64,000 nt of DNA, taken from positions 92,619 to 156,618 of IMG/VR virus record IMGVR_UViG_3300042691_008788. One strand, given 5' to 3'. The notes below the pieces were generated by a model. It was given only the letters and a program-made list of their open reading frames with translations, had not been told where the DNA came from and searched no databases. Both the position numbers and the translations under genes were made by a program. This document shows, in pieces, positions 1-64,000 of this stretch. Positions within the stretch are counted from its first letter, which is position 1. Each line of letters opens with the position of its first letter. This stretch comes from a virus.

Positions 1-1710
1 GAAGTTGTTCTTCTTGCTGAATGTAAGCACATCTTGAAACTTATCTACAAGTTGATCAGTCTTGTGCGAAATGACAAACACATTGCATCTCTTACCAAGG
101 GTTCTGATCAGTTTCATAAACTCGTCCATGCCTGTACTATCAAGGCTTGAATCAAACACTTCATCAAGAACCAAGATATTGCAGTTGGTGCTATTCTTCA
201 ATCGTGCGATCTCTCTCCATGCAAGAAGAAGAGAAAGATCGATACGCATCTTTTCTCCTTCGCTGAAAGAAGCATAGGTAAACTCATCCCTATGTCGTGA
301 CTTGATTGTTTCATTGAAACTCTCATCAAGATTGAACTGTACGAAGAAGTCCATACAAGCGAGATAGTGATTGATCAACTTATTCATGATTGGCAAATAG
401 TGCTTGATCACTCTCGTCTTGATTCCGCTATCCTTGAGTATACCCTGTGCTGATGAGAGAAGTTTTTGCTCATCCTGTTTTTCATCGTAGTGCTTCTTGG
501 CATCATCACACTTGTTCTCAAGTTGGTCTAGTGTGTCTTGTTCTGTTTGAAGATTCTGCTGCGATTTTTTGATCTTGTCGGCATCAGAAGATAGACGCTC
601 AATCATTTTCTCTGCTACGGCTAGTTTCTGTCTATGTTCGTTCAATATTGTCTGAAACTTATCGTAGTCCTGTTCCACATTGGTCAACTTATTGTCAGTA
701 ATGAATTTTTCCTCAACCGCTATTCTTTTCTCAACATCAAGAACCGCAATACGCATCTCTTCGCGCTTTGTCTTCTTGCTGTCTATCTCTCTGTTCCTAT
801 GCTGCTCTGTAAGAGGCTGTCCACATGACGGACAAGGAACTTCCTCGGTTGTCATTATCATAGACAACTCCATATCAATGGTGTTCAACTTGTTGTCAAG
901 AGTGGAACGGATCCTCTTCAAGTCTGTGATGGTCTGTTCCTTCTTGCGCTTCAAGTCCCTGTTTTTTGATAGATTACTCAGAGTGTTTCCACCCTTGACA
1001 ACAACAGAAGATAGAGAATCCCGAACTACTTCATTTTTCTTTATCTCTTCATCGATACCTTCAAGGGACGAGCGACTCTTTTCCTCAAGAGCATCAAGAT
1101 ACTTTTTCTGAGTATCCTTCTTGCTCTCAAGAATCTCCATTGTGGTTTCACAGGTGCGAAGGTCTTCCTTGTTGGAGGAGACTCTGTCCTTCAAAACAGT
1201 ATTCATTGAAGAAAATACGCTGATGTCAAGCAAAGACTCAACGATGGCGCGTCGGTCTGCGGCGGGTAGACGCATGAAAGGCACATAGTTGGTAGATCCA
1301 AGAATGACAACTTGACAGAATGCCTTGTATGACATCTTGAGAATCTGTTCCTCAAGCATCTTCTGATAGTCCTTGGACTTGGAGTCCTGATCTATCATCT
1401 TGTCATCTTTATGGATCTCAAATAACTTTGGAGCAAGTCCTCGTCGGATAAGATACTTCGTGCCACCGATCTTAAAGATGCATTCAACCACACAGTCCTT
1501 GGTGTTGATGCTGTTGGCGAGTTGCGGAATGTTTATGTTGCGGAACGGCTTGCCGAATAGACAGAAGGTCAAGGCATCAAGGAAAGTCGTCTTTCCCGCA
1601 CCATTTTCTCCACAGATCAGAGTCATCTCTGACTTGTCGAGTTTTAGTTCAGTCCAATAGTTACCGTATGAAAGAAAGTTCTTCCAGCGAATGGATTCAA
1701 AGACGATCAT
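1..1710 (-). CDS. gp46: Recombination endonuclease ATPase subunit (Rad50/SbcC-like); 3' end runs off the window
   Basis: Absent from the ORF track because it has no stop in the window. Manual translation from ATG at 1710 gives MIVFESIRWKNFLSYGN...GENGAGKTTFLDALTFCLFGKPFRNIN (Walker A), a CPSCGQ zinc hook, SFSEGEKMRIDL (signature) and LVLDEVFDSSLD (Walker B). GGAG SD upstream. Confidence 0.96.
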   Translation of the reverse strand, partial: MIVFESIRWKNFLSYGNYWTELKLDKSEMTLICGENGAGKTTFLDALTFCLFGKPFRNINIPQLANSINTKDCVVECIFKIGGTKYLIRRGLAPKLFEIHKDDKMIDQDSKSKDYQKMLEEQILKMSYKAFCQVVILGSTNYVPFMRLPAADRRAIVESLLDISVFSSMNTVLKDRVSSNKEDLRTCETTMEILESKKDTQKKYLDALEEKSRSSLEGIDEEIKKNEVVRDSLSSVVVKGGNTLSNLSKNRDLKRKKEQTITDLKRIRSTLDNKLNTIDMELSMIMTTEEVPCPSCGQPLTEQHRNREIDSKKTKREEMRIAVLDVEKRIAVEEKFITDNKLTNVEQDYDKFQTILNEHRQKLAVAEKMIERLSSDADKIKKSQQNLQTEQDTLDQLENKCDDAKKHYDEKQDEQKLLSSAQGILKDSGIKTRVIKHYLPIMNKLINHYLACMDFFVQFNLDESFNETIKSRHRDEFTYASFSEGEKMRIDLSLLLAWREIARLKNSTNCNILVLDEVFDSSLDSTGMDEFMKLIRTLGKRCNVFVISHKTDQLVDKFQDVLTFSKKNNF

Positions 1711-1725
1711 TGGTCACTCCACCTG

Positions 1726-1732
1726 TATTTAT
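1726..1732 (-). promoter_or_regulatory. T4-type late promoter (ATAAATA) upstream of gp46
   Basis: Minus strand reads GATAAATA, ending 15 nt before the gp46 ATG; resembles the T4 gp55 promoter TATAAATA. Confidence 0.55.
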
Positions 1733-2223
1733 CGGGTGGACTCTAGATCAAGGTAAGGATTTTTTGAAGAAAACCAAAGAGGAGTTGTGCTATTCTTCCA
1801 AGCCGCAAATCGCGACTTTTCTCCGATGTAATACTTTCTATATGCTACCACAGCATCAACATCCTTGTATTGTTCTGGCATTGCCTGTGCAAAAGGAGTC
1901 AGTTCCTTGATTGGAATATTTGGTGGGTAGTTGGCATGACACCACCGAATGATGTCTTCGCTCTTATGAATCTTGCCATATCTCTTTGTGTATTCGTCAC
2001 ATAGAGCAAGACCATGCAGACACAGCCAATTGTAGTTGGCTATGCTTGCTGATGCCCACAGAGTGCATGGATGCTTTCTATGGGTTGGTTTGTATGTCGC
2101 AGTCCCCTCTGGGTGTGCAGAACAAAGCATCTGCGCTGTTTCCAAAATCATCTTGACAATATGCTTATCGCACATGTCTTGTGCTGCCTTGCGTGGATTG
2201 CTGTTTACTACAAAGATGTTCAT
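1729..2223 (-). CDS. Pyrimidine-dimer DNA glycosylase (endonuclease V/DenV-like family)
   Basis: MNIF...AAQDMCDKHIVKMILETAQML, HPCTLW, EYTKRYGKIHKS, FAQAMP and AYRKYY motifs match this phage/bacterial family. Confidence 0.75.
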   Translation of the reverse strand: MNIFVVNSNPRKAAQDMCDKHIVKMILETAQMLCSAHPEGTATYKPTHRKHPCTLWASASIANYNWLCLHGLALCDEYTKRYGKIHKSEDIIRWCHANYPPNIPIKELTPFAQAMPEQYKDVDAVVAYRKYYIGEKSRFAAWKNSTTPLWFSSKNPYLDLESTR

Positions 2224-2229
2224 GGCGAG

Positions 2230-2258
2230 AGCATAACCTAATAAGTGAGTGGTGTCAA
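2230..2258 (-). promoter_or_regulatory. sigma70-type promoter, probably giving a leaderless mRNA
   Basis: Minus strand: TTGACA-17 nt-TATGCT-ctcgcc-ATG(2223); no SD. Confidence 0.75.
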
Positions 2259-5200
2259 CTATGAGTAGATCGGAATATTTTCAAAGGCTATGTCTGCAAA
2301 CTGCGGTAGGCTTTGCTTGATTGCCTGTAGACCAGATGAAGAAAGTTTGAAGTCTTTGTTTCCATAATTTAAGAACCATCCAGATCCTCCAGCCACACTT
2401 GCAAAAGTTATACCACCAATAGTAAACCCACCATAAAGAGTTCCACTTGCAGAATATACCTTCTCAAAGAAAGCATATGTTGCCCCCGTTGTCGTACCTA
2501 TACAAACATTGTTGTTTGCTATCACAAGATTAGATGGATTGTTTATCTGAGATAGATTTAGTTGAATGTTTGTTCCATCAAAAGACATTATGCTGGTTAG
2601 ATGAGGATATTGACTCACCCAAGGCAAATTTCTGATGTCAACCTTGTTGTATAAACCGAAATAATCGCTATTACCTTGCTGCATGGTGGCTTCACCATAA
2701 TTTGTTTCATAGTACGAGTACGGAGTATATCCATATCTACGATCCGTTGTTGGAATTGTACTAGACCTTTCAAGCCACTCATCTCCATCAATGTTAAATG
2801 TGGAATACTTGAGTCCATTTGCTTTCCATAGACTGTTCCAGTTTCCTTCATTGAATTTCACAAATGTTGATGGTCTAGTACATTCTATGAAAATATTGTT
2901 ATTGATTTTGATGTTTGTTCCGCCGATGAAGATGGCGTTGTCAACATCAGACATTGTGCTACCGCATCGATAGAACACATTTCTTATGATGTTGTCGCCA
3001 CCACCGCTGTAATCGAAATATATTGCACAAGCATTGTGTAGAGAATCAACTCCGCATATTCCATAATAAGGTCCACCTGGCAAGCGGGATCCGATGTTGT
3101 TAAAGAAGTTTCCACGAATGACATTTCCCACATGAGATGGGTCTGCATACTTGTAGACAGCACCCATGTCATCGTTGTAGAAATTTAGATTTGTGAAGTT
3201 GTTTGACTCTATTATATTGTTGTTACCAGAGTAGTCTATTCCCTTTCCATTTCCATCAGCAATCAATGTCTTTTGTATGATGTTTCCGACACCAGACATT
3301 TGAATTGCAGCACCGTTTGAACTGGAAAGTCTACCGAAAGACTTTATAACACAGTTGCTTACTACATTGCCAGATCCCGATAGTGTTTGTCTATTTCCAC
3401 CAGTTAGAATTATTCCCTTGAGTCCAATGTTTCTTATATCGCAATTATCAACCGTGGCGGTAGTTCCATCAAGAATGACAACGCCATTTTTTCTCATATT
3501 CCGAATCTTGCAATTTTTCACCACTACATTGTTGCACTGATTTATCTCAACCGCAGAACCAGAGCATGTATCAAATATCAAACCATCTATAACAATATTG
3601 TCACTTCTGTATAGTTTGAACAAAGATGCCAATGTATCTCGCGTGTTACTCGGATCCTTTGTTTGTATAACCTTAGATGCATCATATTCAGGTGTTCCAT
3701 CGCTCCAATCAACACCACTAGATGTTCTTGAAGAGGACACCCGAATCTTTGTTCCAGAAGTTATTCCAACTGGAGGTATAAAATACAGAGTATCTGATAG
3801 ACCAGAGGTGAGAGAACCAGAGTTCAATCTGTTTCTGCTGATGTAATACTCACCAGCAGTGTCGAGTTCTTCAGGGACATTAAGAGCAAACCATCTTCTT
3901 GGTGAGGGATTTGCTGGAACATATGATGTACATGATGTAACGCCAGCGATTCCATATGCCGAATCAGACGAGCGAACCGTGATATTTCTTGTTGCTGTGT
4001 TTATAGAATCGATTCTATAGGCTTCATCATTCCAATCAAATCGCCAGAAGCCATGAACATAGATGTCACTGTTTGGCCCAACTCTATCAGACCATCTTGT
4101 TATTCCACTATAGTCTATTCCATAGCACACACCAGAAGGATATCTAAACACCCCGAAAGTAAATCCTGGTGATGTAAAGGCAGATCCAGAACCAGATTCA
4201 ATAACGCTTTCGATTATTGCACTTGAATCAAAACTAAATTCCGATGATTCCGCTCCAGTTGCTATGCTTGGGAATCTTGCTAGTGTGAGTGGTTCACCAT
4301 TGAATGATATTTCAGGAAGTGTTGGTATGTCTTTGAAGCCAAGTCTTCTTCCGTTATAGACATCAACAGTAACACCAGCAATAGGATATATTGGCTGTGT
4401 ATATCTTATGTTTCCGAAAACGCCGACATCTATCATGCCGAAACCATTTCCATCATTCAAGTTGACCTTGTATATGCTTCCGCGAACAGATGGCTTGAAC
4501 CTTTCGTACATAGGATCAGCACTGTTTATCAAGGTCACACCAGCAACATCTAGAGTCTTTGCACCAGTGATTATTACTGAATCTTGTTGAGTAGCACGAA
4601 TCGTCAATGGTTTGTCCGCTTCGCCACTGTGAGTAGAATTAAATTCCACAGTTTCCCCAAACAACTCGTAAACACCAGGCATCATATCAATAATGATTGG
4701 CAAAGTACCAGTATAGGATGCAGCAATATTCAACGCTCTTCCTATTGTTTGAACTGGCGACGAAACACCATCAGAGGCATCATCTCCGCTCATGGAAGAA
4801 ACACTTATTGTGTAGTAATCTGGAGTTGCATTAAACTGGCTTTGATATACAGGAACGCCATAGGATGCAGGAGCCTCCAACCAAACTCCTCTCTCACCAG
4901 ATGCAATTGCAATAGTATCAGGAAGATTTGGTTGACTTGTTCCTTGCTTTACAAACACATTCTTTCCTGCTGGTGCCGTGAGTCTCCATAGTCTCTTATT
5001 TGGATCGTTTGTATATGCACCACTTACAAGTATATTTGTACCAGCCTGATGCAGATCGATTCTGTCCACAAGACCCGAGGTAGAACCAGTAGAGTCACAA
5101 GGAGCAGCAACCTTATTTCCACTTATTTCTCTCCATTCTACAAGTGCAGAATTTACTCTACTTAGATCTTTACCAGCAGGGTCTCTTGTATTGAATACGA

Positions 5201-8200
5201 TAAACTGATTTGTTCCAGCAAGACAACTGTGGAAAATATCTTCTTTATAGTATTCTTCAGAAAGTGGTCCCGTGAATCCAACAGAATTGTTGAAGACATT
5301 ATGTGGACCAGAAATTATAAGGAAATTCAATCCCTCTGATGGTGCCTGTGGCCTTGATCTCAGAATTGCTCTTACTTTCTTTTGATTGTGTATCAATCCT
5401 TGATATGCCTTATTTCCAAATGTTATTCCTCCCTCTGATACAGGGTGAAATCCAAATCTTTTTCCAAACCTAATAGATTCATCAGATGACACAGATGGAG
5501 GATATCCATAATCTCTTATGAGATAATCTGCCATTTCAGCATACAAGTGATGTGAATGTCCATAGCCAGGAAGTTTTATTGCTACCCTAGACAATCCACC
5601 TGGGTCAACACCATATCTTGCTTCTGCTGGTGTCATTTCATGTACTTCAGATGAAGTCACTATAGTGTTCTGAAATCCAGGAGTTTCTCTCAATGAATCT
5701 CCTATTATCTTTGATTTCAAATCACCTTGTGTAAACACATAAAGTGCTGTAGACCAAGCAAATGCAGTTTGTCTAGTTTCATCACTTTGATATGCATTTT
5801 TGAAGTCTTGTCTGCTTGCCACATTCGTGAAGTAAGACAATAATGCTTCGGCACTTGCTCCACAAGCACCAGCAAATCCATTTGGATCCATATAGGTCAA
5901 TCCATCATACCAATGCTTAAACTCCTGAGCAAATGTTCTATTTGTAATGCTTGATGTGATACCATTGAATCTGGCATCGTTCACTATTGCATATGTCTGA
6001 CGAGCATCTGGTATAACTTTGAAGCCATTGTTTGGATCATTTGCCCAATTCAATAGTGCTGCTGTGCTTCCAAGATCTGTTCTTGACAAATAAGGACCAG
6101 CAACTGCAAACTGATCTCCCCATGCTTCTGAATCATCGTGAAGATATTTGAATAACATTTCATCATTTTTGGCTTGACTCAAGAAGTTCAAGAATGACTG
6201 TTTTGCTACAGATCTATTTTCATATGCCCATGGAGTCAAGAACCTGATTGGGTTTGTGTCTGTAAATGCACCCCATGTTCCGCCAAACTCTGTACTTAGG
6301 AATGTGAGTCCACCAGCGGCACCAGTGTATGTCGTTCCATCTGTAAGTTTCTTAAAGTAATAGTGTGGTTCACGATGGAATCCAGGAGGTCCATCAAGAA
6401 GCCAGTACTGTGGTTTAAGCATTCTTCTTTCATATGGTATCTGAGCAGCCAATCTCTTATGTGCGCCAAAAATGTCCGAATATGTGTCTGAAGTAAATGT
6501 CATTCCCGCAGTTGAACCTGGTCCATCTCTATATCTGAAATAGTTCAAATCTACACCAGGTGTATTATCAACATGAAGCATTGGGACTATAGAAGGATAA
6601 AGCGATTGACCGTCTGGTCCTGTTGCTGCTGGTGTCCACGAAACTCCCCATACCGCAAAATCCAATGCTCTAAAGAATCCAGTTCTTGAAGTGTCGGGAG
6701 GATCAATCAATCCGTTTACAAGTTCTTCATGTAGTTCGTTGAAGTACAACGAATCAAGACCAGTTGTAATCCCACCTTTCATGCAAGCATACAGCAACTC
6801 AAACTCGGATGTCCTCGCAAACCCAGTCCAGAAATTCTGTGGTGGTTTTGTTGGTGTCTTTCTATTTGGAAATGGGAAGTTTGAAACAACTGCCGCATTT
6901 CCAATCATTTCCATATTTGGTCTAAACTTATTGTTTAGTGTCTTGTCAAACCATCCAGACTTATTGAGATGATTGTAATAACCAACGCCATCATGGAAGT
7001 AATCAACTATACTCATGTTGAGTGCCAACATGGTTGGATACAAATAGAACAATCTAAATCGTCTGTCGTTTATCCATGGTACTTGTTGTTCGAAATCTCC
7101 ATTAAATATTGTTCCAGTTACACCTTTCCATGAGATATCACCGTTGTTTTCCACCTCTGTGAAAACATTGTAAAAGAATGGATACGCACTCATCACTGAT
7201 TTGTTGCTATCAGAGGAATCTTCTGGTGTGCATACTGCCATTATCTCGCCAAGTTCACTTGTTCCACAGATACCCATACCCCAAATCGAATTAGAATAGG
7301 TAAGACCCCATTTTCTCTGTCCAAGCAACATGTCATGACCTGATGTAAACAAGTCGTTGGCTTTGTCGCTATCCAAACACCAGTGTCTTGGATTTGTGTC
7401 TCCATTGAATCTTCTCTGATCATTTCGCGTTGGATCAATTAGCCCAACATCATCCTTGAACATGTATTGAGCAAATCGCTCAACACCAAGAACAACACCA
7501 CCAGTTGCATCTGGACCAGAGTCACCGAATGTATAGTTGTATTGATCCCTTGCCCATTCTACTGGAATATTCTCGACATAACTTGCACCAGAACTTGCGA
7601 TGTTTGTCCACAAGGTATAACCAGGTGCTTGCCATTGATGGAATGTTCTTTCTATAACTGCACTTGCATCCATGATGACATGTGCAAATCCATCATTTGG
7701 TGACTTGAATTTTTCCTTCCAATGTGATACTGATGCATCAAGTCTCCACTTGAAGTAATCTTTATTTCCTTCTACTGTTGGATCTTTGTAAAGACCAAAA
7801 GGAATACGCATCTCAAAGCCAGTTCCATATGGAAGGCATCCAAGATAAGCGATGAACTCCATTGAGTTTCCCCATGCTGCGGACAAATCATTCAAGGATT
7901 GGAGAAGTCTGTTGCCGTAACCATAGGAGATGCCAACAACATCAGTCATCGGAGGTTTGAAAGTAAGTTCCGTCAAGTCTTGTGGACTATCGGGAAAAGT
8001 CATTCCATTGAATAGAATCAGAGTTTCATAAGCAAAGCAAAGTCCCGCTCTTTCGTTTACTTGCCCCCACCAAGTTGAATAAGTCAGTGCTTCGGGATAT
8101 CGAATCCACGGAGAACCAACCAGCACTTGATCAGCAGAGTATCCACCACCAGTTCTTCCGTAATCATTAAATCTAACTCGCGATACTAAACCAGCAGGAA

Positions 8201-9077
8201 AACAGAGTCCGCTATACGCTGTATTCAAGTTTGCATCAGTAACACCATTCACAATAACACCAAGTTCTGCTGATCTTCCACCAAACACATCTACATTCAA
8301 CAGATCGCTAACTGTTGTGTTTTCCCGTAATAGCAAATACATGTCAAACTGAAATGATTCAGCCGTATATCTGTCGGACAACCAAGGATATCTTCTCCAG
8401 TTGCCAACGAGTGAATTCATCGGACTGGAAAAGTTTCCGTATGGACTATGGATTACAGAACGACGAATACAGTTGTCATAGTTTGCACTTAAGCCCATGT
8501 ATAGTTGCGACGGGAGAGAGTTGCCAGGATACCAATCAAACTTTGGATGATAACCAAAGAAAGCGTTGCCACCATCAAACAAGAAATCCTGTGCATATAT
8601 TCCATTCAAATTATACTGAACAAATTTATTCGACGCTCTCTGTGGACTTCTTGCTCTATCAAACTTTTTGTATGCAGTTCTAACAGCAGATGCAAAATCC
8701 CTTGGGTGAGTCAATATATCAAACCAACCATCATCACCATTTGTAGTATAGTTGAACGATGCCTCAACAGTTCCACCCAGTATTAGCGGGTTGACAGGAG
8801 CAGATATTCCAAGCAATTCCATGGTTGCTGCTTTACCTAAATCAGCAGTAGCAGCAGACCAACCTGGCTCGTATCTATTGATCAAATAATTGAATACACG
8901 ATTAAACTTTTCCTGAAACTCTGGATCTGGTGGAGTTGTTATAATCGTGGGAAAATCACTTGGTGGTCTTGTGCCTTGATCGTTGAATGCGGACTCAAAA
9001 GGATTAACGCCAGAAAACTTTGCGTTTATCAACTTTACCTTGTAGTTGTTCAATACCCGTATATTAGTTATTCTCAT
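2259..9077 (-). CDS. Giant 2272-aa multi-domain protein with a C-terminal right-handed parallel beta-helix (pectin-lyase fold, GH141-like); probable virion-associated glycan depolymerase
   Basis: From aa ~1418: GDDASDG..PVQTIGRAL, PGVYEL, LTLARFP, YVHGFWRFDWND, EELDTAGEYY, then beta-helix rungs (NVVVKNCKIRN, GNVVSNCVIK, NNIIESNNF, DMGAVY, AIYFD). The N-terminal two-thirds is aromatic-rich and globular-looking but unassigned. Confidence 0.7.
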   Translation of the reverse strand: MRITNIRVLNNYKVKLINAKFSGVNPFESAFNDQGTRPPSDFPTIITTPPDPEFQEKFNRVFNYLINRYEPGWSAATADLGKAATMELLGISAPVNPLILGGTVEASFNYTTNGDDGWFDILTHPRDFASAVRTAYKKFDRARSPQRASNKFVQYNLNGIYAQDFLFDGGNAFFGYHPKFDWYPGNSLPSQLYMGLSANYDNCIRRSVIHSPYGNFSSPMNSLVGNWRRYPWLSDRYTAESFQFDMYLLLRENTTVSDLLNVDVFGGRSAELGVIVNGVTDANLNTAYSGLCFPAGLVSRVRFNDYGRTGGGYSADQVLVGSPWIRYPEALTYSTWWGQVNERAGLCFAYETLILFNGMTFPDSPQDLTELTFKPPMTDVVGISYGYGNRLLQSLNDLSAAWGNSMEFIAYLGCLPYGTGFEMRIPFGLYKDPTVEGNKDYFKWRLDASVSHWKEKFKSPNDGFAHVIMDASAVIERTFHQWQAPGYTLWTNIASSGASYVENIPVEWARDQYNYTFGDSGPDATGGVVLGVERFAQYMFKDDVGLIDPTRNDQRRFNGDTNPRHWCLDSDKANDLFTSGHDMLLGQRKWGLTYSNSIWGMGICGTSELGEIMAVCTPEDSSDSNKSVMSAYPFFYNVFTEVENNGDISWKGVTGTIFNGDFEQQVPWINDRRFRLFYLYPTMLALNMSIVDYFHDGVGYYNHLNKSGWFDKTLNNKFRPNMEMIGNAAVVSNFPFPNRKTPTKPPQNFWTGFARTSEFELLYACMKGGITTGLDSLYFNELHEELVNGLIDPPDTSRTGFFRALDFAVWGVSWTPAATGPDGQSLYPSIVPMLHVDNTPGVDLNYFRYRDGPGSTAGMTFTSDTYSDIFGAHKRLAAQIPYERRMLKPQYWLLDGPPGFHREPHYYFKKLTDGTTYTGAAGGLTFLSTEFGGTWGAFTDTNPIRFLTPWAYENRSVAKQSFLNFLSQAKNDEMLFKYLHDDSEAWGDQFAVAGPYLSRTDLGSTAALLNWANDPNNGFKVIPDARQTYAIVNDARFNGITSSITNRTFAQEFKHWYDGLTYMDPNGFAGACGASAEALLSYFTNVASRQDFKNAYQSDETRQTAFAWSTALYVFTQGDLKSKIIGDSLRETPGFQNTIVTSSEVHEMTPAEARYGVDPGGLSRVAIKLPGYGHSHHLYAEMADYLIRDYGYPPSVSSDESIRFGKRFGFHPVSEGGITFGNKAYQGLIHNQKKVRAILRSRPQAPSEGLNFLIISGPHNVFNNSVGFTGPLSEEYYKEDIFHSCLAGTNQFIVFNTRDPAGKDLSRVNSALVEWREISGNKVAAPCDSTGSTSGLVDRIDLHQAGTNILVSGAYTNDPNKRLWRLTAPAGKNVFVKQGTSQPNLPDTIAIASGERGVWLEAPASYGVPVYQSQFNATPDYYTISVSSMSGDDASDGVSSPVQTIGRALNIAASYTGTLPIIIDMMPGVYELFGETVEFNSTHSGEADKPLTIRATQQDSVIITGAKTLDVAGVTLINSADPMYERFKPSVRGSIYKVNLNDGNGFGMIDVGVFGNIRYTQPIYPIAGVTVDVYNGRRLGFKDIPTLPEISFNGEPLTLARFPSIATGAESSEFSFDSSAIIESVIESGSGSAFTSPGFTFGVFRYPSGVCYGIDYSGITRWSDRVGPNSDIYVHGFWRFDWNDEAYRIDSINTATRNITVRSSDSAYGIAGVTSCTSYVPANPSPRRWFALNVPEELDTAGEYYISRNRLNSGSLTSGLSDTLYFIPPVGITSGTKIRVSSSRTSSGVDWSDGTPEYDASKVIQTKDPSNTRDTLASLFKLYRSDNIVIDGLIFDTCSGSAVEINQCNNVVVKNCKIRNMRKNGVVILDGTTATVDNCDIRNIGLKGIILTGGNRQTLSGSGNVVSNCVIKSFGRLSSSNGAAIQMSGVGNIIQKTLIADGNGKGIDYSGNNNIIESNNFTNLNFYNDDMGAVYKYADPSHVGNVIRGNFFNNIGSRLPGGPYYGICGVDSLHNACAIYFDYSGGGDNIIRNVFYRCGSTMSDVDNAIFIGGTNIKINNNIFIECTRPSTFVKFNEGNWNSLWKANGLKYSTFNIDGDEWLERSSTIPTTDRRYGYTPYSYYETNYGEATMQQGNSDYFGLYNKVDIRNLPWVSQYPHLTSIMSFDGTNIQLNLSQINNPSNLVIANNNVCIGTTTGATYAFFEKVYSASGTLYGGFTIGGITFASVAGGSGWFLNYGNKDFKLSSSGLQAIKQSLPQFADIAFENIPIYS

Positions 9078-9523
9078 GTAGTTGACTCCGCTTCAATCTC
9101 AAACTTACCCGCCATCAACTTGCTGACTATCTCTCCACCATCAACCAACTGTACAAGTTCAACATCATAAAAATAACGACCAGCCTTAAAAGTCGTTGTT
9201 GTATCCGAACTTATCACCATACGCATGAAACCCGTATTACCACCAAGGAAAAATATCCCATCCTGTACAAAGCCCTGTGTGCTTCCAGGCTGAAATACTT
9301 GAGTGGCTGTGCTTCCAAGTGTGAATAAAACGGGATCTCTGTACTTAGACTTCTTGATCTTCATTCTTGCTCTGTAATCATCTAATGAGTAGACAAGTGT
9401 ACCGAACTCATTTATAGATGAGTTTAATATAGACAATGGCTGAAGATCATCTGTAAAAACTTGAAATTCAAGAACGAAAGTAGAACCTTGCTCAAGTGAA
9501 AGATCGTTGTTTAGTGCTGGCAT
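9074..9523 (-). CDS. Beta-sandwich adaptor-like structural protein (BppU/LtfC-like), paralogue 2
   Basis: DLSLEQGSTFVLEF, ARMKIKKS and GRYFYDVEL...LMAGKFEIEAE motifs; ATGA overlap with the giant gene. Confidence 0.6.
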   Translation of the reverse strand: MPALNNDLSLEQGSTFVLEFQVFTDDLQPLSILNSSINEFGTLVYSLDDYRARMKIKKSKYRDPVLFTLGSTATQVFQPGSTQGFVQDGIFFLGGNTGFMRMVISSDTTTTFKAGRYFYDVELVQLVDGGEIVSKLMAGKFEIEAESTT

Positions 9524-9969
9524 CAGTTAGTTACCTCCGCTTGAACATCTAATCTTCCGCTTAATGCTTTTGTAACTTCAACTCCACCACTTGTCTTTGT
9601 ATCTACAACTTCTATGTCATAGAAATATTTTCCATGCTTCAATGCAGCAGTTGTCGTGGATGATATAATGAACTTCACTCTACCTTGATTTTCAGCATCA
9701 AAATAGAACCCATCTATGGTATTGCCTTCAGTTGATTCTGTATTTGCTTGCAAAACACTGTTTGCAGTTATACCAAGAACTGCTGCCGCTGTCCCATACT
9801 TGCTCTTCTTTACCTTCATTCGCAATGAAATATTAGCGGCAGATGAGGTGGCTGTATATTGATTTGTCGTGGTGGTTGTTAGTGTACTGTTATCATCATT
9901 TCTGAGATCAAACTGTAACACAAAGGTTGAACCTTGCTCAACAATAAAATCCTGATCAACAAGTGCCAT
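9523..9969 (-). CDS. Beta-sandwich adaptor-like structural protein (BppU/LtfC-like), paralogue 1
   Basis: DFIVEQGSTFVLQF, LRMKVKKSKY and GKYFYDIEV...ALSGRLDVQAEVT; colinear with 9074..9523. Confidence 0.6.
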   Translation of the reverse strand: MALVDQDFIVEQGSTFVLQFDLRNDDNSTLTTTTTNQYTATSSAANISLRMKVKKSKYGTAAAVLGITANSVLQANTESTEGNTIDGFYFDAENQGRVKFIISSTTTAALKHGKYFYDIEVVDTKTSGGVEVTKALSGRLDVQAEVTN

Positions 9970-11000
9970 TAGTCCCCCTTCGTGAGGTCAGTAACGCTCT
10001 TGTCCTTGCGCCACATCTGACACGACCAGTACTTTGGCGTATCTCGCGAAAGACCACCTTTGTCACAGCCATGTCGAGCGCGGAAGTTCTTCAAACGACC
10101 TGGTTGATCACGCTTGATCGAAAGACCAGGATCACCGAATCTAACGATCTTGTTGTCAACGCACACAGCGAACTTCTTACGCTCACCAGGTGTTCTCCAA
10201 GGCTTACCAGTGGCTCGTCCCTCGCACTCATTAGCCTCGTTCATGCCCTTGCCCGTTAGAGCCTTTAGGAATGAATCTGCTGAACCTTCATCATCAAATA
10301 CAAACTCGGTTGTCTCGTCATTTGATTTGACTTTTGCTCCATACTTCTTGGCGTGTGAACGAATGCTGCTTGCACCAACTCCCGTCTTGAGATTTCCCTG
10401 TACGATGTACTTCTCCAAGATGACAGGCCCATCCCTTGAAATAACATCATTGAATGAAGACAGTGCTGAAAGTATTTCCTGCCTATCAATAAACGCATTA
10501 AGATTGTATCTGCCTTCTTTGATAGTCTTCCAATCACCACCAAGTTCCTTATACTTTGCAGACGCCCAGCCATTACTATAGGCCGATGGGTGTACCCGAA
10601 AACCCTTTCCGTTGTTCGGTCCATCAACGGTCTTACCGTTGTATTCTATACTTGCAACTTTACCAGACACAAGGCTTTGAATCTTGCTCCAAAGTTCCTT
10701 ATTTGTTGGCTCATTTTTCTCATTTATCTTGCCTTTGCCGAAGTTGGACACCATGATGGGTTCACCCTTTCTTTCAGGATTTGGATCGTGCTTTCTCTTA
10801 ACGCGAACAGCGGCGGCTCTCTTTTTCTTGGAGAGCATCGCTCGCTTTTCGTTAGACATGCACTTTGGCTTGGGTTCACCAGTCTCCCTTGCACAGGGAC
10901 CGATGGCCTCACCTTTGGCATTGATCCTCTTCCAACCACCCTCGGGGTGAGATGGGCTGAACCAATTTCTCAAATCCTCAAATGTAAGAACCTTTCCCAT
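9969..11000 (-). CDS. Basic multi-module protein; probable head-packaged internal polyprotein
   Basis: Concatenates modules I recognise from small ORFs of aquatic T4-like phages (DLRNWF..GGW..GPCAR..KPKC; PSAY.NGWA..YK..GG.W; VRFGDP..NFRARHGCD..YWSCQMW), joined by hydrophobic-x-E sites. Own late promoter and GGAG SD. Confidence 0.6.
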   Translation of the reverse strand: MGKVLTFEDLRNWFSPSHPEGGWKRINAKGEAIGPCARETGEPKPKCMSNEKRAMLSKKKRAAAVRVKRKHDPNPERKGEPIMVSNFGKGKINEKNEPTNKELWSKIQSLVSGKVASIEYNGKTVDGPNNGKGFRVHPSAYSNGWASAKYKELGGDWKTIKEGRYNLNAFIDRQEILSALSSFNDVISRDGPVILEKYIVQGNLKTGVGASSIRSHAKKYGAKVKSNDETTEFVFDDEGSADSFLKALTGKGMNEANECEGRATGKPWRTPGERKKFAVCVDNKIVRFGDPGLSIKRDQPGRLKNFRARHGCDKGGLSRDTPKYWSCQMWRKDKSVTDLTKGD

Positions 11001-11020
11001 GCATGTCTCCTAGTTCCCAA

Positions 11021-11027
11021 TATTTAG
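11021..11027 (-). promoter_or_regulatory. Late promoter (CTAAATA) for the 11000-to-2259 module
   Basis: Minus strand reads CCTAAATA in the 32-nt gap after gp47, 20 nt before the ATG. Confidence 0.65.
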
Positions 11028-11032
11028 GAAAA

Positions 11033-12085
11033 CTACAGAGACAAACTTTCAGCATAAAGTTCACGCATGAGGGATTTCAGGGCAGTTCCGCTGTCGATTT
11101 TTAGTTCATCAATATAGCCATCTATCAGTTCCACGGTGTTCTTGGAAAGTTCCTTTTCAGAGACATATTCCTCTTCCGTGGCGGCTTCTTCCTCAAGTTT
11201 TTCAACAATCTGTAGGTCGTACACACCAGCATCAAACAACTTGTCGCAGAACATATCGAACTTGGCAGTGTTCTTCTTGGAGGTAACTACAACCTTTACA
11301 AAGCATTCCTTGTACTTTGAGAAGTTGAAGTTTCCATGTCCTACCTCATCAAGGTTGGTATCGTAGGAAATCTTGCGATACAACTTTCGCGGATTCTCCA
11401 CAAACTCAAGAGTCCCATCTTCCGTGTCTAGGATATGGAATCCCTTTGTCTCGGTTGCCTCTGAATAGAACATCTCATAGGCTGTTCCGAGATAGTGGAT
11501 GTTTCCATTCTGCTGCTTGCAATGGAAGTGACCCGAATAGACCTGTTTGAAGCGGGATAGGGCGATTGGATTCAAGCCACCTTCGTGCTTAACTCCACGA
11601 ACAACCTCATATCCCGTAAGTTCAAAGTGACCAAAAAGGACATCAGCATTGCTCTTTGCAAGATATTCCTGAACAACCTGTGCATTGTCCTTGGATATCC
11701 ACGGAACAAATCCACAGATCATTCCGCCAATCATGACATCGCTTGGCTTCTCATAGACATGGAAGGCATCACCGAATATCTCGACAACAGAGTTGACCTC
11801 ATTGGTGTTTTTCCAATAGCAATCATGGTTCCCGATGACACAATGAACATCTATGTCGTTCTTTCTGAACCACTCCGTGAATCTTCTGCGGACATTGTAA
11901 AGAGTATTGAAGTTTATGTACTTTCTGCGATCAAGGACATCTCCCGTATGGATGACTGTCTTGATGTTGTGCTTCAGTAGATACGGAAACACCTGTTCTT
12001 CGAAATATGAAAGATATGCCTCAAGGAAAATCGGTGAGTCGTTTTTCACCCCGAAATGTGTATCGGTGATTATTGCAATCTTCAT
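11033..12085 (-). CDS. gp47: Recombination endonuclease nuclease subunit (Mre11/SbcD-like)
   Basis: Metallophosphoesterase motifs DTHFG, GDVLDRRK, GNHD, GHFE and SGHFH; follows gp55 as in T4-like phages. Confidence 0.96.
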   Translation of the reverse strand: MKIAIITDTHFGVKNDSPIFLEAYLSYFEEQVFPYLLKHNIKTVIHTGDVLDRRKYINFNTLYNVRRRFTEWFRKNDIDVHCVIGNHDCYWKNTNEVNSVVEIFGDAFHVYEKPSDVMIGGMICGFVPWISKDNAQVVQEYLAKSNADVLFGHFELTGYEVVRGVKHEGGLNPIALSRFKQVYSGHFHCKQQNGNIHYLGTAYEMFYSEATETKGFHILDTEDGTLEFVENPRKLYRKISYDTNLDEVGHGNFNFSKYKECFVKVVVTSKKNTAKFDMFCDKLFDAGVYDLQIVEKLEEEAATEEEYVSEKELSKNTVELIDGYIDELKIDSGTALKSLMRELYAESLSL

Positions 12086-12600
12086 TTCTTGCTCTTCTTG
12101 GGTTCCTTCTTCGTAACCTCAAAGTTCTTGAGATCAGTCTCAGACAATGCCAATGACTTGAAGAACTCTTCGACCTTGTTTTCGTCATAGCACATGTTCT
12201 TCAGCCAGTTCGGAATCTTCCCGTTGACTTGTGCTATCTCTATACTCTTATATTTGATATAGTTCTGCTTCTTTTCTTTCTGTATCCTACGAACGAAGGC
12301 ATAGTAGATTATCTGTGTGAAATATGAGAATGGATTCTTTGACTTCTTTGGATTGAAGTTGGCAGCATACATCAGGCAGTTCTCAATGCCGTCCCCGACC
12401 ATTTCCTCGCGATATGGATAGTTGATGAAGTTTGGTCTATATGAGAGTCTTTCAGCAATAGCCAGAAAGCATCTTCCGATATAGTCAGTCACAGGAGGCT
12501 GAGGTTCCTTCTTCCTCTTTGCCTTATTGCACTCCCGCTTCCACTTTATCATCTCTTGATAGAAAACTTTATTATCAACATAGTGACCTTCTTCGTTCAT
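12082..12600 (-). CDS. gp55: Sigma factor for late transcription
   Basis: HYVDNKVF, YIGRCFLAIAERLSYRPNFINY, EMVGDGIENC and NPFSYFTQIIYYAFVRRIQKEKKQ. Confidence 0.96.
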   Translation of the reverse strand: MNEEGHYVDNKVFYQEMIKWKRECNKAKRKKEPQPPVTDYIGRCFLAIAERLSYRPNFINYPYREEMVGDGIENCLMYAANFNPKKSKNPFSYFTQIIYYAFVRRIQKEKKQNYIKYKSIEIAQVNGKIPNWLKNMCYDENKVEEFFKSLALSETDLKNFEVTKKEPKKSKK

Positions 12601-12625
12601 GTAGTATCCCTTTCATAGTGTAGTA

Positions 12626-12653
12626 ATCATACACCAGTTATCGTCAAAGACAA
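12626..12653 (-). promoter_or_regulatory. sigma70-type promoter for gp55-gp47
   Basis: Minus strand: TTGTCT-16 nt-TATGAT, 25 nt upstream of the gp55 ATG. Confidence 0.55.
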
Positions 12654-12684
12654 GTGCCTTGATTTAGATTTATTTGAAAGGGTC

Positions 12685-12713
12685 TTGACAGATGAAAACG
12701 AGAATGGTAACTT
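12685..12713 (+). promoter_or_regulatory. sigma70-type promoter pointing antisense into the uvsW operon
   Basis: TTGACA-17 nt-TAACTT with an extended -10 TG and an AT-rich upstream tract; no credible plus-strand gene downstream. Confidence 0.5.
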
Positions 12714-12754
12714 GACTGTGTCGTGTTTAATCAAGAAATGTACTTACAGATTAC

Positions 12755-13501
12755 TTACAGGTAATCATTGGGATCTGGACTCCAGTCCTTGAGACTGTTG
12801 CCCCACTTCTCGTCTCCAGTATCCTTGATGGTTTCATGGTCATCCTTGGGCTTCTTGGGTAGGCTCGGATCGACATCATCTTCCAAATCATCGTCATCAT
12901 CGATGTCATGCATACCAGCAGTCATCATATCTTCGATCAGACCTTCTTCCATTAGGTTCTTGAAGATCTTTGCAGGGATCATAAAGTTCACAACAACCAT
13001 TTCCTTCTCTGGATCTTTTGGGTCAAGTTTTGACTGCATCATTGAATCGAAATCGGCCATGCTGTTTATCATTGGAGAAATACCAGCATCAGCGGCCATT
13101 TCCTTTAACAAACGACTCATCTCTCCTTCCATTTCTGCTAGTTCTTTCTTCTTTGCTTCATCGACTTCTTCTCTGATGGTCTTTGCTTCTTCCTTGATGG
13201 GAGGTAGGGATGGATTGTCCTCGCGGTTTTTATACTTTTCATAAGCATCTACTATTTCTTGGGCAGGAGTCATCTTTATTCCAACCCAACTATTAGGAAT
13301 GGTGACTTCGTTTTCATTTGTCCTACCAATCCAATTTTCCATGACAGACGCTGCCTTCAATGCACCACTTGATGGATCCATGAATGGAACCTGTCGAATA
13401 AGCATCGGTCTAGACACCTTGATGCCATTTCGATTCTTGGAGAGGATGCTGGCTACTATCTCCTCACCCGATCTCAACTTAATCAAGATGTATTGATTCA
13501 T
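12755..13501 (-). CDS. Hypothetical protein downstream of uvsW (Sm-like N-terminus, acidic C-terminus)
   Basis: Start moved to ATG 13501 (ATGA overlap with the uvsW stop), 248 aa. ILIKLRSGEEIVA is typical of the gene between uvsW and gp55 in aquatic T4-like phages. Confidence 0.7.
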   Translation of the reverse strand: MNQYILIKLRSGEEIVASILSKNRNGIKVSRPMLIRQVPFMDPSSGALKAASVMENWIGRTNENEVTIPNSWVGIKMTPAQEIVDAYEKYKNREDNPSLPPIKEEAKTIREEVDEAKKKELAEMEGEMSRLLKEMAADAGISPMINSMADFDSMMQSKLDPKDPEKEMVVVNFMIPAKIFKNLMEEGLIEDMMTAGMHDIDDDDDLEDDVDPSLPKKPKDDHETIKDTGDEKWGNSLKDWSPDPNDYL

Positions 13502-14985
13502 GGTAGATTCTCCATCTTTAGTAACACTGGTCTGAAGTCGAAGTTTTCTGATCGATAGATCTTTATTCGTTCCGCAAAGTGACGAAGCGTGTGATTCTTT
13601 TTGCTCTTCCATGATAAATCATCCCCAATATCGTATAGTTTCGCGTATTCCTTGTGTTCAGATACTCGCAGTTGTCTTCCTATCGATTGCAGCACCCGAA
13701 TCCTTGACTTGCTAGGTGATGCAAATATGATGTTGTGTAGCCTCTTGATTGAGATGCCTGTTGAGAATGTTCCGTATGATGCAACAACTATGCAGGAATC
13801 GTTCTCTTCAAGTATCTTTCTTACTTTCTCTCTGTCCTCCGCTTCCGTTCCGCCATGCACGAAGAAGGTCTTTCTTCCCGTCTTTTCTGCAAGATGATTG
13901 AGATACTTTCCATGCTTCTCAACAAACTGAAACAGAATCAAAGTATTTCCCTTTAGTTTGTCTGCAAGATCTACTATGAATCTGTTTCTCTTGTCGTTGT
14001 GGATAAGCCACAACATCTCGTCACTATAGTTATACTTGCTGACAGCGCGTCTTTCGTCTTCTCCGTATTGAAGTAGTATTGTGTCGATTTTCAGATGCGA
14101 AAGTATGTTCTTGTCGATGAGTTTCTTCGTGGTTGTGACATGATAGGAAGGTCCGAACAGACCTTCGATGATCAACTTGTGGCATTGCATTCCATCAAGT
14201 GTTCCCGTGGTGCCAATCCTATAGTTGCAATCAGTCAATTTTTCCATGATGCCAGTGAGAGACTTTGCCTTGAACATATGGCATTCATCACCGAAAACAA
14301 CCTTGAACTGGTCGAAGTAAGCGCGTGGTTGCTTGAACACTGATTGCCATGTGGTGATGACAACTCGTTTGTTTGTTTCTTTGTCTTGTCCCGCATAAAT
14401 CGGGTGGCAGTTCTTTGAAACTTTCCAATCCGTTCCCTTGGCATAGGCTTCGAAATCACTTGCCATCTGTGTAACAAGACCTATGGTTGGAACAACTATG
14501 AGAATCTTGCCATCGACATTTTCAAGTAAATGCCTGAGCAGAAGGTAGATGATCATGGATTTGCCACTGCCTGTCGGAGAGACGAGCAGAAGCCTTGATG
14601 CCTCGGTAGCCTTGATGATGGCTTCCCGCTGATGGTCGTGTAATGAAGGTATTCCAGATGCCTTGCCTACGCATCTGTTGAAGAGATCATCCAAGCCCTC
14701 GTTGTCTAGAGGAATGGATTGATTCTGTGAAAGACTGCTCTCCACATGATAACCACGATCACAGGCGAACTTTGTGACATAGTTCTTCAGACCTCTGTAG
14801 ATCGTTGCCTTGCCTATGTTGTAGAGTTTGATGTCGCCACTCCACCGCGACTTGCGGAAACGCGACATGTACTTGTGGTTTGGAACCTTGAAGGAGAAGC
14901 AATCGCTCAACTCCTTTGCGGTGCCGCGTTCACAACGCACACGGATGAATACTGAATCAACATCTTCCAGAACCAATGTATCCAT
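13498..14985 (-). CDS. uvsW: UvsW RNA-DNA/DNA-DNA helicase (SF2)
   Basis: SPTGSGKS, DECH, GTTGT, ASYGTFSTGISIK and LQSIGRQLR. Confidence 0.96.
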   Translation of the reverse strand: MDTLVLEDVDSVFIRVRCERGTAKELSDCFSFKVPNHKYMSRFRKSRWSGDIKLYNIGKATIYRGLKNYVTKFACDRGYHVESSLSQNQSIPLDNEGLDDLFNRCVGKASGIPSLHDHQREAIIKATEASRLLLVSPTGSGKSMIIYLLLRHLLENVDGKILIVVPTIGLVTQMASDFEAYAKGTDWKVSKNCHPIYAGQDKETNKRVVITTWQSVFKQPRAYFDQFKVVFGDECHMFKAKSLTGIMEKLTDCNYRIGTTGTLDGMQCHKLIIEGLFGPSYHVTTTKKLIDKNILSHLKIDTILLQYGEDERRAVSKYNYSDEMLWLIHNDKRNRFIVDLADKLKGNTLILFQFVEKHGKYLNHLAEKTGRKTFFVHGGTEAEDREKVRKILEENDSCIVVASYGTFSTGISIKRLHNIIFASPSKSRIRVLQSIGRQLRVSEHKEYAKLYDIGDDLSWKSKKNHTLRHFAERIKIYRSENFDFRPVLLKMENLP

Positions 14986-14990
14986 GCAGA

Positions 14991-14997
14991 TATTTAT
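14991..14997 (-). promoter_or_regulatory. Late promoter (ATAAATA) immediately upstream of uvsW
   Basis: Minus strand CATAAATAtctgcATG, overlapping the upstream TAA; uvsW is a late gene in T4. Confidence 0.6.
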
Positions 14998-15494
14998 GGT
15001 TCTATATCTCTCCCATCAAAATGAATCTTAAACTCTCCTTCGTTTAGGACTTTTCCCTCATAGAGCAGGACTTCTACCCCCGCAGACTCAAGGATTGACA
15101 CTCCGATATCGCACTTTGTTTTCCACCTGTCGGGGATGATGTCCCATAGAGTCTTGTGTCCAACCACCCTCTTTATGCCAGATAGAACGATTGCCCTCGC
15201 ACAATCGGGACAACTGATGAATGGGCAATACATGTGCGTATTGAGGGTTGTAAGACCCTTGGAAACACACCTGTATATCACAGATCTCTCAGCGTGTTCG
15301 ATGTAATCGTATTTCGGTTGTTCGTTTGGTTGTCGTATGGATGGGTAGCGGTTTACATCTGCTGCTATGATTCCCGATGAAGGAAATACAATCAAGGCAC
15401 CAACCTGTGTGTTTGTGTCTTCGCTACGAGCCTGAGCATGAATGTAGGCTTGTCTGAGATAGACTCTGTGAATGCCTTCGGTTACTATCTTCAT
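14994..15494 (-). CDS. cd: dCMP deaminase
   Basis: SEDTNTQVGALI, EHAERSVI and CPDCARAIVLSGIKRVV zinc motifs. Start moved to ATG 15494 (ATGA overlap with uvsY). Confidence 0.88.
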   Translation of the reverse strand: MKIVTEGIHRVYLRQAYIHAQARSEDTNTQVGALIVFPSSGIIAADVNRYPSIRQPNEQPKYDYIEHAERSVIYRCVSKGLTTLNTHMYCPFISCPDCARAIVLSGIKRVVGHKTLWDIIPDRWKTKCDIGVSILESAGVEVLLYEGKVLNEGEFKIHFDGRDIEP

Positions 15495-15925
15495 GATCCA
15501 CTCATGAACTTCTTCCATTCTATTGCAGACTTGATGTCCCAACCACGGCGACCAATGGATTGTAATACGGATTCGATGTACTTCACCTTTTCCTTGAGGT
15601 AGTATACACGGGCTTCCAACCTTAGTAGATCCTTGTCAGATTCAAGGTAAACATCGATGTCTGTTCTGAGGATCTTCAGGCCAAAAGGTTGCCATCCCTT
15701 TTCATCAAGCGTCTCTTGATCCAACTTGCCAAGGTAATATTCCCACTTGAGTCTACGAAGTTCCTTCTGCTCAATCGTGGCCTTGTGTAGAACAAGAGAC
15801 TCATCGTGCAGTATGTTCAGATACTTGCTGTGTAGTTGTGGTGTCTTGAGAGATTCAAGGTCGAGATTGAGGTCATCAATCTCCATGTCCTCTGCGACCA
15901 TCTTCTTGATTGTTTCTATATCCAT
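15491..15925 (-). CDS. uvsY: Recombination mediator UvsY
   Basis: LDLESLKTPQLHSKYL, KWEYYLGK and RGWDIKSAIEWKKF; position between gp3 and uvsW. Confidence 0.93.
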   Translation of the reverse strand: MDIETIKKMVAEDMEIDDLNLDLESLKTPQLHSKYLNILHDESLVLHKATIEQKELRRLKWEYYLGKLDQETLDEKGWQPFGLKILRTDIDVYLESDKDLLRLEARVYYLKEKVKYIESVLQSIGRRGWDIKSAIEWKKFMSGS

Positions 15926-15931
15926 GGTTAA

Positions 15932-15959
15932 AGAATATCACAAAATCAAATCAAGTCAA
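15932..15959 (-). promoter_or_regulatory. sigma70-type promoter for uvsY, probably leaderless
   Basis: Minus strand: TTGACT-16 nt-(TGa)TATTCT-ttaacc-ATG(15925); no SD. Confidence 0.65.
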
Positions 15960-16522
15960 GTCACATCTTCAAGTTCAAATGAATGGAATGTGAATGTTGC
16001 GCTGACTTGTACTGGCTCTGGTTCGTTTAGGGCAACATTTAGATCAAATCCATCTATACTGACAGGAAATACTTGCTTGAAAACAAATCTCTTATTAGGA
16101 TTCTTTGCACTATTCAGCATGTGTACTGTGGCATCTGAATAATAGTTGTTCTCATTTGCAAGAATAGATTCAAAATCTTCGAAAGGGACAATGCCTTTCA
16201 TCCATCGATATACCTCATACCAGTTCGCAAAATCTTCATCAACTTCAAATGTGACTCGCAACTGATCAAACTGAACAGATGACCCAGGCACATGATGTGT
16301 TAGCAGTCTATTCGGTATGCTTATCTCACCAACCGAAATTGATGGTATATTTACCGATGTACACCAGAAGGTGACATTTGGGAGTCTTGTGAAAGACAAC
16401 TTAAAGTTTGTATTCTGATATGCATTTACATTTGTCGGCTGACGAAGAAGTGCATTGTAACTAGTGCCTTCTTCGTTTATGGCAGCGGCATTTATCAATG
16501 ATGAATCGTATTCGTCGCTCAT
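15956..16522 (-). CDS. gp3: Tail completion / tube terminator protein
   Basis: FKLSFTRLPNVTFWCTSVNIPSIS, FEVDEDFANWYEVYRWM, SDATVHMLNS and FPVSI; follows gp23. Confidence 0.85.
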   Translation of the reverse strand: MSDEYDSSLINAAAINEEGTSYNALLRQPTNVNAYQNTNFKLSFTRLPNVTFWCTSVNIPSISVGEISIPNRLLTHHVPGSSVQFDQLRVTFEVDEDFANWYEVYRWMKGIVPFEDFESILANENNYYSDATVHMLNSAKNPNKRFVFKQVFPVSIDGFDLNVALNEPEPVQVSATFTFHSFELEDVT

Positions 16523-16527
16523 GCCTA

Positions 16528-16534
16528 TATGTAT
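16528..16534 (-). promoter_or_regulatory. Late promoter variant (ATACATA) upstream of gp3
   Basis: Minus strand GATACATAtaggcATG, directly after the gp23 terminator; same 5-nt spacing to ATG as the uvsW site. Confidence 0.55.
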
Positions 16535-16538
16535 CCTT

Positions 16539-16570
16539 AAAAAAGAAATCGGGGGGATTTCTCCCCCCGA
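16539..16570 (-). terminator. Rho-independent terminator after gp23
   Basis: Perfect 9-bp stem UCGGGGGGA-GAAA-UCCCCCCGA followed by UUUCUUUUUU on the minus strand. Confidence 0.93.
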
Positions 16571-16597
16571 CCTCTACTGATTATTTTCAGTCAACTA

Positions 16598-18070
16598 TCA
16601 GGACTGTGAAACTACACCCTGAACGCCATGGAGGTTGTCCACGCGGAAGATGCGGTAGTACTGATTTGCGCGATAGTTGCTAGAAACTGCAACATTGGTT
16701 GTGTTGACGAATGGATTGACTGCCATGCCGTAACGGGTCTTGAAACCAATCTTTGGCTGGAAGGTCGCATCGTTGATTGCACGAACCATCTGTAGTGGGA
16801 TGTATGGGCAGTAGAAGAGTCCTGCATCATATGGCGAGGTTCCCTTGTATCCGACGCAGACGAAGTCGCGAGCGTTTGCGCTGATACCAACTGAGGAGTA
16901 AGGATCAACATAGACCTTGATCTTACCATTGAGAACACCGACGAAGGTGTTGCCCGTGTCATCAACATCAAGGTTAACATTGAGTGCTGGGCTGATGTTA
17001 AGGAATCCACCCATTGCGAGGGCTGATGCAACATCCGCAGAGCAGATGATGAAGTTGCCCTTACCACGGCGGGTATCCTTAGCGATCACATTGGCTTCGC
17101 GCTCAATTTGGAACATGAGGCCGCGGAACTTCTCAGCAGACCAACGACCGTCTGAGTCGCGGATTAGGTCATAGACACCACCTGGAGCAGCAAGACCAGT
17201 GCTTTGAGATGGATTTGATGCGCCTGGAACGAACGAGTAAGTGCTTCCAGAGGTCTTGTAGAAAAGATCGCTGTGCTGTGCGCCGAGTTTGGCTGTGGTG
17301 TAGATCGAACGAACGACTTCGCGGTTGATTTCAGCAAGGATTTCGGTGCTGAGAATGTTGGCGAGTTCTGTCTCAGCGTCGAGGCCATGGATAGCCTTGA
17401 GGTCTTGAGCGAGTTCGATTGTATACTCTGCCTTGAGTGCGCGAGTCTTTGCAGTGACTGATGCACGATCAATCGTGAATGCCATGGTGTTGAAGTCGCC
17501 ATTTGCTCCACCTTCACCAAGACCTTCACCGAGTTCGCGGGACATTCCGCTAGATGGTTCCCAACCAGAGGCACCCGAAATGGCAGAACCAGTGGTTCCG
17601 AGAATACCATAAAGTGGATCACCAACAAATGTTGATTCGGCAGTGCCGCCACCAGCAGACGAAGCAGATCCCGAAACACCCGAGAACTTAGTGAATGCTT
17701 CATTGAAGAGGGCTTCTGATCCACTGCGGTTGACATAAGTGGACTTCATTGCGAAGATGAGTCCAGTTGGCGAGGTCATTGGCTGAACTGATGCAACATC
17801 GTATGCCATGAGGTTTGGCATTGCGCGGCGAACGAGCGAGATGAGGATTGGATCATATCCTGCAAGACCAGATCCAGTTGCATAATCAAGACCCGCTGCT
17901 CCGATTGCACTTGCTGGTGCTGCTGCTTCGCGAAGTGCTTGCTCTTGGTTCTCCAAGAGGATTGCCGTGACTGCACGGCGGTAGTTGTCCTTGATTGGCG
18001 AGAGGCTGTTATGTTCCATAACTGGCTCCCACTTGCGCTCAAGTTGTTCGACTAGTGTGAAAGTACCCAT
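16598..18070 (-). CDS. gp23: Major capsid protein
   Basis: KWEPVMEH, AILLENQE, DPILISLVRRAMPNL, VQPMTSPTGLIFAM, RALKAEYTIELAQDLKAIHGLDAE and FQPKIGFKTRYG. Confidence 0.99.
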   Translation of the reverse strand: MGTFTLVEQLERKWEPVMEHNSLSPIKDNYRRAVTAILLENQEQALREAAAPASAIGAAGLDYATGSGLAGYDPILISLVRRAMPNLMAYDVASVQPMTSPTGLIFAMKSTYVNRSGSEALFNEAFTKFSGVSGSASSAGGGTAESTFVGDPLYGILGTTGSAISGASGWEPSSGMSRELGEGLGEGGANGDFNTMAFTIDRASVTAKTRALKAEYTIELAQDLKAIHGLDAETELANILSTEILAEINREVVRSIYTTAKLGAQHSDLFYKTSGSTYSFVPGASNPSQSTGLAAPGGVYDLIRDSDGRWSAEKFRGLMFQIEREANVIAKDTRRGKGNFIICSADVASALAMGGFLNISPALNVNLDVDDTGNTFVGVLNGKIKVYVDPYSSVGISANARDFVCVGYKGTSPYDAGLFYCPYIPLQMVRAINDATFQPKIGFKTRYGMAVNPFVNTTNVAVSSNYRANQYYRIFRVDNLHGVQGVVSQS

Positions 18071-18096
18071 TTCTATTCTCCTTGATTTGACAGGGA

Positions 18097-19221
18097 TTAC
18101 CTGTTCTTTAGACCTTTGCGTGACAATGCAGATGTGTAGTGCTGCATGATTGGATTGATTGGTGCTGTTTCTTCTGCGAGTTCCTGCTCCTCGTCGCCTG
18201 AGTCGAGGACTACTTCCTCAATAAGATTCTCGGTGACAGGTGCTGGTGCCTTTACGCGACGAGCATTGCCGAAGTATGATTCCTTGAGGACTGCCAACTT
18301 GTCTTCAAACATATCCTCTGAGTCGAACTCAATACCCTCTGCGAGAGTGCGGAGTTTCTCAACTTGGGTGTCTGCAAGACCGTCGCAATATGATTCAAAG
18401 ATATCGTCGCAGCGGAGAGCAAGGATTTCCTTACGGAGTTCCATGTTCTCGTTGACTTGATTGTTTACTTCGTCGCGGAGTTCTTCGTTCTCATCGGAGA
18501 GTTCATCCATGAGATCAACCTTCTCTTCAGGAACCTGAATGAAGTTCTCTTCGAAGATACCCTTCATGCCGTTGAGGAAGTTCTCTGCGATCTCTACCTT
18601 GATACCGCTTTCAAGAACGAGACGATTTTCTTCGACCCATTCTTCAGCGATGTAGGAGATATAGTCATTGACGCGGCTTGAGAGTTCATCAAGAATCTTC
18701 TCGGTGTTCTCAGCGATAGTCTGCTCATATGCCTCTTCAAGGCGAGTAACGATTGCGTCGTAACGCTCGTTGATTGCTGCCTCAAATACTGCAATCGCCT
18801 TGTTCTTGAAGTCTTCGGAGAGATCCTCGCCTTCGAACATTGCACCGATATGCTCCTGCATGGTGAAGTCCGAACGATCTGGAATCTTTGCCTTGCCCTT
18901 GAATGGAACCTTGGAGGCAATGGTTGCCTTGTTCTGAGCAGACTTGTCTTCTGGCTCGGGGAACCTCTTGGTCTTGCCACCGCCGAAGTCAGTATTGGTG
19001 TCGCTTGTTGCAACCACCTCGTACTCCTCAGAGACATCTTCCTCGTCCTCGTCTTCTTCGTCTTCATCGATGAAGTCGTCTTCATCAAATTCTTCTTCGC
19101 CATCTTCAACGAGTTCATCGTCGGTTGGCTCTTCATCATCGATGGTATCGTCCTCATCAACATCGTTGTCAATGTCTTCAAGGATCTCTTCTTCTTCGTA
19201 GAACTCTTCTGGCTGAGGCAT
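18097..19221 (-). CDS. gp22: Prohead core scaffolding protein
   Basis: Acidic N-terminus, LSEDFKNKAIAVFEAA, YIAEEWVEEN and LKESYF; lies between gp21 and gp23. Confidence 0.93.
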   Translation of the reverse strand: MPQPEEFYEEEEILEDIDNDVDEDDTIDDEEPTDDELVEDGEEEFDEDDFIDEDEEDEDEEDVSEEYEVVATSDTNTDFGGGKTKRFPEPEDKSAQNKATIASKVPFKGKAKIPDRSDFTMQEHIGAMFEGEDLSEDFKNKAIAVFEAAINERYDAIVTRLEEAYEQTIAENTEKILDELSSRVNDYISYIAEEWVEENRLVLESGIKVEIAENFLNGMKGIFEENFIQVPEEKVDLMDELSDENEELRDEVNNQVNENMELRKEILALRCDDIFESYCDGLADTQVEKLRTLAEGIEFDSEDMFEDKLAVLKESYFGNARRVKAPAPVTENLIEEVVLDSGDEEQELAEETAPINPIMQHYTSALSRKGLKNR

Positions 19222-19244
19222 TAGAAATCTCCTTTATCTTCCCT

Positions 19245-19252
19245 TATGTATA
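19245..19252 (-). promoter_or_regulatory. Late promoter variant (TATACATA) for gp22-gp23
   Basis: One mismatch to TATAAATA, in the intergenic gap, upstream of an AGGAG SD. Confidence 0.7.
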
Positions 19253-19256
19253 AAAA

Positions 19257-19904
19257 TCAGAGTTTTGATAAGAAGTCCTTGAAGACTTCCAACTTTGCTT
19301 CTTCTAGTTCGCGTGAACTGGCTTTTGTGATGGTCTTCTTGTATGAGGCAATAGCCTTCTCCTGAAGAATACCATTGTTCCAGACCCACTCCTTGCCTTC
19401 CATGATGCCATTGACAAAGGCATTTGGGGCTGATGGATCTGCAACGATGTCTACTGTTGCAAGACTAAAATCGTCCTGAACCTCGTTCACGCCGTTTACT
19501 TGCTTTAAAGAACCCATTCCACGGGATGAAACGCCAAGGCGCACACCCTCATCAATGAGGTTCTTAACAATGTTTCCGAATGGTGTATCAAGAATCTTTG
19601 CCTTTCCATAAACGACAGTTCCATCCATATTCATCTCCTTGATGATATGGGAAACTCTGTCGAGGTTTAGGCTTGGTCCCTGTGGGTGGCCTAGTTCGCC
19701 AAGCGAACGGCTGCTCTTGATGTAGTTGTCGTTGTACTTACCAACCTCACGCTCCATGATGGATTGTGGGTAGATTCGACCATTCTTGTTAATCTGCTCG
19801 GATTCCATGAACACACCACGAATGTAGTAGTTCTTCTTTCCGTTGCCAGCATCTTCAGCAATGGTCTGAATGTTTGTTTCGTTGTGTTCTGTGATTAGTA
19901 GCAT
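19257..19904 (-). CDS. gp21: Prohead protease
   Basis: MLLITE, NKNGRIYP, LGELGHP, GVSSRGMGS and DIVADPSAPNAFV. Confidence 0.97.
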   Translation of the reverse strand: MLLITEHNETNIQTIAEDAGNGKKNYYIRGVFMESEQINKNGRIYPQSIMEREVGKYNDNYIKSSRSLGELGHPQGPSLNLDRVSHIIKEMNMDGTVVYGKAKILDTPFGNIVKNLIDEGVRLGVSSRGMGSLKQVNGVNEVQDDFSLATVDIVADPSAPNAFVNGIMEGKEWVWNNGILQEKAIASYKKTITKASSRELEEAKLEVFKDFLSKL

Positions 19905-19913
19905 AGAAAATCC

Positions 19914-20210
19914 TTAGCGGTACATGCCCTTGTTCTTGGTCTTTGCTGCCTGTTGTGGTGAGAGTTTACCAGACTTGACTGCGGCATTGATGCGTGAACC
20001 AAGGACTTCATCCTTTGGAGATTCAATCGTGCCGTCCTTATCATAATCCTTACCTTCCTCAAGTTCATCGAAAAGGTTCATTCCAACTTCAGCCTTTACA
20101 TCATCAATGTGATCGGCAACGGTGGAGAAAAGAAGGCCATTTGTGATTTCTTTGGCAGAGACGAAATCTTCGTCCATGATTGCCCTGATGAGTTCTCTTG
20201 AATCGGACAT
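19914..20210 (-). CDS. Small prohead core protein (gp67/gp68-like position)
   Basis: Between portal and protease; acidic helical N-terminus and a DYDKDGTIES motif. Confidence 0.6.
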   Translation of the reverse strand: MSDSRELIRAIMDEDFVSAKEITNGLLFSTVADHIDDVKAEVGMNLFDELEEGKDYDKDGTIESPKDEVLGSRINAAVKSGKLSPQQAAKTKNKGMYR

Positions 20211-20231
20211 TTTATTATCTCCTGATTTGAT

Positions 20232-20238
20232 TATCTAT
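20232..20238 (-). promoter_or_regulatory. Late promoter variant (ATAGATA)
   Basis: Directly after the gp20 stop and upstream of the AGGAG SD of 19914..20210. Confidence 0.45.
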
Positions 20239-21914
20239 TATTTCTTGGAGTTTGGTTGTTCTTGGGGCTGTGGCATTTGTGCTTGCATCTGCATTTGAGC
20301 CTGTTGCTGTTGCAACTGCTGCTGCATCTGTATATCACCAGTCATCTGCTGAGTGGTGACTTGGGTCGCTATCTGCGTTGGAATGGCAGTATCGGGATTC
20401 TCTTGCTTCTCTTGCTCGACTTCCTGCGTGATATCCGCGATTTCTTCCTCAGAAAGACGCAGAATATGCTTCTGAACATAAGCCTTAGAGAAGTACTTGC
20501 CGAGATATGGATCTGCACTATTGACGAGATTCAGTCTGTTTGTTAGGATCTCGTTCTCCTTTGCTTCCGTGAAGTATGAATCCTTGCGGAAGTCGAAGCG
20601 AATCATGGGCTGAATGTATTCCCAATCTTCCTTCGTGATGACTCCTTTGAGAAGCAACTGAGTCTTCATGATGTCCATGAATAGTTCACCGAACTTCTTG
20701 CGAAGTCTTTCGATGAATCTGAAGAACTTGAGTTCGTCGCGGGTGATTTCTGCCTGACGGCCCATATTGAAGCCGTTCTGATCAGTCTCAAGTCTTGATG
20801 TGGGAACATTCAATGACTTGTATAGTTTCTTCTGAAAGTACAGGACATCGTCCATCTGTCCAAGATTCTGTCCACCTGGTAGCGTTGAGACTTCGGTTCC
20901 CTTGCCACCTTCGCGGCGAGGCATCCAAAAGTCCTCAAGCATTGTCATGTGCCTACGCTCGTCCTTGAGTTCTCCAGTCGATGCATCATAAACCAACTTA
21001 TTGCGATAGCGGTTCATGATGTCCTTGAGATACTGCTCGGCCTTGTTCTTTGGAAGATTGCCGACATCGATGTAGAAAACTCTTCGCTCTGGAGCGCGAG
21101 ACAACCGATAGATCACAACGGCATCCTCGACCATCTTCAACTGATTGAGTGGCTTGAGTGCCTTGTGAACATAGGATAGGACGCGCTTCTTACCTGAATC
21201 AAACAAACCGCTGTGTGTGTAACAGATCGAATCTGTGGCAATCTTCACACCCTTGGTTGGTGTGGCGGGAGTGAATGCCGCAGTGGTTGTGGATGTTTCC
21301 TCGCGCTCGCTGTAGACAAAGAACTCGTCAACCTTTGTGACAAGATCAGCATTGGTTGCCTTGTCCTTCTTCTTCTGAACATTTCGAACCTTCCTGATGT
21401 GGGTTGATTCGATTGGACGAAGTTCGACAAGACCCTTCTTTGGGTTTTCCTTGTCTATGATCTTGTGATAATAGAGTCTTCCGTCAATGTACCACTTTCG
21501 AAAGATTTCGTATCCTTTATCTTGAAACTTCAGCAGACGAAGGATCTCATCAAACTCTTCTTGGATCTTTGCCTTAATCTTTGGAGAAAGTTTCCTGTCA
21601 TCAACAACGATCTCGACTGGCCTCTTTGTGTCATCGTAGACGATTGCTTCGTTGCAGATGTCATCGATTGCCATTTCAACTTCAGGATACAGGGCCATTT
21701 CCCTGTACTTGCGAATCATGTCGGCTGTTGACTTGATTCCCCCATCGAAATCCATGTAGGAACTAAAGTATACACCAGACGAAATAGGCATAGCCCCGTC
21801 CTCAAGATCAGGAGGGGCAAATGATGCATTTGCCTTAATCTCTTCCTGCTCAAGTTTCGGGGCTGTCCTATCGCCTGATCTACCCAGGCTCCATCCAAAA
21901 AGTTCAAAAGCCAT
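20238..21914 (-). CDS. gp20: Portal protein
   Basis: YREMALYPEV..AIDDICNEAI, WYIDGRLYYHK, YRLSRAPERRVFYIDVGNLPK and EDFWMPRREGGKGTEV. Confidence 0.98.
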   Translation of the reverse strand: MAFELFGWSLGRSGDRTAPKLEQEEIKANASFAPPDLEDGAMPISSGVYFSSYMDFDGGIKSTADMIRKYREMALYPEVEMAIDDICNEAIVYDDTKRPVEIVVDDRKLSPKIKAKIQEEFDEILRLLKFQDKGYEIFRKWYIDGRLYYHKIIDKENPKKGLVELRPIESTHIRKVRNVQKKKDKATNADLVTKVDEFFVYSEREETSTTTAAFTPATPTKGVKIATDSICYTHSGLFDSGKKRVLSYVHKALKPLNQLKMVEDAVVIYRLSRAPERRVFYIDVGNLPKNKAEQYLKDIMNRYRNKLVYDASTGELKDERRHMTMLEDFWMPRREGGKGTEVSTLPGGQNLGQMDDVLYFQKKLYKSLNVPTSRLETDQNGFNMGRQAEITRDELKFFRFIERLRKKFGELFMDIMKTQLLLKGVITKEDWEYIQPMIRFDFRKDSYFTEAKENEILTNRLNLVNSADPYLGKYFSKAYVQKHILRLSEEEIADITQEVEQEKQENPDTAIPTQIATQVTTQQMTGDIQMQQQLQQQQAQMQMQAQMPQPQEQPNSKK

Positions 21915-21937
21915 TCACGATCTCCAAATACTAAAGA

Positions 21938-22507
21938 TTAACCACCTGGGGTGAAGTTGTTCAAGCCAGGTAGCGGTTGTGCGTCTGGCGTTCCGACATT
22001 AGATGTGAAGTAAGAGTATGCAAGAGTGACGCTGAACTCTTCAATCTGATCTGTTGCTTCATATGAAAGATCGATTGGAGAGATGTCAGTTGGGAAGCAT
22101 CCAACCAAAGTATATGCCTTGATTGGCTTTCCTGCACGATCCAACTGATTTACAGTCCAATCTGTGAAGACTGGACCAGCGAAGTTGATGAACTCGTTGG
22201 TAGCAACATTTGTCTGCATCGACTGAATGCTGTTGACCCAAAGTTCAAAAAGATTACGAAGTTGGAACTTATTATCATTGATGAGTGTGATTGTCCAATC
22301 ACCGAAGACGCGGTCGCCAGGTACCTTGATTCTTCTTCCACGGAATGGAATTTCGATGGTTCCTAACGCAGTACCTGGCAATGATGCGGACTTGACAAGG
22401 AACGGAGTGAGTGGGCTTTCCGTTCCACCGATTCTACCCTGAACTTCGAAGAGAGAAGGCTTGACTCCCGCTCCCTGCATTGCATTGGCAAAGTTCTTGA
22501 TGTTCAT
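21938..22507 (-). CDS. gp19: Tail tube protein
   Basis: FLVKSASLPG, PFRGRRIKVPGDRVFGDWTIT and FPTDISPIDLSY..DQIEEFSVT. Confidence 0.95.
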   Translation of the reverse strand: MNIKNFANAMQGAGVKPSLFEVQGRIGGTESPLTPFLVKSASLPGTALGTIEIPFRGRRIKVPGDRVFGDWTITLINDNKFQLRNLFELWVNSIQSMQTNVATNEFINFAGPVFTDWTVNQLDRAGKPIKAYTLVGCFPTDISPIDLSYEATDQIEEFSVTLAYSYFTSNVGTPDAQPLPGLNNFTPGG

Positions 22508-22528
22508 TCTTGATGCTCCCTATAGGCT

Positions 22529-22535
22529 TATTTAT
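22529..22535 (-). promoter_or_regulatory. Late promoter (ATAAATA) upstream of gp19
   Basis: Overlaps the sheath TAA; GGGGAG SD follows. Confidence 0.6.
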
Positions 22536-25282
22536 TCGATGGTGGTGAGGTTAAAGTCGCTTCTCACTGCAATGAAGTTCAACTGAATGAAGTTGATGGA
22601 CTTCAATGGCTTGATATAGATGTCTGCAACGAACTGATTCTTATCAATCACTTCAGCAGTATTGTTTGTGTTGTCGCAAACAACCTTGAAATCTGCAATA
22701 CCCCTTTGTGATTGTACACTTGAGAGGAATGGGATTACTAGATTGCGGAACTGAGAACGGGTGAACTCGTCATTGAATTCGAACAATGAGAACTTAGCCG
22801 CCTTAGAAATGGCCTTCTCAAGAGAGATGAACACTCTGCGGACATTGATGCGATCAAAGGCACTTGGTTTGGTTAGAAGAGTCTTGTCACCGAACAATGC
22901 TGTACCAGATCCATCATTGAACTGAACGAAGAAGTTAATTCCGTTCTTATAAAGTTCGTCGCGATCAGGCTTGGAGAAGTTTGTCTCCAACTTGATGGCA
23001 TTGCGGATGATTCCTCTTGCAAATCCCGCTGGCGATTCCCAAGGAATCTCTTGTGCGGAGAGTATTCCAGCAAGATCTGATGATAGAGACATTCTACGCA
23101 ACTGATTATTGAATGTATCAAAGTAGATCTTTCTACCAGCAACAAGCATTGTGTACGAGTTGGAAGGAACTGTTAGATTGGTCTTCCTGAATCCAATGGC
23201 ATTTGCTGTTGCTTGTGCAGAATGTTGAGTTGTGCTTGCTGGCTTTGGTGTTGGAATGACAAGGATGGTATCCTTGCGTGGTTCAATCACCGTATCATAG
23301 ACGATAGATTCTACTGTTGTTGCTGCGCTTGATGTATCAGTTGCAACTGATGATTCTGGTACAAAGATAATATCAACTGCCGAATCATCATCAGCAAAGA
23401 TTGAATATGCATTGCTATACTCAGCGATTGTTGGAGTTGATGCGCTTGATTCACCAAAATAAAGTTGGGATTCATAGAATCCCTTCCTTGTGTAGGTTGT
23501 GCCACCAGGTACATCAACATAAGAATAGAAGATTTCACCGAATGCGGTGGTTGCATCCGATGATGCATTGCCACCACCACTCAAACCAAACGGCTTGGTA
23601 CAGTAAACAAATTTAGAGTTATTATTGATGTAGTCTTTATAGTAGATTGACTCACCATCAAGATTCTTTGCATCCTTTGCCTTTGATAGAAGTTGGAATC
23701 TTTCAAGAAGTCCATTCTTTGGACCAAACTTTCCACCCGTATCAATAACTGCAAAACTTACTTCATCATTTGAACCACCAACACTAAGAGCGAATTCTGA
23801 TGTATTTGGTATCTTATCAAAGATCGCGGTTGATGATGTAAAATCTGCAACAGTTGATGTTGTCTGTGAGTTTACAACTGATGTCTTTCCAAACTGCTTC
23901 ATACCGAATGCAAAGTCTCTTTGGATACCAGTAAGACCACCAACTGTATCAAAGGTAAGACCTATTGCTTGTTGAGTTCCACTGACTGTCTGAACAAATG
24001 TGATTCCACCAGTCAACCCAACAAGAAGATTCCAACCCTTTATAGAAGTAGATGGAGTCCCCGATACTGTGTTGAATATCTTGGAGGCTATAGTTGACCA
24101 TGTGGATCTGTAGGTAACAAATAGATTTGTGCTATCTGTTCCTGTATAGATCAAAGAACCAAAGTTTGATGGAATACCAGATGTTTGGAAGTTCTTGAAC
24201 GCGGCTGGATTTGGTGCTTTTGCGGTTGCTGATGGATTTGCAAATCCAGAGTTCATATTTGTTGAATCTGCATTCAAGAATAACAGATCAACAGCCGCAC
24301 TATTTACAGAATTTACTTTTGCGAATATATTTTTCGAAGGATTCGTTGATGGGTTGAATGTATTGAATGGATTGAACGCTTTGCCTATGGTTGCTGTTGC
24401 ATCCTCAAGAACATAATAATTTCCATTATTTCCATCGGGAATGCTACCAGAACTAGTCAAAGAAAGATTGCTTGAAGTTGTTCCTGTTGCATAGAAGAAC
24501 TTGATTCCTTCTGCGTTTGATAGAGAATCTATAAACTGTGCTGTAGTTTGACTCGTTGGCGGGACAACCGTGACAAGAGTGTATTGATGCGATCCACTTG
24601 TAAATCCCAAAGAAACAAGACCATCAACATCAGGCATATCAAGCCCAATAGTAAAAGGATTTCTTTTTACCTCAAATGTATATCCGATAGTACCCGTGCT
24701 TATACCAGCCATTGTTGCTAGTGCGTATCCGCCAAACAATGTATAATCTGTGTATGCCGTGGTTGTTGTGTTTATTATACCATTTTCACTTGTAGCACCA
24801 TCCCAAACAATGACCTTAAGTGAGTCTCCAAAGTTTCCTGGATATCTACCGCGGAAGTGTGCAATGGATTCGATGCCATCTTGTCCAGAAAATCCTCCCA
24901 ATAGTGCAAACTCTGCCTCATTCTTGATGCTACCATGAGTACAGTTTGCAATACTTGTTATTCCCGCTTCCTTAGAGGTAGAGTTCTTATCCCCACTCTG
25001 AAGGATTCTAATGGCCTTTAGATTATTTGAATAACGAAGGAAATTTGCACCCGCAAAGAAATCTGCCTCACTGTCAACATCAGAAGGATCAAGGGTTGGC
25101 TTTCCATAAAGGGCAGCAAGATTGCTTTCCGATGTGACTCGATTTGCAATCAAACATGGACCCCAATTGAATGTTCCCACCATACCAGCACTGTTGAGAG
25201 ACTCTGGCTGAATGAACTGAGAAAGATCGATCTCCGAAACTTTAACGCCTGGGCTTAGTTGTGTTGGGATTGGACTAGCCAT
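22532..25282 (-). CDS. gp18: Tail sheath protein, long paralogue (916 aa)
   Basis: QLSPGVKVSEIDL, FNWGP, RYPGNFGDSLKV, WESPAGFARG, GDKTL..SAFDRINVRRVF and KPLKSINFIQLNF, with a large central insertion. Confidence 0.93.
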   Translation of the reverse strand: MASPIPTQLSPGVKVSEIDLSQFIQPESLNSAGMVGTFNWGPCLIANRVTSESNLAALYGKPTLDPSDVDSEADFFAGANFLRYSNNLKAIRILQSGDKNSTSKEAGITSIANCTHGSIKNEAEFALLGGFSGQDGIESIAHFRGRYPGNFGDSLKVIVWDGATSENGIINTTTTAYTDYTLFGGYALATMAGISTGTIGYTFEVKRNPFTIGLDMPDVDGLVSLGFTSGSHQYTLVTVVPPTSQTTAQFIDSLSNAEGIKFFYATGTTSSNLSLTSSGSIPDGNNGNYYVLEDATATIGKAFNPFNTFNPSTNPSKNIFAKVNSVNSAAVDLLFLNADSTNMNSGFANPSATAKAPNPAAFKNFQTSGIPSNFGSLIYTGTDSTNLFVTYRSTWSTIASKIFNTVSGTPSTSIKGWNLLVGLTGGITFVQTVSGTQQAIGLTFDTVGGLTGIQRDFAFGMKQFGKTSVVNSQTTSTVADFTSSTAIFDKIPNTSEFALSVGGSNDEVSFAVIDTGGKFGPKNGLLERFQLLSKAKDAKNLDGESIYYKDYINNNSKFVYCTKPFGLSGGGNASSDATTAFGEIFYSYVDVPGGTTYTRKGFYESQLYFGESSASTPTIAEYSNAYSIFADDDSAVDIIFVPESSVATDTSSAATTVESIVYDTVIEPRKDTILVIPTPKPASTTQHSAQATANAIGFRKTNLTVPSNSYTMLVAGRKIYFDTFNNQLRRMSLSSDLAGILSAQEIPWESPAGFARGIIRNAIKLETNFSKPDRDELYKNGINFFVQFNDGSGTALFGDKTLLTKPSAFDRINVRRVFISLEKAISKAAKFSLFEFNDEFTRSQFRNLVIPFLSSVQSQRGIADFKVVCDNTNNTAEVIDKNQFVADIYIKPLKSINFIQLNFIAVRSDFNLTTIE

Positions 25283-25293
25283 TTTCTCTCCTG

Positions 25294-27201
25294 TTAGATG
25301 ATCTCAGTAAAGGTGCTATCTGTTCTTGTTGCAATGAAGTTCAACTGAATGAAGTTGATAGACCGCGCTGGCTTAATGTAAATGTCTGCCACGAACTGAT
25401 TGCGGTCGATGACTTCTCCAGTGTTATTGGTTTCATCACAAATCACTCTGAAGTCGGTGATACCTCTTTGTGCCTGAACATTACGGAGATATGGAATGGT
25501 AAGGTTCCTGAACTGTGAGCGAGTAAACTCATCATTGAATTCGAACAATGAGTATTTAGCGGCTGTGGAGATTGCTTTTTCAAGGGTGATGAAAAGCCGC
25601 CTGACATTGATGCGGTCAAATGCACTTGGCTTCTTCAACATGGTCTTGTCGCCAAAGAGGATGGTTCCCTCTCCGCTGAATGTAGCAACTGGATTTACAT
25701 TTGCGACATAGAGAAGATCTCTTGCTGCTTGGTCTGGATTGAATGCCAACTTGATGACATTCTTGACTGTTCCTCTGTTTAGACCCGCTGGAGAAAACCA
25801 AGATTGTGTTGCAAACTCTGCACGGGCGCAAATACCAGCAATGTCAGCATTGAGCGGAACATAGCGGAACATGTCATTGTACTTGTCGTAGATATATTTC
25901 CAACCGCTATCCATCACGACATAGGAGGAATTGATTCCGTATGTTGTGTTTCTTGTGGTAAGAATGTTATTTGTTGCGACTGATTGTGTCTTGTTTAGAA
26001 CATCTGTAAGAAGTGGAGACACAAACAACACGCAATCCTTGCGTTCATTTACAAGATCAGATAGCAACTTTACTGTGGTTGCATCAGATCGACCAGAGAT
26101 AAGAAGAGAAATATCAACATTGTCTCGGTCGATGAACTTGCTGTATCCCTTAGTGTAGATATTTGCTGTCGATGAAGCAGCACCAGTGCCTCCGCTAAGG
26201 CTATAGCGAGAAACCTTGGCAGCAGCATATCCACCGCTGATATCAGAGAATGTGGTTGTAAGATCTTGTGGAACAGATGCTCCCCAAAGTGTCTCAAGAT
26301 TACCAGCCCAAATGTAGTTCGACTGTGAGTTGATCACCGACGAAACATAGTTTGGTGCGCCGTCATTGTCCCGAGCATCATATGCCTTGGAGACATTTTG
26401 GAATGTCTCAAGAATCGTACCCTTGGTTCCCGTGAATAGACCATCTTCGTCAATGACTACGACATTGAGTTCGTCATTAGAGCCACCCTTTGCGGAGGCT
26501 TGTGTGCTTGTTTCGGCTGTGAGTTGGAATAGATCGGCATACTTACTGCGGAACTTGACATCCGCACTTAGACCGATGACGCTTGCAACATATGTCTTTG
26601 TTGTGACCGTGTTTCCCGCTGCCGAATCGACAAGGAATGTCTGAGAGAACTGATTTGTCTGATAGATCAACTTGTCATTTTCTTCAAGAGTTCCGCCAAG
26701 AACTGTTGAGAATCTGATGGTATTTGTTCCGATTGTTGCTGTTGCTCCAACCACAACAGAAGCCTCACCATTGCCGTCTAGAACCACGACTTTGAGTGAA
26801 TTTCCCAAAACACCAGGATAACGAGCATAGAAGGAAGCAGTTAGACCAGATGCGGCCTCACCACCAAGAACATCCTCATTTACATACTGCAAGCCCGTAA
26901 AGCCAGAGGAGTTTGCATTTGTTTCATCAGATCCAACAGCACGAACAATCCGAAGGTCACGACCATACTGAAGGAAGTTTGCTGCACAGTGAAAATCTAT
27001 TCCGTTTTCATCCCTTAAGGGCTTTCCAAAGATACGGACTAGATCGTCTTCTGAAGTTACGGTTACTATTTTTTCTGCTGGACCCCATTGAAAGACTCCC
27101 GCGATGGCACCAGTGGCAGTTGCCACATTTGGAACAATCGTCGTAAGATCAATTTCCGAATAATTCACACCAGGGCTAAGTTGTACAGGTATTCTGCTCA
27201 T
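25294..27201 (-). CDS. gp18: Tail sheath protein, canonical-size paralogue (635 aa)
   Basis: QLSPGVNYSEIDLT, FQWGP, YPGVLGNSLKV, WFSPAGLNRG, SAFDRINVRRLF and KPARSINFIQLNF. Confidence 0.97.
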   Translation of the reverse strand: MSRIPVQLSPGVNYSEIDLTTIVPNVATATGAIAGVFQWGPAEKIVTVTSEDDLVRIFGKPLRDENGIDFHCAANFLQYGRDLRIVRAVGSDETNANSSGFTGLQYVNEDVLGGEAASGLTASFYARYPGVLGNSLKVVVLDGNGEASVVVGATATIGTNTIRFSTVLGGTLEENDKLIYQTNQFSQTFLVDSAAGNTVTTKTYVASVIGLSADVKFRSKYADLFQLTAETSTQASAKGGSNDELNVVVIDEDGLFTGTKGTILETFQNVSKAYDARDNDGAPNYVSSVINSQSNYIWAGNLETLWGASVPQDLTTTFSDISGGYAAAKVSRYSLSGGTGAASSTANIYTKGYSKFIDRDNVDISLLISGRSDATTVKLLSDLVNERKDCVLFVSPLLTDVLNKTQSVATNNILTTRNTTYGINSSYVVMDSGWKYIYDKYNDMFRYVPLNADIAGICARAEFATQSWFSPAGLNRGTVKNVIKLAFNPDQAARDLLYVANVNPVATFSGEGTILFGDKTMLKKPSAFDRINVRRLFITLEKAISTAAKYSLFEFNDEFTRSQFRNLTIPYLRNVQAQRGITDFRVICDETNNTGEVIDRNQFVADIYIKPARSINFIQLNFIATRTDSTFTEII

Positions 27202-27227
27202 TTGGTTCTCCCGATGATTCTACAATG

Positions 27228-27234
27228 TATGTAG
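27228..27234 (-). promoter_or_regulatory. Late promoter variant (CTACATA) for the sheath genes
   Basis: Intergenic between gp17 and gp18, upstream of a GGGAG SD. Confidence 0.55.
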
Positions 27235-27251
27235 GATTTTTGGTATTTGAA

Positions 27252-28907
27252 TCAGTACCAAGAATTCATTCGAGAATCTCTGTCCTTGAACCACACAGAA
27301 CCATCTTCGCTTCGCTCAGGGGTAGAATCGTCAACTCCATCATCGATGAAGCCAAAAGGCGTCATCTCCTCCTCAAGTTTCGTGATCGTGTCCTGATATA
27401 TGTCTTTCCTGATATCCATGGAGGAAAGATCCTTGAAGTATGGTTGGGTGGATAGCCACCCAAATAGAACCAAGGTCATCACAAGATCGTCATTGTAACC
27501 AACCTCTGCCTCAAAAGAGTTCTTCTTGGAGATGAAGGCAAATAGTTCCTTGATGACATCGAAATCCTGTATCTGTAGCCTATCAGATTCAATCAGAGAC
27601 TTGAGGATGGAACACCCCGTGCGCTTTACCACCTCAGTTGTCCTGACTCCAAACTGACTTGTACCCGATCCAAAGCCACCGTCGAGAACCTGACCCTTTC
27701 GGCCACGCATGGTCGAGGACAATAGATTCTCATATTCCATCTCGCCATGGAGGATGTCTGCCACTTGACCACCCATGTCGTTGATCTCCACAAGCACATG
27801 GCAGTTGTTGTACTGCTTGGCTGCAACATGGATGGCATTTGGAAAGACCATGGGTGACATGGTATTGTTCCTGAAGGTAGCCACCAACTTATAAGGTGCT
27901 GTAGTTATGTCCACTACGGTGAATGCTGAGTAGTCATTTCCTGTTCCGCGAGAGACATCGACGCACATGACATAGATGTGCTTCTCCTCTGGTTTGCTAT
28001 AAACCTTAAATCCTTCCCCATTCTTGAATACTGGATCGACATAAGCCAGGGTCTTCAACTTGGATGGAGAAATAAGTGTATGGATGGAGCCTACAAAGTC
28101 GCAATCAAATTCTGTCCTAAACTGCTCCTCTGAAGTATTGGCAATCGTCTCTTCCTTCCACTTCTCGTCTCGGCCAGGTACATCCGACCAGTGAACATCG
28201 ATTGGAATGTAAGAGTTTCTATTGTTCGTAGCATCCGTCCACAACTTGTAGTATAGATTCATTCCGTGGGGAGTTGAAACTATGAATACTTTGGTTTCCT
28301 GACCCGATGAGATGGTGGGATATACCGACGAGAAGAACTCTTCCGCCACATTCTGAGGAACATATGCAAACTCGTCAAGGAAGATCATGTTGAACGATCC
28401 ACCACGAACCGCGCTTGAGGAAGTTGCCGATGCTAGAACCTTTGAGCCATTCTCAAGTTGTATGGAACCCTTATTCCATTCCAATACACCCTGCTGCAAC
28501 CACTTCGGTAGATACTCATACGCCAGTTTGAGGCGGGATAGGAGTTCCCGTGCAGTACTCAACTTGTTGGCAAGGATCGCCACATTGACGCTTTGGTTGA
28601 AGAGAACATAGTGCAAGATATATGCCGTAACAGTGGTAGACTTTCCACTCTGTCTCGGAAGTTTGGCAATGACGAACCTATTGCTATGAACGGTTCTTAC
28701 CATCTCTTCCTGAAAGTCGTATAGTTCAAATGGAACAAGACCCTTGTCGAGACTGATGATCTTGACATAGTTCTGTATGAAATAGATTGGATCTCTAGCG
28801 CACTTGGCATACTCCTCAAGTTGCTGCTGAGTCCATTCGTGTCTGACATCCGATGCCTTTAGGTTCGGATTGCCAAGATAGTTCTTTGTATTCTTAGTTT
28901 CCGCCAT
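27252..28907 (-). CDS. gp17: Terminase large subunit
   Basis: YLGNPNLK, PRQSGKSTT (Walker A), IFLDEFAYV (Walker B), VSTPHG, DVSRG and NDDLVM. Confidence 0.98.
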   Translation of the reverse strand: MAETKNTKNYLGNPNLKASDVRHEWTQQQLEEYAKCARDPIYFIQNYVKIISLDKGLVPFELYDFQEEMVRTVHSNRFVIAKLPRQSGKSTTVTAYILHYVLFNQSVNVAILANKLSTARELLSRLKLAYEYLPKWLQQGVLEWNKGSIQLENGSKVLASATSSSAVRGGSFNMIFLDEFAYVPQNVAEEFFSSVYPTISSGQETKVFIVSTPHGMNLYYKLWTDATNNRNSYIPIDVHWSDVPGRDEKWKEETIANTSEEQFRTEFDCDFVGSIHTLISPSKLKTLAYVDPVFKNGEGFKVYSKPEEKHIYVMCVDVSRGTGNDYSAFTVVDITTAPYKLVATFRNNTMSPMVFPNAIHVAAKQYNNCHVLVEINDMGGQVADILHGEMEYENLLSSTMRGRKGQVLDGGFGSGTSQFGVRTTEVVKRTGCSILKSLIESDRLQIQDFDVIKELFAFISKKNSFEAEVGYNDDLVMTLVLFGWLSTQPYFKDLSSMDIRKDIYQDTITKLEEEMTPFGFIDDGVDDSTPERSEDGSVWFKDRDSRMNSWY

Positions 28908-29379
28908 CTTCTATGATTTTCTTTGAAGAATCCAGAATCACATCTGTCTCTTTGAGTGCCTTTGCGAAACTTCTCTTTGGATTTATGAGTTCTTGTAGTT
29001 CTTTCGTAGAACCAAGGAATATGGCATTTGTGGTATTGTTGACCGTCTTCTGCTCGTACTTGTCTTCCTTGATGGTCTTCATGCGCTGATGCAGTTCAAC
29101 AAGATCCTTGTTTGTCTCTGCCACGGCTTTGATCATCTGTGCGACTACCTCGTAAGCGCGGGGAGAATCACCCTCGCTTGCCACCTTCAACACACCATCG
29201 ATGGCTTGAAACCCAAGACCAACAAGTTCCTTGAGGTTCTGTCGCGCCTTTTGAAAGTCTTTTTCAGCATCGTCCATGTCAACGATTGCTTCTATTGCTT
29301 GTGGTGGTTTTGCCACAATGGCTTTTGGTTCGGGATCCATATTGAGGATCTCCGATAGATTTTCATCCATCTTGCTCAT
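28894..29379 (-). CDS. gp16: Terminase small subunit
   Basis: DFQKARQNL, SPRAYEV and NNTTNAIFLGSTKELQ; overlaps the gp17 start. Confidence 0.92.
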   Translation of the reverse strand: MSKMDENLSEILNMDPEPKAIVAKPPQAIEAIVDMDDAEKDFQKARQNLKELVGLGFQAIDGVLKVASEGDSPRAYEVVAQMIKAVAETNKDLVELHQRMKTIKEDKYEQKTVNNTTNAIFLGSTKELQELINPKRSFAKALKETDVILDSSKKIIEDGGN

Positions 29380-29386
29380 GATAAAA

Positions 29387-31846
29387 TCACCTTCCTACGA
29401 ACTGATCCGTAGATCTATACTCCGCTAGAGTAGTTATCTTATTATCTGAGAAATATTCAGACGCAGCGACTAACTGCTCCTTTGTTAGTTCGAAATATGC
29501 ATCTCTCATTATTGAATATGCAACATTTATATTGTTGTTTGTTGTTGTCTGCCATCTATCTCGTAGATTTGTGTTTTTATAAAGTATTGATTCTTCATTT
29601 AGAGGAACCGCATACCACAGAAATTCACCATTGAAACCATAGGGTATCTTTGTATTACCACCCGTCAGACCAGTGTTTGATTCAAATACTCTATAATCAC
29701 TAAATCTACCAGATCTAAATGTGTTTAGATAGTTAGAGTGATCTGCTTCAGCAGCAGTAAGCCCAAAATCAAAAAGTTGTTCTGAAAATGTCATCTGAAA
29801 TTGCAGTTGCTGTAGATTAAAGAAATATGTCTCCAATCCACGAATGAATGCTGTGATCGGATCAGAACCAGATATACCGCGATTAGTCACAACTTTTGTA
29901 TACTCATCGCTCCCTCTTGCAATATTTCCAAGATAGAAACCTTGATATAGTAAATTATCAACATCGTTCTTCATGATGAATCCATTTGCTGGAACAACAC
30001 TATTGAACAGTGGTTTTACTAAGTATTCAACAAAATCTTCTGGTCTATAGGGGACTGACCCGCCGCGAGTAAGATCATAATCTTCATTTCTACCAGAGAG
30101 AACGGGCATGATTCTGTAGTTGAACTTGCCGCGCTCATCAAGGAGGAGTTTCCACATCTTCAATGCTGAATGAATACTTGCCTTCATCGACTCCTTAAGG
30201 TTATACAGTCTTTCAGCGGTATTACCACCAAAGTCTTGGTGAATGGTGCAATCTCTTCTTGAAGTGTGATTTCTTGTTATGCTATTCTGATAAGAACCCT
30301 TCAACTGCATTGGAATATATGGATTGAAGCGGGGATTAAAATCCATGGCAAAGAAATTCATATCCTTATAACCACCATATTGCAACTGTTCTGCATAGAT
30401 GTCATAGTAGTATGAATCAAGGAAATTCATCGTTGTTCCAAGTGGACCTCTAGGACCATTGTTGTCTGTAAACAACTTTAGAATATTTGCTGGAACAAGT
30501 TTTGATGCTTCATATGTGTTTGAGGCAGCAGTTGTAGAACCACCAAGCATAAAATATTCGGGATAGAAAGATGAGTTTCCTGTGAGAGACTTGTGGTAAG
30601 AGTTCCAGCCCGAAGAACCACCAGAACCACCGAATGATGTCGCACCAGTTGATCCAAGATAGTTGTATGTTGATGGTGGTGGGTAGAAAGTAACACCCGC
30701 TATCCTGTTGAGATAAAACGATGCACCAACGCTTGCATATGGTCCCGTGGCATCGGTCGCTGTTCCTGGCGTTGGTATTTTTGCCGACCAGCCAAACACG
30801 GATGTAGTGTATGGATAGTTGTACTGACCAGTATTAAGATCAGTTGCCGTTGTTCTATATCTTCTCGGATAAGTCTTCACTTCAGAGAAGAATCTTTCAT
30901 TGAAACTCTTGGCAAGATTGAAGCCATCAAGATTGATGTACGAACCAGTTTTACCAGAGGAACGAACTAATTCAACATTCCACCCAGGATTTGCAGAGTT
31001 TCCTGCATACTGAGAAATAATATTAGTTGCTGTATCCGTATAGTCATTGTCAGAATATTTGATGAACTGATAGTGAGGCTCAAATGAAGTCAATATGCCA
31101 GAGAATGTAATTCCTCTATCCAACAGTATTGCAAGATTTCTTCTTGTTGAGAAGAAAATATCAGGCGTGAAATACATGGATTTCACTGATTGTGTTATAC
31201 CATTGCTTGCAGACAATCCAAAATATAGAGGTGAGTCTAATGTTCCTGTTGGTAGGTTATTTGTGTGGGTCAATCCAAGAATAGAGGGACTGAACATTAA
31301 CTGAAATGGTGTTATTACACCGCCGAAGTTCACAAGTGTATAGGTTCCTGCCGATGCACCTTTAAGAGTAACTCCAGTAAATGCTGTGACACCATAGGGC
31401 TGATTTGCACCAGTTATGCTATAGAACTGAGGATATTGTAGAAGTATGTTCGTGTTATCTTGCAGAGAGTTGAATGCGCCATAGGAGTTGGTTCCTGTGA
31501 TAATTCCATACTCCGAACTCTCAAGTTGATCCATGTCATAGACCATCTTGTGTTTCAATGATAGCATCTGCGTTACACCAGCGGTAAATCTGGCGTACTC
31601 ATATGTCAATCCGTCATCCGCTGCCGATATTCCTTGAGCAAAGATTGTTACATCTTCAGTTGGTGCAAGATATGGAATAACATCTCTACTAAAGAATATT
31701 ACTGGAGTTATTTCTTTCTGCTCGACCGTGATGCGAATTTTTTTGATTGTATTAGCCGTTGTCAAATCAGCAGACTCAGTAGCCACAGTTATGATGCGGT
31801 ACTGATCAAGGAATCCGTCTAGGTTTCTCTCTGCTGTTGATGGCAT
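29387..31846 (-). CDS. Uncharacterised 819-aa protein between gp15 and gp16; probably virion-associated
   Basis: Long ORF coupled to gp15 (TAATG); rich in Tyr/Phe/Gly/Thr; no family motif recognised. Confidence 0.55.
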   Translation of the reverse strand: MPSTAERNLDGFLDQYRIITVATESADLTTANTIKKIRITVEQKEITPVIFFSRDVIPYLAPTEDVTIFAQGISAADDGLTYEYARFTAGVTQMLSLKHKMVYDMDQLESSEYGIITGTNSYGAFNSLQDNTNILLQYPQFYSITGANQPYGVTAFTGVTLKGASAGTYTLVNFGGVITPFQLMFSPSILGLTHTNNLPTGTLDSPLYFGLSASNGITQSVKSMYFTPDIFFSTRRNLAILLDRGITFSGILTSFEPHYQFIKYSDNDYTDTATNIISQYAGNSANPGWNVELVRSSGKTGSYINLDGFNLAKSFNERFFSEVKTYPRRYRTTATDLNTGQYNYPYTTSVFGWSAKIPTPGTATDATGPYASVGASFYLNRIAGVTFYPPPSTYNYLGSTGATSFGGSGGSSGWNSYHKSLTGNSSFYPEYFMLGGSTTAASNTYEASKLVPANILKLFTDNNGPRGPLGTTMNFLDSYYYDIYAEQLQYGGYKDMNFFAMDFNPRFNPYIPMQLKGSYQNSITRNHTSRRDCTIHQDFGGNTAERLYNLKESMKASIHSALKMWKLLLDERGKFNYRIMPVLSGRNEDYDLTRGGSVPYRPEDFVEYLVKPLFNSVVPANGFIMKNDVDNLLYQGFYLGNIARGSDEYTKVVTNRGISGSDPITAFIRGLETYFFNLQQLQFQMTFSEQLFDFGLTAAEADHSNYLNTFRSGRFSDYRVFESNTGLTGGNTKIPYGFNGEFLWYAVPLNEESILYKNTNLRDRWQTTTNNNINVAYSIMRDAYFELTKEQLVAASEYFSDNKITTLAEYRSTDQFVGR

Positions 31847-32508
31847 TATTCGTCCGTTAGTTCTCTGAATGTAAGGTCGATTTCTCTAATGAGTCCAGAC
31901 TGTCTGATTGGTCCGAAGATGTATGACTTGGTTTGAAAAATCAAAGAATGCGTTATGAGTCTTCTATCATTTAGATCACCCTCATAATCCTCAACTGTAT
32001 TGACTGATGACAGTATAACTGGCACATCAACTCTTCTATCTAGTTCTGTGAAATTCATGCTGATAGTGAAGTCTGGTGTGAAGTATGGCAGTATCTGTTC
32101 TATGATCTGATATCCATCATCTATGTTACGATTCATTATATTGAGAGTAAACTCAATGTTGTATGGAACCTCGCTATAAGCATATGAGATTGTTCCGTCT
32201 GTTTCGTCTCTGGCAGAATAAACCTTGTTAAGACTATTCAATTTTCTATTTGTGTCGTATACCATCGATGATATCTCAAACGACATTCGTGGCAATATAT
32301 TTTCAAAACTGCTTCTGGCTGGATCAGCCTCATCAAGTTCCTTAATCTTTCGGACAAACTTTTCTTTTGGTCCATATGATATCGGGACTTTGATTTTCTT
32401 CAGTTCAGTTCCAGCAGAGTCTTTGCGGGAGATGTATATCTCGTTGAATAGCGAGCCAAAAGCCACTACAAGTTTTCTTATACTACCATGGTAGAAGTAT
32501 CGAAACAT
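31846..32508 (-). CDS. gp15: Tail sheath stabiliser / tail terminator
   Basis: YFYHGSIRKLVVAFGSLFN, VPISYGPKEKF, LPRMSFE and QIIEQILPYFTP. Confidence 0.95.
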   Translation of the reverse strand: MFRYFYHGSIRKLVVAFGSLFNEIYISRKDSAGTELKKIKVPISYGPKEKFVRKIKELDEADPARSSFENILPRMSFEISSMVYDTNRKLNSLNKVYSARDETDGTISYAYSEVPYNIEFTLNIMNRNIDDGYQIIEQILPYFTPDFTISMNFTELDRRVDVPVILSSVNTVEDYEGDLNDRRLITHSLIFQTKSYIFGPIRQSGLIREIDLTFRELTDE

Positions 32509-33362
32509 CAGTAGTTGCCCTCTGAGAATGGATCCTTATCGGTGAAATCAATGATGTCTAGAGTTGCTCTTTCTTTCTCTAGTTCATCCCCATCATCATT
32601 GTTAGCATTCACAAACTTCTTTTCAGTAGTAACAAGAGAATCATATGAAGCAAATGCGTTTGATTTTTCTCCGCGTATGAATACAAGAGAAGATGGAGTT
32701 CCTGTTTCCGTGTGAACTTGAATTGCATTAGTGAGAGCGTTGAAGTTCAATATCGTTGCAGACCAAGAAGAACTTCCGAGACAGATTCCTTGATATATCT
32801 TCTCACCCTCAAAGAAGGCACCACACACTCCACTGATTGTGAATTCTCTGACATCTGTGAGAATGTTCTGTTCAATGTCATCAACTTCCTTGATCTCAGT
32901 ATCAATCTGCTCACCAGAGTAGCGGAAGAGTTCGCAGGAAATCTCGTAGGCAAAGAATGAATTTCTTGATCCAACATACTTAACTTCATAGATTCCGCCA
33001 TACTCAGGAAAGTAGATTAGATCGCCTTCCTGTGGCTTGGTATCGGTGCCATACTTGGCGGCTTCTTCGCTAAATCTCTTTTTGGAAACCATTAGAGTCA
33101 CGGAATCCTGAAGATTGATTCCGAATTTATCCATGATCTTATTCTGCGTTTCAAAGAACTCGTAGTTTGAAACAAACATCTCTATCTGAAAACTACGATC
33201 AAACTTTGATATGGTATCTTCACCAAACAGATTGTCTAGATTCTGAAACTTGCGAAAGATATAATGGACATCGAAGCCATAGATCTTTATCTGCTCGACC
33301 ACAAGTTGTTCGAACAAATCTGACTCGCGTGATGATACCTTAAAGTAGTTGTTGCGAGCCAT
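32508..33362 (-). CDS. gp14: Neck protein
   Basis: EQIKIYGFDVHYI, LFGED, KFGI, PQEGDLIYFP, CELFRYSGE and IDFTDKDPF. Confidence 0.93.
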   Translation of the reverse strand: MARNNYFKVSSRESDLFEQLVVEQIKIYGFDVHYIFRKFQNLDNLFGEDTISKFDRSFQIEMFVSNYEFFETQNKIMDKFGINLQDSVTLMVSKKRFSEEAAKYGTDTKPQEGDLIYFPEYGGIYEVKYVGSRNSFFAYEISCELFRYSGEQIDTEIKEVDDIEQNILTDVREFTISGVCGAFFEGEKIYQGICLGSSSWSATILNFNALTNAIQVHTETGTPSSLVFIRGEKSNAFASYDSLVTTEKKFVNANNDDGDELEKERATLDIIDFTDKDPFSEGNY

Positions 33363-34133
33363 TTATCCCACCATGAAATCTGTTGGAAGTTCGTACTTGC
33401 TTTGGACCGTGTCTTCAATCTGAGTCAACTCTGTCATGGAATCATTGTACATGCTACGAGAATCAAACTGCATTCCGCCTGGTAGAGCGATGTTGGAGAA
33501 TTTGCTTAGGTTGGAAGCCCATTGTCTCTTGATGAGTGCCGTGACATACTTCTTGAGGAGTATGTCGTTGTATATCTCTGGATAAGTCTCTGGATTCAAT
33601 GCCACATAGGCTTGCACCATCAACTTATCACCAACTCCAAAAGTCTCTGACCAATCTGTATTGATCTTCAACTTGTTGGTAACACGGCTGAATCCAACAC
33701 TCTTCTCTGGACTTAGGAACTGCTGTAAAAGAGAAAGATATTGCTTGGTTGTATCGTAATAAGATAGATTGGATGTACCCGTTAGAAAGCCGTTGAAATA
33801 GTCATTCAACATCAGTTGATACTGAACACTGAACATGCCGCTTTGTACGGCTTGATCTACGATGAATACTTTAGTGATGCTTATGATGTTTCCACCAGAT
33901 GAACCAGCCGAGATATTGTTGGTGTTGATGTACTTGTTATCAATATCTGTTTGTGTTATGACATATGGGAGATATGCCTCTTCGACACCATCAAAATGGT
34001 ACTCAGAGAAAAACTGCAATGCATCGTCTATACGATCCTCTACTTGAGCATCATCGACATTGATCTCAATAACGGGAAATCCGAGCCTTCTTAGAGCATA
34101 GTCCTTGAGTTCTTCTCTTGTGGTTACTGCCAT
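33363..34133 (-). CDS. gp13: Neck protein
   Basis: LKDYALRRLGFPVIEINVDDAQVEDRIDDAL, YHFDG and LKKYVTALIKRQWASNLSKF. Confidence 0.95.
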   Translation of the reverse strand: MAVTTREELKDYALRRLGFPVIEINVDDAQVEDRIDDALQFFSEYHFDGVEEAYLPYVITQTDIDNKYINTNNISAGSSGGNIISITKVFIVDQAVQSGMFSVQYQLMLNDYFNGFLTGTSNLSYYDTTKQYLSLLQQFLSPEKSVGFSRVTNKLKINTDWSETFGVGDKLMVQAYVALNPETYPEIYNDILLKKYVTALIKRQWASNLSKFSNIALPGGMQFDSRSMYNDSMTELTQIEDTVQSKYELPTDFMVG

Positions 34134-34135
34134 GT

Positions 34136-34420
34136 CTATCTCCCTTTGTTACGAAGATTCTCAAGGTGTCTTTCGTCTATTTCTCTTTGTGCCTTAGCCA
34201 TTCTAATTCCAACAACATTGGATACTATCTTTTTCATGGTTTGATCTAGTGATTCAACTGCCCACTGATTTCGTCCATCGGATTTGAAATGTCTTCTGCC
34301 ATCATAATAATGAATCAGACTGTCGGGGACATACTCTGGTACCACGGATCGTATGTCTTGAATCAAGAAAACTTCACCGTCTATAGTTGCTGTATTTTCA
34401 CATCGTCTAAATGTAGTCAT
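34136..34420 (-). CDS. Hypothetical protein (94 aa)
   Basis: Fills the gap between the lectin gene and gp13 on the operon strand. Confidence 0.55.
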   Translation of the reverse strand: MTTFRRCENTATIDGEVFLIQDIRSVVPEYVPDSLIHYYDGRRHFKSDGRNQWAVESLDQTMKKIVSNVVGIRMAKAQREIDERHLENLRNKGR

Positions 34421-34429
34421 AGTTTAAAC

Positions 34430-36370
34430 TTATATTTCCGAAAGAATGGCATCCTCATTTCCAAGCGATTCATATGGACTGCCTGTTGCCTTGGCTCCCT
34501 TGCCTGTAGAAACACTCTTCTTGGTTGTTGCTGAATTTATAGAAGAAACAGAATCAAGTTTACTCTGAACAAGTTTGTTGAAGTAATCCAACAGATCAAG
34601 TCTAAGATTGTATATCTGTTGTGCATTCAATGTTCTATTGAAGTTAAGACCATCAGTAAAAGAATATGATGAACGGCATATACCAAGTCCAGCAAGTTCA
34701 CCATTCCTCAAAATGAAAGACAAAGTTTCGGTGTCGAGAGGATTCAAGAACAATGCACTATGATTGAACGATATTCCATAGTAGTTTCCACCGCATGAAC
34801 CAAACAAGCGTCCAAATGGATTGGTTCCTAGTGATGACTTGGACACATTACCAGAGGATCCTTTGTTTCCAGATGCTCCTTCAATGAAGTAGAATGATTC
34901 GATCATTGCTTCATACATGGCATTGTAGCGGTAGTTGGATCTGAATGTTTCTAGAGTAACACCGAGATCAGTAACTGAGTAAATATCAAACACATAATCA
35001 TAACCATGTACAGTTGATCCTGGTGTTGTTGCATAAGGGAAAACAAGAGGACCATATCCCATAGAGAAACCAGTGTCATCTGTATATCCAGTAGCACCGC
35101 TTATTCCATATTGATACCTGTAGATGTCGCGAATGCCGACATCAGCAACTGTTGCTGTGACTGGCGCACCAGAAGGCCCAAGCACTAGATCAGATATTCT
35201 AGTGACCACCCCGATCATTCTGTCCTGACTCTCTGCATAGAACGAATCAACATCTTCAAGACCATTGAAGTTCATCACAAAACATATTTCTGAACTTGTG
35301 GTGAATCCAGTAAGAGTCGGAACACCTAGAGTATTTCCATAGAATCCATATGCAGTTAGTAGTCCACCAGTAACATCGGTGTCAAATACTCTTAACGAGT
35401 CGATGTATCCCGTATATGAGTCTGAACCTAGATGATTATTTCCGATGTAAATTCCGCCAGTATCCGTGTCTTCTGGTATTGTGCTTGCGGTTCCTGTCGT
35501 GCTGAACCTCTGAGTTGAGTTGAAATATCCCTTTATAGTATAAGTTATACCAGTTGTTCCTTCTCTAATCAAGGAAACTGCAACATGGTTCCAGTTGTTC
35601 AGGCTTATACCAGCAGTATTTACGATATTCTGTGATAGATTATATCCACCAGTTGTGCTTTTTCCCATCCATGCAAACTGTAGGAATCCAGCACCGCTGT
35701 CATATCCCAGTTTCCAACTTGCAGATGCACCAGTAAGCCCTTTCTGCATCAATGTAAAATTGTTTGATAGGGATGTTGGATAGAAGAACATTTCAAACCC
35801 ATAACTTGAGTATGCGGTTCCCGTGTTTCCTTTTCCTATCCTGTTGTGCGGAGCAGTGTTTATCAGATCGGAACGCTTGACGATGTTGGTCACATAAATG
35901 CTGCCACCTGTAAGTCCAGAAAGACTTCGTGTAAACTTACCTGATGTTGGACCAAACTTCTTTTGTATTGACGAATGCACGGGCTTGGTTGTTTCGTCAA
36001 GTTGATTGTATGTCACCTGTGTCTTGGTGATGTCTTGCTTAACTGCGGTGGCAAAACTGACATATGGAGATGGATTGTCAGTCTTCAGTATTATTTCTGA
36101 ACGAGGATCATACAATGCGTTTTGATCACTGCCCCTGTTGAGCGGCCTGATATATGAGCCATTCAACTCAAAATCACTGAAGGCATTCACACCCAATTCA
36201 AGATTGGCAAGGTATTCTCCCTTTGGCAACAAATCTTCAGAAATGAAAGAATAAACGGCTGGGTTGTTGGCAACATAAGTAAAAGTCGGAACCTCATTGT
36301 CCTGAAAGGACTTTGGGTTCACCGCAATCATTTTACCTAGCGAATCAAATGTTACTAGTCTATATGGCAT
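34430..36370 (-). CDS. Virion protein with a LamG/concanavalin-A-like lectin domain
   Basis: KKFGPTSG, FEMFFYP, LNNWNHVAV, IYIG and YTGYIDSLRV form the LamG pattern. Confidence 0.75.
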   Translation of the reverse strand: MPYRLVTFDSLGKMIAVNPKSFQDNEVPTFTYVANNPAVYSFISEDLLPKGEYLANLELGVNAFSDFELNGSYIRPLNRGSDQNALYDPRSEIILKTDNPSPYVSFATAVKQDITKTQVTYNQLDETTKPVHSSIQKKFGPTSGKFTRSLSGLTGGSIYVTNIVKRSDLINTAPHNRIGKGNTGTAYSSYGFEMFFYPTSLSNNFTLMQKGLTGASASWKLGYDSGAGFLQFAWMGKSTTGGYNLSQNIVNTAGISLNNWNHVAVSLIREGTTGITYTIKGYFNSTQRFSTTGTASTIPEDTDTGGIYIGNNHLGSDSYTGYIDSLRVFDTDVTGGLLTAYGFYGNTLGVPTLTGFTTSSEICFVMNFNGLEDVDSFYAESQDRMIGVVTRISDLVLGPSGAPVTATVADVGIRDIYRYQYGISGATGYTDDTGFSMGYGPLVFPYATTPGSTVHGYDYVFDIYSVTDLGVTLETFRSNYRYNAMYEAMIESFYFIEGASGNKGSSGNVSKSSLGTNPFGRLFGSCGGNYYGISFNHSALFLNPLDTETLSFILRNGELAGLGICRSSYSFTDGLNFNRTLNAQQIYNLRLDLLDYFNKLVQSKLDSVSSINSATTKKSVSTGKGAKATGSPYESLGNEDAILSEI

Positions 36371-36383
36371 TTACTCTTCCTTT

Positions 36384-37403
36384 TTATGCTCCGCTTACCA
36401 ATAGTGCCGATAGGCTGTATCCGCCCGTGAGTCCTGCGGTTGTATATGCACCTGTATTGTCTTCTGGTCTTGAGAAGATTGTGGGAGGTTTAACGGAAAC
36501 ATAGTTGTCCCGATATGCAATCACAGCAAATAGTGCTGGCAAATCGTTGGAAAAATTGGTTGAATTAGAAACAGAATCACCACTAACAATATTTCCATAA
36601 TCAACCGAGTGTTGAAGTGGTACATATCTATAACTTGCCAGTACATTTGCATTTCCAATTGTAGTTGCATTGGCTGCTGTGGATGGTATTGATGTGCTTT
36701 TTTCAGACCACATGAATCTAAGAGAGTTTAGGGAAATCAATCCACCAGACAAACCAGATGGACTTGGTGCTGTTCTTGAGGACAATGAAGTTGAACTATT
36801 GTTCATATTAGAATTGCCCCAACTTCCAAAGTGTACTGGTGTTGTTGAGAATGCTGGATCTCCAGATGCCCAGAACACAGTCATGGATTCAAACTCCACG
36901 CCCTGATAGGTTGAGGTACCAGTAATATAGATTCCATAGTCAACTGGGAACACCGAGCAGCAATATTGTGTGTTGATGCTAGAAGATGAAGATGCGGTGT
37001 AGTTGTATTTGTGTATGGATGATATACAACTCTGTAGTTGCATTGATGATGTTCTGTAAGAACAGAATCCAAAGTTTCCAACATACGAGACGCATGAATT
37101 GAGATCAGAACTCGATGTCTTCTGGCATGTAAAAGCACAAAGTCTTGAATATACAGCAACGCTTGCCGTATTCTGCATGGATGAACTATCCGAACAGATG
37201 TAAGACGAGCCTATTCCGCTTGCTTCTGAAACTATATCGTAGTCGTATGTGGTTGGCGCAACACCAGACGAAACAACTCCATCGTTGTTTCCGCCGAAGT
37301 TTCCTTCTGAACCTGGATCACCAGTGCTTTGACCAGGATCATCTGATCCTCCTCCGCTACTAGAACCCCCGCCGCTACCCTGAAATATTTCTCGTCCTGG
37401 CAT
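36384..37403 (-). CDS. Ser/Cys-rich beta-helix-like protein, in frame with the upstream fibre gene
   Basis: Gly/Ser linker followed by rung-like repeats (SSSMQNTAS, SSSDLNSCVS, SSMQLQSCIS, SSSINTQYCCS); GAGG SD. Confidence 0.55.
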   Translation of the reverse strand: MPGREIFQGSGGGSSSGGGSDDPGQSTGDPGSEGNFGGNNDGVVSSGVAPTTYDYDIVSEASGIGSSYICSDSSSMQNTASVAVYSRLCAFTCQKTSSSDLNSCVSYVGNFGFCSYRTSSMQLQSCISSIHKYNYTASSSSSINTQYCCSVFPVDYGIYITGTSTYQGVEFESMTVFWASGDPAFSTTPVHFGSWGNSNMNNSSTSLSSRTAPSPSGLSGGLISLNSLRFMWSEKSTSIPSTAANATTIGNANVLASYRYVPLQHSVDYGNIVSGDSVSNSTNFSNDLPALFAVIAYRDNYVSVKPPTIFSRPEDNTGAYTTAGLTGGYSLSALLVSGA

Positions 37404-37412
37404 GTGTTTACC

Positions 37413-39239
37413 TCAGAGTATTCTTCTCTTTCCTTCAAGGACACCTGTTCTCACGGCAACAGTAAGTAACTTATCTACAGCATCCCATGCAAACACAGTA
37501 CCTTTGACTTTTCCGTCTCTAGTTTCATATGTTTGACCAGGAATAAATGAATTTTCAGAAAAATCGAGTGTCGAACCGACAGCATCTTTCATTCGTATTT
37601 CAATAGTCGATTGACCGCTGAATGCTGAGAAACATCTATTTGTTTCAAGTGCTGATGAGTTGAATGCACAGAATCCATATACAGAGCCAGTGCAAATGCT
37701 TCCGTAGGTCTTTACCGCAGAACCATTGTTAGCCAACACTCCATATGAGCAATTGCTGACGGTTACGCGGCCAAGATTACCCGCAGTGCTTCTATCACAA
37801 TAAACACCAACATGGAAATCTTTTATACCGATGTTGTATAACAGTCCCGCTCCAAGATCAGAAGGCTCGTTGTCTACAGGCTCTCCTAACTTGGATCCAA
37901 CTGCATGTATTGCAGTCTTATTGCTATAGCCACTTGTTATTCTACTTGAACCACCAAGCAATGAGTAGTACATGGGCATTGCCATGCCATCAAAGAAAAT
38001 GTTTTGTACTTTCCTGAGTCCACCAGAGCGAATGGAAAGTATTGTGCCTTGTTTTCGGAAAACAGTCGGCAACAACTTTACAGTGACTATGTTTGTATTA
38101 ATCGATTTCCAGTTGGCAGAAAGTCCAATGCCACCAGTACCAGCAATATTAACTCTGTGTTCGTGATAGTTTGGACCAAAGCGAATGAAGTCATTCATCA
38201 TGGAGCCAGCGGGACCAGTCCAACTATAGTTGCTTCCGCTCAGACCACCCAAAATATTTGTATACTGAAACGAAGCAGTGTGTCCCTGATTGTTTGGACC
38301 AGAAGCACTCAATGCTCCTATCGGAAATGTAAGTCCAGCGAAGTTGCTAGTTGCCCCAATGGGTATTCCACTGCTTGCTGTAGTTCCGTAGTATCCAACG
38401 GGAACACTACTGATGTAGTGTCCTCTACCGTTTTGAGATGCAGTAAGAAGCCATGCATTTGATGTTGCCTCGCTTGAGTCAGCGGTTGTTCCACCAAACT
38501 GGGCACCATAGTAGGCATTGCCATACATTCTTGCCCATGCGGTATTGCCTGGTGGGATAGGAACAGCAAACCAATCATCTCGGATAGAAGACTGAACAGT
38601 CAATATACCATTCGTAACACCAGTTAACTTATGACAACCTAATATTGATGATTGTCGGGATATGTTATTTCGTGGATTCTTTGGATAAGCACCGTAATAG
38701 TAGATTGGATTGTAATCTGTATCAAAGACCAATCCATAGTCCTCTATGATCACACCATATCCAGAGATTCTTTCTGAAACACCAGTTCCAGCAGAATCAT
38801 CTAGTACTGTGAATCCAGTGCTGTCGTTTGGTCGCACACAAGACATCTGAATTTCGTGTGTGACTCCGCTGTAGTATCCTGAATAACCCGCTGCTGTTAG
38901 TCCATATGATCGATAGTATTGAACATATTGCAATACAAGAATCTCTGGATCAGCACCAATCATCGCGACTCTCTCGCCTTGAGGGTGGTCGAACAGAATT
39001 GTGTCTTCTATGTCATAGATTCCACTGGCAAAGTTTATGGTTACAAATCCAGACTCTGAAATGATCTTGTCTGAGAGATACTGTATTGCTCTATGGGGAG
39101 TTCTAAATGGAGAATCTTGATCAACACCCGTATTCAATACATCATCGCCATATGGAGAAACATAGACATTGAGATTTGTCGCAATGACTACCTTCTCTCC
39201 TTCGGGAAGATTTACTCTATGTGCTGAAAATTCGCTCAT
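37413..39239 (-). CDS. Tail fibre/spike-like protein with pectin-lyase-type N-terminus and beta-helix rungs
   Basis: VYVSPYGDD..G...SPFRT..RAIQYL and INFASGIY, then GVYCD..VTVSNCSYGVLA rungs. Confidence 0.65.
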   Translation of the reverse strand: MSEFSAHRVNLPEGEKVVIATNLNVYVSPYGDDVLNTGVDQDSPFRTPHRAIQYLSDKIISESGFVTINFASGIYDIEDTILFDHPQGERVAMIGADPEILVLQYVQYYRSYGLTAAGYSGYYSGVTHEIQMSCVRPNDSTGFTVLDDSAGTGVSERISGYGVIIEDYGLVFDTDYNPIYYYGAYPKNPRNNISRQSSILGCHKLTGVTNGILTVQSSIRDDWFAVPIPPGNTAWARMYGNAYYGAQFGGTTADSSEATSNAWLLTASQNGRGHYISSVPVGYYGTTASSGIPIGATSNFAGLTFPIGALSASGPNNQGHTASFQYTNILGGLSGSNYSWTGPAGSMMNDFIRFGPNYHEHRVNIAGTGGIGLSANWKSINTNIVTVKLLPTVFRKQGTILSIRSGGLRKVQNIFFDGMAMPMYYSLLGGSSRITSGYSNKTAIHAVGSKLGEPVDNEPSDLGAGLLYNIGIKDFHVGVYCDRSTAGNLGRVTVSNCSYGVLANNGSAVKTYGSICTGSVYGFCAFNSSALETNRCFSAFSGQSTIEIRMKDAVGSTLDFSENSFIPGQTYETRDGKVKGTVFAWDAVDKLLTVAVRTGVLEGKRRIL

Positions 39240-39249
39240 TTAGTTGACC

Positions 39250-41130
39250 TCAAAGTGCGGTTCCGCCGCCGTAAATAGTAAGATTTAGATACTGAAAGTT
39301 ATCACTGAATGTAGAACCCATTATATCGTAGACCTTAACACCAAAAGTAAGCCCTTCTAGTGTGTATGGATTGGCAATGAACATCTGTGTAGCACCAGAT
39401 CCATTCTTTACAACAGTTGCCTCGACTATGTATTTGTCCTGATCGGCTGTTCCCAATTCCGTGATCATATCATGCGTAAACCGATAGTCGCCAGTTCCGA
39501 GTCTTGCTACTGTCCATGTTCCGCTTCCATAAGAAATATCCACTGTGCAGCCAGCACCAGATGATGCTCTTGCCCATCTCTTTGCCGTGTTCTTGGCAAT
39601 GATTGCCCCGCCACCATTTGGACCAAGTCGATATAGTTTCGCCACAGAATCCTTGCGAGTCTTAATGATCCAATACATCACGACATGCTGTGGAACATTG
39701 TTGTGTTCAAGTCCCCCACCAGCATTGTTGATTTGACCCGATATTATTGGAGTCAAACCTGCGGCAGATACATTAATAGATCCAGTTATTGTGTGACTGT
39801 GCGCTCCAGAAACAGTGGTTATGTTTTGCTGTGGGACAGTATTTGAAGGATTTGGAGTGCCTGGAGCAAGATTTGCGATTATTCCTTTAGCATTTGAATT
39901 ATCGTCACCATTTCTACCAGTACTGAATGGCCTTCCAAGATGGGTGTGCGCTCCGTCTGTGCTTGTTGCTAGATTGTGTGATGCAGCAACAGTTCCAGAA
40001 AGTGATCCAGTCAATCCATGCAAGTGCGTGTGGATTGGCATTTCACTAGAAAGAAGAGTGTGATACTCTTCTCCACCATTTCTTCCTATGAAATAGGTGC
40101 CAAATGCACTGTCTTCAGCACCAGTTATTCCTCTAGATTCACCGACGATAAACCGCGATCTCAGATCTGGTTTCTTGAATTTTGCTGGTGATGCAACCGA
40201 TGTTATCAAAAATTCTTCGACGGTTCCATCGTTTAGTGTTATCCTGATGAATCCACCAGCACCAAGAGTTATTCCATGGTACTGTCCTATCTGAGTTCCG
40301 CTCACATAGGTGGGTGATACTAGTATCTCTGCATTTGTTATTATTCCAAGACCGCTGCTAGATGATATGGTGCCACTTAGAAAGGTTGCTTCAATGGTTG
40401 CTGCTCCACCAATCGTCGGAGAATACGAGAACTTTTTTCCTATGAGTTCCGAACTTGAAATATTGACAAGACCAGCACCCGCCAGTTTAGAAAATGATGC
40501 GACTTGGCTGAATCCATAGATTTTGCCGTCATCAAGTGCAGCATATAGATCTGGATATGTGGCGATAGAGAGAAGTCCACCATCACAAAGTTCCCAACCC
40601 GCTGGAATATCTGCTGTCTGTCCAGCAAAAGCCAAAACAGATCCAACTGGTTGTATCTCGCTGATATCTACACTTGAATCACCTTGGATGACATCTCCAG
40701 CCGTATTGATGATGATTCCGTCAAAGTCTGTCCCCATCAAATCGCTATTTACCATCATCACTGGCTTGATAACGCTACCAGGAGTTGATGGTGGAGTGAT
40801 TGACATCTTTCCAGCATTTGTGTCTGAAAGATAGAATACTTGTGCTGCTGTATATCCAGCACCTATTGCAGAGAACAATGCGCTTGGTAGATTGATTTCA
40901 CCTGAGTAGACAAGAACTATTTCTGTTCCGCTTATGCTCTCGACAACTCCAACAAAGTTTGCATTTGTCGTGTTGTTTGCCCTTGCAGGGATGTAGTAGT
41001 CGTTTGTTGGATCATATCTGACAACATCACCAACAGTTAGAACGCCACCACAGGCACCAGAAATGTCTATCTTGTGCCGCACCGAGCGGACATCTGCTAA
41101 TATAACTGGATCAAATGCACTTGTTCCCAT
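39250..41130 (-). CDS. Tail-collar domain fibre protein
   Basis: PVGSVLAFAG..IPAGWELCDG..YPDLYAAL, PDLRSRFIVG, GGEEYHTL...EMPIHTH and HNNVPQHVVMYWIIK. Confidence 0.85.
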   Translation of the reverse strand: MGTSAFDPVILADVRSVRHKIDISGACGGVLTVGDVVRYDPTNDYYIPARANNTTNANFVGVVESISGTEIVLVYSGEINLPSALFSAIGAGYTAAQVFYLSDTNAGKMSITPPSTPGSVIKPVMMVNSDLMGTDFDGIIINTAGDVIQGDSSVDISEIQPVGSVLAFAGQTADIPAGWELCDGGLLSIATYPDLYAALDDGKIYGFSQVASFSKLAGAGLVNISSSELIGKKFSYSPTIGGAATIEATFLSGTISSSSGLGIITNAEILVSPTYVSGTQIGQYHGITLGAGGFIRITLNDGTVEEFLITSVASPAKFKKPDLRSRFIVGESRGITGAEDSAFGTYFIGRNGGEEYHTLLSSEMPIHTHLHGLTGSLSGTVAASHNLATSTDGAHTHLGRPFSTGRNGDDNSNAKGIIANLAPGTPNPSNTVPQQNITTVSGAHSHTITGSINVSAAGLTPIISGQINNAGGGLEHNNVPQHVVMYWIIKTRKDSVAKLYRLGPNGGGAIIAKNTAKRWARASSGAGCTVDISYGSGTWTVARLGTGDYRFTHDMITELGTADQDKYIVEATVVKNGSGATQMFIANPYTLEGLTFGVKVYDIMGSTFSDNFQYLNLTIYGGGTAL

Positions 41131-41142
41131 CGTAATCCTCTT

Positions 41143-43752
41143 TTAGAGTTCTGCCTCTGCTTCGTAATACATTACAAACCATGATGTTGAATTATGGGGG
41201 GCAAGGAATCCCCCATTGTGTTTATAATATCCCGTTATTACACTTGATGCTCCACCAGGTGAACTTGCCTTTGTGTTCAGTGTATAAGTTGGAGTTCTCA
41301 TCTTAACTGGGAATGTTATCTGAGGATAAATGCCAGTCGCAACATAGATAGCATCCATGTTTGTAGTTGTGCTATAACTTATTGAGCCATCAGTGAAGAA
41401 TCTATATGGTCGCTCATAAGTAGTTCCATTTGCATTCGTCTGATAGTATCTCATGCACTTCTGCATTTCAGAAGTCTGATCCCTTAGATCAAACTCAGTT
41501 GCCTCTCTACCAGATTCAAGTTGAACCTGTGCAATCTCAATGCTATAACTGTTAGAATTGATAAGATTTGGATTGATTGCTTCAGATACATCCTTGCCAG
41601 TGACAAGATCCGAGCCAGCCCTCAAGAAGAATCGTAGTTCGGGACCATCTGTACCAGATGCGCCTATTAATCCATTAGAGCAATCTGGTAGGCTGAATGT
41701 ATGTGTAAACTTAGTCCACTCAGTTGGAACAATGGTGACGAATCCTGCAACTTTTTGCGAGTTCTGCTCAATGCCAGTTGATGCAAAGTCTGGTGCAGTA
41801 CCACCACCAAAGTCTCTTCTAAATGACACACCAAGTCTTGAGTTTGTTACTGTAGATCTTGCGTAGAAAGAAACGGTCGCATATCCCTTTGGCAGATTCT
41901 CAATACCCTCAATACGCTGATAAAGATAGGTGCTTGATCCCGCTGTATATCCTCCTGTACCTATTGAGAACTGCAATCCATAGTTGGAATATGCAGTTGA
42001 ACTTGGAAGATCACCAAGACCAAGTGGAGTTCTGTTTACACTGATGCCTAATCTATCCGCGGTCGAACCACCAGTGTTGACAAGTTTCCATCTATCAGCA
42101 GAATACCTGTCTGGTTCTGTGCTTGGATTTCTGTAGGAGAATGTTGTTCCTCTTTGCCAGATATCAAAGTTTCCATTTATCAACTTATTTCGCTGACCAG
42201 ATGAACTTGATAGTCCTATGCTCGTACCCGTGCTTGAATTGCTGTCTATCACAAGACCAACATAGTTCTGCACAACTGCTGTAGTTGGCGAGACTGCAAC
42301 CATCATTGGCTTGCGTACTGTGTTGACTGTGCTTGGGCTTTCAAGCGTCAACTCGCCTGGTTCCTCACCGAGGAAGTAGACCTGACCAGGTGAATATGTC
42401 AATCCAGTTGCTGAAAGGTCAATAAATCCAGAAATGGTGATCAAAGATGATGCCGATGACCCACCGTAATTTACCTTTGAGATTATTCCAATGGCTTCTG
42501 CTTCCTCTGGACTTGTGCATTGAGCCTTGACATATGAACCATAGAGTCGAGTACCAGAGGTGATTCCTTCTTCAAATCTAACAACATCACCAATGCTGAA
42601 CTCATTGGGATCATGACTGATTACGATTGTGGATGCATTCAACTTTGAGTAGAGTGCATCGTAGTCAACATTCTTTGCACCAACATAGTTCATCACCATA
42701 GCAGCAGTGCTACCTAGTGCGTAAAGTATCGGCTTCCTGACTCTACCTGTGATATATGGTGGAGTCTTGGTTATCTTTCCTGCCTCTGTATCGGACAAGA
42801 AGTAGAACTCACCAGTTCCAAGAGATGTCATTGAATCTTGGCTTGCAATGCAATCTGCAAAGTTGCCAGAGACATATCCAAGAAGATTCACATCGACAAA
42901 ATTTGATGTCGTATTTAGATTGACTGCTACACCAAAAGATTCAGCATTTGCTGGTGTATTCGCTAGAGCAAGAGTTACTCCATTTGTGGTTGTATCGTGA
43001 CGAACAACCATACCAAAGGTGAGGCCAATGCCAGTTATTCCACCAACTGGCATTGTAAATCTTTTTAGTAGCGATCCGTTGATGACGCGAGTTGAACCAT
43101 CACTTAGGAAAGCAAAGTTTCCATATGTGGTTCCTACAGAGTCAAAATATGTTTCAGTATCTACAGTTACTCCACCGCTGTGAGTGGTTATCGTAACGCG
43201 AGATGCGGGTGTATTGTCATCACCCTCGCTGAGTATGAACTTGTTGTTTCCCGAATAAAGTTTTGCATCACCAGCAAAAGCAAGACTGTCGCTGATGCGC
43301 CATGCTGTATAGGTCTTTCCGCCATCAAATGCTTTCCATAAGAAATATTTGTCGCCACATGCACCAGCAATGACAATACCGCCACCACCAGCATTGGTGA
43401 TTATGGCATCTGATGTTCCGCCTGTTCCTCCATCAGAACCTACAGCACCAAGAACAAGATTGTAATCATCAATGGTGATGAGGTTTGTGTTAACTGTGGT
43501 AACAGCCCCATTGAATGTGATATTACCCGTAAAAGTATGATCACCAGGAATGACTGTATCGATGTATATCGTCCCAATACCAGAGTCATCGACACTTACT
43601 GCGATACCAGTGTCTCCGTCTAGTTCATAAACCTTGACACGATTTAACTTGTCAATGATATCTGTGTTTGTCAGATTATACCATTCATAGAATGTATCCG
43701 ACAAAGTCAGGGGAGGGATTATGTAACTGATGCTTGATGGACCTGTCGGCAT
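41143..43752 (-). CDS. Fibre-like structural protein with two internal repeat domains and a C-terminal carbohydrate-binding-like domain
   Basis: LSDTFYEW N-terminus, GNITFNGAVTTVN shaft motif and RNKLINGNFDIWQRG...ADRW...TVSFYAR...AQVQLESG...CMRYY. Confidence 0.75.
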   Translation of the reverse strand: MPTGPSSISYIIPPLTLSDTFYEWYNLTNTDIIDKLNRVKVYELDGDTGIAVSVDDSGIGTIYIDTVIPGDHTFTGNITFNGAVTTVNTNLITIDDYNLVLGAVGSDGGTGGTSDAIITNAGGGGIVIAGACGDKYFLWKAFDGGKTYTAWRISDSLAFAGDAKLYSGNNKFILSEGDDNTPASRVTITTHSGGVTVDTETYFDSVGTTYGNFAFLSDGSTRVINGSLLKRFTMPVGGITGIGLTFGMVVRHDTTTNGVTLALANTPANAESFGVAVNLNTTSNFVDVNLLGYVSGNFADCIASQDSMTSLGTGEFYFLSDTEAGKITKTPPYITGRVRKPILYALGSTAAMVMNYVGAKNVDYDALYSKLNASTIVISHDPNEFSIGDVVRFEEGITSGTRLYGSYVKAQCTSPEEAEAIGIISKVNYGGSSASSLITISGFIDLSATGLTYSPGQVYFLGEEPGELTLESPSTVNTVRKPMMVAVSPTTAVVQNYVGLVIDSNSSTGTSIGLSSSSGQRNKLINGNFDIWQRGTTFSYRNPSTEPDRYSADRWKLVNTGGSTADRLGISVNRTPLGLGDLPSSTAYSNYGLQFSIGTGGYTAGSSTYLYQRIEGIENLPKGYATVSFYARSTVTNSRLGVSFRRDFGGGTAPDFASTGIEQNSQKVAGFVTIVPTEWTKFTHTFSLPDCSNGLIGASGTDGPELRFFLRAGSDLVTGKDVSEAINPNLINSNSYSIEIAQVQLESGREATEFDLRDQTSEMQKCMRYYQTNANGTTYERPYRFFTDGSISYSTTTNMDAIYVATGIYPQITFPVKMRTPTYTLNTKASSPGGASSVITGYYKHNGGFLAPHNSTSWFVMYYEAEAEL

Positions 43753-43753
43753 T

Positions 43754-43924
43754 TCAAGTTCTCTTTGCTATGATTTCTTCTACTAGGCTCTTTAGTCTAT
43801 TTATCTCTTCTTTGAGAGCCTCTATTTCTCGTCTCATCATTCTTTTTTCCAAAAGATCATGTGCCTTTGCTTTATTGCAAAGAAACACTGCTTTTGTTCG
43901 ATCATCTCGGATATAGTCTTTCAT
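43754..43924 (-). CDS. Small coiled-coil protein (56 aa) following the VrlC-like gene
   Basis: Below the ORF-track cutoff: MKDYIRDDRTKAVFLCNK...EIEALKEEINRLKSLVEEIIAKRT. ATGA overlap upstream and a 1-nt gap downstream. Confidence 0.75.
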   Translation of the reverse strand: MKDYIRDDRTKAVFLCNKAKAHDLLEKRMMRREIEALKEEINRLKSLVEEIIAKRT

Positions 43925-46900
43925 TCAACAGCCACCACCCGAAGATTCTTAACCTTGGGGATTGAACCGCTTGATGTTGAGTACATGCAAATCTTGACTG
44001 AGAATGTATCAAATTCCTTGGTTGAGGCCATCTTGTACATTATTTCTCTGAAGTCGAACTCGGATTGTGAATTCGTGCTTTGATTTCCTGTTTGGAAAGC
44101 ATCTGTTCCATCAACGCTCATAAGTACATACTTGTCTGTGGAGTTGAATCCAGCGTTTATTCGTGAGTCTGAAACCTTTCCATAGACAGCAATGAATGTT
44201 CCTGCTGGCTTATTGAGATCAAGTATTACCTTAAGTTCTGTTGCAGATTCCCCAATAGGCAATGTCACTTTCTTGGAGATATATCTTGCTACAGAAGAAT
44301 TAGCGGCACCAGATGTCGGTGTCAATTCCTCTGTAGTGCTGTTGCTACTGTCAATCACATTCTCAACAACCACAGTATTTGTCATATCCATGTCTATCAT
44401 CGGAGATAGAAGAGTTGGTGTGACAATGCTGGTTGCCAACTTTATGTTTAGCGATCCCGTTGAGTAAACCTGATATGGCGTGGACAGAGTCATATTTCTA
44501 TTTGGAACCACCGACATCTCGGTTGGAGCCATTATCTTTGTTGTAACTGATACTCCCGATGGAGCAAACACAACTGGATTTGGTTGTATCAGATTGACAG
44601 TGGCATTATCTTCAGCACCACCATAGTAGTTTTGAAGCACTATGTCGCCAGATGGTGATGAGAATTCACATCTGTTCAAGTTAAACATCAAGTCAATATT
44701 GTTGTCTCCAGTTGGCTCAGTGTTATTCTGTGGTTTGAACAATACCCCTCCAATGAAAGTGGATGCTATTCTTTCATTGGTAAGTATGTCAAAGTCTCCA
44801 ATATTTGCAGCAAACAAGGAGTAGTCTGATGTATTGCATCGAACAAGTATTGCATACCTACCAGGTGCAAGATAAACTGGAGTTGAAAATTTGAAGTTTG
44901 TTGCTGTCGGAGTGCTACTGTTTGCAGTAACAGACGAAGGATTCTTAACAACAGTACTAAATGGAAGAACCACAGACGGATGAGGCAATCCATTCACAAC
45001 TGGATGTATCTCAACTGTAACGGGTAGAGAAGAATCCTTGGTTGCAAAGAACAGATCAACACTCTCAAGGTAAAGACCATTTGGATAGAAATTCTGACTG
45101 ATCTCAAATGTCTGTGCAAGAGGATCGATCCACTGATTGTATTTGGCTGTGTTTATGCTCTTATCGCGATAGAGGGGATTACTGACAACTTTGTTGCTGT
45201 TTGGAGTCTGTTTCCTAATATCTGGTTGTCTGATCGATGAAACGCCATAATATTCATCTTCCTTGAGGCCAGACGCTCTATATGTGGTTTCAGCAATTGT
45301 GGTTGCATTCTCAACAACATTGTTAGCATTGTCAATTACACGAAGTATCTTATTTCCAACTTCAAACATATTTGCTGGAATATCAAATACCACATTGAGT
45401 AGAGATCCGTTTGAAGAATCTGTGATAAATGGTCCAGAAGAACCGTTTACAGTGCAATACTGATTCACATTGATGTTGTCGAAGAATACATGAACCGTTG
45501 TGTTTGGCTTCATGTTGTAGACATTGAATGTGAGTGTTTTTTCCCCTCGCATCAGAGGAACAACACTCTTGTTGAGTATTGTGTTTGTGGCTACTTGCTC
45601 GTAGAACTTCTTCTTTCTAAGACGAGTTATGTAATCATATTTCTGTGTTTCGAGTGCTGTTATGAACCTATCATATCCATCAACAATAATATTCTTTTTA
45701 TCAATATTAAGTCCAGAATTCACACCTCTTGGTTTGGAAAAGAAGGATGAGTTCTTTCTATTCTCTGCATCATCAAGTTCAACTGAAATTCCAGACCAAA
45801 TACTCTCCCAATCATTCCACTGTGAACCGTGTCCATAAGATCCAAGAATGTTTCCAGACAGCCAAGCATCATTTGCATTATCATCATTATTTTTGACGAA
45901 TGGGCGTGTAGTATTGTCATACCAGTAGTCTCCATGTGGAGTTATTTTGATATTTCCTACCCAATTTGGAAGATCAAAAGGATTTGCTTTTAGAGTCGTG
46001 CTGACTTTCGTTTGGGATATAACAGGTGTTGCAAACTTGGAGAAATTATGACATAGTATGTTATCTGTGGTTAAAGTAAGACCAGCCTCTGCTGTATTAT
46101 GCCTATACTCGTATGCTTCAGAGCGGAAAGAAGATCTTAGTTCTCCTCGTTCAATGTCAATAGAACATTGGTGATTTCGATCAGATACATCGGCAATTGA
46201 ATGTCCATCAAATGTATCAGTGATAATAGCCTTCACTATAGCATCTTCGCCCGTATTTAACTTTAGATTTGCAGAGATTATTCCCAATTCAAGTTCATTG
46301 AGAACCGCATATTGCTCAAGATCATTAACTCTGTTGGATATTTCTCCAATATCCTTCATAGTAAATCGTGAGTTTCCTATACGCTCGGCCTTAACATCTG
46401 TTGGGCTAAATGTGTATGCAGGAACACTTAGAACAAACAATGTCATCGAATCTGAAATGTCTTCTGGTACAATAGGGATTTCGCTAGGAACCCCGCGCAA
46501 TATAGAAGGAATAGGTGTTTCATCATCAGCAGAAAGATTTCTTCCAATAACCAACTTGTCTATTCTCGGCACATATGCTGTATATGAAGAAGATACAGTA
46601 AACTTGTCGGGAATTATTCCGTTTGAATAGGTCACATAAGGAGAATTAGTTCCTGCAACAGATGCCACAAACCTAAAATCGATGGCAGATGATAGTTGTA
46701 TTGATTGTCCCGATGTCGGACTTGTGTATACTGGAATATTTTCATACGATATTCCACGATACGATTCGACTGTGAGTGGACCATATCCAGTGTGTTCAAA
46801 GTAACTGTAGTTTACATTTATTGTAAATGTCGTATTGGCTTTGTATGTTGACAGATACTCTGGCTTAATATAAAGTTTTGATAGTTCATACTTCTGATCA

Positions 46901-49176
46901 GTCTGACCATTATCGAATATGAATCTATCGGAAATGTCTACTCCCGAACCATCTGTTATGCTGTTTATCTTCCACACATCAGATTTATTCAAGTTGAAGT
47001 AAATCTCATATGGAGTTCCAGCAGAATTTGTCTTTATCACTCGCCTAAATGTGCTTAGATTTGCAGTATTGTTGTTTATGACTTCAGATGTATCGGTGGA
47101 AGTCTTTACACGCATCTTTCCAATCATCTCTTGGTCTTGGGTTGTTATGATGCCAATGCTACGATGCTTTGCCTTTCCTACAAGGTAGTATCCACCATTT
47201 GGTAGATTTGATGTGAATTTTACCTTGTCGCCGTCTGCACTCAATATTGCCGTGACTTTCAATGCACCCACAGGTACCGCTGTATTATCTCCAACAATCT
47301 TAACCATACTATTTGCGGGAAGACTTTGATTTCCCGAAGAAGCAACAATGTAATATCCATCAGTTATGTCTAGTGGAATATTGACTCCATTTGGAGTCGT
47401 GCCATTAGCAAGACACCAGTTGAAATCCACGCCCTTGTTCAAAAGAACTTCAGGCTGCGCCGTTGTATTTGCGTTTACCTGAAATCCAACAAACACAGGA
47501 TGTGTATATGCTAGTTCATCTATGTTCTTTATTACGGTAGATGCTGCTGACCCATTTGCTCTGTAAATCAATGATCTGCTATCAGAATCAAAACTATTGA
47601 CTTTGTTAATAGTAGCAACTAGAGTATTGGTGTTAAAAGTGATTCCTACTGCAAGTGTATCTGGCGTGACCGTAAATAGTGGGGTGGAAACTCTCGTATC
47701 TTCGTTATACAGATATAAACTTGATTGTGCAATGGCGGCAAGAACAGCATTATTGCTATCTCCCGTTATCGATGAACTCAAGTTGTCTATTTCTAAGAAA
47801 TGAACCTTGAAGTCTATTGTTCCATTTGATTGTGTGCTTATCTGAGTATTTGACTGCTCTGGTTCTACTTTGCCAACATAGCCAGTGAAATAAGCCTTGG
47901 TTAGATCTGGTGGATTGAGGGTAGTGCCAGTAATGGCTTCCTTGTACAAATAGACCCTATGACCCCTACTTGACTGATTTATATTTGAGTTAAGCGTAGT
48001 AAACAAAGGCACAAGAGACGAACTAGTAGATGGGGTGTATCGGAACTTAACATAGTTTCCAAAGTAGTTCGCTATGCTTTGATCATCATAATCGAAGGTT
48101 GATCTTGCCTTGGGTATTTCAATAAAATCCTTGGACTTGCTTTCATATTCGTAACCAAACACATAGGCTTTTCCCGTCCCAACATCTGCATAAAGGGTAT
48201 TTCCGCCTGCATCTCTAAATGTTATATCGAATGGTCTTACGACATAATTGCCACTTTCATCATATGTTCTTTCTGCAAACAATTTAACTAGTTCGGAGTA
48301 CTGTGTTTCTTCATTTTTTCCGACAATCAATCCATTCTGATATCTAACAAGATCTATAAAGTCCTCACCAGACAGAGTCTCAATGAATTTCAATACAAGA
48401 TCTATCTTATAGCGATGCGCTCCAGGAGCGTTGTAGTTGTAACTTCCACTTGCTGGATCCTTTATGGTATAGTCTTCTTTGTCAGTGACTATTGTTGAAA
48501 CAACATCAAAACCCATAAAACCTGTCGGGTTTGTGAATTGTCTTATACCGTTGCTTACGGTGTATGCTGCCTCAAACTGTGCAGTAGACTTGACAAAGAA
48601 TCCATTGATATAGTAGATACCATCGTTAACTCCAACAACCTTGCAGACTCCCGTATGTGTTGCAGAGGCTTCTGTTTCGGTATTTGTTGGTATGCTTATG
48701 GCAACAGTCTTGTCTGGGTTGGTGCATTCAAGGGTTACTCCAGCCGCAAACTGTGAGCCAGAAAGGTAACTTACTACAGCAATTCCATATGGATCTGTTT
48801 CTCCATAAGACTCCTTGTAGTCAATTACCTTTGCCTTTACCTGAATATCACCATTTCCATTCCTTTGTATTAGACTATAACCAACAATATCAGACGGGGA
48901 AATGGTAAATATTGGTGCCGAATAAGTAGATGGTTTGATTCGGACAAAGTTCAAGGTCTGAGTGGATATTTCACCCCCAAGTATTTTGCTTCCATCCTTG
49001 AAAATATGATTTCCAAATCGCTCAATCTGATTCTGTAGGATGGTCTGCAACTGCGTCAGTTCTCTGGACTGAACGGAGTAGCCAGGTCTAAACAGCATTC
49101 TGAGGAACTTTTTGTCCTCATTAAAGTCATCGTAATATGGATTGATATTGAACAGCGAGGGGTCGTAAGAAGGCAT
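43921..49176 (-). CDS. Large VrlC-like (DUF4815-type) baseplate-associated structural protein
   Basis: FNINPYYDDF, LFRPGYSVQSRELTQLQTILQNQI, NYNAPGAHRYKI, RTYDESGNYVV, RFTMKDIG and DPLAQTF. Confidence 0.88.
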   Translation of the reverse strand: MPSYDPSLFNINPYYDDFNEDKKFLRMLFRPGYSVQSRELTQLQTILQNQIERFGNHIFKDGSKILGGEISTQTLNFVRIKPSTYSAPIFTISPSDIVGYSLIQRNGNGDIQVKAKVIDYKESYGETDPYGIAVVSYLSGSQFAAGVTLECTNPDKTVAISIPTNTETEASATHTGVCKVVGVNDGIYYINGFFVKSTAQFEAAYTVSNGIRQFTNPTGFMGFDVVSTIVTDKEDYTIKDPASGSYNYNAPGAHRYKIDLVLKFIETLSGEDFIDLVRYQNGLIVGKNEETQYSELVKLFAERTYDESGNYVVRPFDITFRDAGGNTLYADVGTGKAYVFGYEYESKSKDFIEIPKARSTFDYDDQSIANYFGNYVKFRYTPSTSSSLVPLFTTLNSNINQSSRGHRVYLYKEAITGTTLNPPDLTKAYFTGYVGKVEPEQSNTQISTQSNGTIDFKVHFLEIDNLSSSITGDSNNAVLAAIAQSSLYLYNEDTRVSTPLFTVTPDTLAVGITFNTNTLVATINKVNSFDSDSRSLIYRANGSAASTVIKNIDELAYTHPVFVGFQVNANTTAQPEVLLNKGVDFNWCLANGTTPNGVNIPLDITDGYYIVASSGNQSLPANSMVKIVGDNTAVPVGALKVTAILSADGDKVKFTSNLPNGGYYLVGKAKHRSIGIITTQDQEMIGKMRVKTSTDTSEVINNNTANLSTFRRVIKTNSAGTPYEIYFNLNKSDVWKINSITDGSGVDISDRFIFDNGQTDQKYELSKLYIKPEYLSTYKANTTFTINVNYSYFEHTGYGPLTVESYRGISYENIPVYTSPTSGQSIQLSSAIDFRFVASVAGTNSPYVTYSNGIIPDKFTVSSSYTAYVPRIDKLVIGRNLSADDETPIPSILRGVPSEIPIVPEDISDSMTLFVLSVPAYTFSPTDVKAERIGNSRFTMKDIGEISNRVNDLEQYAVLNELELGIISANLKLNTGEDAIVKAIITDTFDGHSIADVSDRNHQCSIDIERGELRSSFRSEAYEYRHNTAEAGLTLTTDNILCHNFSKFATPVISQTKVSTTLKANPFDLPNWVGNIKITPHGDYWYDNTTRPFVKNNDDNANDAWLSGNILGSYGHGSQWNDWESIWSGISVELDDAENRKNSSFFSKPRGVNSGLNIDKKNIIVDGYDRFITALETQKYDYITRLRKKKFYEQVATNTILNKSVVPLMRGEKTLTFNVYNMKPNTTVHVFFDNINVNQYCTVNGSSGPFITDSSNGSLLNVVFDIPANMFEVGNKILRVIDNANNVVENATTIAETTYRASGLKEDEYYGVSSIRQPDIRKQTPNSNKVVSNPLYRDKSINTAKYNQWIDPLAQTFEISQNFYPNGLYLESVDLFFATKDSSLPVTVEIHPVVNGLPHPSVVLPFSTVVKNPSSVTANSSTPTATNFKFSTPVYLAPGRYAILVRCNTSDYSLFAANIGDFDILTNERIASTFIGGVLFKPQNNTEPTGDNNIDLMFNLNRCEFSSPSGDIVLQNYYGGAEDNATVNLIQPNPVVFAPSGVSVTTKIMAPTEMSVVPNRNMTLSTPYQVYSTGSLNIKLATSIVTPTLLSPMIDMDMTNTVVVENVIDSSNSTTEELTPTSGAANSSVARYISKKVTLPIGESATELKVILDLNKPAGTFIAVYGKVSDSRINAGFNSTDKYVLMSVDGTDAFQTGNQSTNSQSEFDFREIMYKMASTKEFDTFSVKICMYSTSSGSIPKVKNLRVVAVE

Positions 49177-49188
49177 CTACTCTTGCTC

Positions 49189-51549
49189 CTAGAAACCAAT
49201 CACGATCTTGAACTCTTCGGCTTGTTCGTAATTTCTAACGATTGGTCTTACATTTTCTATGTATAACAAATCTCCAGAACCTATTTCGATATCCGAATTG
49301 GTAATAGAGTTTATATTGGCGGCTATGCTGGCTTCTGCGGTCGATCCGTAGGCCGAATAGAACAATGGATCACTACTGTTGAAAGAACCTTTTACATCAG
49401 TAAGGCTTAATGTTCCAGTGTTGCCAAGTCCACCAGTTACGGCAAAATCAACAACCGTTCCCGTCACCTTTTTCAAAGTTGTGGAATTGGTCTGTGAAAC
49501 AATGCCATCTATAGCGTCACCAGAAACAAGTATTTTATCTGTAAATGGCGAAGATGTAGTAACGAGTGTCAATCGTGTGGTCAGGTTGTATTCTCCTACA
49601 TCTGTTATTTCCACTCTGTCCAACTGAGTAGATGCTATTCTTCCGTAGTTTTCATCTCTCAATCCTCCCGTAGACCCAAACACAAGGAACGCACTTCCAC
49701 TTGTCAGTCCGAGCGAGAATTGCCCAACCTTTTCTCCAAACTCCTCATCAACATCAATTATGTACGAACTTGGAAGAGTAGAACCTGTTGTGAAGAATAT
49801 TGACTTGCCCTCTACAAAGGCTCCATTGGTACAGTTCAACAATACACTTCCTTCACTCATGTCAAACGAAACCACCGTTCCAGAAGCAGACAAGGTCAAC
49901 CCAGTGATTCCCGAATATTGGAATGCACTGTCTCCCGTGACAAAAGACCCAGAGAATGTTAGACCAAAATAAACGCGACTTCTCAACGATGCTTCATCTG
50001 AGAATCTGAAGTTACCAACAACATCAACAAGATTTACCTGATGGAATTCTGAACCTGGAATCCTCTCTGATCCAACAATACGACCATTTGCCAATGATTC
50101 TTTGCCGATAAGGTAATTACCAACTACAAAAGTACCAGCATTGTATTCATCTCTGGTTCTGTATATTGAAGTCTTGTTAGGCTCTTTCTTTATCAGCAAC
50201 TTGAGTACCACATCTTCTTCTACGCCAGCAAGGGTAAGACCGCCATAAAGATACGGATTCTTGATTATTCCAAACTGCCTATAGTCATTTCTTGTTGATA
50301 TCTTGCCGCCCTCTGTCCCATCAACTTCCATGATGATCATGAGATCGGATCCACCAAATTCCTTTATGGCATCAGCACCATGGCCTTGGGGGGTTGATAG
50401 TTCCGTTGAAATGGAATTATTGAGAGCCTGAACACCAGATCCAATAGTTACACTTGAACTTTCTGTGGTTATTCTTGGTCTTGCATATGTGTAGTTCTTG
50501 CCTGGATTAATCACAGACATAGTGACCACTTTCTTTGCATTGGTGGTATTGGGAACAACAACTGCATCCTGACCATCACCATCGACTACAACATATGGAA
50601 CTATCTTGAATTGTGACTTGTTTTCTGATTCTGCTATTTCAAGACTGCGGGTTAGAGATGGATAGACATTCGCATAGTAGTAACTCGCACCAGCATTCCC
50701 ATTCTTATAAAAATTCAATATTCTGAAATATTGACCCACTCCAGCACCTTCGGAGACATAAAGACCATATCCATCCCAATAAGAACTACCGATTGTTGCG
50801 CTCTCTTGTGAAGCATCAAATGCGATATAAGACGATCCCGCCACATTCGGAGTTATTCCCTGTGTTGATAAGAATGAGTTGTATGCTTCCGTCACATATC
50901 TTTTTGCTGAAGATATCTTTGAAAATGTGGGGCTTAGAGAAGCGGTAATCGAAACGGAATCTATTGAACCTGGTCTTGCCCTCTGTTGAACTAACTTTTG
51001 CTCCACCCGATCTTTATCTGTAACCGATGCAAGATACACGGGAATATACTCTTCTGTTATAAAACCCAAATAATCTTCGGGTACAGAATAGATGTACTTC
51101 CACTTATATCCGTCACCAGTTGTTATGATGTCGGACGATTTACCCGTTGGCATTATATCCGATGTCCCATCGGCATACATGCACTTGTAGACATTGTATT
51201 CACTGGTCATCACATAGTATGTTTTTCCAGCCATGTCTTTTGTTTCGGTATACGCATCATATACTTCACCAGCAGTCCAATTGACACGCGGAATCACTAT
51301 CCGCATGTTGTCTGGTTGAATCCTCTTGATGAACAAAATGTTCCTGAATGTGTCGTATACATTTCTTGATGATTCACCCACTGATGGCGGAACTGTATCA
51401 CTCTCTACAACAGTCGTGGTTTCTGCATTGTCCGTATATGGAGTGGCTCTGCTTACAAAAAGATAATAGTTTTCTTGTGTTGTAAGACCACTCTTGATCA
51501 TCTGAACAAGATCTGTCTTCAGTAGGGTTTTGAGAGCGTTGTTTGCCAT
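49189..51549 (-). CDS. gp8: Baseplate wedge subunit (extended)
   Basis: IPRVNWTAG..YD.Y, YYVMTSEYNVYKC, DGYKWKYIY, GHGADAIKE, NDYRQFGIIKNP and SGDLLYIEN..PI.R...EEFKIVIGF. Confidence 0.9.
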   Translation of the reverse strand: MANNALKTLLKTDLVQMIKSGLTTQENYYLFVSRATPYTDNAETTTVVESDTVPPSVGESSRNVYDTFRNILFIKRIQPDNMRIVIPRVNWTAGEVYDAYTETKDMAGKTYYVMTSEYNVYKCMYADGTSDIMPTGKSSDIITTGDGYKWKYIYSVPEDYLGFITEEYIPVYLASVTDKDRVEQKLVQQRARPGSIDSVSITASLSPTFSKISSAKRYVTEAYNSFLSTQGITPNVAGSSYIAFDASQESATIGSSYWDGYGLYVSEGAGVGQYFRILNFYKNGNAGASYYYANVYPSLTRSLEIAESENKSQFKIVPYVVVDGDGQDAVVVPNTTNAKKVVTMSVINPGKNYTYARPRITTESSSVTIGSGVQALNNSISTELSTPQGHGADAIKEFGGSDLMIIMEVDGTEGGKISTRNDYRQFGIIKNPYLYGGLTLAGVEEDVVLKLLIKKEPNKTSIYRTRDEYNAGTFVVGNYLIGKESLANGRIVGSERIPGSEFHQVNLVDVVGNFRFSDEASLRSRVYFGLTFSGSFVTGDSAFQYSGITGLTLSASGTVVSFDMSEGSVLLNCTNGAFVEGKSIFFTTGSTLPSSYIIDVDEEFGEKVGQFSLGLTSGSAFLVFGSTGGLRDENYGRIASTQLDRVEITDVGEYNLTTRLTLVTTSSPFTDKILVSGDAIDGIVSQTNSTTLKKVTGTVVDFAVTGGLGNTGTLSLTDVKGSFNSSDPLFYSAYGSTAEASIAANINSITNSDIEIGSGDLLYIENVRPIVRNYEQAEEFKIVIGF

Positions 51550-51550
51550 A

Positions 51551-53563
51551 TTAGAAGTTCGGTGAGGTTAGAGTTGTGCTTTCGATCAGACCATACTGAT
51601 TGTCATCGCCAGTGGTTCCTTCGTATGGACCACTGTTTGGATTTGAATGGAAGTGGTATCCTATCGGCATTCTGAAGAATGGGTTCAATGCAACGGATCC
51701 AAATGATGCTCCTAGTCCAGTACCACCACCCAATGGTCCTGTTAGACCCTTTATTCCTCTGATATTCGGGTGGTGATAAACTCTCCAATAAGCATAACTG
51801 AATCCCTGTGCTTGTATGTATCCCTCTATACTACCGCTTGATCCAAGAGGAAGTCCTTGCGGGTCATGGGTTTGTCCCGCTGATGTTTCGGGGACAATGC
51901 CAATGCCATATAGAACTCTTTGTATCGTTGCCGTGTAACCAGTGGCATTGCTGTCTATGAGGGTGAATGTTATACCCTCAACAAATCCACCGCCAGTTAT
52001 GCTTGCTGATGTAGTGTCAAAATCTATCTGCTTTAGATAGAAAGCACCTTGTGTAGCACCGACTCGCTGAAACTCAAAGACACTGGCTGATATCAGATTT
52101 CCATTAGATCCACTTGCCGCAATAGTTGACCATGTTACGCCGCCATTGAATGTAAAACCAACTGGAGTGACGAGTAGTTTTCCACCACTTTGGCCGTATG
52201 CTTGGTATGAACTGAATGAATTTCCTCGGGGGTTGAATCCATTGACATACTTGTTGTATAGATCGGCGGTTGTGCCAATTCTATATGGTGTATAGTGACC
52301 AATGAAAGGAAGTTCATATCTCTGCATCTCGGAATGAAATGGAAGAGAATCTACTATGTCACGCTTGATGAGAACATCACCGAACATCTTGAATCCCGCA
52401 GGATGCACCAACTTCTTGTATATTTCTTTATAGGTAAGAAATGGTACTTCGCTGCGTAGAGCATATGCAAACTCCTGATAGTAGTCGGCATCATACAGTT
52501 TCTTGTTTGAACTAAGTTTTCCGCTGTTGGTGGCGAAGTATCCTGGATAGGATGTCACGGCTCCAATCGTGACATTTACTCTAGCAAGTCCGTTTCCTGT
52601 ATTCGATGCTATTGATATTGTTGGTGTCTGATCGTAACCAATTCCAGAATCGATTATCTGTACTCCCGTGATCTTACCGTTTTCCTTCACCGAGTCTATT
52701 GCCAACTCAAGCCCAAATCCATTGTAAGATGTAGAACTTGTAACAACATCGCTTCTGGAATATCTAAGGCCACCATCAACTATTTCATATCCACTTATTA
52801 CAGGATAGACACGCTCCAGCAGCCTTCCACTTGATGTATCAACATAGACATCCAGATTCGGTAAGAATGTGCCAAACTTATTCTTGATGAATATTTCGTT
52901 GATATCATAGTATTCTTTGCGATACTGAATGACATCGGCAACTTCTGCGTATGCAATGACATCACCATTCAATGGATTGATCTGAACAACTTGATGACCA
53001 GCCATCTGAAAATTGGCAGTTCCTCCAGTGTTGGTTGTCTTCAGAGAAAACTTTTCTATCCATCTTCCATCAGATGCCTTCAGAACATCATTACCAGGAT
53101 AATAAACCTCGGATGCCGCGTTGTAGATCAGTCTGAAAAGAAACTTGAAAGACTTTTCTGTTCCTTTTGCTCCATAAAAGTTTCTTGCATTCTTGAGAAA
53201 ATTGGCCTCACTAACGATATTTCCAGTTGAATCTGTAGCCAACTGCAATGGAAAGTTCTTTAGATACATTTCTCTGAAATCAAGGACAAATAAACCGATG
53301 GTTGTGTCTACATCGGTCATATCCATAAAACTATCGATGATACCAAATGGATTTAGATTCCTTTCCATCCACTCGTAATATGCTTCAACAAAACTTCTGA
53401 AACCCTCATGATCTCTGTTTATAAAGTCTGGAACCTGATCAACAATCAGATTGCTCGGTCCAAATCTTTTTATAGTTCGGGGAGACTCCTCTGAAAGAGC
53501 AAGAGTTGCCGCTGGTGCGGCTGCTCCTGTTCCAGTATTGAGAAGTAGGGGTATATTTGCCAT
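51551..53563 (-). CDS. gp7: Baseplate wedge initiator (gp7-like)
   Basis: QVPDFI, FVEAYYEW, FYGAKGTEKSFKFLFRLIY, LKASDGRW, YYQEFAY and LVHPAGFKMFG; between gp6 and gp8. Confidence 0.8.
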   Translation of the reverse strand: MANIPLLLNTGTGAAAPAATLALSEESPRTIKRFGPSNLIVDQVPDFINRDHEGFRSFVEAYYEWMERNLNPFGIIDSFMDMTDVDTTIGLFVLDFREMYLKNFPLQLATDSTGNIVSEANFLKNARNFYGAKGTEKSFKFLFRLIYNAASEVYYPGNDVLKASDGRWIEKFSLKTTNTGGTANFQMAGHQVVQINPLNGDVIAYAEVADVIQYRKEYYDINEIFIKNKFGTFLPNLDVYVDTSSGRLLERVYPVISGYEIVDGGLRYSRSDVVTSSTSYNGFGLELAIDSVKENGKITGVQIIDSGIGYDQTPTISIASNTGNGLARVNVTIGAVTSYPGYFATNSGKLSSNKKLYDADYYQEFAYALRSEVPFLTYKEIYKKLVHPAGFKMFGDVLIKRDIVDSLPFHSEMQRYELPFIGHYTPYRIGTTADLYNKYVNGFNPRGNSFSSYQAYGQSGGKLLVTPVGFTFNGGVTWSTIAASGSNGNLISASVFEFQRVGATQGAFYLKQIDFDTTSASITGGGFVEGITFTLIDSNATGYTATIQRVLYGIGIVPETSAGQTHDPQGLPLGSSGSIEGYIQAQGFSYAYWRVYHHPNIRGIKGLTGPLGGGTGLGASFGSVALNPFFRMPIGYHFHSNPNSGPYEGTTGDDNQYGLIESTTLTSPNF

Positions 53564-55407
53564 TAGATATTACCGCGAGACACATCGACCGTGTCAACAA
53601 CAATAGATCCAGAAATATTTTCGTCTATTTTTAGTATCTGATTTCTCTTTGGTACAATGTCAAATCTTTGATCTGGCTCGACAGATATTTCGATATAAGA
53701 TAGTTTGTTGCTGCTGTAGGGATTGAAATTAACCAAATTCACTTTTCCTGTTTGATAATCCACCGATCCGATACCACTCTTCAAAACTACTTTAGATCCG
53801 TCCTTTATGGTGTATATTGAAATAGATCCATATCCATCGTCCTCTAAGAAGCAATCGACCAAGAGATTTGTTGATGTGTCTTTATATTTGAACACGGATG
53901 AGTTCAGTATGGTGTTATTGCCATCAAATGGATGGTTCAGTTTTGCTCCAAAATCTAATATGAAAGATGTTGGAGTCTCGCGCGGTATTAGTTTTTTGGC
54001 AAGTTTTGTTGATATCCTGTTACTCACCATTGCCGTATTAGAAAGGTCAACCAATCTTGTGAGAACAGAATATCTGAATGATCCATTGAATTTTTCAAGA
54101 CTAGTATTTGAATAGTTGACTATAGTTGCTGATGCAGAACTACCAACTCTGATATCGCTTTGAGTTGTTCTGGATGAATCATATGTTACAAAACAATTCA
54201 CTTTGATGTATGTGTAGTCTGGGTCAACCAACTCTGGAGTTACGGCTATTACCTTCTTCTTTGACAGAATATTGGTCTTTATTGATTCCTTGGCAGCATC
54301 GCTCAATATTTCCCCACTCTTGGGAAGTATTGATACGAATACCTTACCGTAAACTGGAGGATCATTTTCCTCGCCACCCCAAACTCTAACCGCACTGGCA
54401 GCAGAGTATTCCTTTAGTATTATGCTTTCATAATCTGAAATGGTGACTGCCCTATCTTGAGACTGATAGTACTTTGGAGCGGTGTATCTTATTTGTTCTT
54501 CCGTATCTCTTTCGGCACCACCATATGATGCTGTTACCGTGTCCACACTTGCATCAAAATCATTTCCACCAATACCATTGAAAGTAAATGATGAAGCAGC
54601 ATCGGTATCAGAATTTCCTATTGCATTTCCAGCAGATCCCTCTGTCTGAAAGTAGACTATCATTATGTAACTCTTATCCGCTGGCTTGCTACCAAGTATT
54701 CCATCTCCGAAAGAAATCTCATAGTTTCCTCTAAAGTTTTCATTGATGAAAAATACCTTAGAGGTCGAGTCCAACTGAAGATAGTCGTCATTAACTTTCC
54801 ACGATTCATCCATATTGGATAGATCGGTTGGACTATTCATGACATATATCTTGATCAGACTTTTGTCTATCTTGGCAGAGGGGATCTCAAATCGTATTGC
54901 GTTTATTGTTGAATCGTAAATATACGATGCAGTCTTATAGATACCTTGCCTCACCTCAAGATTGGAAACTTTGTATGGGACAGCATCTTTGTTGACCTTG
55001 AATGAATCAACAGTGCTAAAGGTGTAATTATCTCCATCCTTAGAAGAAAAAAACTTTGTTCCAATCGGGATGTAATTTGGAACTCCAGAGGTAGTTCCCA
55101 TTGTAAGATTCAGTACAGCCGTTGCAGCAGTGCTTGAATTTGGGACATATCCTAGATTTTTACCAAGTGAGACAAGTGATCGCCTCATTACTGCTGAGTC
55201 AATGAAAGACTCTGCTGCCAACATATTTGCATACACAGCCGTGTAGTGTGTATTATAGGCAAGTAGATCAAGAAGAATATTTATTCCCGATCCCTCATAG
55301 TCAAAATCTGAAAATTCAGATGTACCAGAGAGATAAGTCTTTAGATTTTCCTTTATTGCAAAAAAGTCTAATTCTGTCACTGGTGTTGTTACTACACGAT
55401 TTGGCAT
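53563..55407 (-). CDS. gp6: Baseplate wedge subunit
   Basis: ELDFFAIKENLK, FSDFDYEGSG...LLDLLAYNTHY, YEISFGDG, QDRAVTISDY and WGGEENDPPVYGKVF. Confidence 0.96.
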   Translation of the reverse strand: MPNRVVTTPVTELDFFAIKENLKTYLSGTSEFSDFDYEGSGINILLDLLAYNTHYTAVYANMLAAESFIDSAVMRRSLVSLGKNLGYVPNSSTAATAVLNLTMGTTSGVPNYIPIGTKFFSSKDGDNYTFSTVDSFKVNKDAVPYKVSNLEVRQGIYKTASYIYDSTINAIRFEIPSAKIDKSLIKIYVMNSPTDLSNMDESWKVNDDYLQLDSTSKVFFINENFRGNYEISFGDGILGSKPADKSYIMIVYFQTEGSAGNAIGNSDTDAASSFTFNGIGGNDFDASVDTVTASYGGAERDTEEQIRYTAPKYYQSQDRAVTISDYESIILKEYSAASAVRVWGGEENDPPVYGKVFVSILPKSGEILSDAAKESIKTNILSKKKVIAVTPELVDPDYTYIKVNCFVTYDSSRTTQSDIRVGSSASATIVNYSNTSLEKFNGSFRYSVLTRLVDLSNTAMVSNRISTKLAKKLIPRETPTSFILDFGAKLNHPFDGNNTILNSSVFKYKDTSTNLLVDCFLEDDGYGSISIYTIKDGSKVVLKSGIGSVDYQTGKVNLVNFNPYSSNKLSYIEISVEPDQRFDIVPKRNQILKIDENISGSIVVDTVDVSRGNI

Positions 55408-55408
55408 T

Positions 55409-55804
55409 TTATCTTAGCCTCTCTATGCTAACAAACACACTAGACACCTGTCTGTTGTTCAATAGCATGAACGAAATCTGTGTTTCGAACGAGTTTTTCT
55501 TTTCGTTGAAGGAAACAATCACATCATTAACCTTTGCCCTTGGCTCATGTCGATTGATCATGTCTATCAAATTTGACCTTAGTTGCATGGCTATGATCGG
55601 GGTTGCTGGCTCAAATAGGAGTCTTGTTATCCGTGCATCGATGTATGGTTGAAAAGGCTTGTCATGACGATTCATCAAAACCAAATTTCTTATGGCTCTT
55701 TTAACAGCCTCCGCATCCGTCTTTTGAGAGACATCAGCAGTAACTGGATGAGGAGTAAAATCCAAATCCAAATCTTTGAAAAAGTTTTTCCTTATGATGC
55801 TCAT
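55409..55804 (-). CDS. gp25: Baseplate wedge subunit
   Basis: FKDLDLDFTPHPVTAD, AVKRAIRNLV, LLFEP and HEPR. Confidence 0.94.
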   Translation of the reverse strand: MSIIRKNFFKDLDLDFTPHPVTADVSQKTDAEAVKRAIRNLVLMNRHDKPFQPYIDARITRLLFEPATPIIAMQLRSNLIDMINRHEPRAKVNDVIVSFNEKKNSFETQISFMLLNNRQVSSVFVSIERLR

Positions 55805-56439
55805 CTATAGTCTTTCGCTGAATTGAGAAGGAATGACACCTGATCTCGGGTGTATTCCATGTGGGACTTGACATCCGTTTCATCAACATTGTCTATAGTT
55901 TGCAAATCACACCATTCAATTGTTATGTATCCATAAACTACGAGGCTATCGCTGCAAAACAGCGGCAAAATCGAGAAGCCTGTGGTATCATGGAGTTCAT
56001 AGAACTTCTTGGTGTTTGACTCAAACAAAGAAGAGACATTTCTTATATGCGGATTGTTTTCTCGCAACTGCTGTATGATTTCCACGAATCTACTAACAAG
56101 AACATCTTGCCTAAACTGCATGGTAGATGATATTTTTGGATCACAAGATTGATGCGATATGCTCATCCTTCGCATCGAAGACCCATCAGCAAACTTTCCA
56201 CCATTATGAAACTGAGTAAGTGAAACGCGAGAACCCTTGGACTTCATTCGAAGTTCTCCAAGAAGATCAGATATACGCATATTGACTGTATTAAAAGTTT
56301 CCTCGCGTTTTACTGCTCCACGCTTTTTGAAATACCTTATTATTGGTTTAGACGCAATGAAAGCACCTATAGCCGCAGTAATAGCACCCAGAGCGGCACC
56401 AACAACCTCTAACCAACCCTGCAATGAATCCGTAATCAT
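55801..56439 (-). CDS. Putative holin (single N-terminal TM helix plus GAF-like domain, T4 T-like architecture)
   Basis: Start moved to ATG 56439 (GGAGA SD). Hydrophobic segment VVGAALGAITAAIGAFIA, then RVSLTQFHNGG...SISHQ...LPLF...GYITIEW. Confidence 0.5.
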   Translation of the reverse strand: MITDSLQGWLEVVGAALGAITAAIGAFIASKPIIRYFKKRGAVKREETFNTVNMRISDLLGELRMKSKGSRVSLTQFHNGGKFADGSSMRRMSISHQSCDPKISSTMQFRQDVLVSRFVEIIQQLRENNPHIRNVSSLFESNTKKFYELHDTTGFSILPLFCSDSLVVYGYITIEWCDLQTIDNVDETDVKSHMEYTRDQVSFLLNSAKDYR

Positions 56440-56460
56440 TAGTTTCTCCAAAGTAGCAAA

Positions 56461-56467
56461 TATTTAT
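56461..56467 (-). promoter_or_regulatory. Late promoter (ATAAATA) for the holin-like gene and wedge operon
   Basis: Intergenic GATAAATA, 21 nt upstream of ATG 56439. Confidence 0.65.
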
Positions 56468-56488
56468 CAGATACAAATATGACGAATA

Positions 56489-57373
56489 TTAACTCTTCAG
56501 ACTTGGAACAAAATCCAGAAAGTTTACGGGCGCACCTTCTATCTTAGTACCCGTTTCTGCTGCTATATCATCAAGCCCCTTGCTAAAGTCAGGCTGTAGA
56601 ATTAGATTCTTAGCCAACTTTGCGCCGAAGCATGGGTCGGTCAGAGCAGATGATATGATTGTATTTCCCAAGGCATAACGCTCCACAAAGGCTAACGCCA
56701 AGGCAAATGTGTTGTTGTCATTGTTTATGAGCGTCTGAATATTACTCTGTAGCGATAGAGCATTCTGCGTCAACTGCCTCAACTGACCCACCGTATCGGC
56801 TAAACCAGAGGCTCCACCAAGTGCCAACTGAGTTTCGATGTTGGACAGTACGGTTCCTATCTGATTCATATTCTGCCCAAAGTTCTCAAAGAATGGACCA
56901 GATATCTGTGGATTTAGAGACGAGAATGCATTGGAGAAGTTGTCCTCAAGCAACTCACCAGGATCCTTCAGTAGATCCTTTATACTGTTGTAGGCAGACA
57001 TTACTCCTATGATTTGATCCAATCTAGGAAGAACTCCGTTGTCTCCTCCGAGTTGAACACCACTCAGCCGCGCTGTATGGGCATTGAAAGCACTTAGTTC
57101 TGTGTTTAGTCCACTCAAAGCACCATTGAGTTCTTCCAAAGAATTGTTAAATGGACTATCTGCGCCAAGAAGTTCATTCAACTTGTTTTGGTTGCCCCCA
57201 AGTTTTTTGCCAAGTGCTTCCGTTACTTGCTGAACTGGATTTCTGAATGCGTTTCCATCCATGAAATCTGCAAGAAACTTCTTTGCATTTGCTGGTAAAA
57301 GTTGAGATATGAGGCTGCAATTTGCAGCATCAAAGATATTTGGATAACCAGGTTGATTCTGCGGCCACACCAT
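56489..57373 (-). CDS. Hypothetical alpha-helical protein coupled to the PAAR gene
   Basis: 294-aa ORF with TAATG overlap; Leu/Asn/Gln-rich helical character. Confidence 0.6.
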   Translation of the reverse strand: MVWPQNQPGYPNIFDAANCSLISQLLPANAKKFLADFMDGNAFRNPVQQVTEALGKKLGGNQNKLNELLGADSPFNNSLEELNGALSGLNTELSAFNAHTARLSGVQLGGDNGVLPRLDQIIGVMSAYNSIKDLLKDPGELLEDNFSNAFSSLNPQISGPFFENFGQNMNQIGTVLSNIETQLALGGASGLADTVGQLRQLTQNALSLQSNIQTLINNDNNTFALALAFVERYALGNTIISSALTDPCFGAKLAKNLILQPDFSKGLDDIAAETGTKIEGAPVNFLDFVPSLKS

Positions 57374-57633
57374 TAGCCAGCCTCCACATTACTACTTGAT
57401 ATAAGAGTATCTCCGCAACTGGCGGAATCTCCCATCCTACAGATACCTATGCCTCCAACAACCACGCTCTGAGATCCCACAGTCATAGTGGGGGAACTAT
57501 GGGGTGAATCCCCGTGTCCCTTGACCTTGCTGCCAATTATGGCAACGGGAAGACCATTTATCTCAACTGATAAATTTCCAGAGGTAATCAATCCGCCAGC
57601 ACTATCTGCGCCAACTCGACCAACGCTAGGCAT
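57373..57633 (-). CDS. PAAR spike-tip protein (gp5.4-like)
   Basis: RVGADSAGG, VEINGLPVAIIG, HGDSPH and ICRMGDSASCG; downstream of gp5. Confidence 0.9.
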   Translation of the reverse strand: MPSVGRVGADSAGGLITSGNLSVEINGLPVAIIGSKVKGHGDSPHSSPTMTVGSQSVVVGGIGICRMGDSASCGDTLISSSNVEAG

Positions 57634-57830
57634 TAGAAAGAACCCCCGTCAATTTCGGTTATGTTGAATCCAGCCAACAACTCAAATCCAGAGTCATAAA
57701 TGTAAGGCGGTATGCCGTATGTTTCGCGCTTGCAGACATAGGTGAAACCATCATCGCTAAAATACACAACATCACCAACTTTATACCTTACTGATAGGCT
57801 AAAAACCCCACGCCAGTTTAGTGGGATCAT
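57633..57830 (-). CDS. Small protein with a CBM5/12-like aromatic motif
   Basis: WRGVF...YKVGDVVYF...TYVC, ending IDGGSF; coupled to both gp5 and PAAR. Confidence 0.55.
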   Translation of the reverse strand: MIPLNWRGVFSLSVRYKVGDVVYFSDDGFTYVCKRETYGIPPYIYDSGFELLAGFNITEIDGGSF

Positions 57831-58954
57831 GTCAAGTCTCCGACTGGAACGGTTGGATCAGACCCCCCTCGCGGAGAGTTTAGTTTGATCGATGGGGCTT
57901 CTCCCGATAGGAAGACATCCGAGTTCTTGGCCGTCTTGACAACTGCATTCTTACCAGATTTAAGAACGATGTTTCCTTCTGCCTCAACTACAAAGTCGCC
58001 ATTGACTTTGAAATAGCGGCTGTCTTCAACTGTTTCTCTATACTTCTTCTTTACCGTAAGATCTACATTCTTCTCAACTGTGCCACGGACATTTCCCGTT
58101 ACATACAGATTGACATCTCTATCCACTTGTATGTTTAGATCTCCACTATCTTCTCCAGCCCCAATGTATATCTTTGCCGAGCCGTCTACTGTGATCTTGG
58201 CACTACCCTTGATATGGACAAAGTCATCACCAGCCAATATCTCATAGTTGTTTCCTTTGACCTTGTGAACCCGAGTTCCTTTTGGGTCTTTTTCCCAACC
58301 ATTTGCAACTTCCTCAAAACTTCCACCTGGATGATAGGTGTGGTGACGCTCCTTGTCTTTGGTATCATCCCACTCCTCGACCATCCCACTCTCTGTCGCA
58401 AAGACCTTGTTCTTGGGATATTTCGGTTTGTATGGTGACTCTGGCTCAGTCCACTTTTCGACATCATTACTGTCGAGTGCTACTGGAACATCTTTCTTCT
58501 TGTCTTTCTTTCTATCCTCTATCACAGTCTTATCTGTGTTTTCACCAGTGGCTAGAAAGTTAACATCAGAGTGTTTCTTGTCAACATATTCCTTTGTGGG
58601 ATAAGTTTCCGATGGATCATTGAAGCCAAACTTCTTGTTTGCAACTTCATCAGGAATACCGCCAACAGAAAACATAACAACTGGCTGCTGTGCATTTGAA
58701 CCATCTCTGAAAAAACCAAAGACATGAGAACCAGCCACAAGTCCAGTTGGCGATTTACCAACCCCGCTTATGGATGCACTTGTTATGTCTTGCAATGGGT
58801 GCGCCCACGGCAAATCATCCGTAGGAAGCATCTTTTTGTTGGGTGGGTGGTATCCAAAAATACGAACTCGCACCCTACCCAATTTCAATGGGTCATCTGT
58901 GTCTTCAACGACACCAAACCACCAGACGAATCCAGCCTGACCCATTATGTCCAT
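57827..58954 (-). CDS. gp5: Baseplate central spike without a lysozyme domain
   Basis: OB-fold WWFGVVED..DPLKLGRVRVRI, LPWA, VFGFFRDG..AQQP; then YPKNKV.ATESG..EEWDDT and C-terminal beta-helix repeats. Confidence 0.93.
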   Translation of the reverse strand: MDIMGQAGFVWWFGVVEDTDDPLKLGRVRVRIFGYHPPNKKMLPTDDLPWAHPLQDITSASISGVGKSPTGLVAGSHVFGFFRDGSNAQQPVVMFSVGGIPDEVANKKFGFNDPSETYPTKEYVDKKHSDVNFLATGENTDKTVIEDRKKDKKKDVPVALDSNDVEKWTEPESPYKPKYPKNKVFATESGMVEEWDDTKDKERHHTYHPGGSFEEVANGWEKDPKGTRVHKVKGNNYEILAGDDFVHIKGSAKITVDGSAKIYIGAGEDSGDLNIQVDRDVNLYVTGNVRGTVEKNVDLTVKKKYRETVEDSRYFKVNGDFVVEAEGNIVLKSGKNAVVKTAKNSDVFLSGEAPSIKLNSPRGGSDPTVPVGDLT

Positions 58955-58957
58955 TTA

Positions 58958-59101
58958 TCATCGGTTCCTTTCGGGAGTGCCGAAGTTTTCGTTTCCCCAC
59001 CGTTCCCAGTCGAGCAACTCTTCCTTTGTATACGGCAACTTGTTCAACTTGTCTTGAGTTTCGCGGGGAGTTATTACCTTGCGTTCGTTCTTCTCTTCCA
59101 T
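58958..59101 (-). CDS. Small hypothetical protein (47 aa)
   Basis: MEEKNERKVITPRETQDKLNKLPYTKEELLDWERWGNENFGTPERNR with a GGAGA SD. It ends TGA TAA immediately before the gp5 ATG and fills the gap without overlap. Confidence 0.55.
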   Translation of the reverse strand: MEEKNERKVITPRETQDKLNKLPYTKEELLDWERWGNENFGTPERNR

Positions 59102-59124
59102 AGTATTCTCCATTCTGTATAAGG

Positions 59125-60432
59125 TTACTCAAACTTGTCGGGGATACCCTTTATCAATGAATCCTTGGCAATATCTATGATGGTTCTGTATCCTATTTCA
59201 GGGTCATTGCTTATTGTATGTTTTATTCCAAATATGAGATATCTGCCACTGAGATATGGATCAACCCAATCCTGTTCATTTTCGGAAAGATATCCAGCCT
59301 TTGGTATGTCAAACTCAATTACATCAAGCAATCGCAAAGATGAATTTCCTGCAACCATTTTGGTAAGTCTAATGGTATTGAACTGCTCAAGAAGACTATT
59401 CCTATATTGAAAGAACTTCTCTGGTGTTTCATTCTCTGCAACATCATCAAACTTTTTGTTTTGAACTGGCAGAAGAGCCATGTTGCCAATATTTGTTTGC
59501 TTCATGGATTTCTCTGTTGCGGGAAGCAGAGGATATTTGTTCAAATGCTTAGATGATCCAAATATATCATCGTAGTTTACTTCATTAGACTTGAATTTCT
59601 TAGTCGTTATATCGTGAGTATAAAGAACACTTGAGTACATACCCATCTTGTATTCTTTTAGTCTGTCGAAGTAAGATCTAACTGTATATTCCTGCGTCTT
59701 CTCAAGAAATCTATTTACATCGGTTTGATTTGCTGCATTATTTGGCTCATATCTAAATTTCATTTTTGGTCTATTTTCAACCTTGGACATTATGTCTGTA
59801 AAATGAAATCCATCAACATCTTCATAGAATACAAAACATGATGGGTTTGATGGAGTTGTTCCTGGAGAAAATGCTCTGTATGCCAACCAGTTCATACAAT
59901 CCAGTGGACTCCAATATGGAAATATAAACTTGAATGTCTTTGAGCCTGTATCACCTATCTCATGCAGTTTCTTGATATCCGCATCCGATGTGAAATTTTC
60001 TATGAACAAATCTCTAACCATCTTTCCGATGGTTCCCTTTTTCGAACATGCTACGCGCATCATTCCATTCTTATACTGTATATCGCTTACGAACTGCAAC
60101 TTGTATACTTGGCCTTTTTCATTAGTTGATCTGCCAAGTCCACGGACAGCAAACACTTTTCCAGTTAGTGTTACTATGTCGGTAGTTCCTCTTGTTCTAT
60201 AAGACACCTGTATAGTCTCATTCCCAACCAACGGTATTGTACCAGAGTAGTTCAACGAATCAGCAATAACAACCTCACCGAACAACTTGTTATCAAATAT
60301 GTTTTCGTAGATATCCAACTCAACAAACTGACTTATCAAACTTACGGGATCTCCACCTCTATTTGAAACTACCGTGAGGGTGAGCAGATCGAAATCGTTT
60401 GGCTTATCGTAAGACTTTGGGTTACTTTTCAT
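59125..60432 (-). CDS. Baseplate hub protein (gp27-like)
   Basis: LDIYENIF...G.V.I.DS, PLVGNE, FIFPYWSP, FVFYED.DGFHF and SGRYLI..IKH; between gp53 and gp5. Confidence 0.75.
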   Translation of the reverse strand: MKSNPKSYDKPNDFDLLTLTVVSNRGGDPVSLISQFVELDIYENIFDNKLFGEVVIADSLNYSGTIPLVGNETIQVSYRTRGTTDIVTLTGKVFAVRGLGRSTNEKGQVYKLQFVSDIQYKNGMMRVACSKKGTIGKMVRDLFIENFTSDADIKKLHEIGDTGSKTFKFIFPYWSPLDCMNWLAYRAFSPGTTPSNPSCFVFYEDVDGFHFTDIMSKVENRPKMKFRYEPNNAANQTDVNRFLEKTQEYTVRSYFDRLKEYKMGMYSSVLYTHDITTKKFKSNEVNYDDIFGSSKHLNKYPLLPATEKSMKQTNIGNMALLPVQNKKFDDVAENETPEKFFQYRNSLLEQFNTIRLTKMVAGNSSLRLLDVIEFDIPKAGYLSENEQDWVDPYLSGRYLIFGIKHTISNDPEIGYRTIIDIAKDSLIKGIPDKFE

Positions 60433-61292
60433 CTAAGTTTATTCTCAATGTCTTTTTCAAGGTTCCCCAGACTCGACTTATTGACTATCAGTATATTTCT
60501 CTTCTCGTCGTTTTTCTCTATTTCGTATTCCCTATTAGTTACCATACCAACTGTATAATCTTCAAAGATGTATCGTCCAATAGGCGTGGCACCAAAAGTA
60601 AATCCCATGTCAGTAGAAGTCAAGTACTCATTATGAAGAGATGATGGTATTCTTGGGTTCAATTCTTCACCATCAGAGTTTTCAAAATGGTGGGCTGCAT
60701 ACGGTGATTCTATGACTTTTCCAATCTTTGCGACATAGTACACAGGTACACCCAATCTGTTCTTACTTGCTCCAGCAATGTAGTCTCCCTCTTGGGGAAC
60801 CCATGCTGTTTTTTGGGTAAACTCCACGACAAGTTTACAATACGCTGGATCATACGAAGCAACCCTACCGTTCTTCAGAGAATCCTGTATTGCTGGCTGT
60901 AGACTAGCACTTGTAACTCCAGTGGCATAGACGATGTCATTGATTCGGAAAGAACCTCCGAAAGCATCAATACCATTGATATCAGTAAGGAACATGGTGT
61001 ATCCAGGATACTTTTCACTGATGTAGTTTTCGAGTGATTGACTACTTAGCATCCAATCGTAATAGGGATTGATTAATTTGTTTATAGTCAATGAAACCCA
61101 ATGAAGATTGACATCTCCATATGTTCTATGAGCAAACATCTCAGGTCGTTCACCATCACGGATGGTGGAGTTTAATGGAAATGACCTTTCTTCTATCAGA
61201 TATTGATCAACATCAAACCTTACGATGATGTCCGTCATATCCTTGAACCCTTGGGGGGTTATGTATGTTACCCTTGGAAATTTATCGTACAT
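60429..61292 (-). CDS. gp53: Baseplate wedge subunit (LysM-like)
   Basis: IRDGERPEMFAHRTYGD..LHWV...N...NPYYDW and VTNREYE...NDEKRNI. Confidence 0.9.
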   Translation of the reverse strand: MYDKFPRVTYITPQGFKDMTDIIVRFDVDQYLIEERSFPLNSTIRDGERPEMFAHRTYGDVNLHWVSLTINKLINPYYDWMLSSQSLENYISEKYPGYTMFLTDINGIDAFGGSFRINDIVYATGVTSASLQPAIQDSLKNGRVASYDPAYCKLVVEFTQKTAWVPQEGDYIAGASKNRLGVPVYYVAKIGKVIESPYAAHHFENSDGEELNPRIPSSLHNEYLTSTDMGFTFGATPIGRYIFEDYTVGMVTNREYEIEKNDEKRNILIVNKSSLGNLEKDIENKLR

Positions 61293-61294
61293 CT

Positions 61295-62818
61295 TTAGAA
61301 TCCGTGGATGATGTGTTCGTTTGTTAGTTGTTCCATTTCCATGAAACCAAGTTCAAGACGAATAAACGCTGGTTTTGAGTCTGGAAATGTCTTGAACGAC
61401 TCTGTTGGTGAGTAATCTACATTTATAGATTGCAGAGCAAGCCTGGGCATCTTTGGTAGATTATCATTGACAAATAGATTCCCAACCCCATCTATTGTAT
61501 AAAATGACATCTCAAACTCTGCTGGAAATGTAAAAAATGCACCACCAGTTCTAAGTCCAGGATAAGCATGATATCTCAAAAGTCGTATTATGTCTAATGC
61601 TGTTTCTGCCTCTGTTGGATTCTTCGGAGCAAACTCAAATGAAAACTGATGTGTCCGTATTGCTGGATCTCTAAACAAAAGTTCTCTTCTAGGATTTGCA
61701 CTTGAACGGGTGTTTGCATTTCTTGCTCCTTGAAAATTCAAATCACCAGCAAGATTTACAACAGGTGAAACTGCATCAAGGCCAAGTGTAATTTTACTAA
61801 GACCACCAAGACCACCTAGAATAACATCTGTTACTGCTTTTACACTGCCTCGTTCAACCAAACCAGCCAGTCCACCTCGTTTTCCAGTTATAGCATCAGA
61901 CAATGACTTAATCGGACCCATTTCTTCTTCAGAATACACAAGTTGATCACCAAATGTTATCTTTTGAGGCATGTATAAACAGATGGTATCCTTGGTCTTT
62001 ACATTGGCATTATTGAATCTTCTGTTTGCGAGCAGTATGTTCTGCTCATTTTTTGGCCTATTTACTTTTCGACCAGATATTCCCTTCTGATCGTAGTTCT
62101 TTGCAGTTTGATTTTTTGGATCAAGAAAATCTGTTGTCTGCACTAAACTCTGCAAAAATTCTGCTCCTTCTTCTTTGGCTTTGTCTAAAACTTGTCCCCC
62201 AAATTGTAGCCATCCCGAATTTTCCCCACCTTCGAAATTTGCTAGTCCAAAATCTATACCATTGGAGTCAATGAACCCAGGTTGAGAGAGTGTAATACCA
62301 TCAACTGAATTTTCATATATCCGTTTTGCTTCTTCAAAATCCTTGGAAAAAGGATCATAACCACCTTGTATTAATGCCCCATTTATTTCTTCATCAGAAA
62401 GTCTCCACTGATTGCCACCTCTGGCAAGTACAGCACTAACAGCCTGATCCCTGTTTCGTTTCTCTCTGGTACTAAGATTTACTTGCTCGGAATCTCCTTG
62501 ATAAATATTGAGTACTATGAAATGTTTGTATCTCGCATTATTACCAAGATCATGTGGATAGTAAAGAAGTCTTGGCAAATCTTCGCCCAATGAATAAGTG
62601 GATTTTTTTATGAAATCCTTAAACTCTGGTGATCGTGTTGCATCCGACTGATTGGACTCAACGATCATGTCCTCAAGTGAATCGGCAGCAAAAAATCTTT
62701 CATAGTATCTCTTATTGGAGCCAGCGGACGCAGTAAATTTCAATTCTGAATAGGTTGCGTCCCCTATAGTCTCATCTTCTTTGTATCTAAACTTTGTTGT
62801 ATTATCGTGCATCGCCAT
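61295..62818 (-). CDS. gp48: Baseplate tail-tube cap (extended)
   Basis: LYYPHDL, ICLYMP, NPRRELLFR...RTHQFSFEFAPKN..E, FPAEF, LQSINVDY and L.FMEME.LT. Confidence 0.85.
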   Translation of the reverse strand: MAMHDNTTKFRYKEDETIGDATYSELKFTASAGSNKRYYERFFAADSLEDMIVESNQSDATRSPEFKDFIKKSTYSLGEDLPRLLYYPHDLGNNARYKHFIVLNIYQGDSEQVNLSTREKRNRDQAVSAVLARGGNQWRLSDEEINGALIQGGYDPFSKDFEEAKRIYENSVDGITLSQPGFIDSNGIDFGLANFEGGENSGWLQFGGQVLDKAKEEGAEFLQSLVQTTDFLDPKNQTAKNYDQKGISGRKVNRPKNEQNILLANRRFNNANVKTKDTICLYMPQKITFGDQLVYSEEEMGPIKSLSDAITGKRGGLAGLVERGSVKAVTDVILGGLGGLSKITLGLDAVSPVVNLAGDLNFQGARNANTRSSANPRRELLFRDPAIRTHQFSFEFAPKNPTEAETALDIIRLLRYHAYPGLRTGGAFFTFPAEFEMSFYTIDGVGNLFVNDNLPKMPRLALQSINVDYSPTESFKTFPDSKPAFIRLELGFMEMEQLTNEHIIHGF

Positions 62819-63277
62819 ATGTCTAACCTAGAGAAAAAATTCCTTCAGGGTACATTTAGCCCAAAGAATCCAAAAAAATACAAGGGCGACCCAACCAAGA
62901 TTATTTATAGAAGTTCTTGGGAAAGAAAGTTTATGGATTACTGTGATTTAAAAGATTCCATCATCGAATGGTCTAGCGAGTCAACTGTTGTTCCATACAG
63001 ATACGAAATGGACGGAAAACCTCATAGGTATTTCATAGACTTCAAAATAGTGGTCAAGGAAAGCAAAGGATCCACTCAGACCTACTTGGTCGAGATCAAG
63101 CCAAAGAAGCAAACCAAACCACCAAAACAACCAAAAAGAAAGACTAAGACCTATTTGTATGAATCTATGCAGTATATCAAGAACCAAAACAAGTGGGATG
63201 CTGCCAAAAAATATGCTGAAGCAAGAGGATGGAAGTTTATCATCCTGACAGAAACCGATCTAGGAATAAAAAACTGA
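62819..63277 (+). CDS. gp4: Head completion nuclease (TnsA-like)
   Basis: PKNPKKYKGDPTKIIYRSSWERKFM.YCD, WSSE, HRYFIDF, LVEIKP and NQNKWDAA; ATG at 62819 preferred over the GTG at 62807. Confidence 0.94.
   Translation: MSNLEKKFLQGTFSPKNPKKYKGDPTKIIYRSSWERKFMDYCDLKDSIIEWSSESTVVPYRYEMDGKPHRYFIDFKIVVKESKGSTQTYLVEIKPKKQTKPPKQPKRKTKTYLYESMQYIKNQNKWDAAKKYAEARGWKFIILTETDLGIKN
62902..62909 (-). promoter_or_regulatory. Consensus late promoter TATAAATA inside gp4, pointing at gp48
   Basis: Exact T4 late consensus 83 nt upstream of the gp48 ATG; there is no intergenic space for any other promoter. Confidence 0.6.
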
Positions 63278-64000
63278 TGGCCGAATACAACGACAAGGAA
63301 ATGGACGGAATCTTTGGTAGAGCCATTGGCAACCTAAAAAGGATTGTCGGTGATCGAAAAGAAAAGGATGAAGAGGTTGATGATTCCCTAACTTTAAAGT
63401 CCATATTCAAATCCATAAAGGAAATGAAGGACGAGAGTCTTGATAAAACTGATGATCCAGATGATTTGTCTCTAGACTCGTTGAAGTGGTTTGAAGAGTT
63501 TGCAGTAGATGCATATGAGGATATAACCAACTCTAGTCAGTATGATAGGAGAACAAAACAGAAAATACTCCGAAACAGTGTGTCTGATTACTACACATCC
63601 AAGATAAGAAGCGGAACTATGTGGACTTTCGCTTACAATCCAGAAACAAGAAATGAGTTAGATTATTGGGATAGATTTCCACTTATCATAATGCTTATCA
63701 GCGAAAAAGACGATCCAACATCTTTTCTTGGGATGAACCTACACTATCTCTATCCAAGGTACAGAAGATTAGTTCTGATGAGTCTTCTTGGCTATATGAA
63801 CGGGGATCTATCGAACACCGAGAGTAGAATAATGTTGATGAACCTCAATAAACTCAGAAAGTTTCCAAATAGATATGGTAGGGTTTGCATAAGAAGATAC
63901 AAGTATAAAAACATACTTGGAAAGATGTTGAGAATACCACCAGAGCATTGGATGAAAGCGATATATCTCCCAACATATCAATTTGTAGGGGCAAGGCCAA
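63277..64000 (+). CDS. gp2: DNA end protector protein; 3' end runs off the window
   Basis: Absent from the ORF track because it has no stop in the window. Translation from ATG 63277 (TGATG overlap) gives GTMWTFAYNP...LDYWDRFPLI...FLGMNLHYL and CIRRY...W..AIYLP. Confidence 0.9.
   Translation, partial: MAEYNDKEMDGIFGRAIGNLKRIVGDRKEKDEEVDDSLTLKSIFKSIKEMKDESLDKTDDPDDLSLDSLKWFEEFAVDAYEDITNSSQYDRRTKQKILRNSVSDYYTSKIRSGTMWTFAYNPETRNELDYWDRFPLIIMLISEKDDPTSFLGMNLHYLYPRYRRLVLMSLLGYMNGDLSNTESRIMLMNLNKLRKFPNRYGRVCIRRYKYKNILGKMLRIPPEHWMKAIYLPTYQFVGARP

What the first reader, a model, noticed from the sequence alone, without database searches (positions are those of the whole stretch)
2259..61292. Recurrent G-x-T / G-x-C micro-motif across virion proteins: candidate modification (glycosylation) sequon
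Seen: unrelated structural proteins keep using G-x-T, often clustered. Examples: DGTTYTGAAGGLTF and GGFTIGGITF (2272-aa protein), VGLTGGITF (long sheath), GVTAFTGVTL and GLTGGNT (819 aa), GTTGITY and GATGYT (LamG), GGITGIGLTFG (869 aa), GITGLTL (gp8), GFTFNGGVTW (gp7), GFTFGAT (gp53). The same slot is repeatedly filled by Cys: GACGAS, GICGT, GVCY, GICGV (2272 aa), GVCGA and GICLG (gp14), GSCGG and GICRS (LamG), GACGG (collar), GACGD (869 aa). By eye the motif is much rarer in gp47, UvsW, gp55, portal and terminase. Inference: one tripeptide converging in non-homologous folds, with Thr/Cys (OH/SH) interchange, fits an acceptor site for a modifying enzyme (O-/S-glycosylation) or a docking site for a decoration protein. 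That would be a tail-wide surface modification system. No such enzyme is in this window, and I did not count the motif formally.
Basis: partly seen in the sequence, partly recalled or inferred. Interest (0 to 1): 0.78.

Follow-up and report, generated by a model that had tools for sequence, protein, structure and literature searches.

The report
Candidate Gly-x-Thr glycosylation motif, phage virion
This uncultured marine T4-like phage packs the tripeptide Gly-x-Thr into the outward-facing parts of its particle proteins far more often than chance allows and, like every other phage found with that excess, carries an enzyme of the kind known to attach sugars to that tripeptide, so its particles are probably sugar-coated, although no chemistry has been done.

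Summary
The G-x-T observation is real. In 33 structural proteins of the window it occurs 181 times against about 118 expected (z about 6). It survives 15-residue local shuffles and is the top-ranked of about 1600 residue pairs. Non-structural proteins show nothing.

The G-x-C half is only marginal here (19 vs 9) and does not generalise.

The excess is not a general feature of T4-type virions. T4, Vi01, HTVC008M, two cyanophages and a complete 177-kb relative show none (z -1.1 to 2.2).

It tracks a 425-aa GT-A + TPR glycosyltransferase encoded 3.2 kb upstream of the window:
- The enzyme's fold matches SunS/ThuS over its full length (E about 1e-16).
- Its architecture is that of C. difficile SgtA, which O-GlcNAcylates Thr in G-P-T repeats.
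- All six T4-like genomes carrying it, which form one clade, show the excess (pooled z 14.8).
- So does an unrelated 735-kb phage that carries it (z 10).

The sites are conserved, and Thr is replaced mainly by Ser. They sit in exposed sheath domains and outward-facing proteins, not in the tube, portal or hub.

Best reading (about 0.6): an O-glycosylation acceptor motif coating the virion surface. No chemistry supports this yet. This scan reached the same idea earlier on another T4-like genome.

The parts
2259..9077 (-). 2272-aa virion protein with a C-terminal right-handed beta-helix (PF13229, aa 1821-1961). Strongest G-x-T excess in the window.
   Evidence: G.T 35 vs 15.2 (z 5.7); G.C 6 vs 2.2. 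Pfam. Sites displayed.
9074..9523 (-). 149-aa protein (phrog_1084), paralogue of the 9523-9969 gene.
   Evidence: G.T 4 vs 1.2 (z 2.8). Paralogy at 40% identity.
22532..25282 (-). Long tail-sheath paralogue (916 aa).
   Evidence: G.T 12 vs 7.3. All 12 sites fall in the region aligned to T4 gp18 domains I/II and none in the core.
25294..27201 (-). Tail sheath (635 aa).
   Evidence: G.T 7 vs 4.6. Six of the 7 sites are in the region aligned to gp18 domains I/II.
29387..31846 (-). 819-aa protein of unknown family, between the small terminase gene and gp15.
   Evidence: G.T 17 vs 6.7 (z 4.3) and G.S 13 vs 5.6. In 35 homologues at 51-100% identity each has 11-20 sites against 5-7 expected, and the sites are column-conserved with Thr to Ser exchange. 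AF2 model pLDDT 71; several sites lie just after helix ends.
34430..36370 (-). 646-aa protein with a Laminin_G_3 / concanavalin-like domain.
   Evidence: G.T 12 vs 6.8 (z 2.2); G.C 2 vs 0.3.
37413..39239 (-). 608-aa protein of unknown family.
   Evidence: G.T 13 vs 5.3 (z 3.8).
39250..41130 (-). 626-aa tail fibre protein with a Collar domain.
   Evidence: G.T 11 vs 7.4.
41143..43752 (-). 869-aa tail fibre protein (phrog_4492).
   Evidence: G.T 18 vs 11.2 (z 2.3). Homologues in G005, G006 and G007 are also enriched.
49189..51549 (-). gp8-like baseplate wedge protein (786 aa).
   Evidence: G.T 12 vs 6.8 (z 2.2). Clade orthologues 36 vs 23.8, against 19 vs 17.5 in phages without the enzyme.
51551..53563 (-). 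gp7-like baseplate wedge protein (670 aa).
   Evidence: G.T 11 vs 5.7 (z 2.5). Clade orthologues 52 vs 24.3, against 117 vs 99.7.
60429..61292 (-). gp53-like baseplate wedge protein (287 aa).
   Evidence: G.T 4 vs 1.2 (z 2.7). Clade orthologues 37 vs 12.8, against 5 vs 3.9.
16598..18070 (-). Major capsid protein gp23 (490 aa). No excess in this genome, but enriched across the clade.
   Evidence: 4 vs 3.3 here. Clade total 37 vs 21.3.
20238..22507 (-). Portal (gp20) and tail tube (gp19): interior proteins that serve as internal negative controls.
   Evidence: Portal 0 vs 1.7 and tube 1 vs 1.5. Clade totals 5 vs 8.7 and 7 vs 7.4.
53563..58954 (-). gp6, gp25, two small ORFs of unknown family (216 and 294 aa) and the gp5 hub. 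The named proteins are inner baseplate parts, and nothing in the block shows an excess.
   Evidence: gp6 1 vs 2.7; gp25 0 vs 0; gp5 0 vs 2.2. Clade totals 16 vs 22.9 for gp6 and 2 vs 6.9 for gp5.

Best explanation
G-x-Thr, usually G-[I/L/V/A]-T followed by F, G or A in an uncharged stretch, is the acceptor motif of a phage-encoded cytoplasmic protein O-glycosyltransferase.

The enzyme:
- It is a 425-aa protein with a GT-A domain, a TPR-like domain and C-terminal helices. It is encoded at genome 88175-89452, 3.2 kb upstream of the window.
- Inferred mechanism: the GT-A domain (invariant DADD, residues 90-93) transfers a sugar from a nucleotide sugar to the Thr hydroxyl, and the TPR-like domain holds the protein substrate.
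- Its ancestral substrates are probably the phage's collagen-like (G-A/P-T)n fibres, as in C. difficile SgtA with BclA3.

In this clade the tripeptide has spread into exposed loops and outer domains of the sheath, capsid, neck, outer baseplate and fibre proteins, so the whole outer surface of the virion would carry glycans. A sugar island (NDP-sugar 4,6-dehydratase/epimerase, sugar C-methyltransferase, RmlD-like reductase, GT10-like transferase) would supply and extend the glycan.

Shown here: the motif statistics, its conservation, its location, the enzyme's fold and the co-occurrence.
Inferred: that the enzyme acts on these sites, the identity of the sugar, and the biological role (shielding, stability or adhesion).
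For: 1. The motif is real and specific.

2. It is not a property of the fold class.
- Local-shuffle z is 0.5, -0.7, 0.0, -1.1 and 2.2 for HTVC008M, S-RIM44, S-SSM4, G030 and Vi01. T4 gives z 1.0 by whole-protein shuffle.
- Orthologous core structural proteins give 342 vs 234 in the clade and 351 vs 313 outside it. Non-structural orthologues give ratios of 0.92 and 0.96.

3. Co-occurrence with the enzyme.
- All six T4-like genomes with the enzyme give z 3.4-8.1. Pooled: 1509 vs 1032, z 14.8.
- The prediction made from the enzyme alone held in LR756501. That phage's MCP and portal are only 23-25% identical, yet G.T is 615 vs 412 (z 10) and the top pair of all, spread over 22 unrelated protein groups.
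- The enzyme is rare: 21 of 50,697 phage records.

4. The enzyme is of the protein-glycosylating kind.
- The only PDB sequence hits are GmaR, SunS and 7MSK.
- Foldseek gives SunS 2e-16 and ThuS 9e-16 over about 396 of 425 residues; the next class is at 1e-7.
- The model has pLDDT 88.8 and shows GT-A + TPR.
- The best NCBIfam match is the SunS family.
- SgtA has the same GT-A + TPR architecture. It O-GlcNAcylates Thr of G-P-T repeats and tolerates Ser (PMC7157674).

5. The hydroxyl is under selection. Thr is kept in 70% of cases vs 55% elsewhere, and 50% of replacements are Ser vs 22% (OR 3.6, p about 1e-15; this count is dominated by 35 related sequences).

6. Exposure.
- Sheath sites give 44 vs 20.5 in the region aligned to gp18 domains I/II and 15 vs 14.3 in the core.
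- Tube, portal, gp5, gp6, gp25, gp48 and gp54 show no excess.

7. Every phage with the enzyme, Tunturi_5 included, has collagen-like G-x-T/S tracts. Phages without it have none.

8. LR756501 shares homologues of three of the four sugar-island genes. The clade genomes share at least the dehydratase. The four outgroup genomes searched have none.
Against: - No chemical evidence of any modification exists.
- Among T4-like phages the enzyme-bearing genomes form one clade (100/98). The independent contrasts are therefore few: this clade, LR756501 and, for collagen tracts only, Tunturi_5.
- Tunturi_5 has a 38%-identical homologue but no scattered G-x-T excess.
- G-x-S is not enriched, although SgtA accepts Ser.
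- The enzyme gene lies among early/replication genes (regA, clamp loader, dUTPase). It has only a one-base variant of the late-promoter core upstream.
- Direct sequence comparison with SgtA was not possible.
- The enzyme scores far below the SunS family cut-off (38.8 vs 350 bits).
- Solvent exposure was inferred from domain alignment and secondary structure, not computed.
- I looked for a glycosyltransferase on purpose. Other clade-specific genes were not screened.
Confidence: 0.6

Rival explanations
1. G-x-Thr is a lineage-specific structural idiom, for example a Gly that ends a helix or turn followed by a hydrogen-bonding Thr. It is favoured in the outer domains of these phages for folding or stability, and it has no connection with the glycosyltransferase.
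For: - Several sites in the 819-aa model sit where Gly follows a helix end and Thr precedes the next element, a context with known capping roles.
- Conservation with Thr to Ser exchange is also what a hydrogen-bonding side chain would show.
- Within T4-like phages the enzyme and the motif share a single origin.
- Tunturi_5 has an enzyme homologue without the scattered motif.
Against: - Orthologues with the same fold in sister phages lack the excess.
- The same very specific pair is the top outlier in an unrelated 735-kb phage whose detected links to the clade are this enzyme and three of the sugar genes.
- The motif occurs in alpha/beta, beta-helix, lectin-like and sheath folds alike.
- The excess avoids interior proteins.
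Confidence: 0.2
2. The enzyme glycosylates only the collagen-like (G-x-T)n fibres, as SgtA does with BclA3. The scattered G-x-T sites in globular virion proteins have another cause, such as docking of the glycosylated collagen fibres or of a decoration protein.
For: - Every enzyme-bearing phage has collagen-like G-x-T/S tracts.
- Tunturi_5 has the tracts and the enzyme but no scattered motif.
- The known biochemistry concerns collagen-repeat peptides (PMC7157674).
Against: - SgtA modified short peptides, including one bearing a single Thr, so the collagen triple helix is not needed.
- It is unclear what else would select one tripeptide across dozens of unrelated proteins in two lineages.
- The scattered sites are conserved as individual columns.
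Confidence: 0.13
3. The GT-A enzyme modifies DNA bases or a host molecule, as other phage glycosyltransferases do, and the protein motif is unrelated to it.
For: - GT-A-fold DNA glycosyltransferases exist in phages (bioRxiv 10.1101/2023.12.21.572611).
- The gene lies among nucleotide-metabolism and replication genes.
- TarP, a structural relative of those DNA enzymes, appears among the weaker fold matches.
Against: - The genome has no thymidylate-synthase-like hydroxymethylase and no TET/JBP match, although the TET search had no positive control and the record is 86% complete.
- The full-length fold match, TPR domain included, is to peptide/protein glycosyltransferases, nine orders of magnitude better than to TarP/TarS/RmlT.
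Confidence: 0.05

Closest known systems
SgtA-BclA3 of Clostridioides difficile (spore exosporium O-GlcNAc system)
   Same: - The enzyme has a GT-A domain followed by TPR repeats.
- The acceptor is the Thr of Gly-x-Thr triplets, and Ser is tolerated.
- The initiating sugar is extended by other enzymes in vivo.
- The substrate is a surface structural protein with collagen-like repeats (PMC7157674).
- This phage has (G-A/P-T)n fibres.
   Different: - Here the tripeptide is also scattered singly through globular, non-collagen virion proteins of many folds.
- The enzyme gene is not adjacent to a substrate gene.
- The enzyme is longer (425 vs 358 aa), with extra C-terminal helices.
- Sequence relationship to SgtA was not tested.
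- The setting is a virus particle, not a spore.
SunS / ThuS / PalS glycocin S-/O-glycosyltransferases (PDB 7MSN, 7MSK; TIGR04195)
   Same: - Best full-length structural match (E about 1e-16) and best curated family.
- The nucleophile sits next to Gly in a loop after a helix, and the sugar donor is relaxed (PMC6405829).
   Different: - The score is far below the family cut-off (38.8 vs 350 bits).
- There is no glycocin precursor with a G-C-G-G/S site and no evidence for Cys as acceptor.
- The register of the Gly differs (-2 instead of -1).
- There would be many large protein substrates instead of one peptide.
GmaR of Listeria monocytogenes (flagellin O-GlcNAc transferase)
   Same: Best PDB hit by sequence for the GT-A domain (1.9e-14). 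By my recollection, GmaR is a GT2 + TPR enzyme that O-glycosylates Ser/Thr of flagellin, a surface filament protein.
   Different: Only the first ~108 residues match. There is no flagellin here and no anti-repressor role is expected.
Virion glycosylation of mycobacteriophages (Freeman et al. 2023, PMC10527164, as cited in PMC12619734)
   Same: Phage-encoded glycosyltransferases decorate capsid and tail proteins of the virion.
   Different: There the glycans are at the C-termini of the capsid and tail-tube subunits. Here a short internal tripeptide is distributed over many proteins and the tube is not involved. The enzymes were not compared.

Membership tests
SgtA-type GT-A + TPR protein O-glycosyltransferase system | GT-A catalytic domain with a DxD motif | tested here: met
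   PF00535 at 1.4e-14. D90, A91, D92 and D93 are invariant in 23 homologues. The GT-A fold is modelled at high confidence.
SgtA-type GT-A + TPR protein O-glycosyltransferase system | TPR repeats C-terminal to the catalytic domain | tested here: met
   Helical hairpins at residues 176-344 in the model. Fold matches to OGT TPR and consensus TPR proteins. Homologues carry TPR Pfam hits. The protein's own Pfam TPR hit is weak.
SgtA-type GT-A + TPR protein O-glycosyltransferase system | Collagen-like Gly-x-Thr repeat protein encoded by the same genome | tested here: met
   A 1066-aa protein at genome 60942-64142 has (GAT/GPT)n tracts. The genome holds 104 collagen-like triplets with Thr at the third position in 36%.
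SgtA-type GT-A + TPR protein O-glycosyltransferase system | Enzyme gene adjacent to its substrate gene | tested here: not met
   The neighbours are dUTPase, RegA and the clamp loader. The collagen-like fibre gene lies about 24 kb away.
SgtA-type GT-A + TPR protein O-glycosyltransferase system | Sequence homology to SgtA itself | not tested
SgtA-type GT-A + TPR protein O-glycosyltransferase system | O-linked sugar on the Thr of G-x-T | not testable with these tools
   This needs mass spectrometry or an enzyme assay.
SunS family peptide S-glycosyltransferase (TIGR04195) | Score above the curated family cut-off | tested here: not met
   38.8 bits against a cut-off of 350.
SunS family peptide S-glycosyltransferase (TIGR04195) | Full-length fold similarity | tested here: met
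   7MSN at 2.3e-16 and 7MSK at 9.3e-16 over about 396 columns. 7MSP at rmsd 3.4 A over 286 columns.
SunS family peptide S-glycosyltransferase (TIGR04195) | Cys-rich glycocin precursor with a Gly-Cys-Gly-Gly/Ser acceptor | tested here: not met
   No ORF of 30-130 aa with at least four Cys contains GCG[GS].
Phage DNA-base glycosyltransferases | Pathway producing a hydroxymethylated or hydroxylated pyrimidine (ThyA-like or TET/JBP enzyme) | tested here: inconclusive
   PF00303 is absent, with controls positive. PF12851 is absent, but no control rang. The record is 86% complete.

The most novel reading that the evidence does not exclude
A short, portable O-glycosylation sequon (G-x-T) has been selected into the exposed surfaces of essentially all outward-facing virion proteins in at least two unrelated lineages of large aquatic phages. 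It would be written by a SunS/SgtA-like GT-A + TPR enzyme together with a shared sugar-tailoring toolkit. Glycan-coated tailed-phage particles would then be common in the sea, and recognisable from sequence alone by a proteome-wide motif statistic.
Probability: 0.5. Interest if true: 0.85.

Novelty: new variant of a known kind. Interest (0 to 1): 0.74.

Why it matters
Protein glycosylation of tailed-phage particles has so far been shown, to my knowledge, for only a few mycobacteriophages.

If this reading is right, it would have several consequences:
- A whole, abundant clade of marine T4-like phages, and some of the largest known phages, coat their capsids, sheaths, baseplates and fibres with sugars.
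- That would affect adsorption, stickiness to particles and mucus, protease resistance, recognition by host defences and antibody recognition. It would also complicate interpretation of virion cryo-EM maps and proteomics.
- It would give a simple sequence statistic, G-x-T excess plus the enzyme, that predicts glycosylated virions in metagenomes.
- It would define a minimal tripeptide sequon for a soluble bacterial-type O-glycosyltransferase, which is of interest for glyco-engineering.

Tried and rejected
- DNA-level cause: rejected. Gly and Thr codon usage at the sites equals the background.
- Regional composition: rejected by local shuffles down to 15 residues.
- Shared repeat domain or paralogy: rejected for the window and for LR756501, where there are 22 unrelated groups.
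- Collagen tracts as the source: masked, and the excess remains.
- 'Beta-strand start after a turn' as a general explanation: rejected. T4 and the sister phages lack the excess, and many sites in the 819-aa model are at helix-loop junctions.
- Thr/Cys interchange: no support at aligned sites, and G-x-C is not robust.
- Late promoter in front of the enzyme gene: only a one-base variant (AATACATA) of the usual ATAAATA core. It is also found before the scaffold gene. Weak evidence.
- Search for clade members without the enzyme through the capsid gene: the hits were nearly all short fragments. It yielded only one complete genome, G030, which lacks both the enzyme and the excess; I did not place it on the tree.
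- Glycocin-type peptide substrate: none found.
Full report
**What the window is.** It holds the structural module of an uncultured marine T4-like myovirus, with almost all genes on the minus strand. PHROG and Pfam hits identify gp23, gp22, gp21, gp20, gp19, two gp18 sheath genes, gp17, gp16, gp15, gp14, gp13, gp6, gp7, gp8, gp25, gp5, gp48/54 and gp53. There are also several large proteins of no known family. The record is a 156,618-bp IMG/VR contig, and the window is bases 92619-156618. The closest cultured phage by gp6 is Pelagibacter phage HTVC008M, at 36% identity.

**The observation.**
- In 33 structural proteins, G-x-T occurs 181 times against 117.5-122 expected. That is z 6.0-6.6, whether residues are shuffled over the whole protein or inside windows of 60, 30 or 15 residues.
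- Among about 1600 residue pairs at spacings 0-3, G.T ranks first at z 5.9.
- The reverse and shifted patterns (T.G, GT, G..T) and G.V are flat. G.S is weak.
- Most of the excess is G-hydrophobic-T (95 vs 47).
- Thirteen non-structural proteins give 11 vs 9.7.
- Codon usage at the sites equals the background, and the proteins concerned are not homologous to one another.
- G-x-C is 19 vs 9.2 in this window (z about 3.3), a level at which roughly one of the ~1600 pairs tested is expected by chance.

**It is not a general property of such virions.** T4's 32 structural proteins give 92 vs 83.7. HTVC008M, cyanophages S-RIM44 and S-SSM4, Salmonella phage Vi01 and a complete 177-kb T4-like genome (G030) give local-shuffle z values of 0.5, -0.7, 0.0, 2.2 and -1.1. 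None has a large protein with a strong excess.

**The enzyme.**
- A 425-aa GT2 gene lies 3.2 kb upstream of the window, at genome 88175-89452 on the minus strand, between regA/clamp-loader genes and a dUTPase gene.
- Its only sequence matches among solved structures are GmaR, SunS and 7MSK.
- A confident model (pLDDT 88.8) shows a GT-A domain, TPR-like hairpins and C-terminal helices.
- Foldseek places SunS and ThuS first over about 396 of 425 residues (E 2e-16 and 9e-16). The next class, teichoic-acid glycosyltransferases, is at about 1e-7.
- The best curated family is the SunS family, but at 38.8 bits against a cut-off of 350. The protein resembles that family and is not a member.
- DADD at residues 90-93 is invariant in 23 homologues.
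- According to PMC6405829, SunS, ThuS and PalS glycosylate a Cys flanked by Gly in a loop after a helix, and ThuS also makes O-linkages.
- According to PMC7157674, C. difficile SgtA (GT-A plus four TPRs) adds beta-O-GlcNAc to Thr of peptides from the Gly-Pro-Thr repeats of BclA3. It accepts Ser in place of Thr, and in vivo the glycan is extended.

**Co-occurrence.**
- The enzyme is rare in cultured phages. It was found in 21 of 50,697 records, none of them T4-like.
- It is common in metagenomes: 5347 relatives, many on 90-165-kb contigs.
- Five large IMG/VR contigs carrying it (enzyme 49-57% identical, gp6 30-41% identical, GC 36-50%) all show the excess in structural homologues: z 6.1, 6.05, 5.3, 5.25 and 2.9.
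- A 46-kb close relative has both features as well.
- Pooled over six genomes, G.T is 1509 vs 1032 (z 14.8), far ahead of every other pair.
- A portal+MCP+TerL tree shows that these six genomes form one clade (support 100/98), sister to the cyanophage/pelagiphage group. Within T4-like phages the association therefore counts as a single event.
- To obtain an independent test I predicted the excess from the enzyme alone in LR756501. This is a 735-kb phage whose MCP and portal are only 23-25% identical and whose enzyme homologue is 31% identical over 84% of its length.
- The prediction held. In the 620 kb fetched, proteins of at least 300 aa give 615 vs 412 (z 10.0; local shuffle z 10-12). G.T is the top pair of all. 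G.S, G.V, T.G and G..T are flat. The 27 enriched proteins fall into 22 BLAST-unrelated groups.
- LR756501 also shares a sugar C-methyltransferase (39% identity, 4e-91), an NDP-sugar dehydratase/epimerase and a GT10-like enzyme with this phage.
- In G000 these genes form an island at 70.5-81 kb. The dehydratase has a homologue in every clade genome, the GT10-like matches are weaker and partial, and none of these genes was found in the four outgroup genomes searched.

**The exception.** Jumbo phage Tunturi_5 has a 38%-identical homologue but no scattered excess. It does, however, encode (G-P/A-T)n collagen-like proteins, 115 triplets with Thr at the third position in 58%. Every enzyme-bearing phage examined has collagen-like G-x-T/S tracts, and the phages without the enzyme have none. 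This fits an ancestral enzyme-collagen pair of the SgtA-BclA3 kind, with secondary spread of the tripeptide in two lineages.

**Nature of the sites.**
- In 35 homologues of the 819-aa protein (51-100% identity), each protein keeps 11-20 sites against 5-7 expected. Gly is retained in 31-35 of 35 sequences at most sites, and the middle residue stays L/I/V.
- Over this family and 14 ortholog families, Thr at conserved G-x-T columns is retained in 70% of cases, against 55% for other Thr columns. Half of its replacements are Ser, against 22% elsewhere (odds ratio 3.6, p about 1e-15). Ile, Asn and Gly are depleted. Cys appears once in 183 replacements. The count is dominated by one family of related sequences, so the p-value overstates independence.
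- The hydroxyl is thus under selection, and there is no site-level Thr/Cys interchange.
- G-x-C is weak with local shuffles in most clade members and absent in LR756501. The pooled signal came from Cys-rich proteins of G007, in which G..C is equally high.

**Location.**
- Orthologous core structural proteins give 342 vs 234 in the clade (ratio 1.46) and 351 vs 313 outside it (ratio 1.12). Non-structural orthologues give 0.92 and 0.96.
- The excess lies in sheath, capsid protein, gp7, gp8, gp53, gp14 and gp15. It is absent in tube, portal, gp5, gp6, gp25, gp48, gp54 and gp13. Calling the first group outward-facing and the second interior rests on my knowledge of the T4 virion structure.
- Within sheath proteins, the region aligned to T4 gp18 domains I/II has 44 vs 20.5 in the clade and 10 vs 11.8 outside it. 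The core has 15 vs 14.3. The domain boundaries are recalled from the T4 sheath literature, not taken from a tool.
- The 819-aa model (pLDDT 71) is mixed alpha/beta. Several sites lie immediately after helix ends (245, 298, 384, 695), a context like that of glycocin acceptor loops.

**Rivals.**
- A purely structural idiom fits the conservation pattern and the single origin within T4-like phages. It does not explain why same-fold orthologues in sister phages lack the excess, or why an unrelated huge phage with the same enzyme has it.
- The enzyme may act only on collagen fibres. SgtA, however, modifies short peptides.
- DNA glycosylation by GT-A enzymes is known. This genome lacks a ThyA-like hydroxymethylase, though, and the fold match to peptide/protein enzymes is far better than to TarP-like enzymes.
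- No glycocin-type substrate is encoded.
- The promoter evidence is weak.

**Verdict.** The G-x-T observation is confirmed and turns out to be a lineage trait tied to a protein-glycosyltransferase toolkit. The G-x-C part is not robust. The glycosylation reading is the best supported, at about 0.6, but rests wholly on comparative and structural inference. The same idea was reached earlier in this scan on another T4-like genome (note e1-5684479). I found no published description.

Noticed in passing
window 22532-27201: Two intact tandem tail-sheath genes (916 and 635 aa). They are 44% identical over the C-terminal 500 residues, and the long copy carries about 280 extra residues in the outer region.
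   Followed up: partly
window 15956-16522 and 21938-22507: A second tail-tube-like gene (188 aa, phrog_45, 28% identical to gp19) lies between the capsid gene and a dCMP-deaminase-like gene.
   Followed up: no
window 9074-9969: A tandem pair of 149- and 148-aa paralogues (phrog_1084, 40% identical). One has a weak match to a tail-fibre assembly protein.
   Followed up: no
G000 genome 70566-81046 (outside the window; loci L189, L190): A sugar island: NDP-sugar 4,6-dehydratase/epimerase, sugar C-methyltransferase (Methyltransf_14), GT10 fucosyltransferase-like protein and RmlD-like reductase.
   Followed up: partly
G000 genome 60942-67214 (locus L188/L189): A 1066-aa fibre with (GAT/GPT)n collagen tracts and repeated ~45-aa modules, each carrying several G-x-T. 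It still gives 38 vs 15.9 after the collagen tracts are masked. Further along, after two small ORFs, lies a 531-aa protein with 19% Gly.
   Followed up: partly
G007 (loci L169-L175): Proteins of at least 300 aa average 3.9% Cys, with strong G.C and G..C periodicity (z 5 and 6) and GC depletion. This suggests a family of Cys-rich repeat proteins.
   Followed up: no
LR756501 (loci L281-L311): Thirteen proteins hold 3099 collagen-like triplets, mostly (G-T-S)n, an exceptional amount for a phage. Scattered G-x-T sites there are preceded by Ser or Thr in 44% of cases.
   Followed up: partly
G016 and G017 (contigs behind L116, L128): The capsid-gene matches contain one in-frame TAA and one in-frame TGA respectively. 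These could be sequencing errors, introns or recoding.
   Followed up: no
G000 genome 85692-86747 (locus L190:5692-6747): An N6/N4 DNA methylase gene lies 1.4 kb from the glycosyltransferase gene. Homologues occur in G007 and S-SSM4 only.
   Followed up: no
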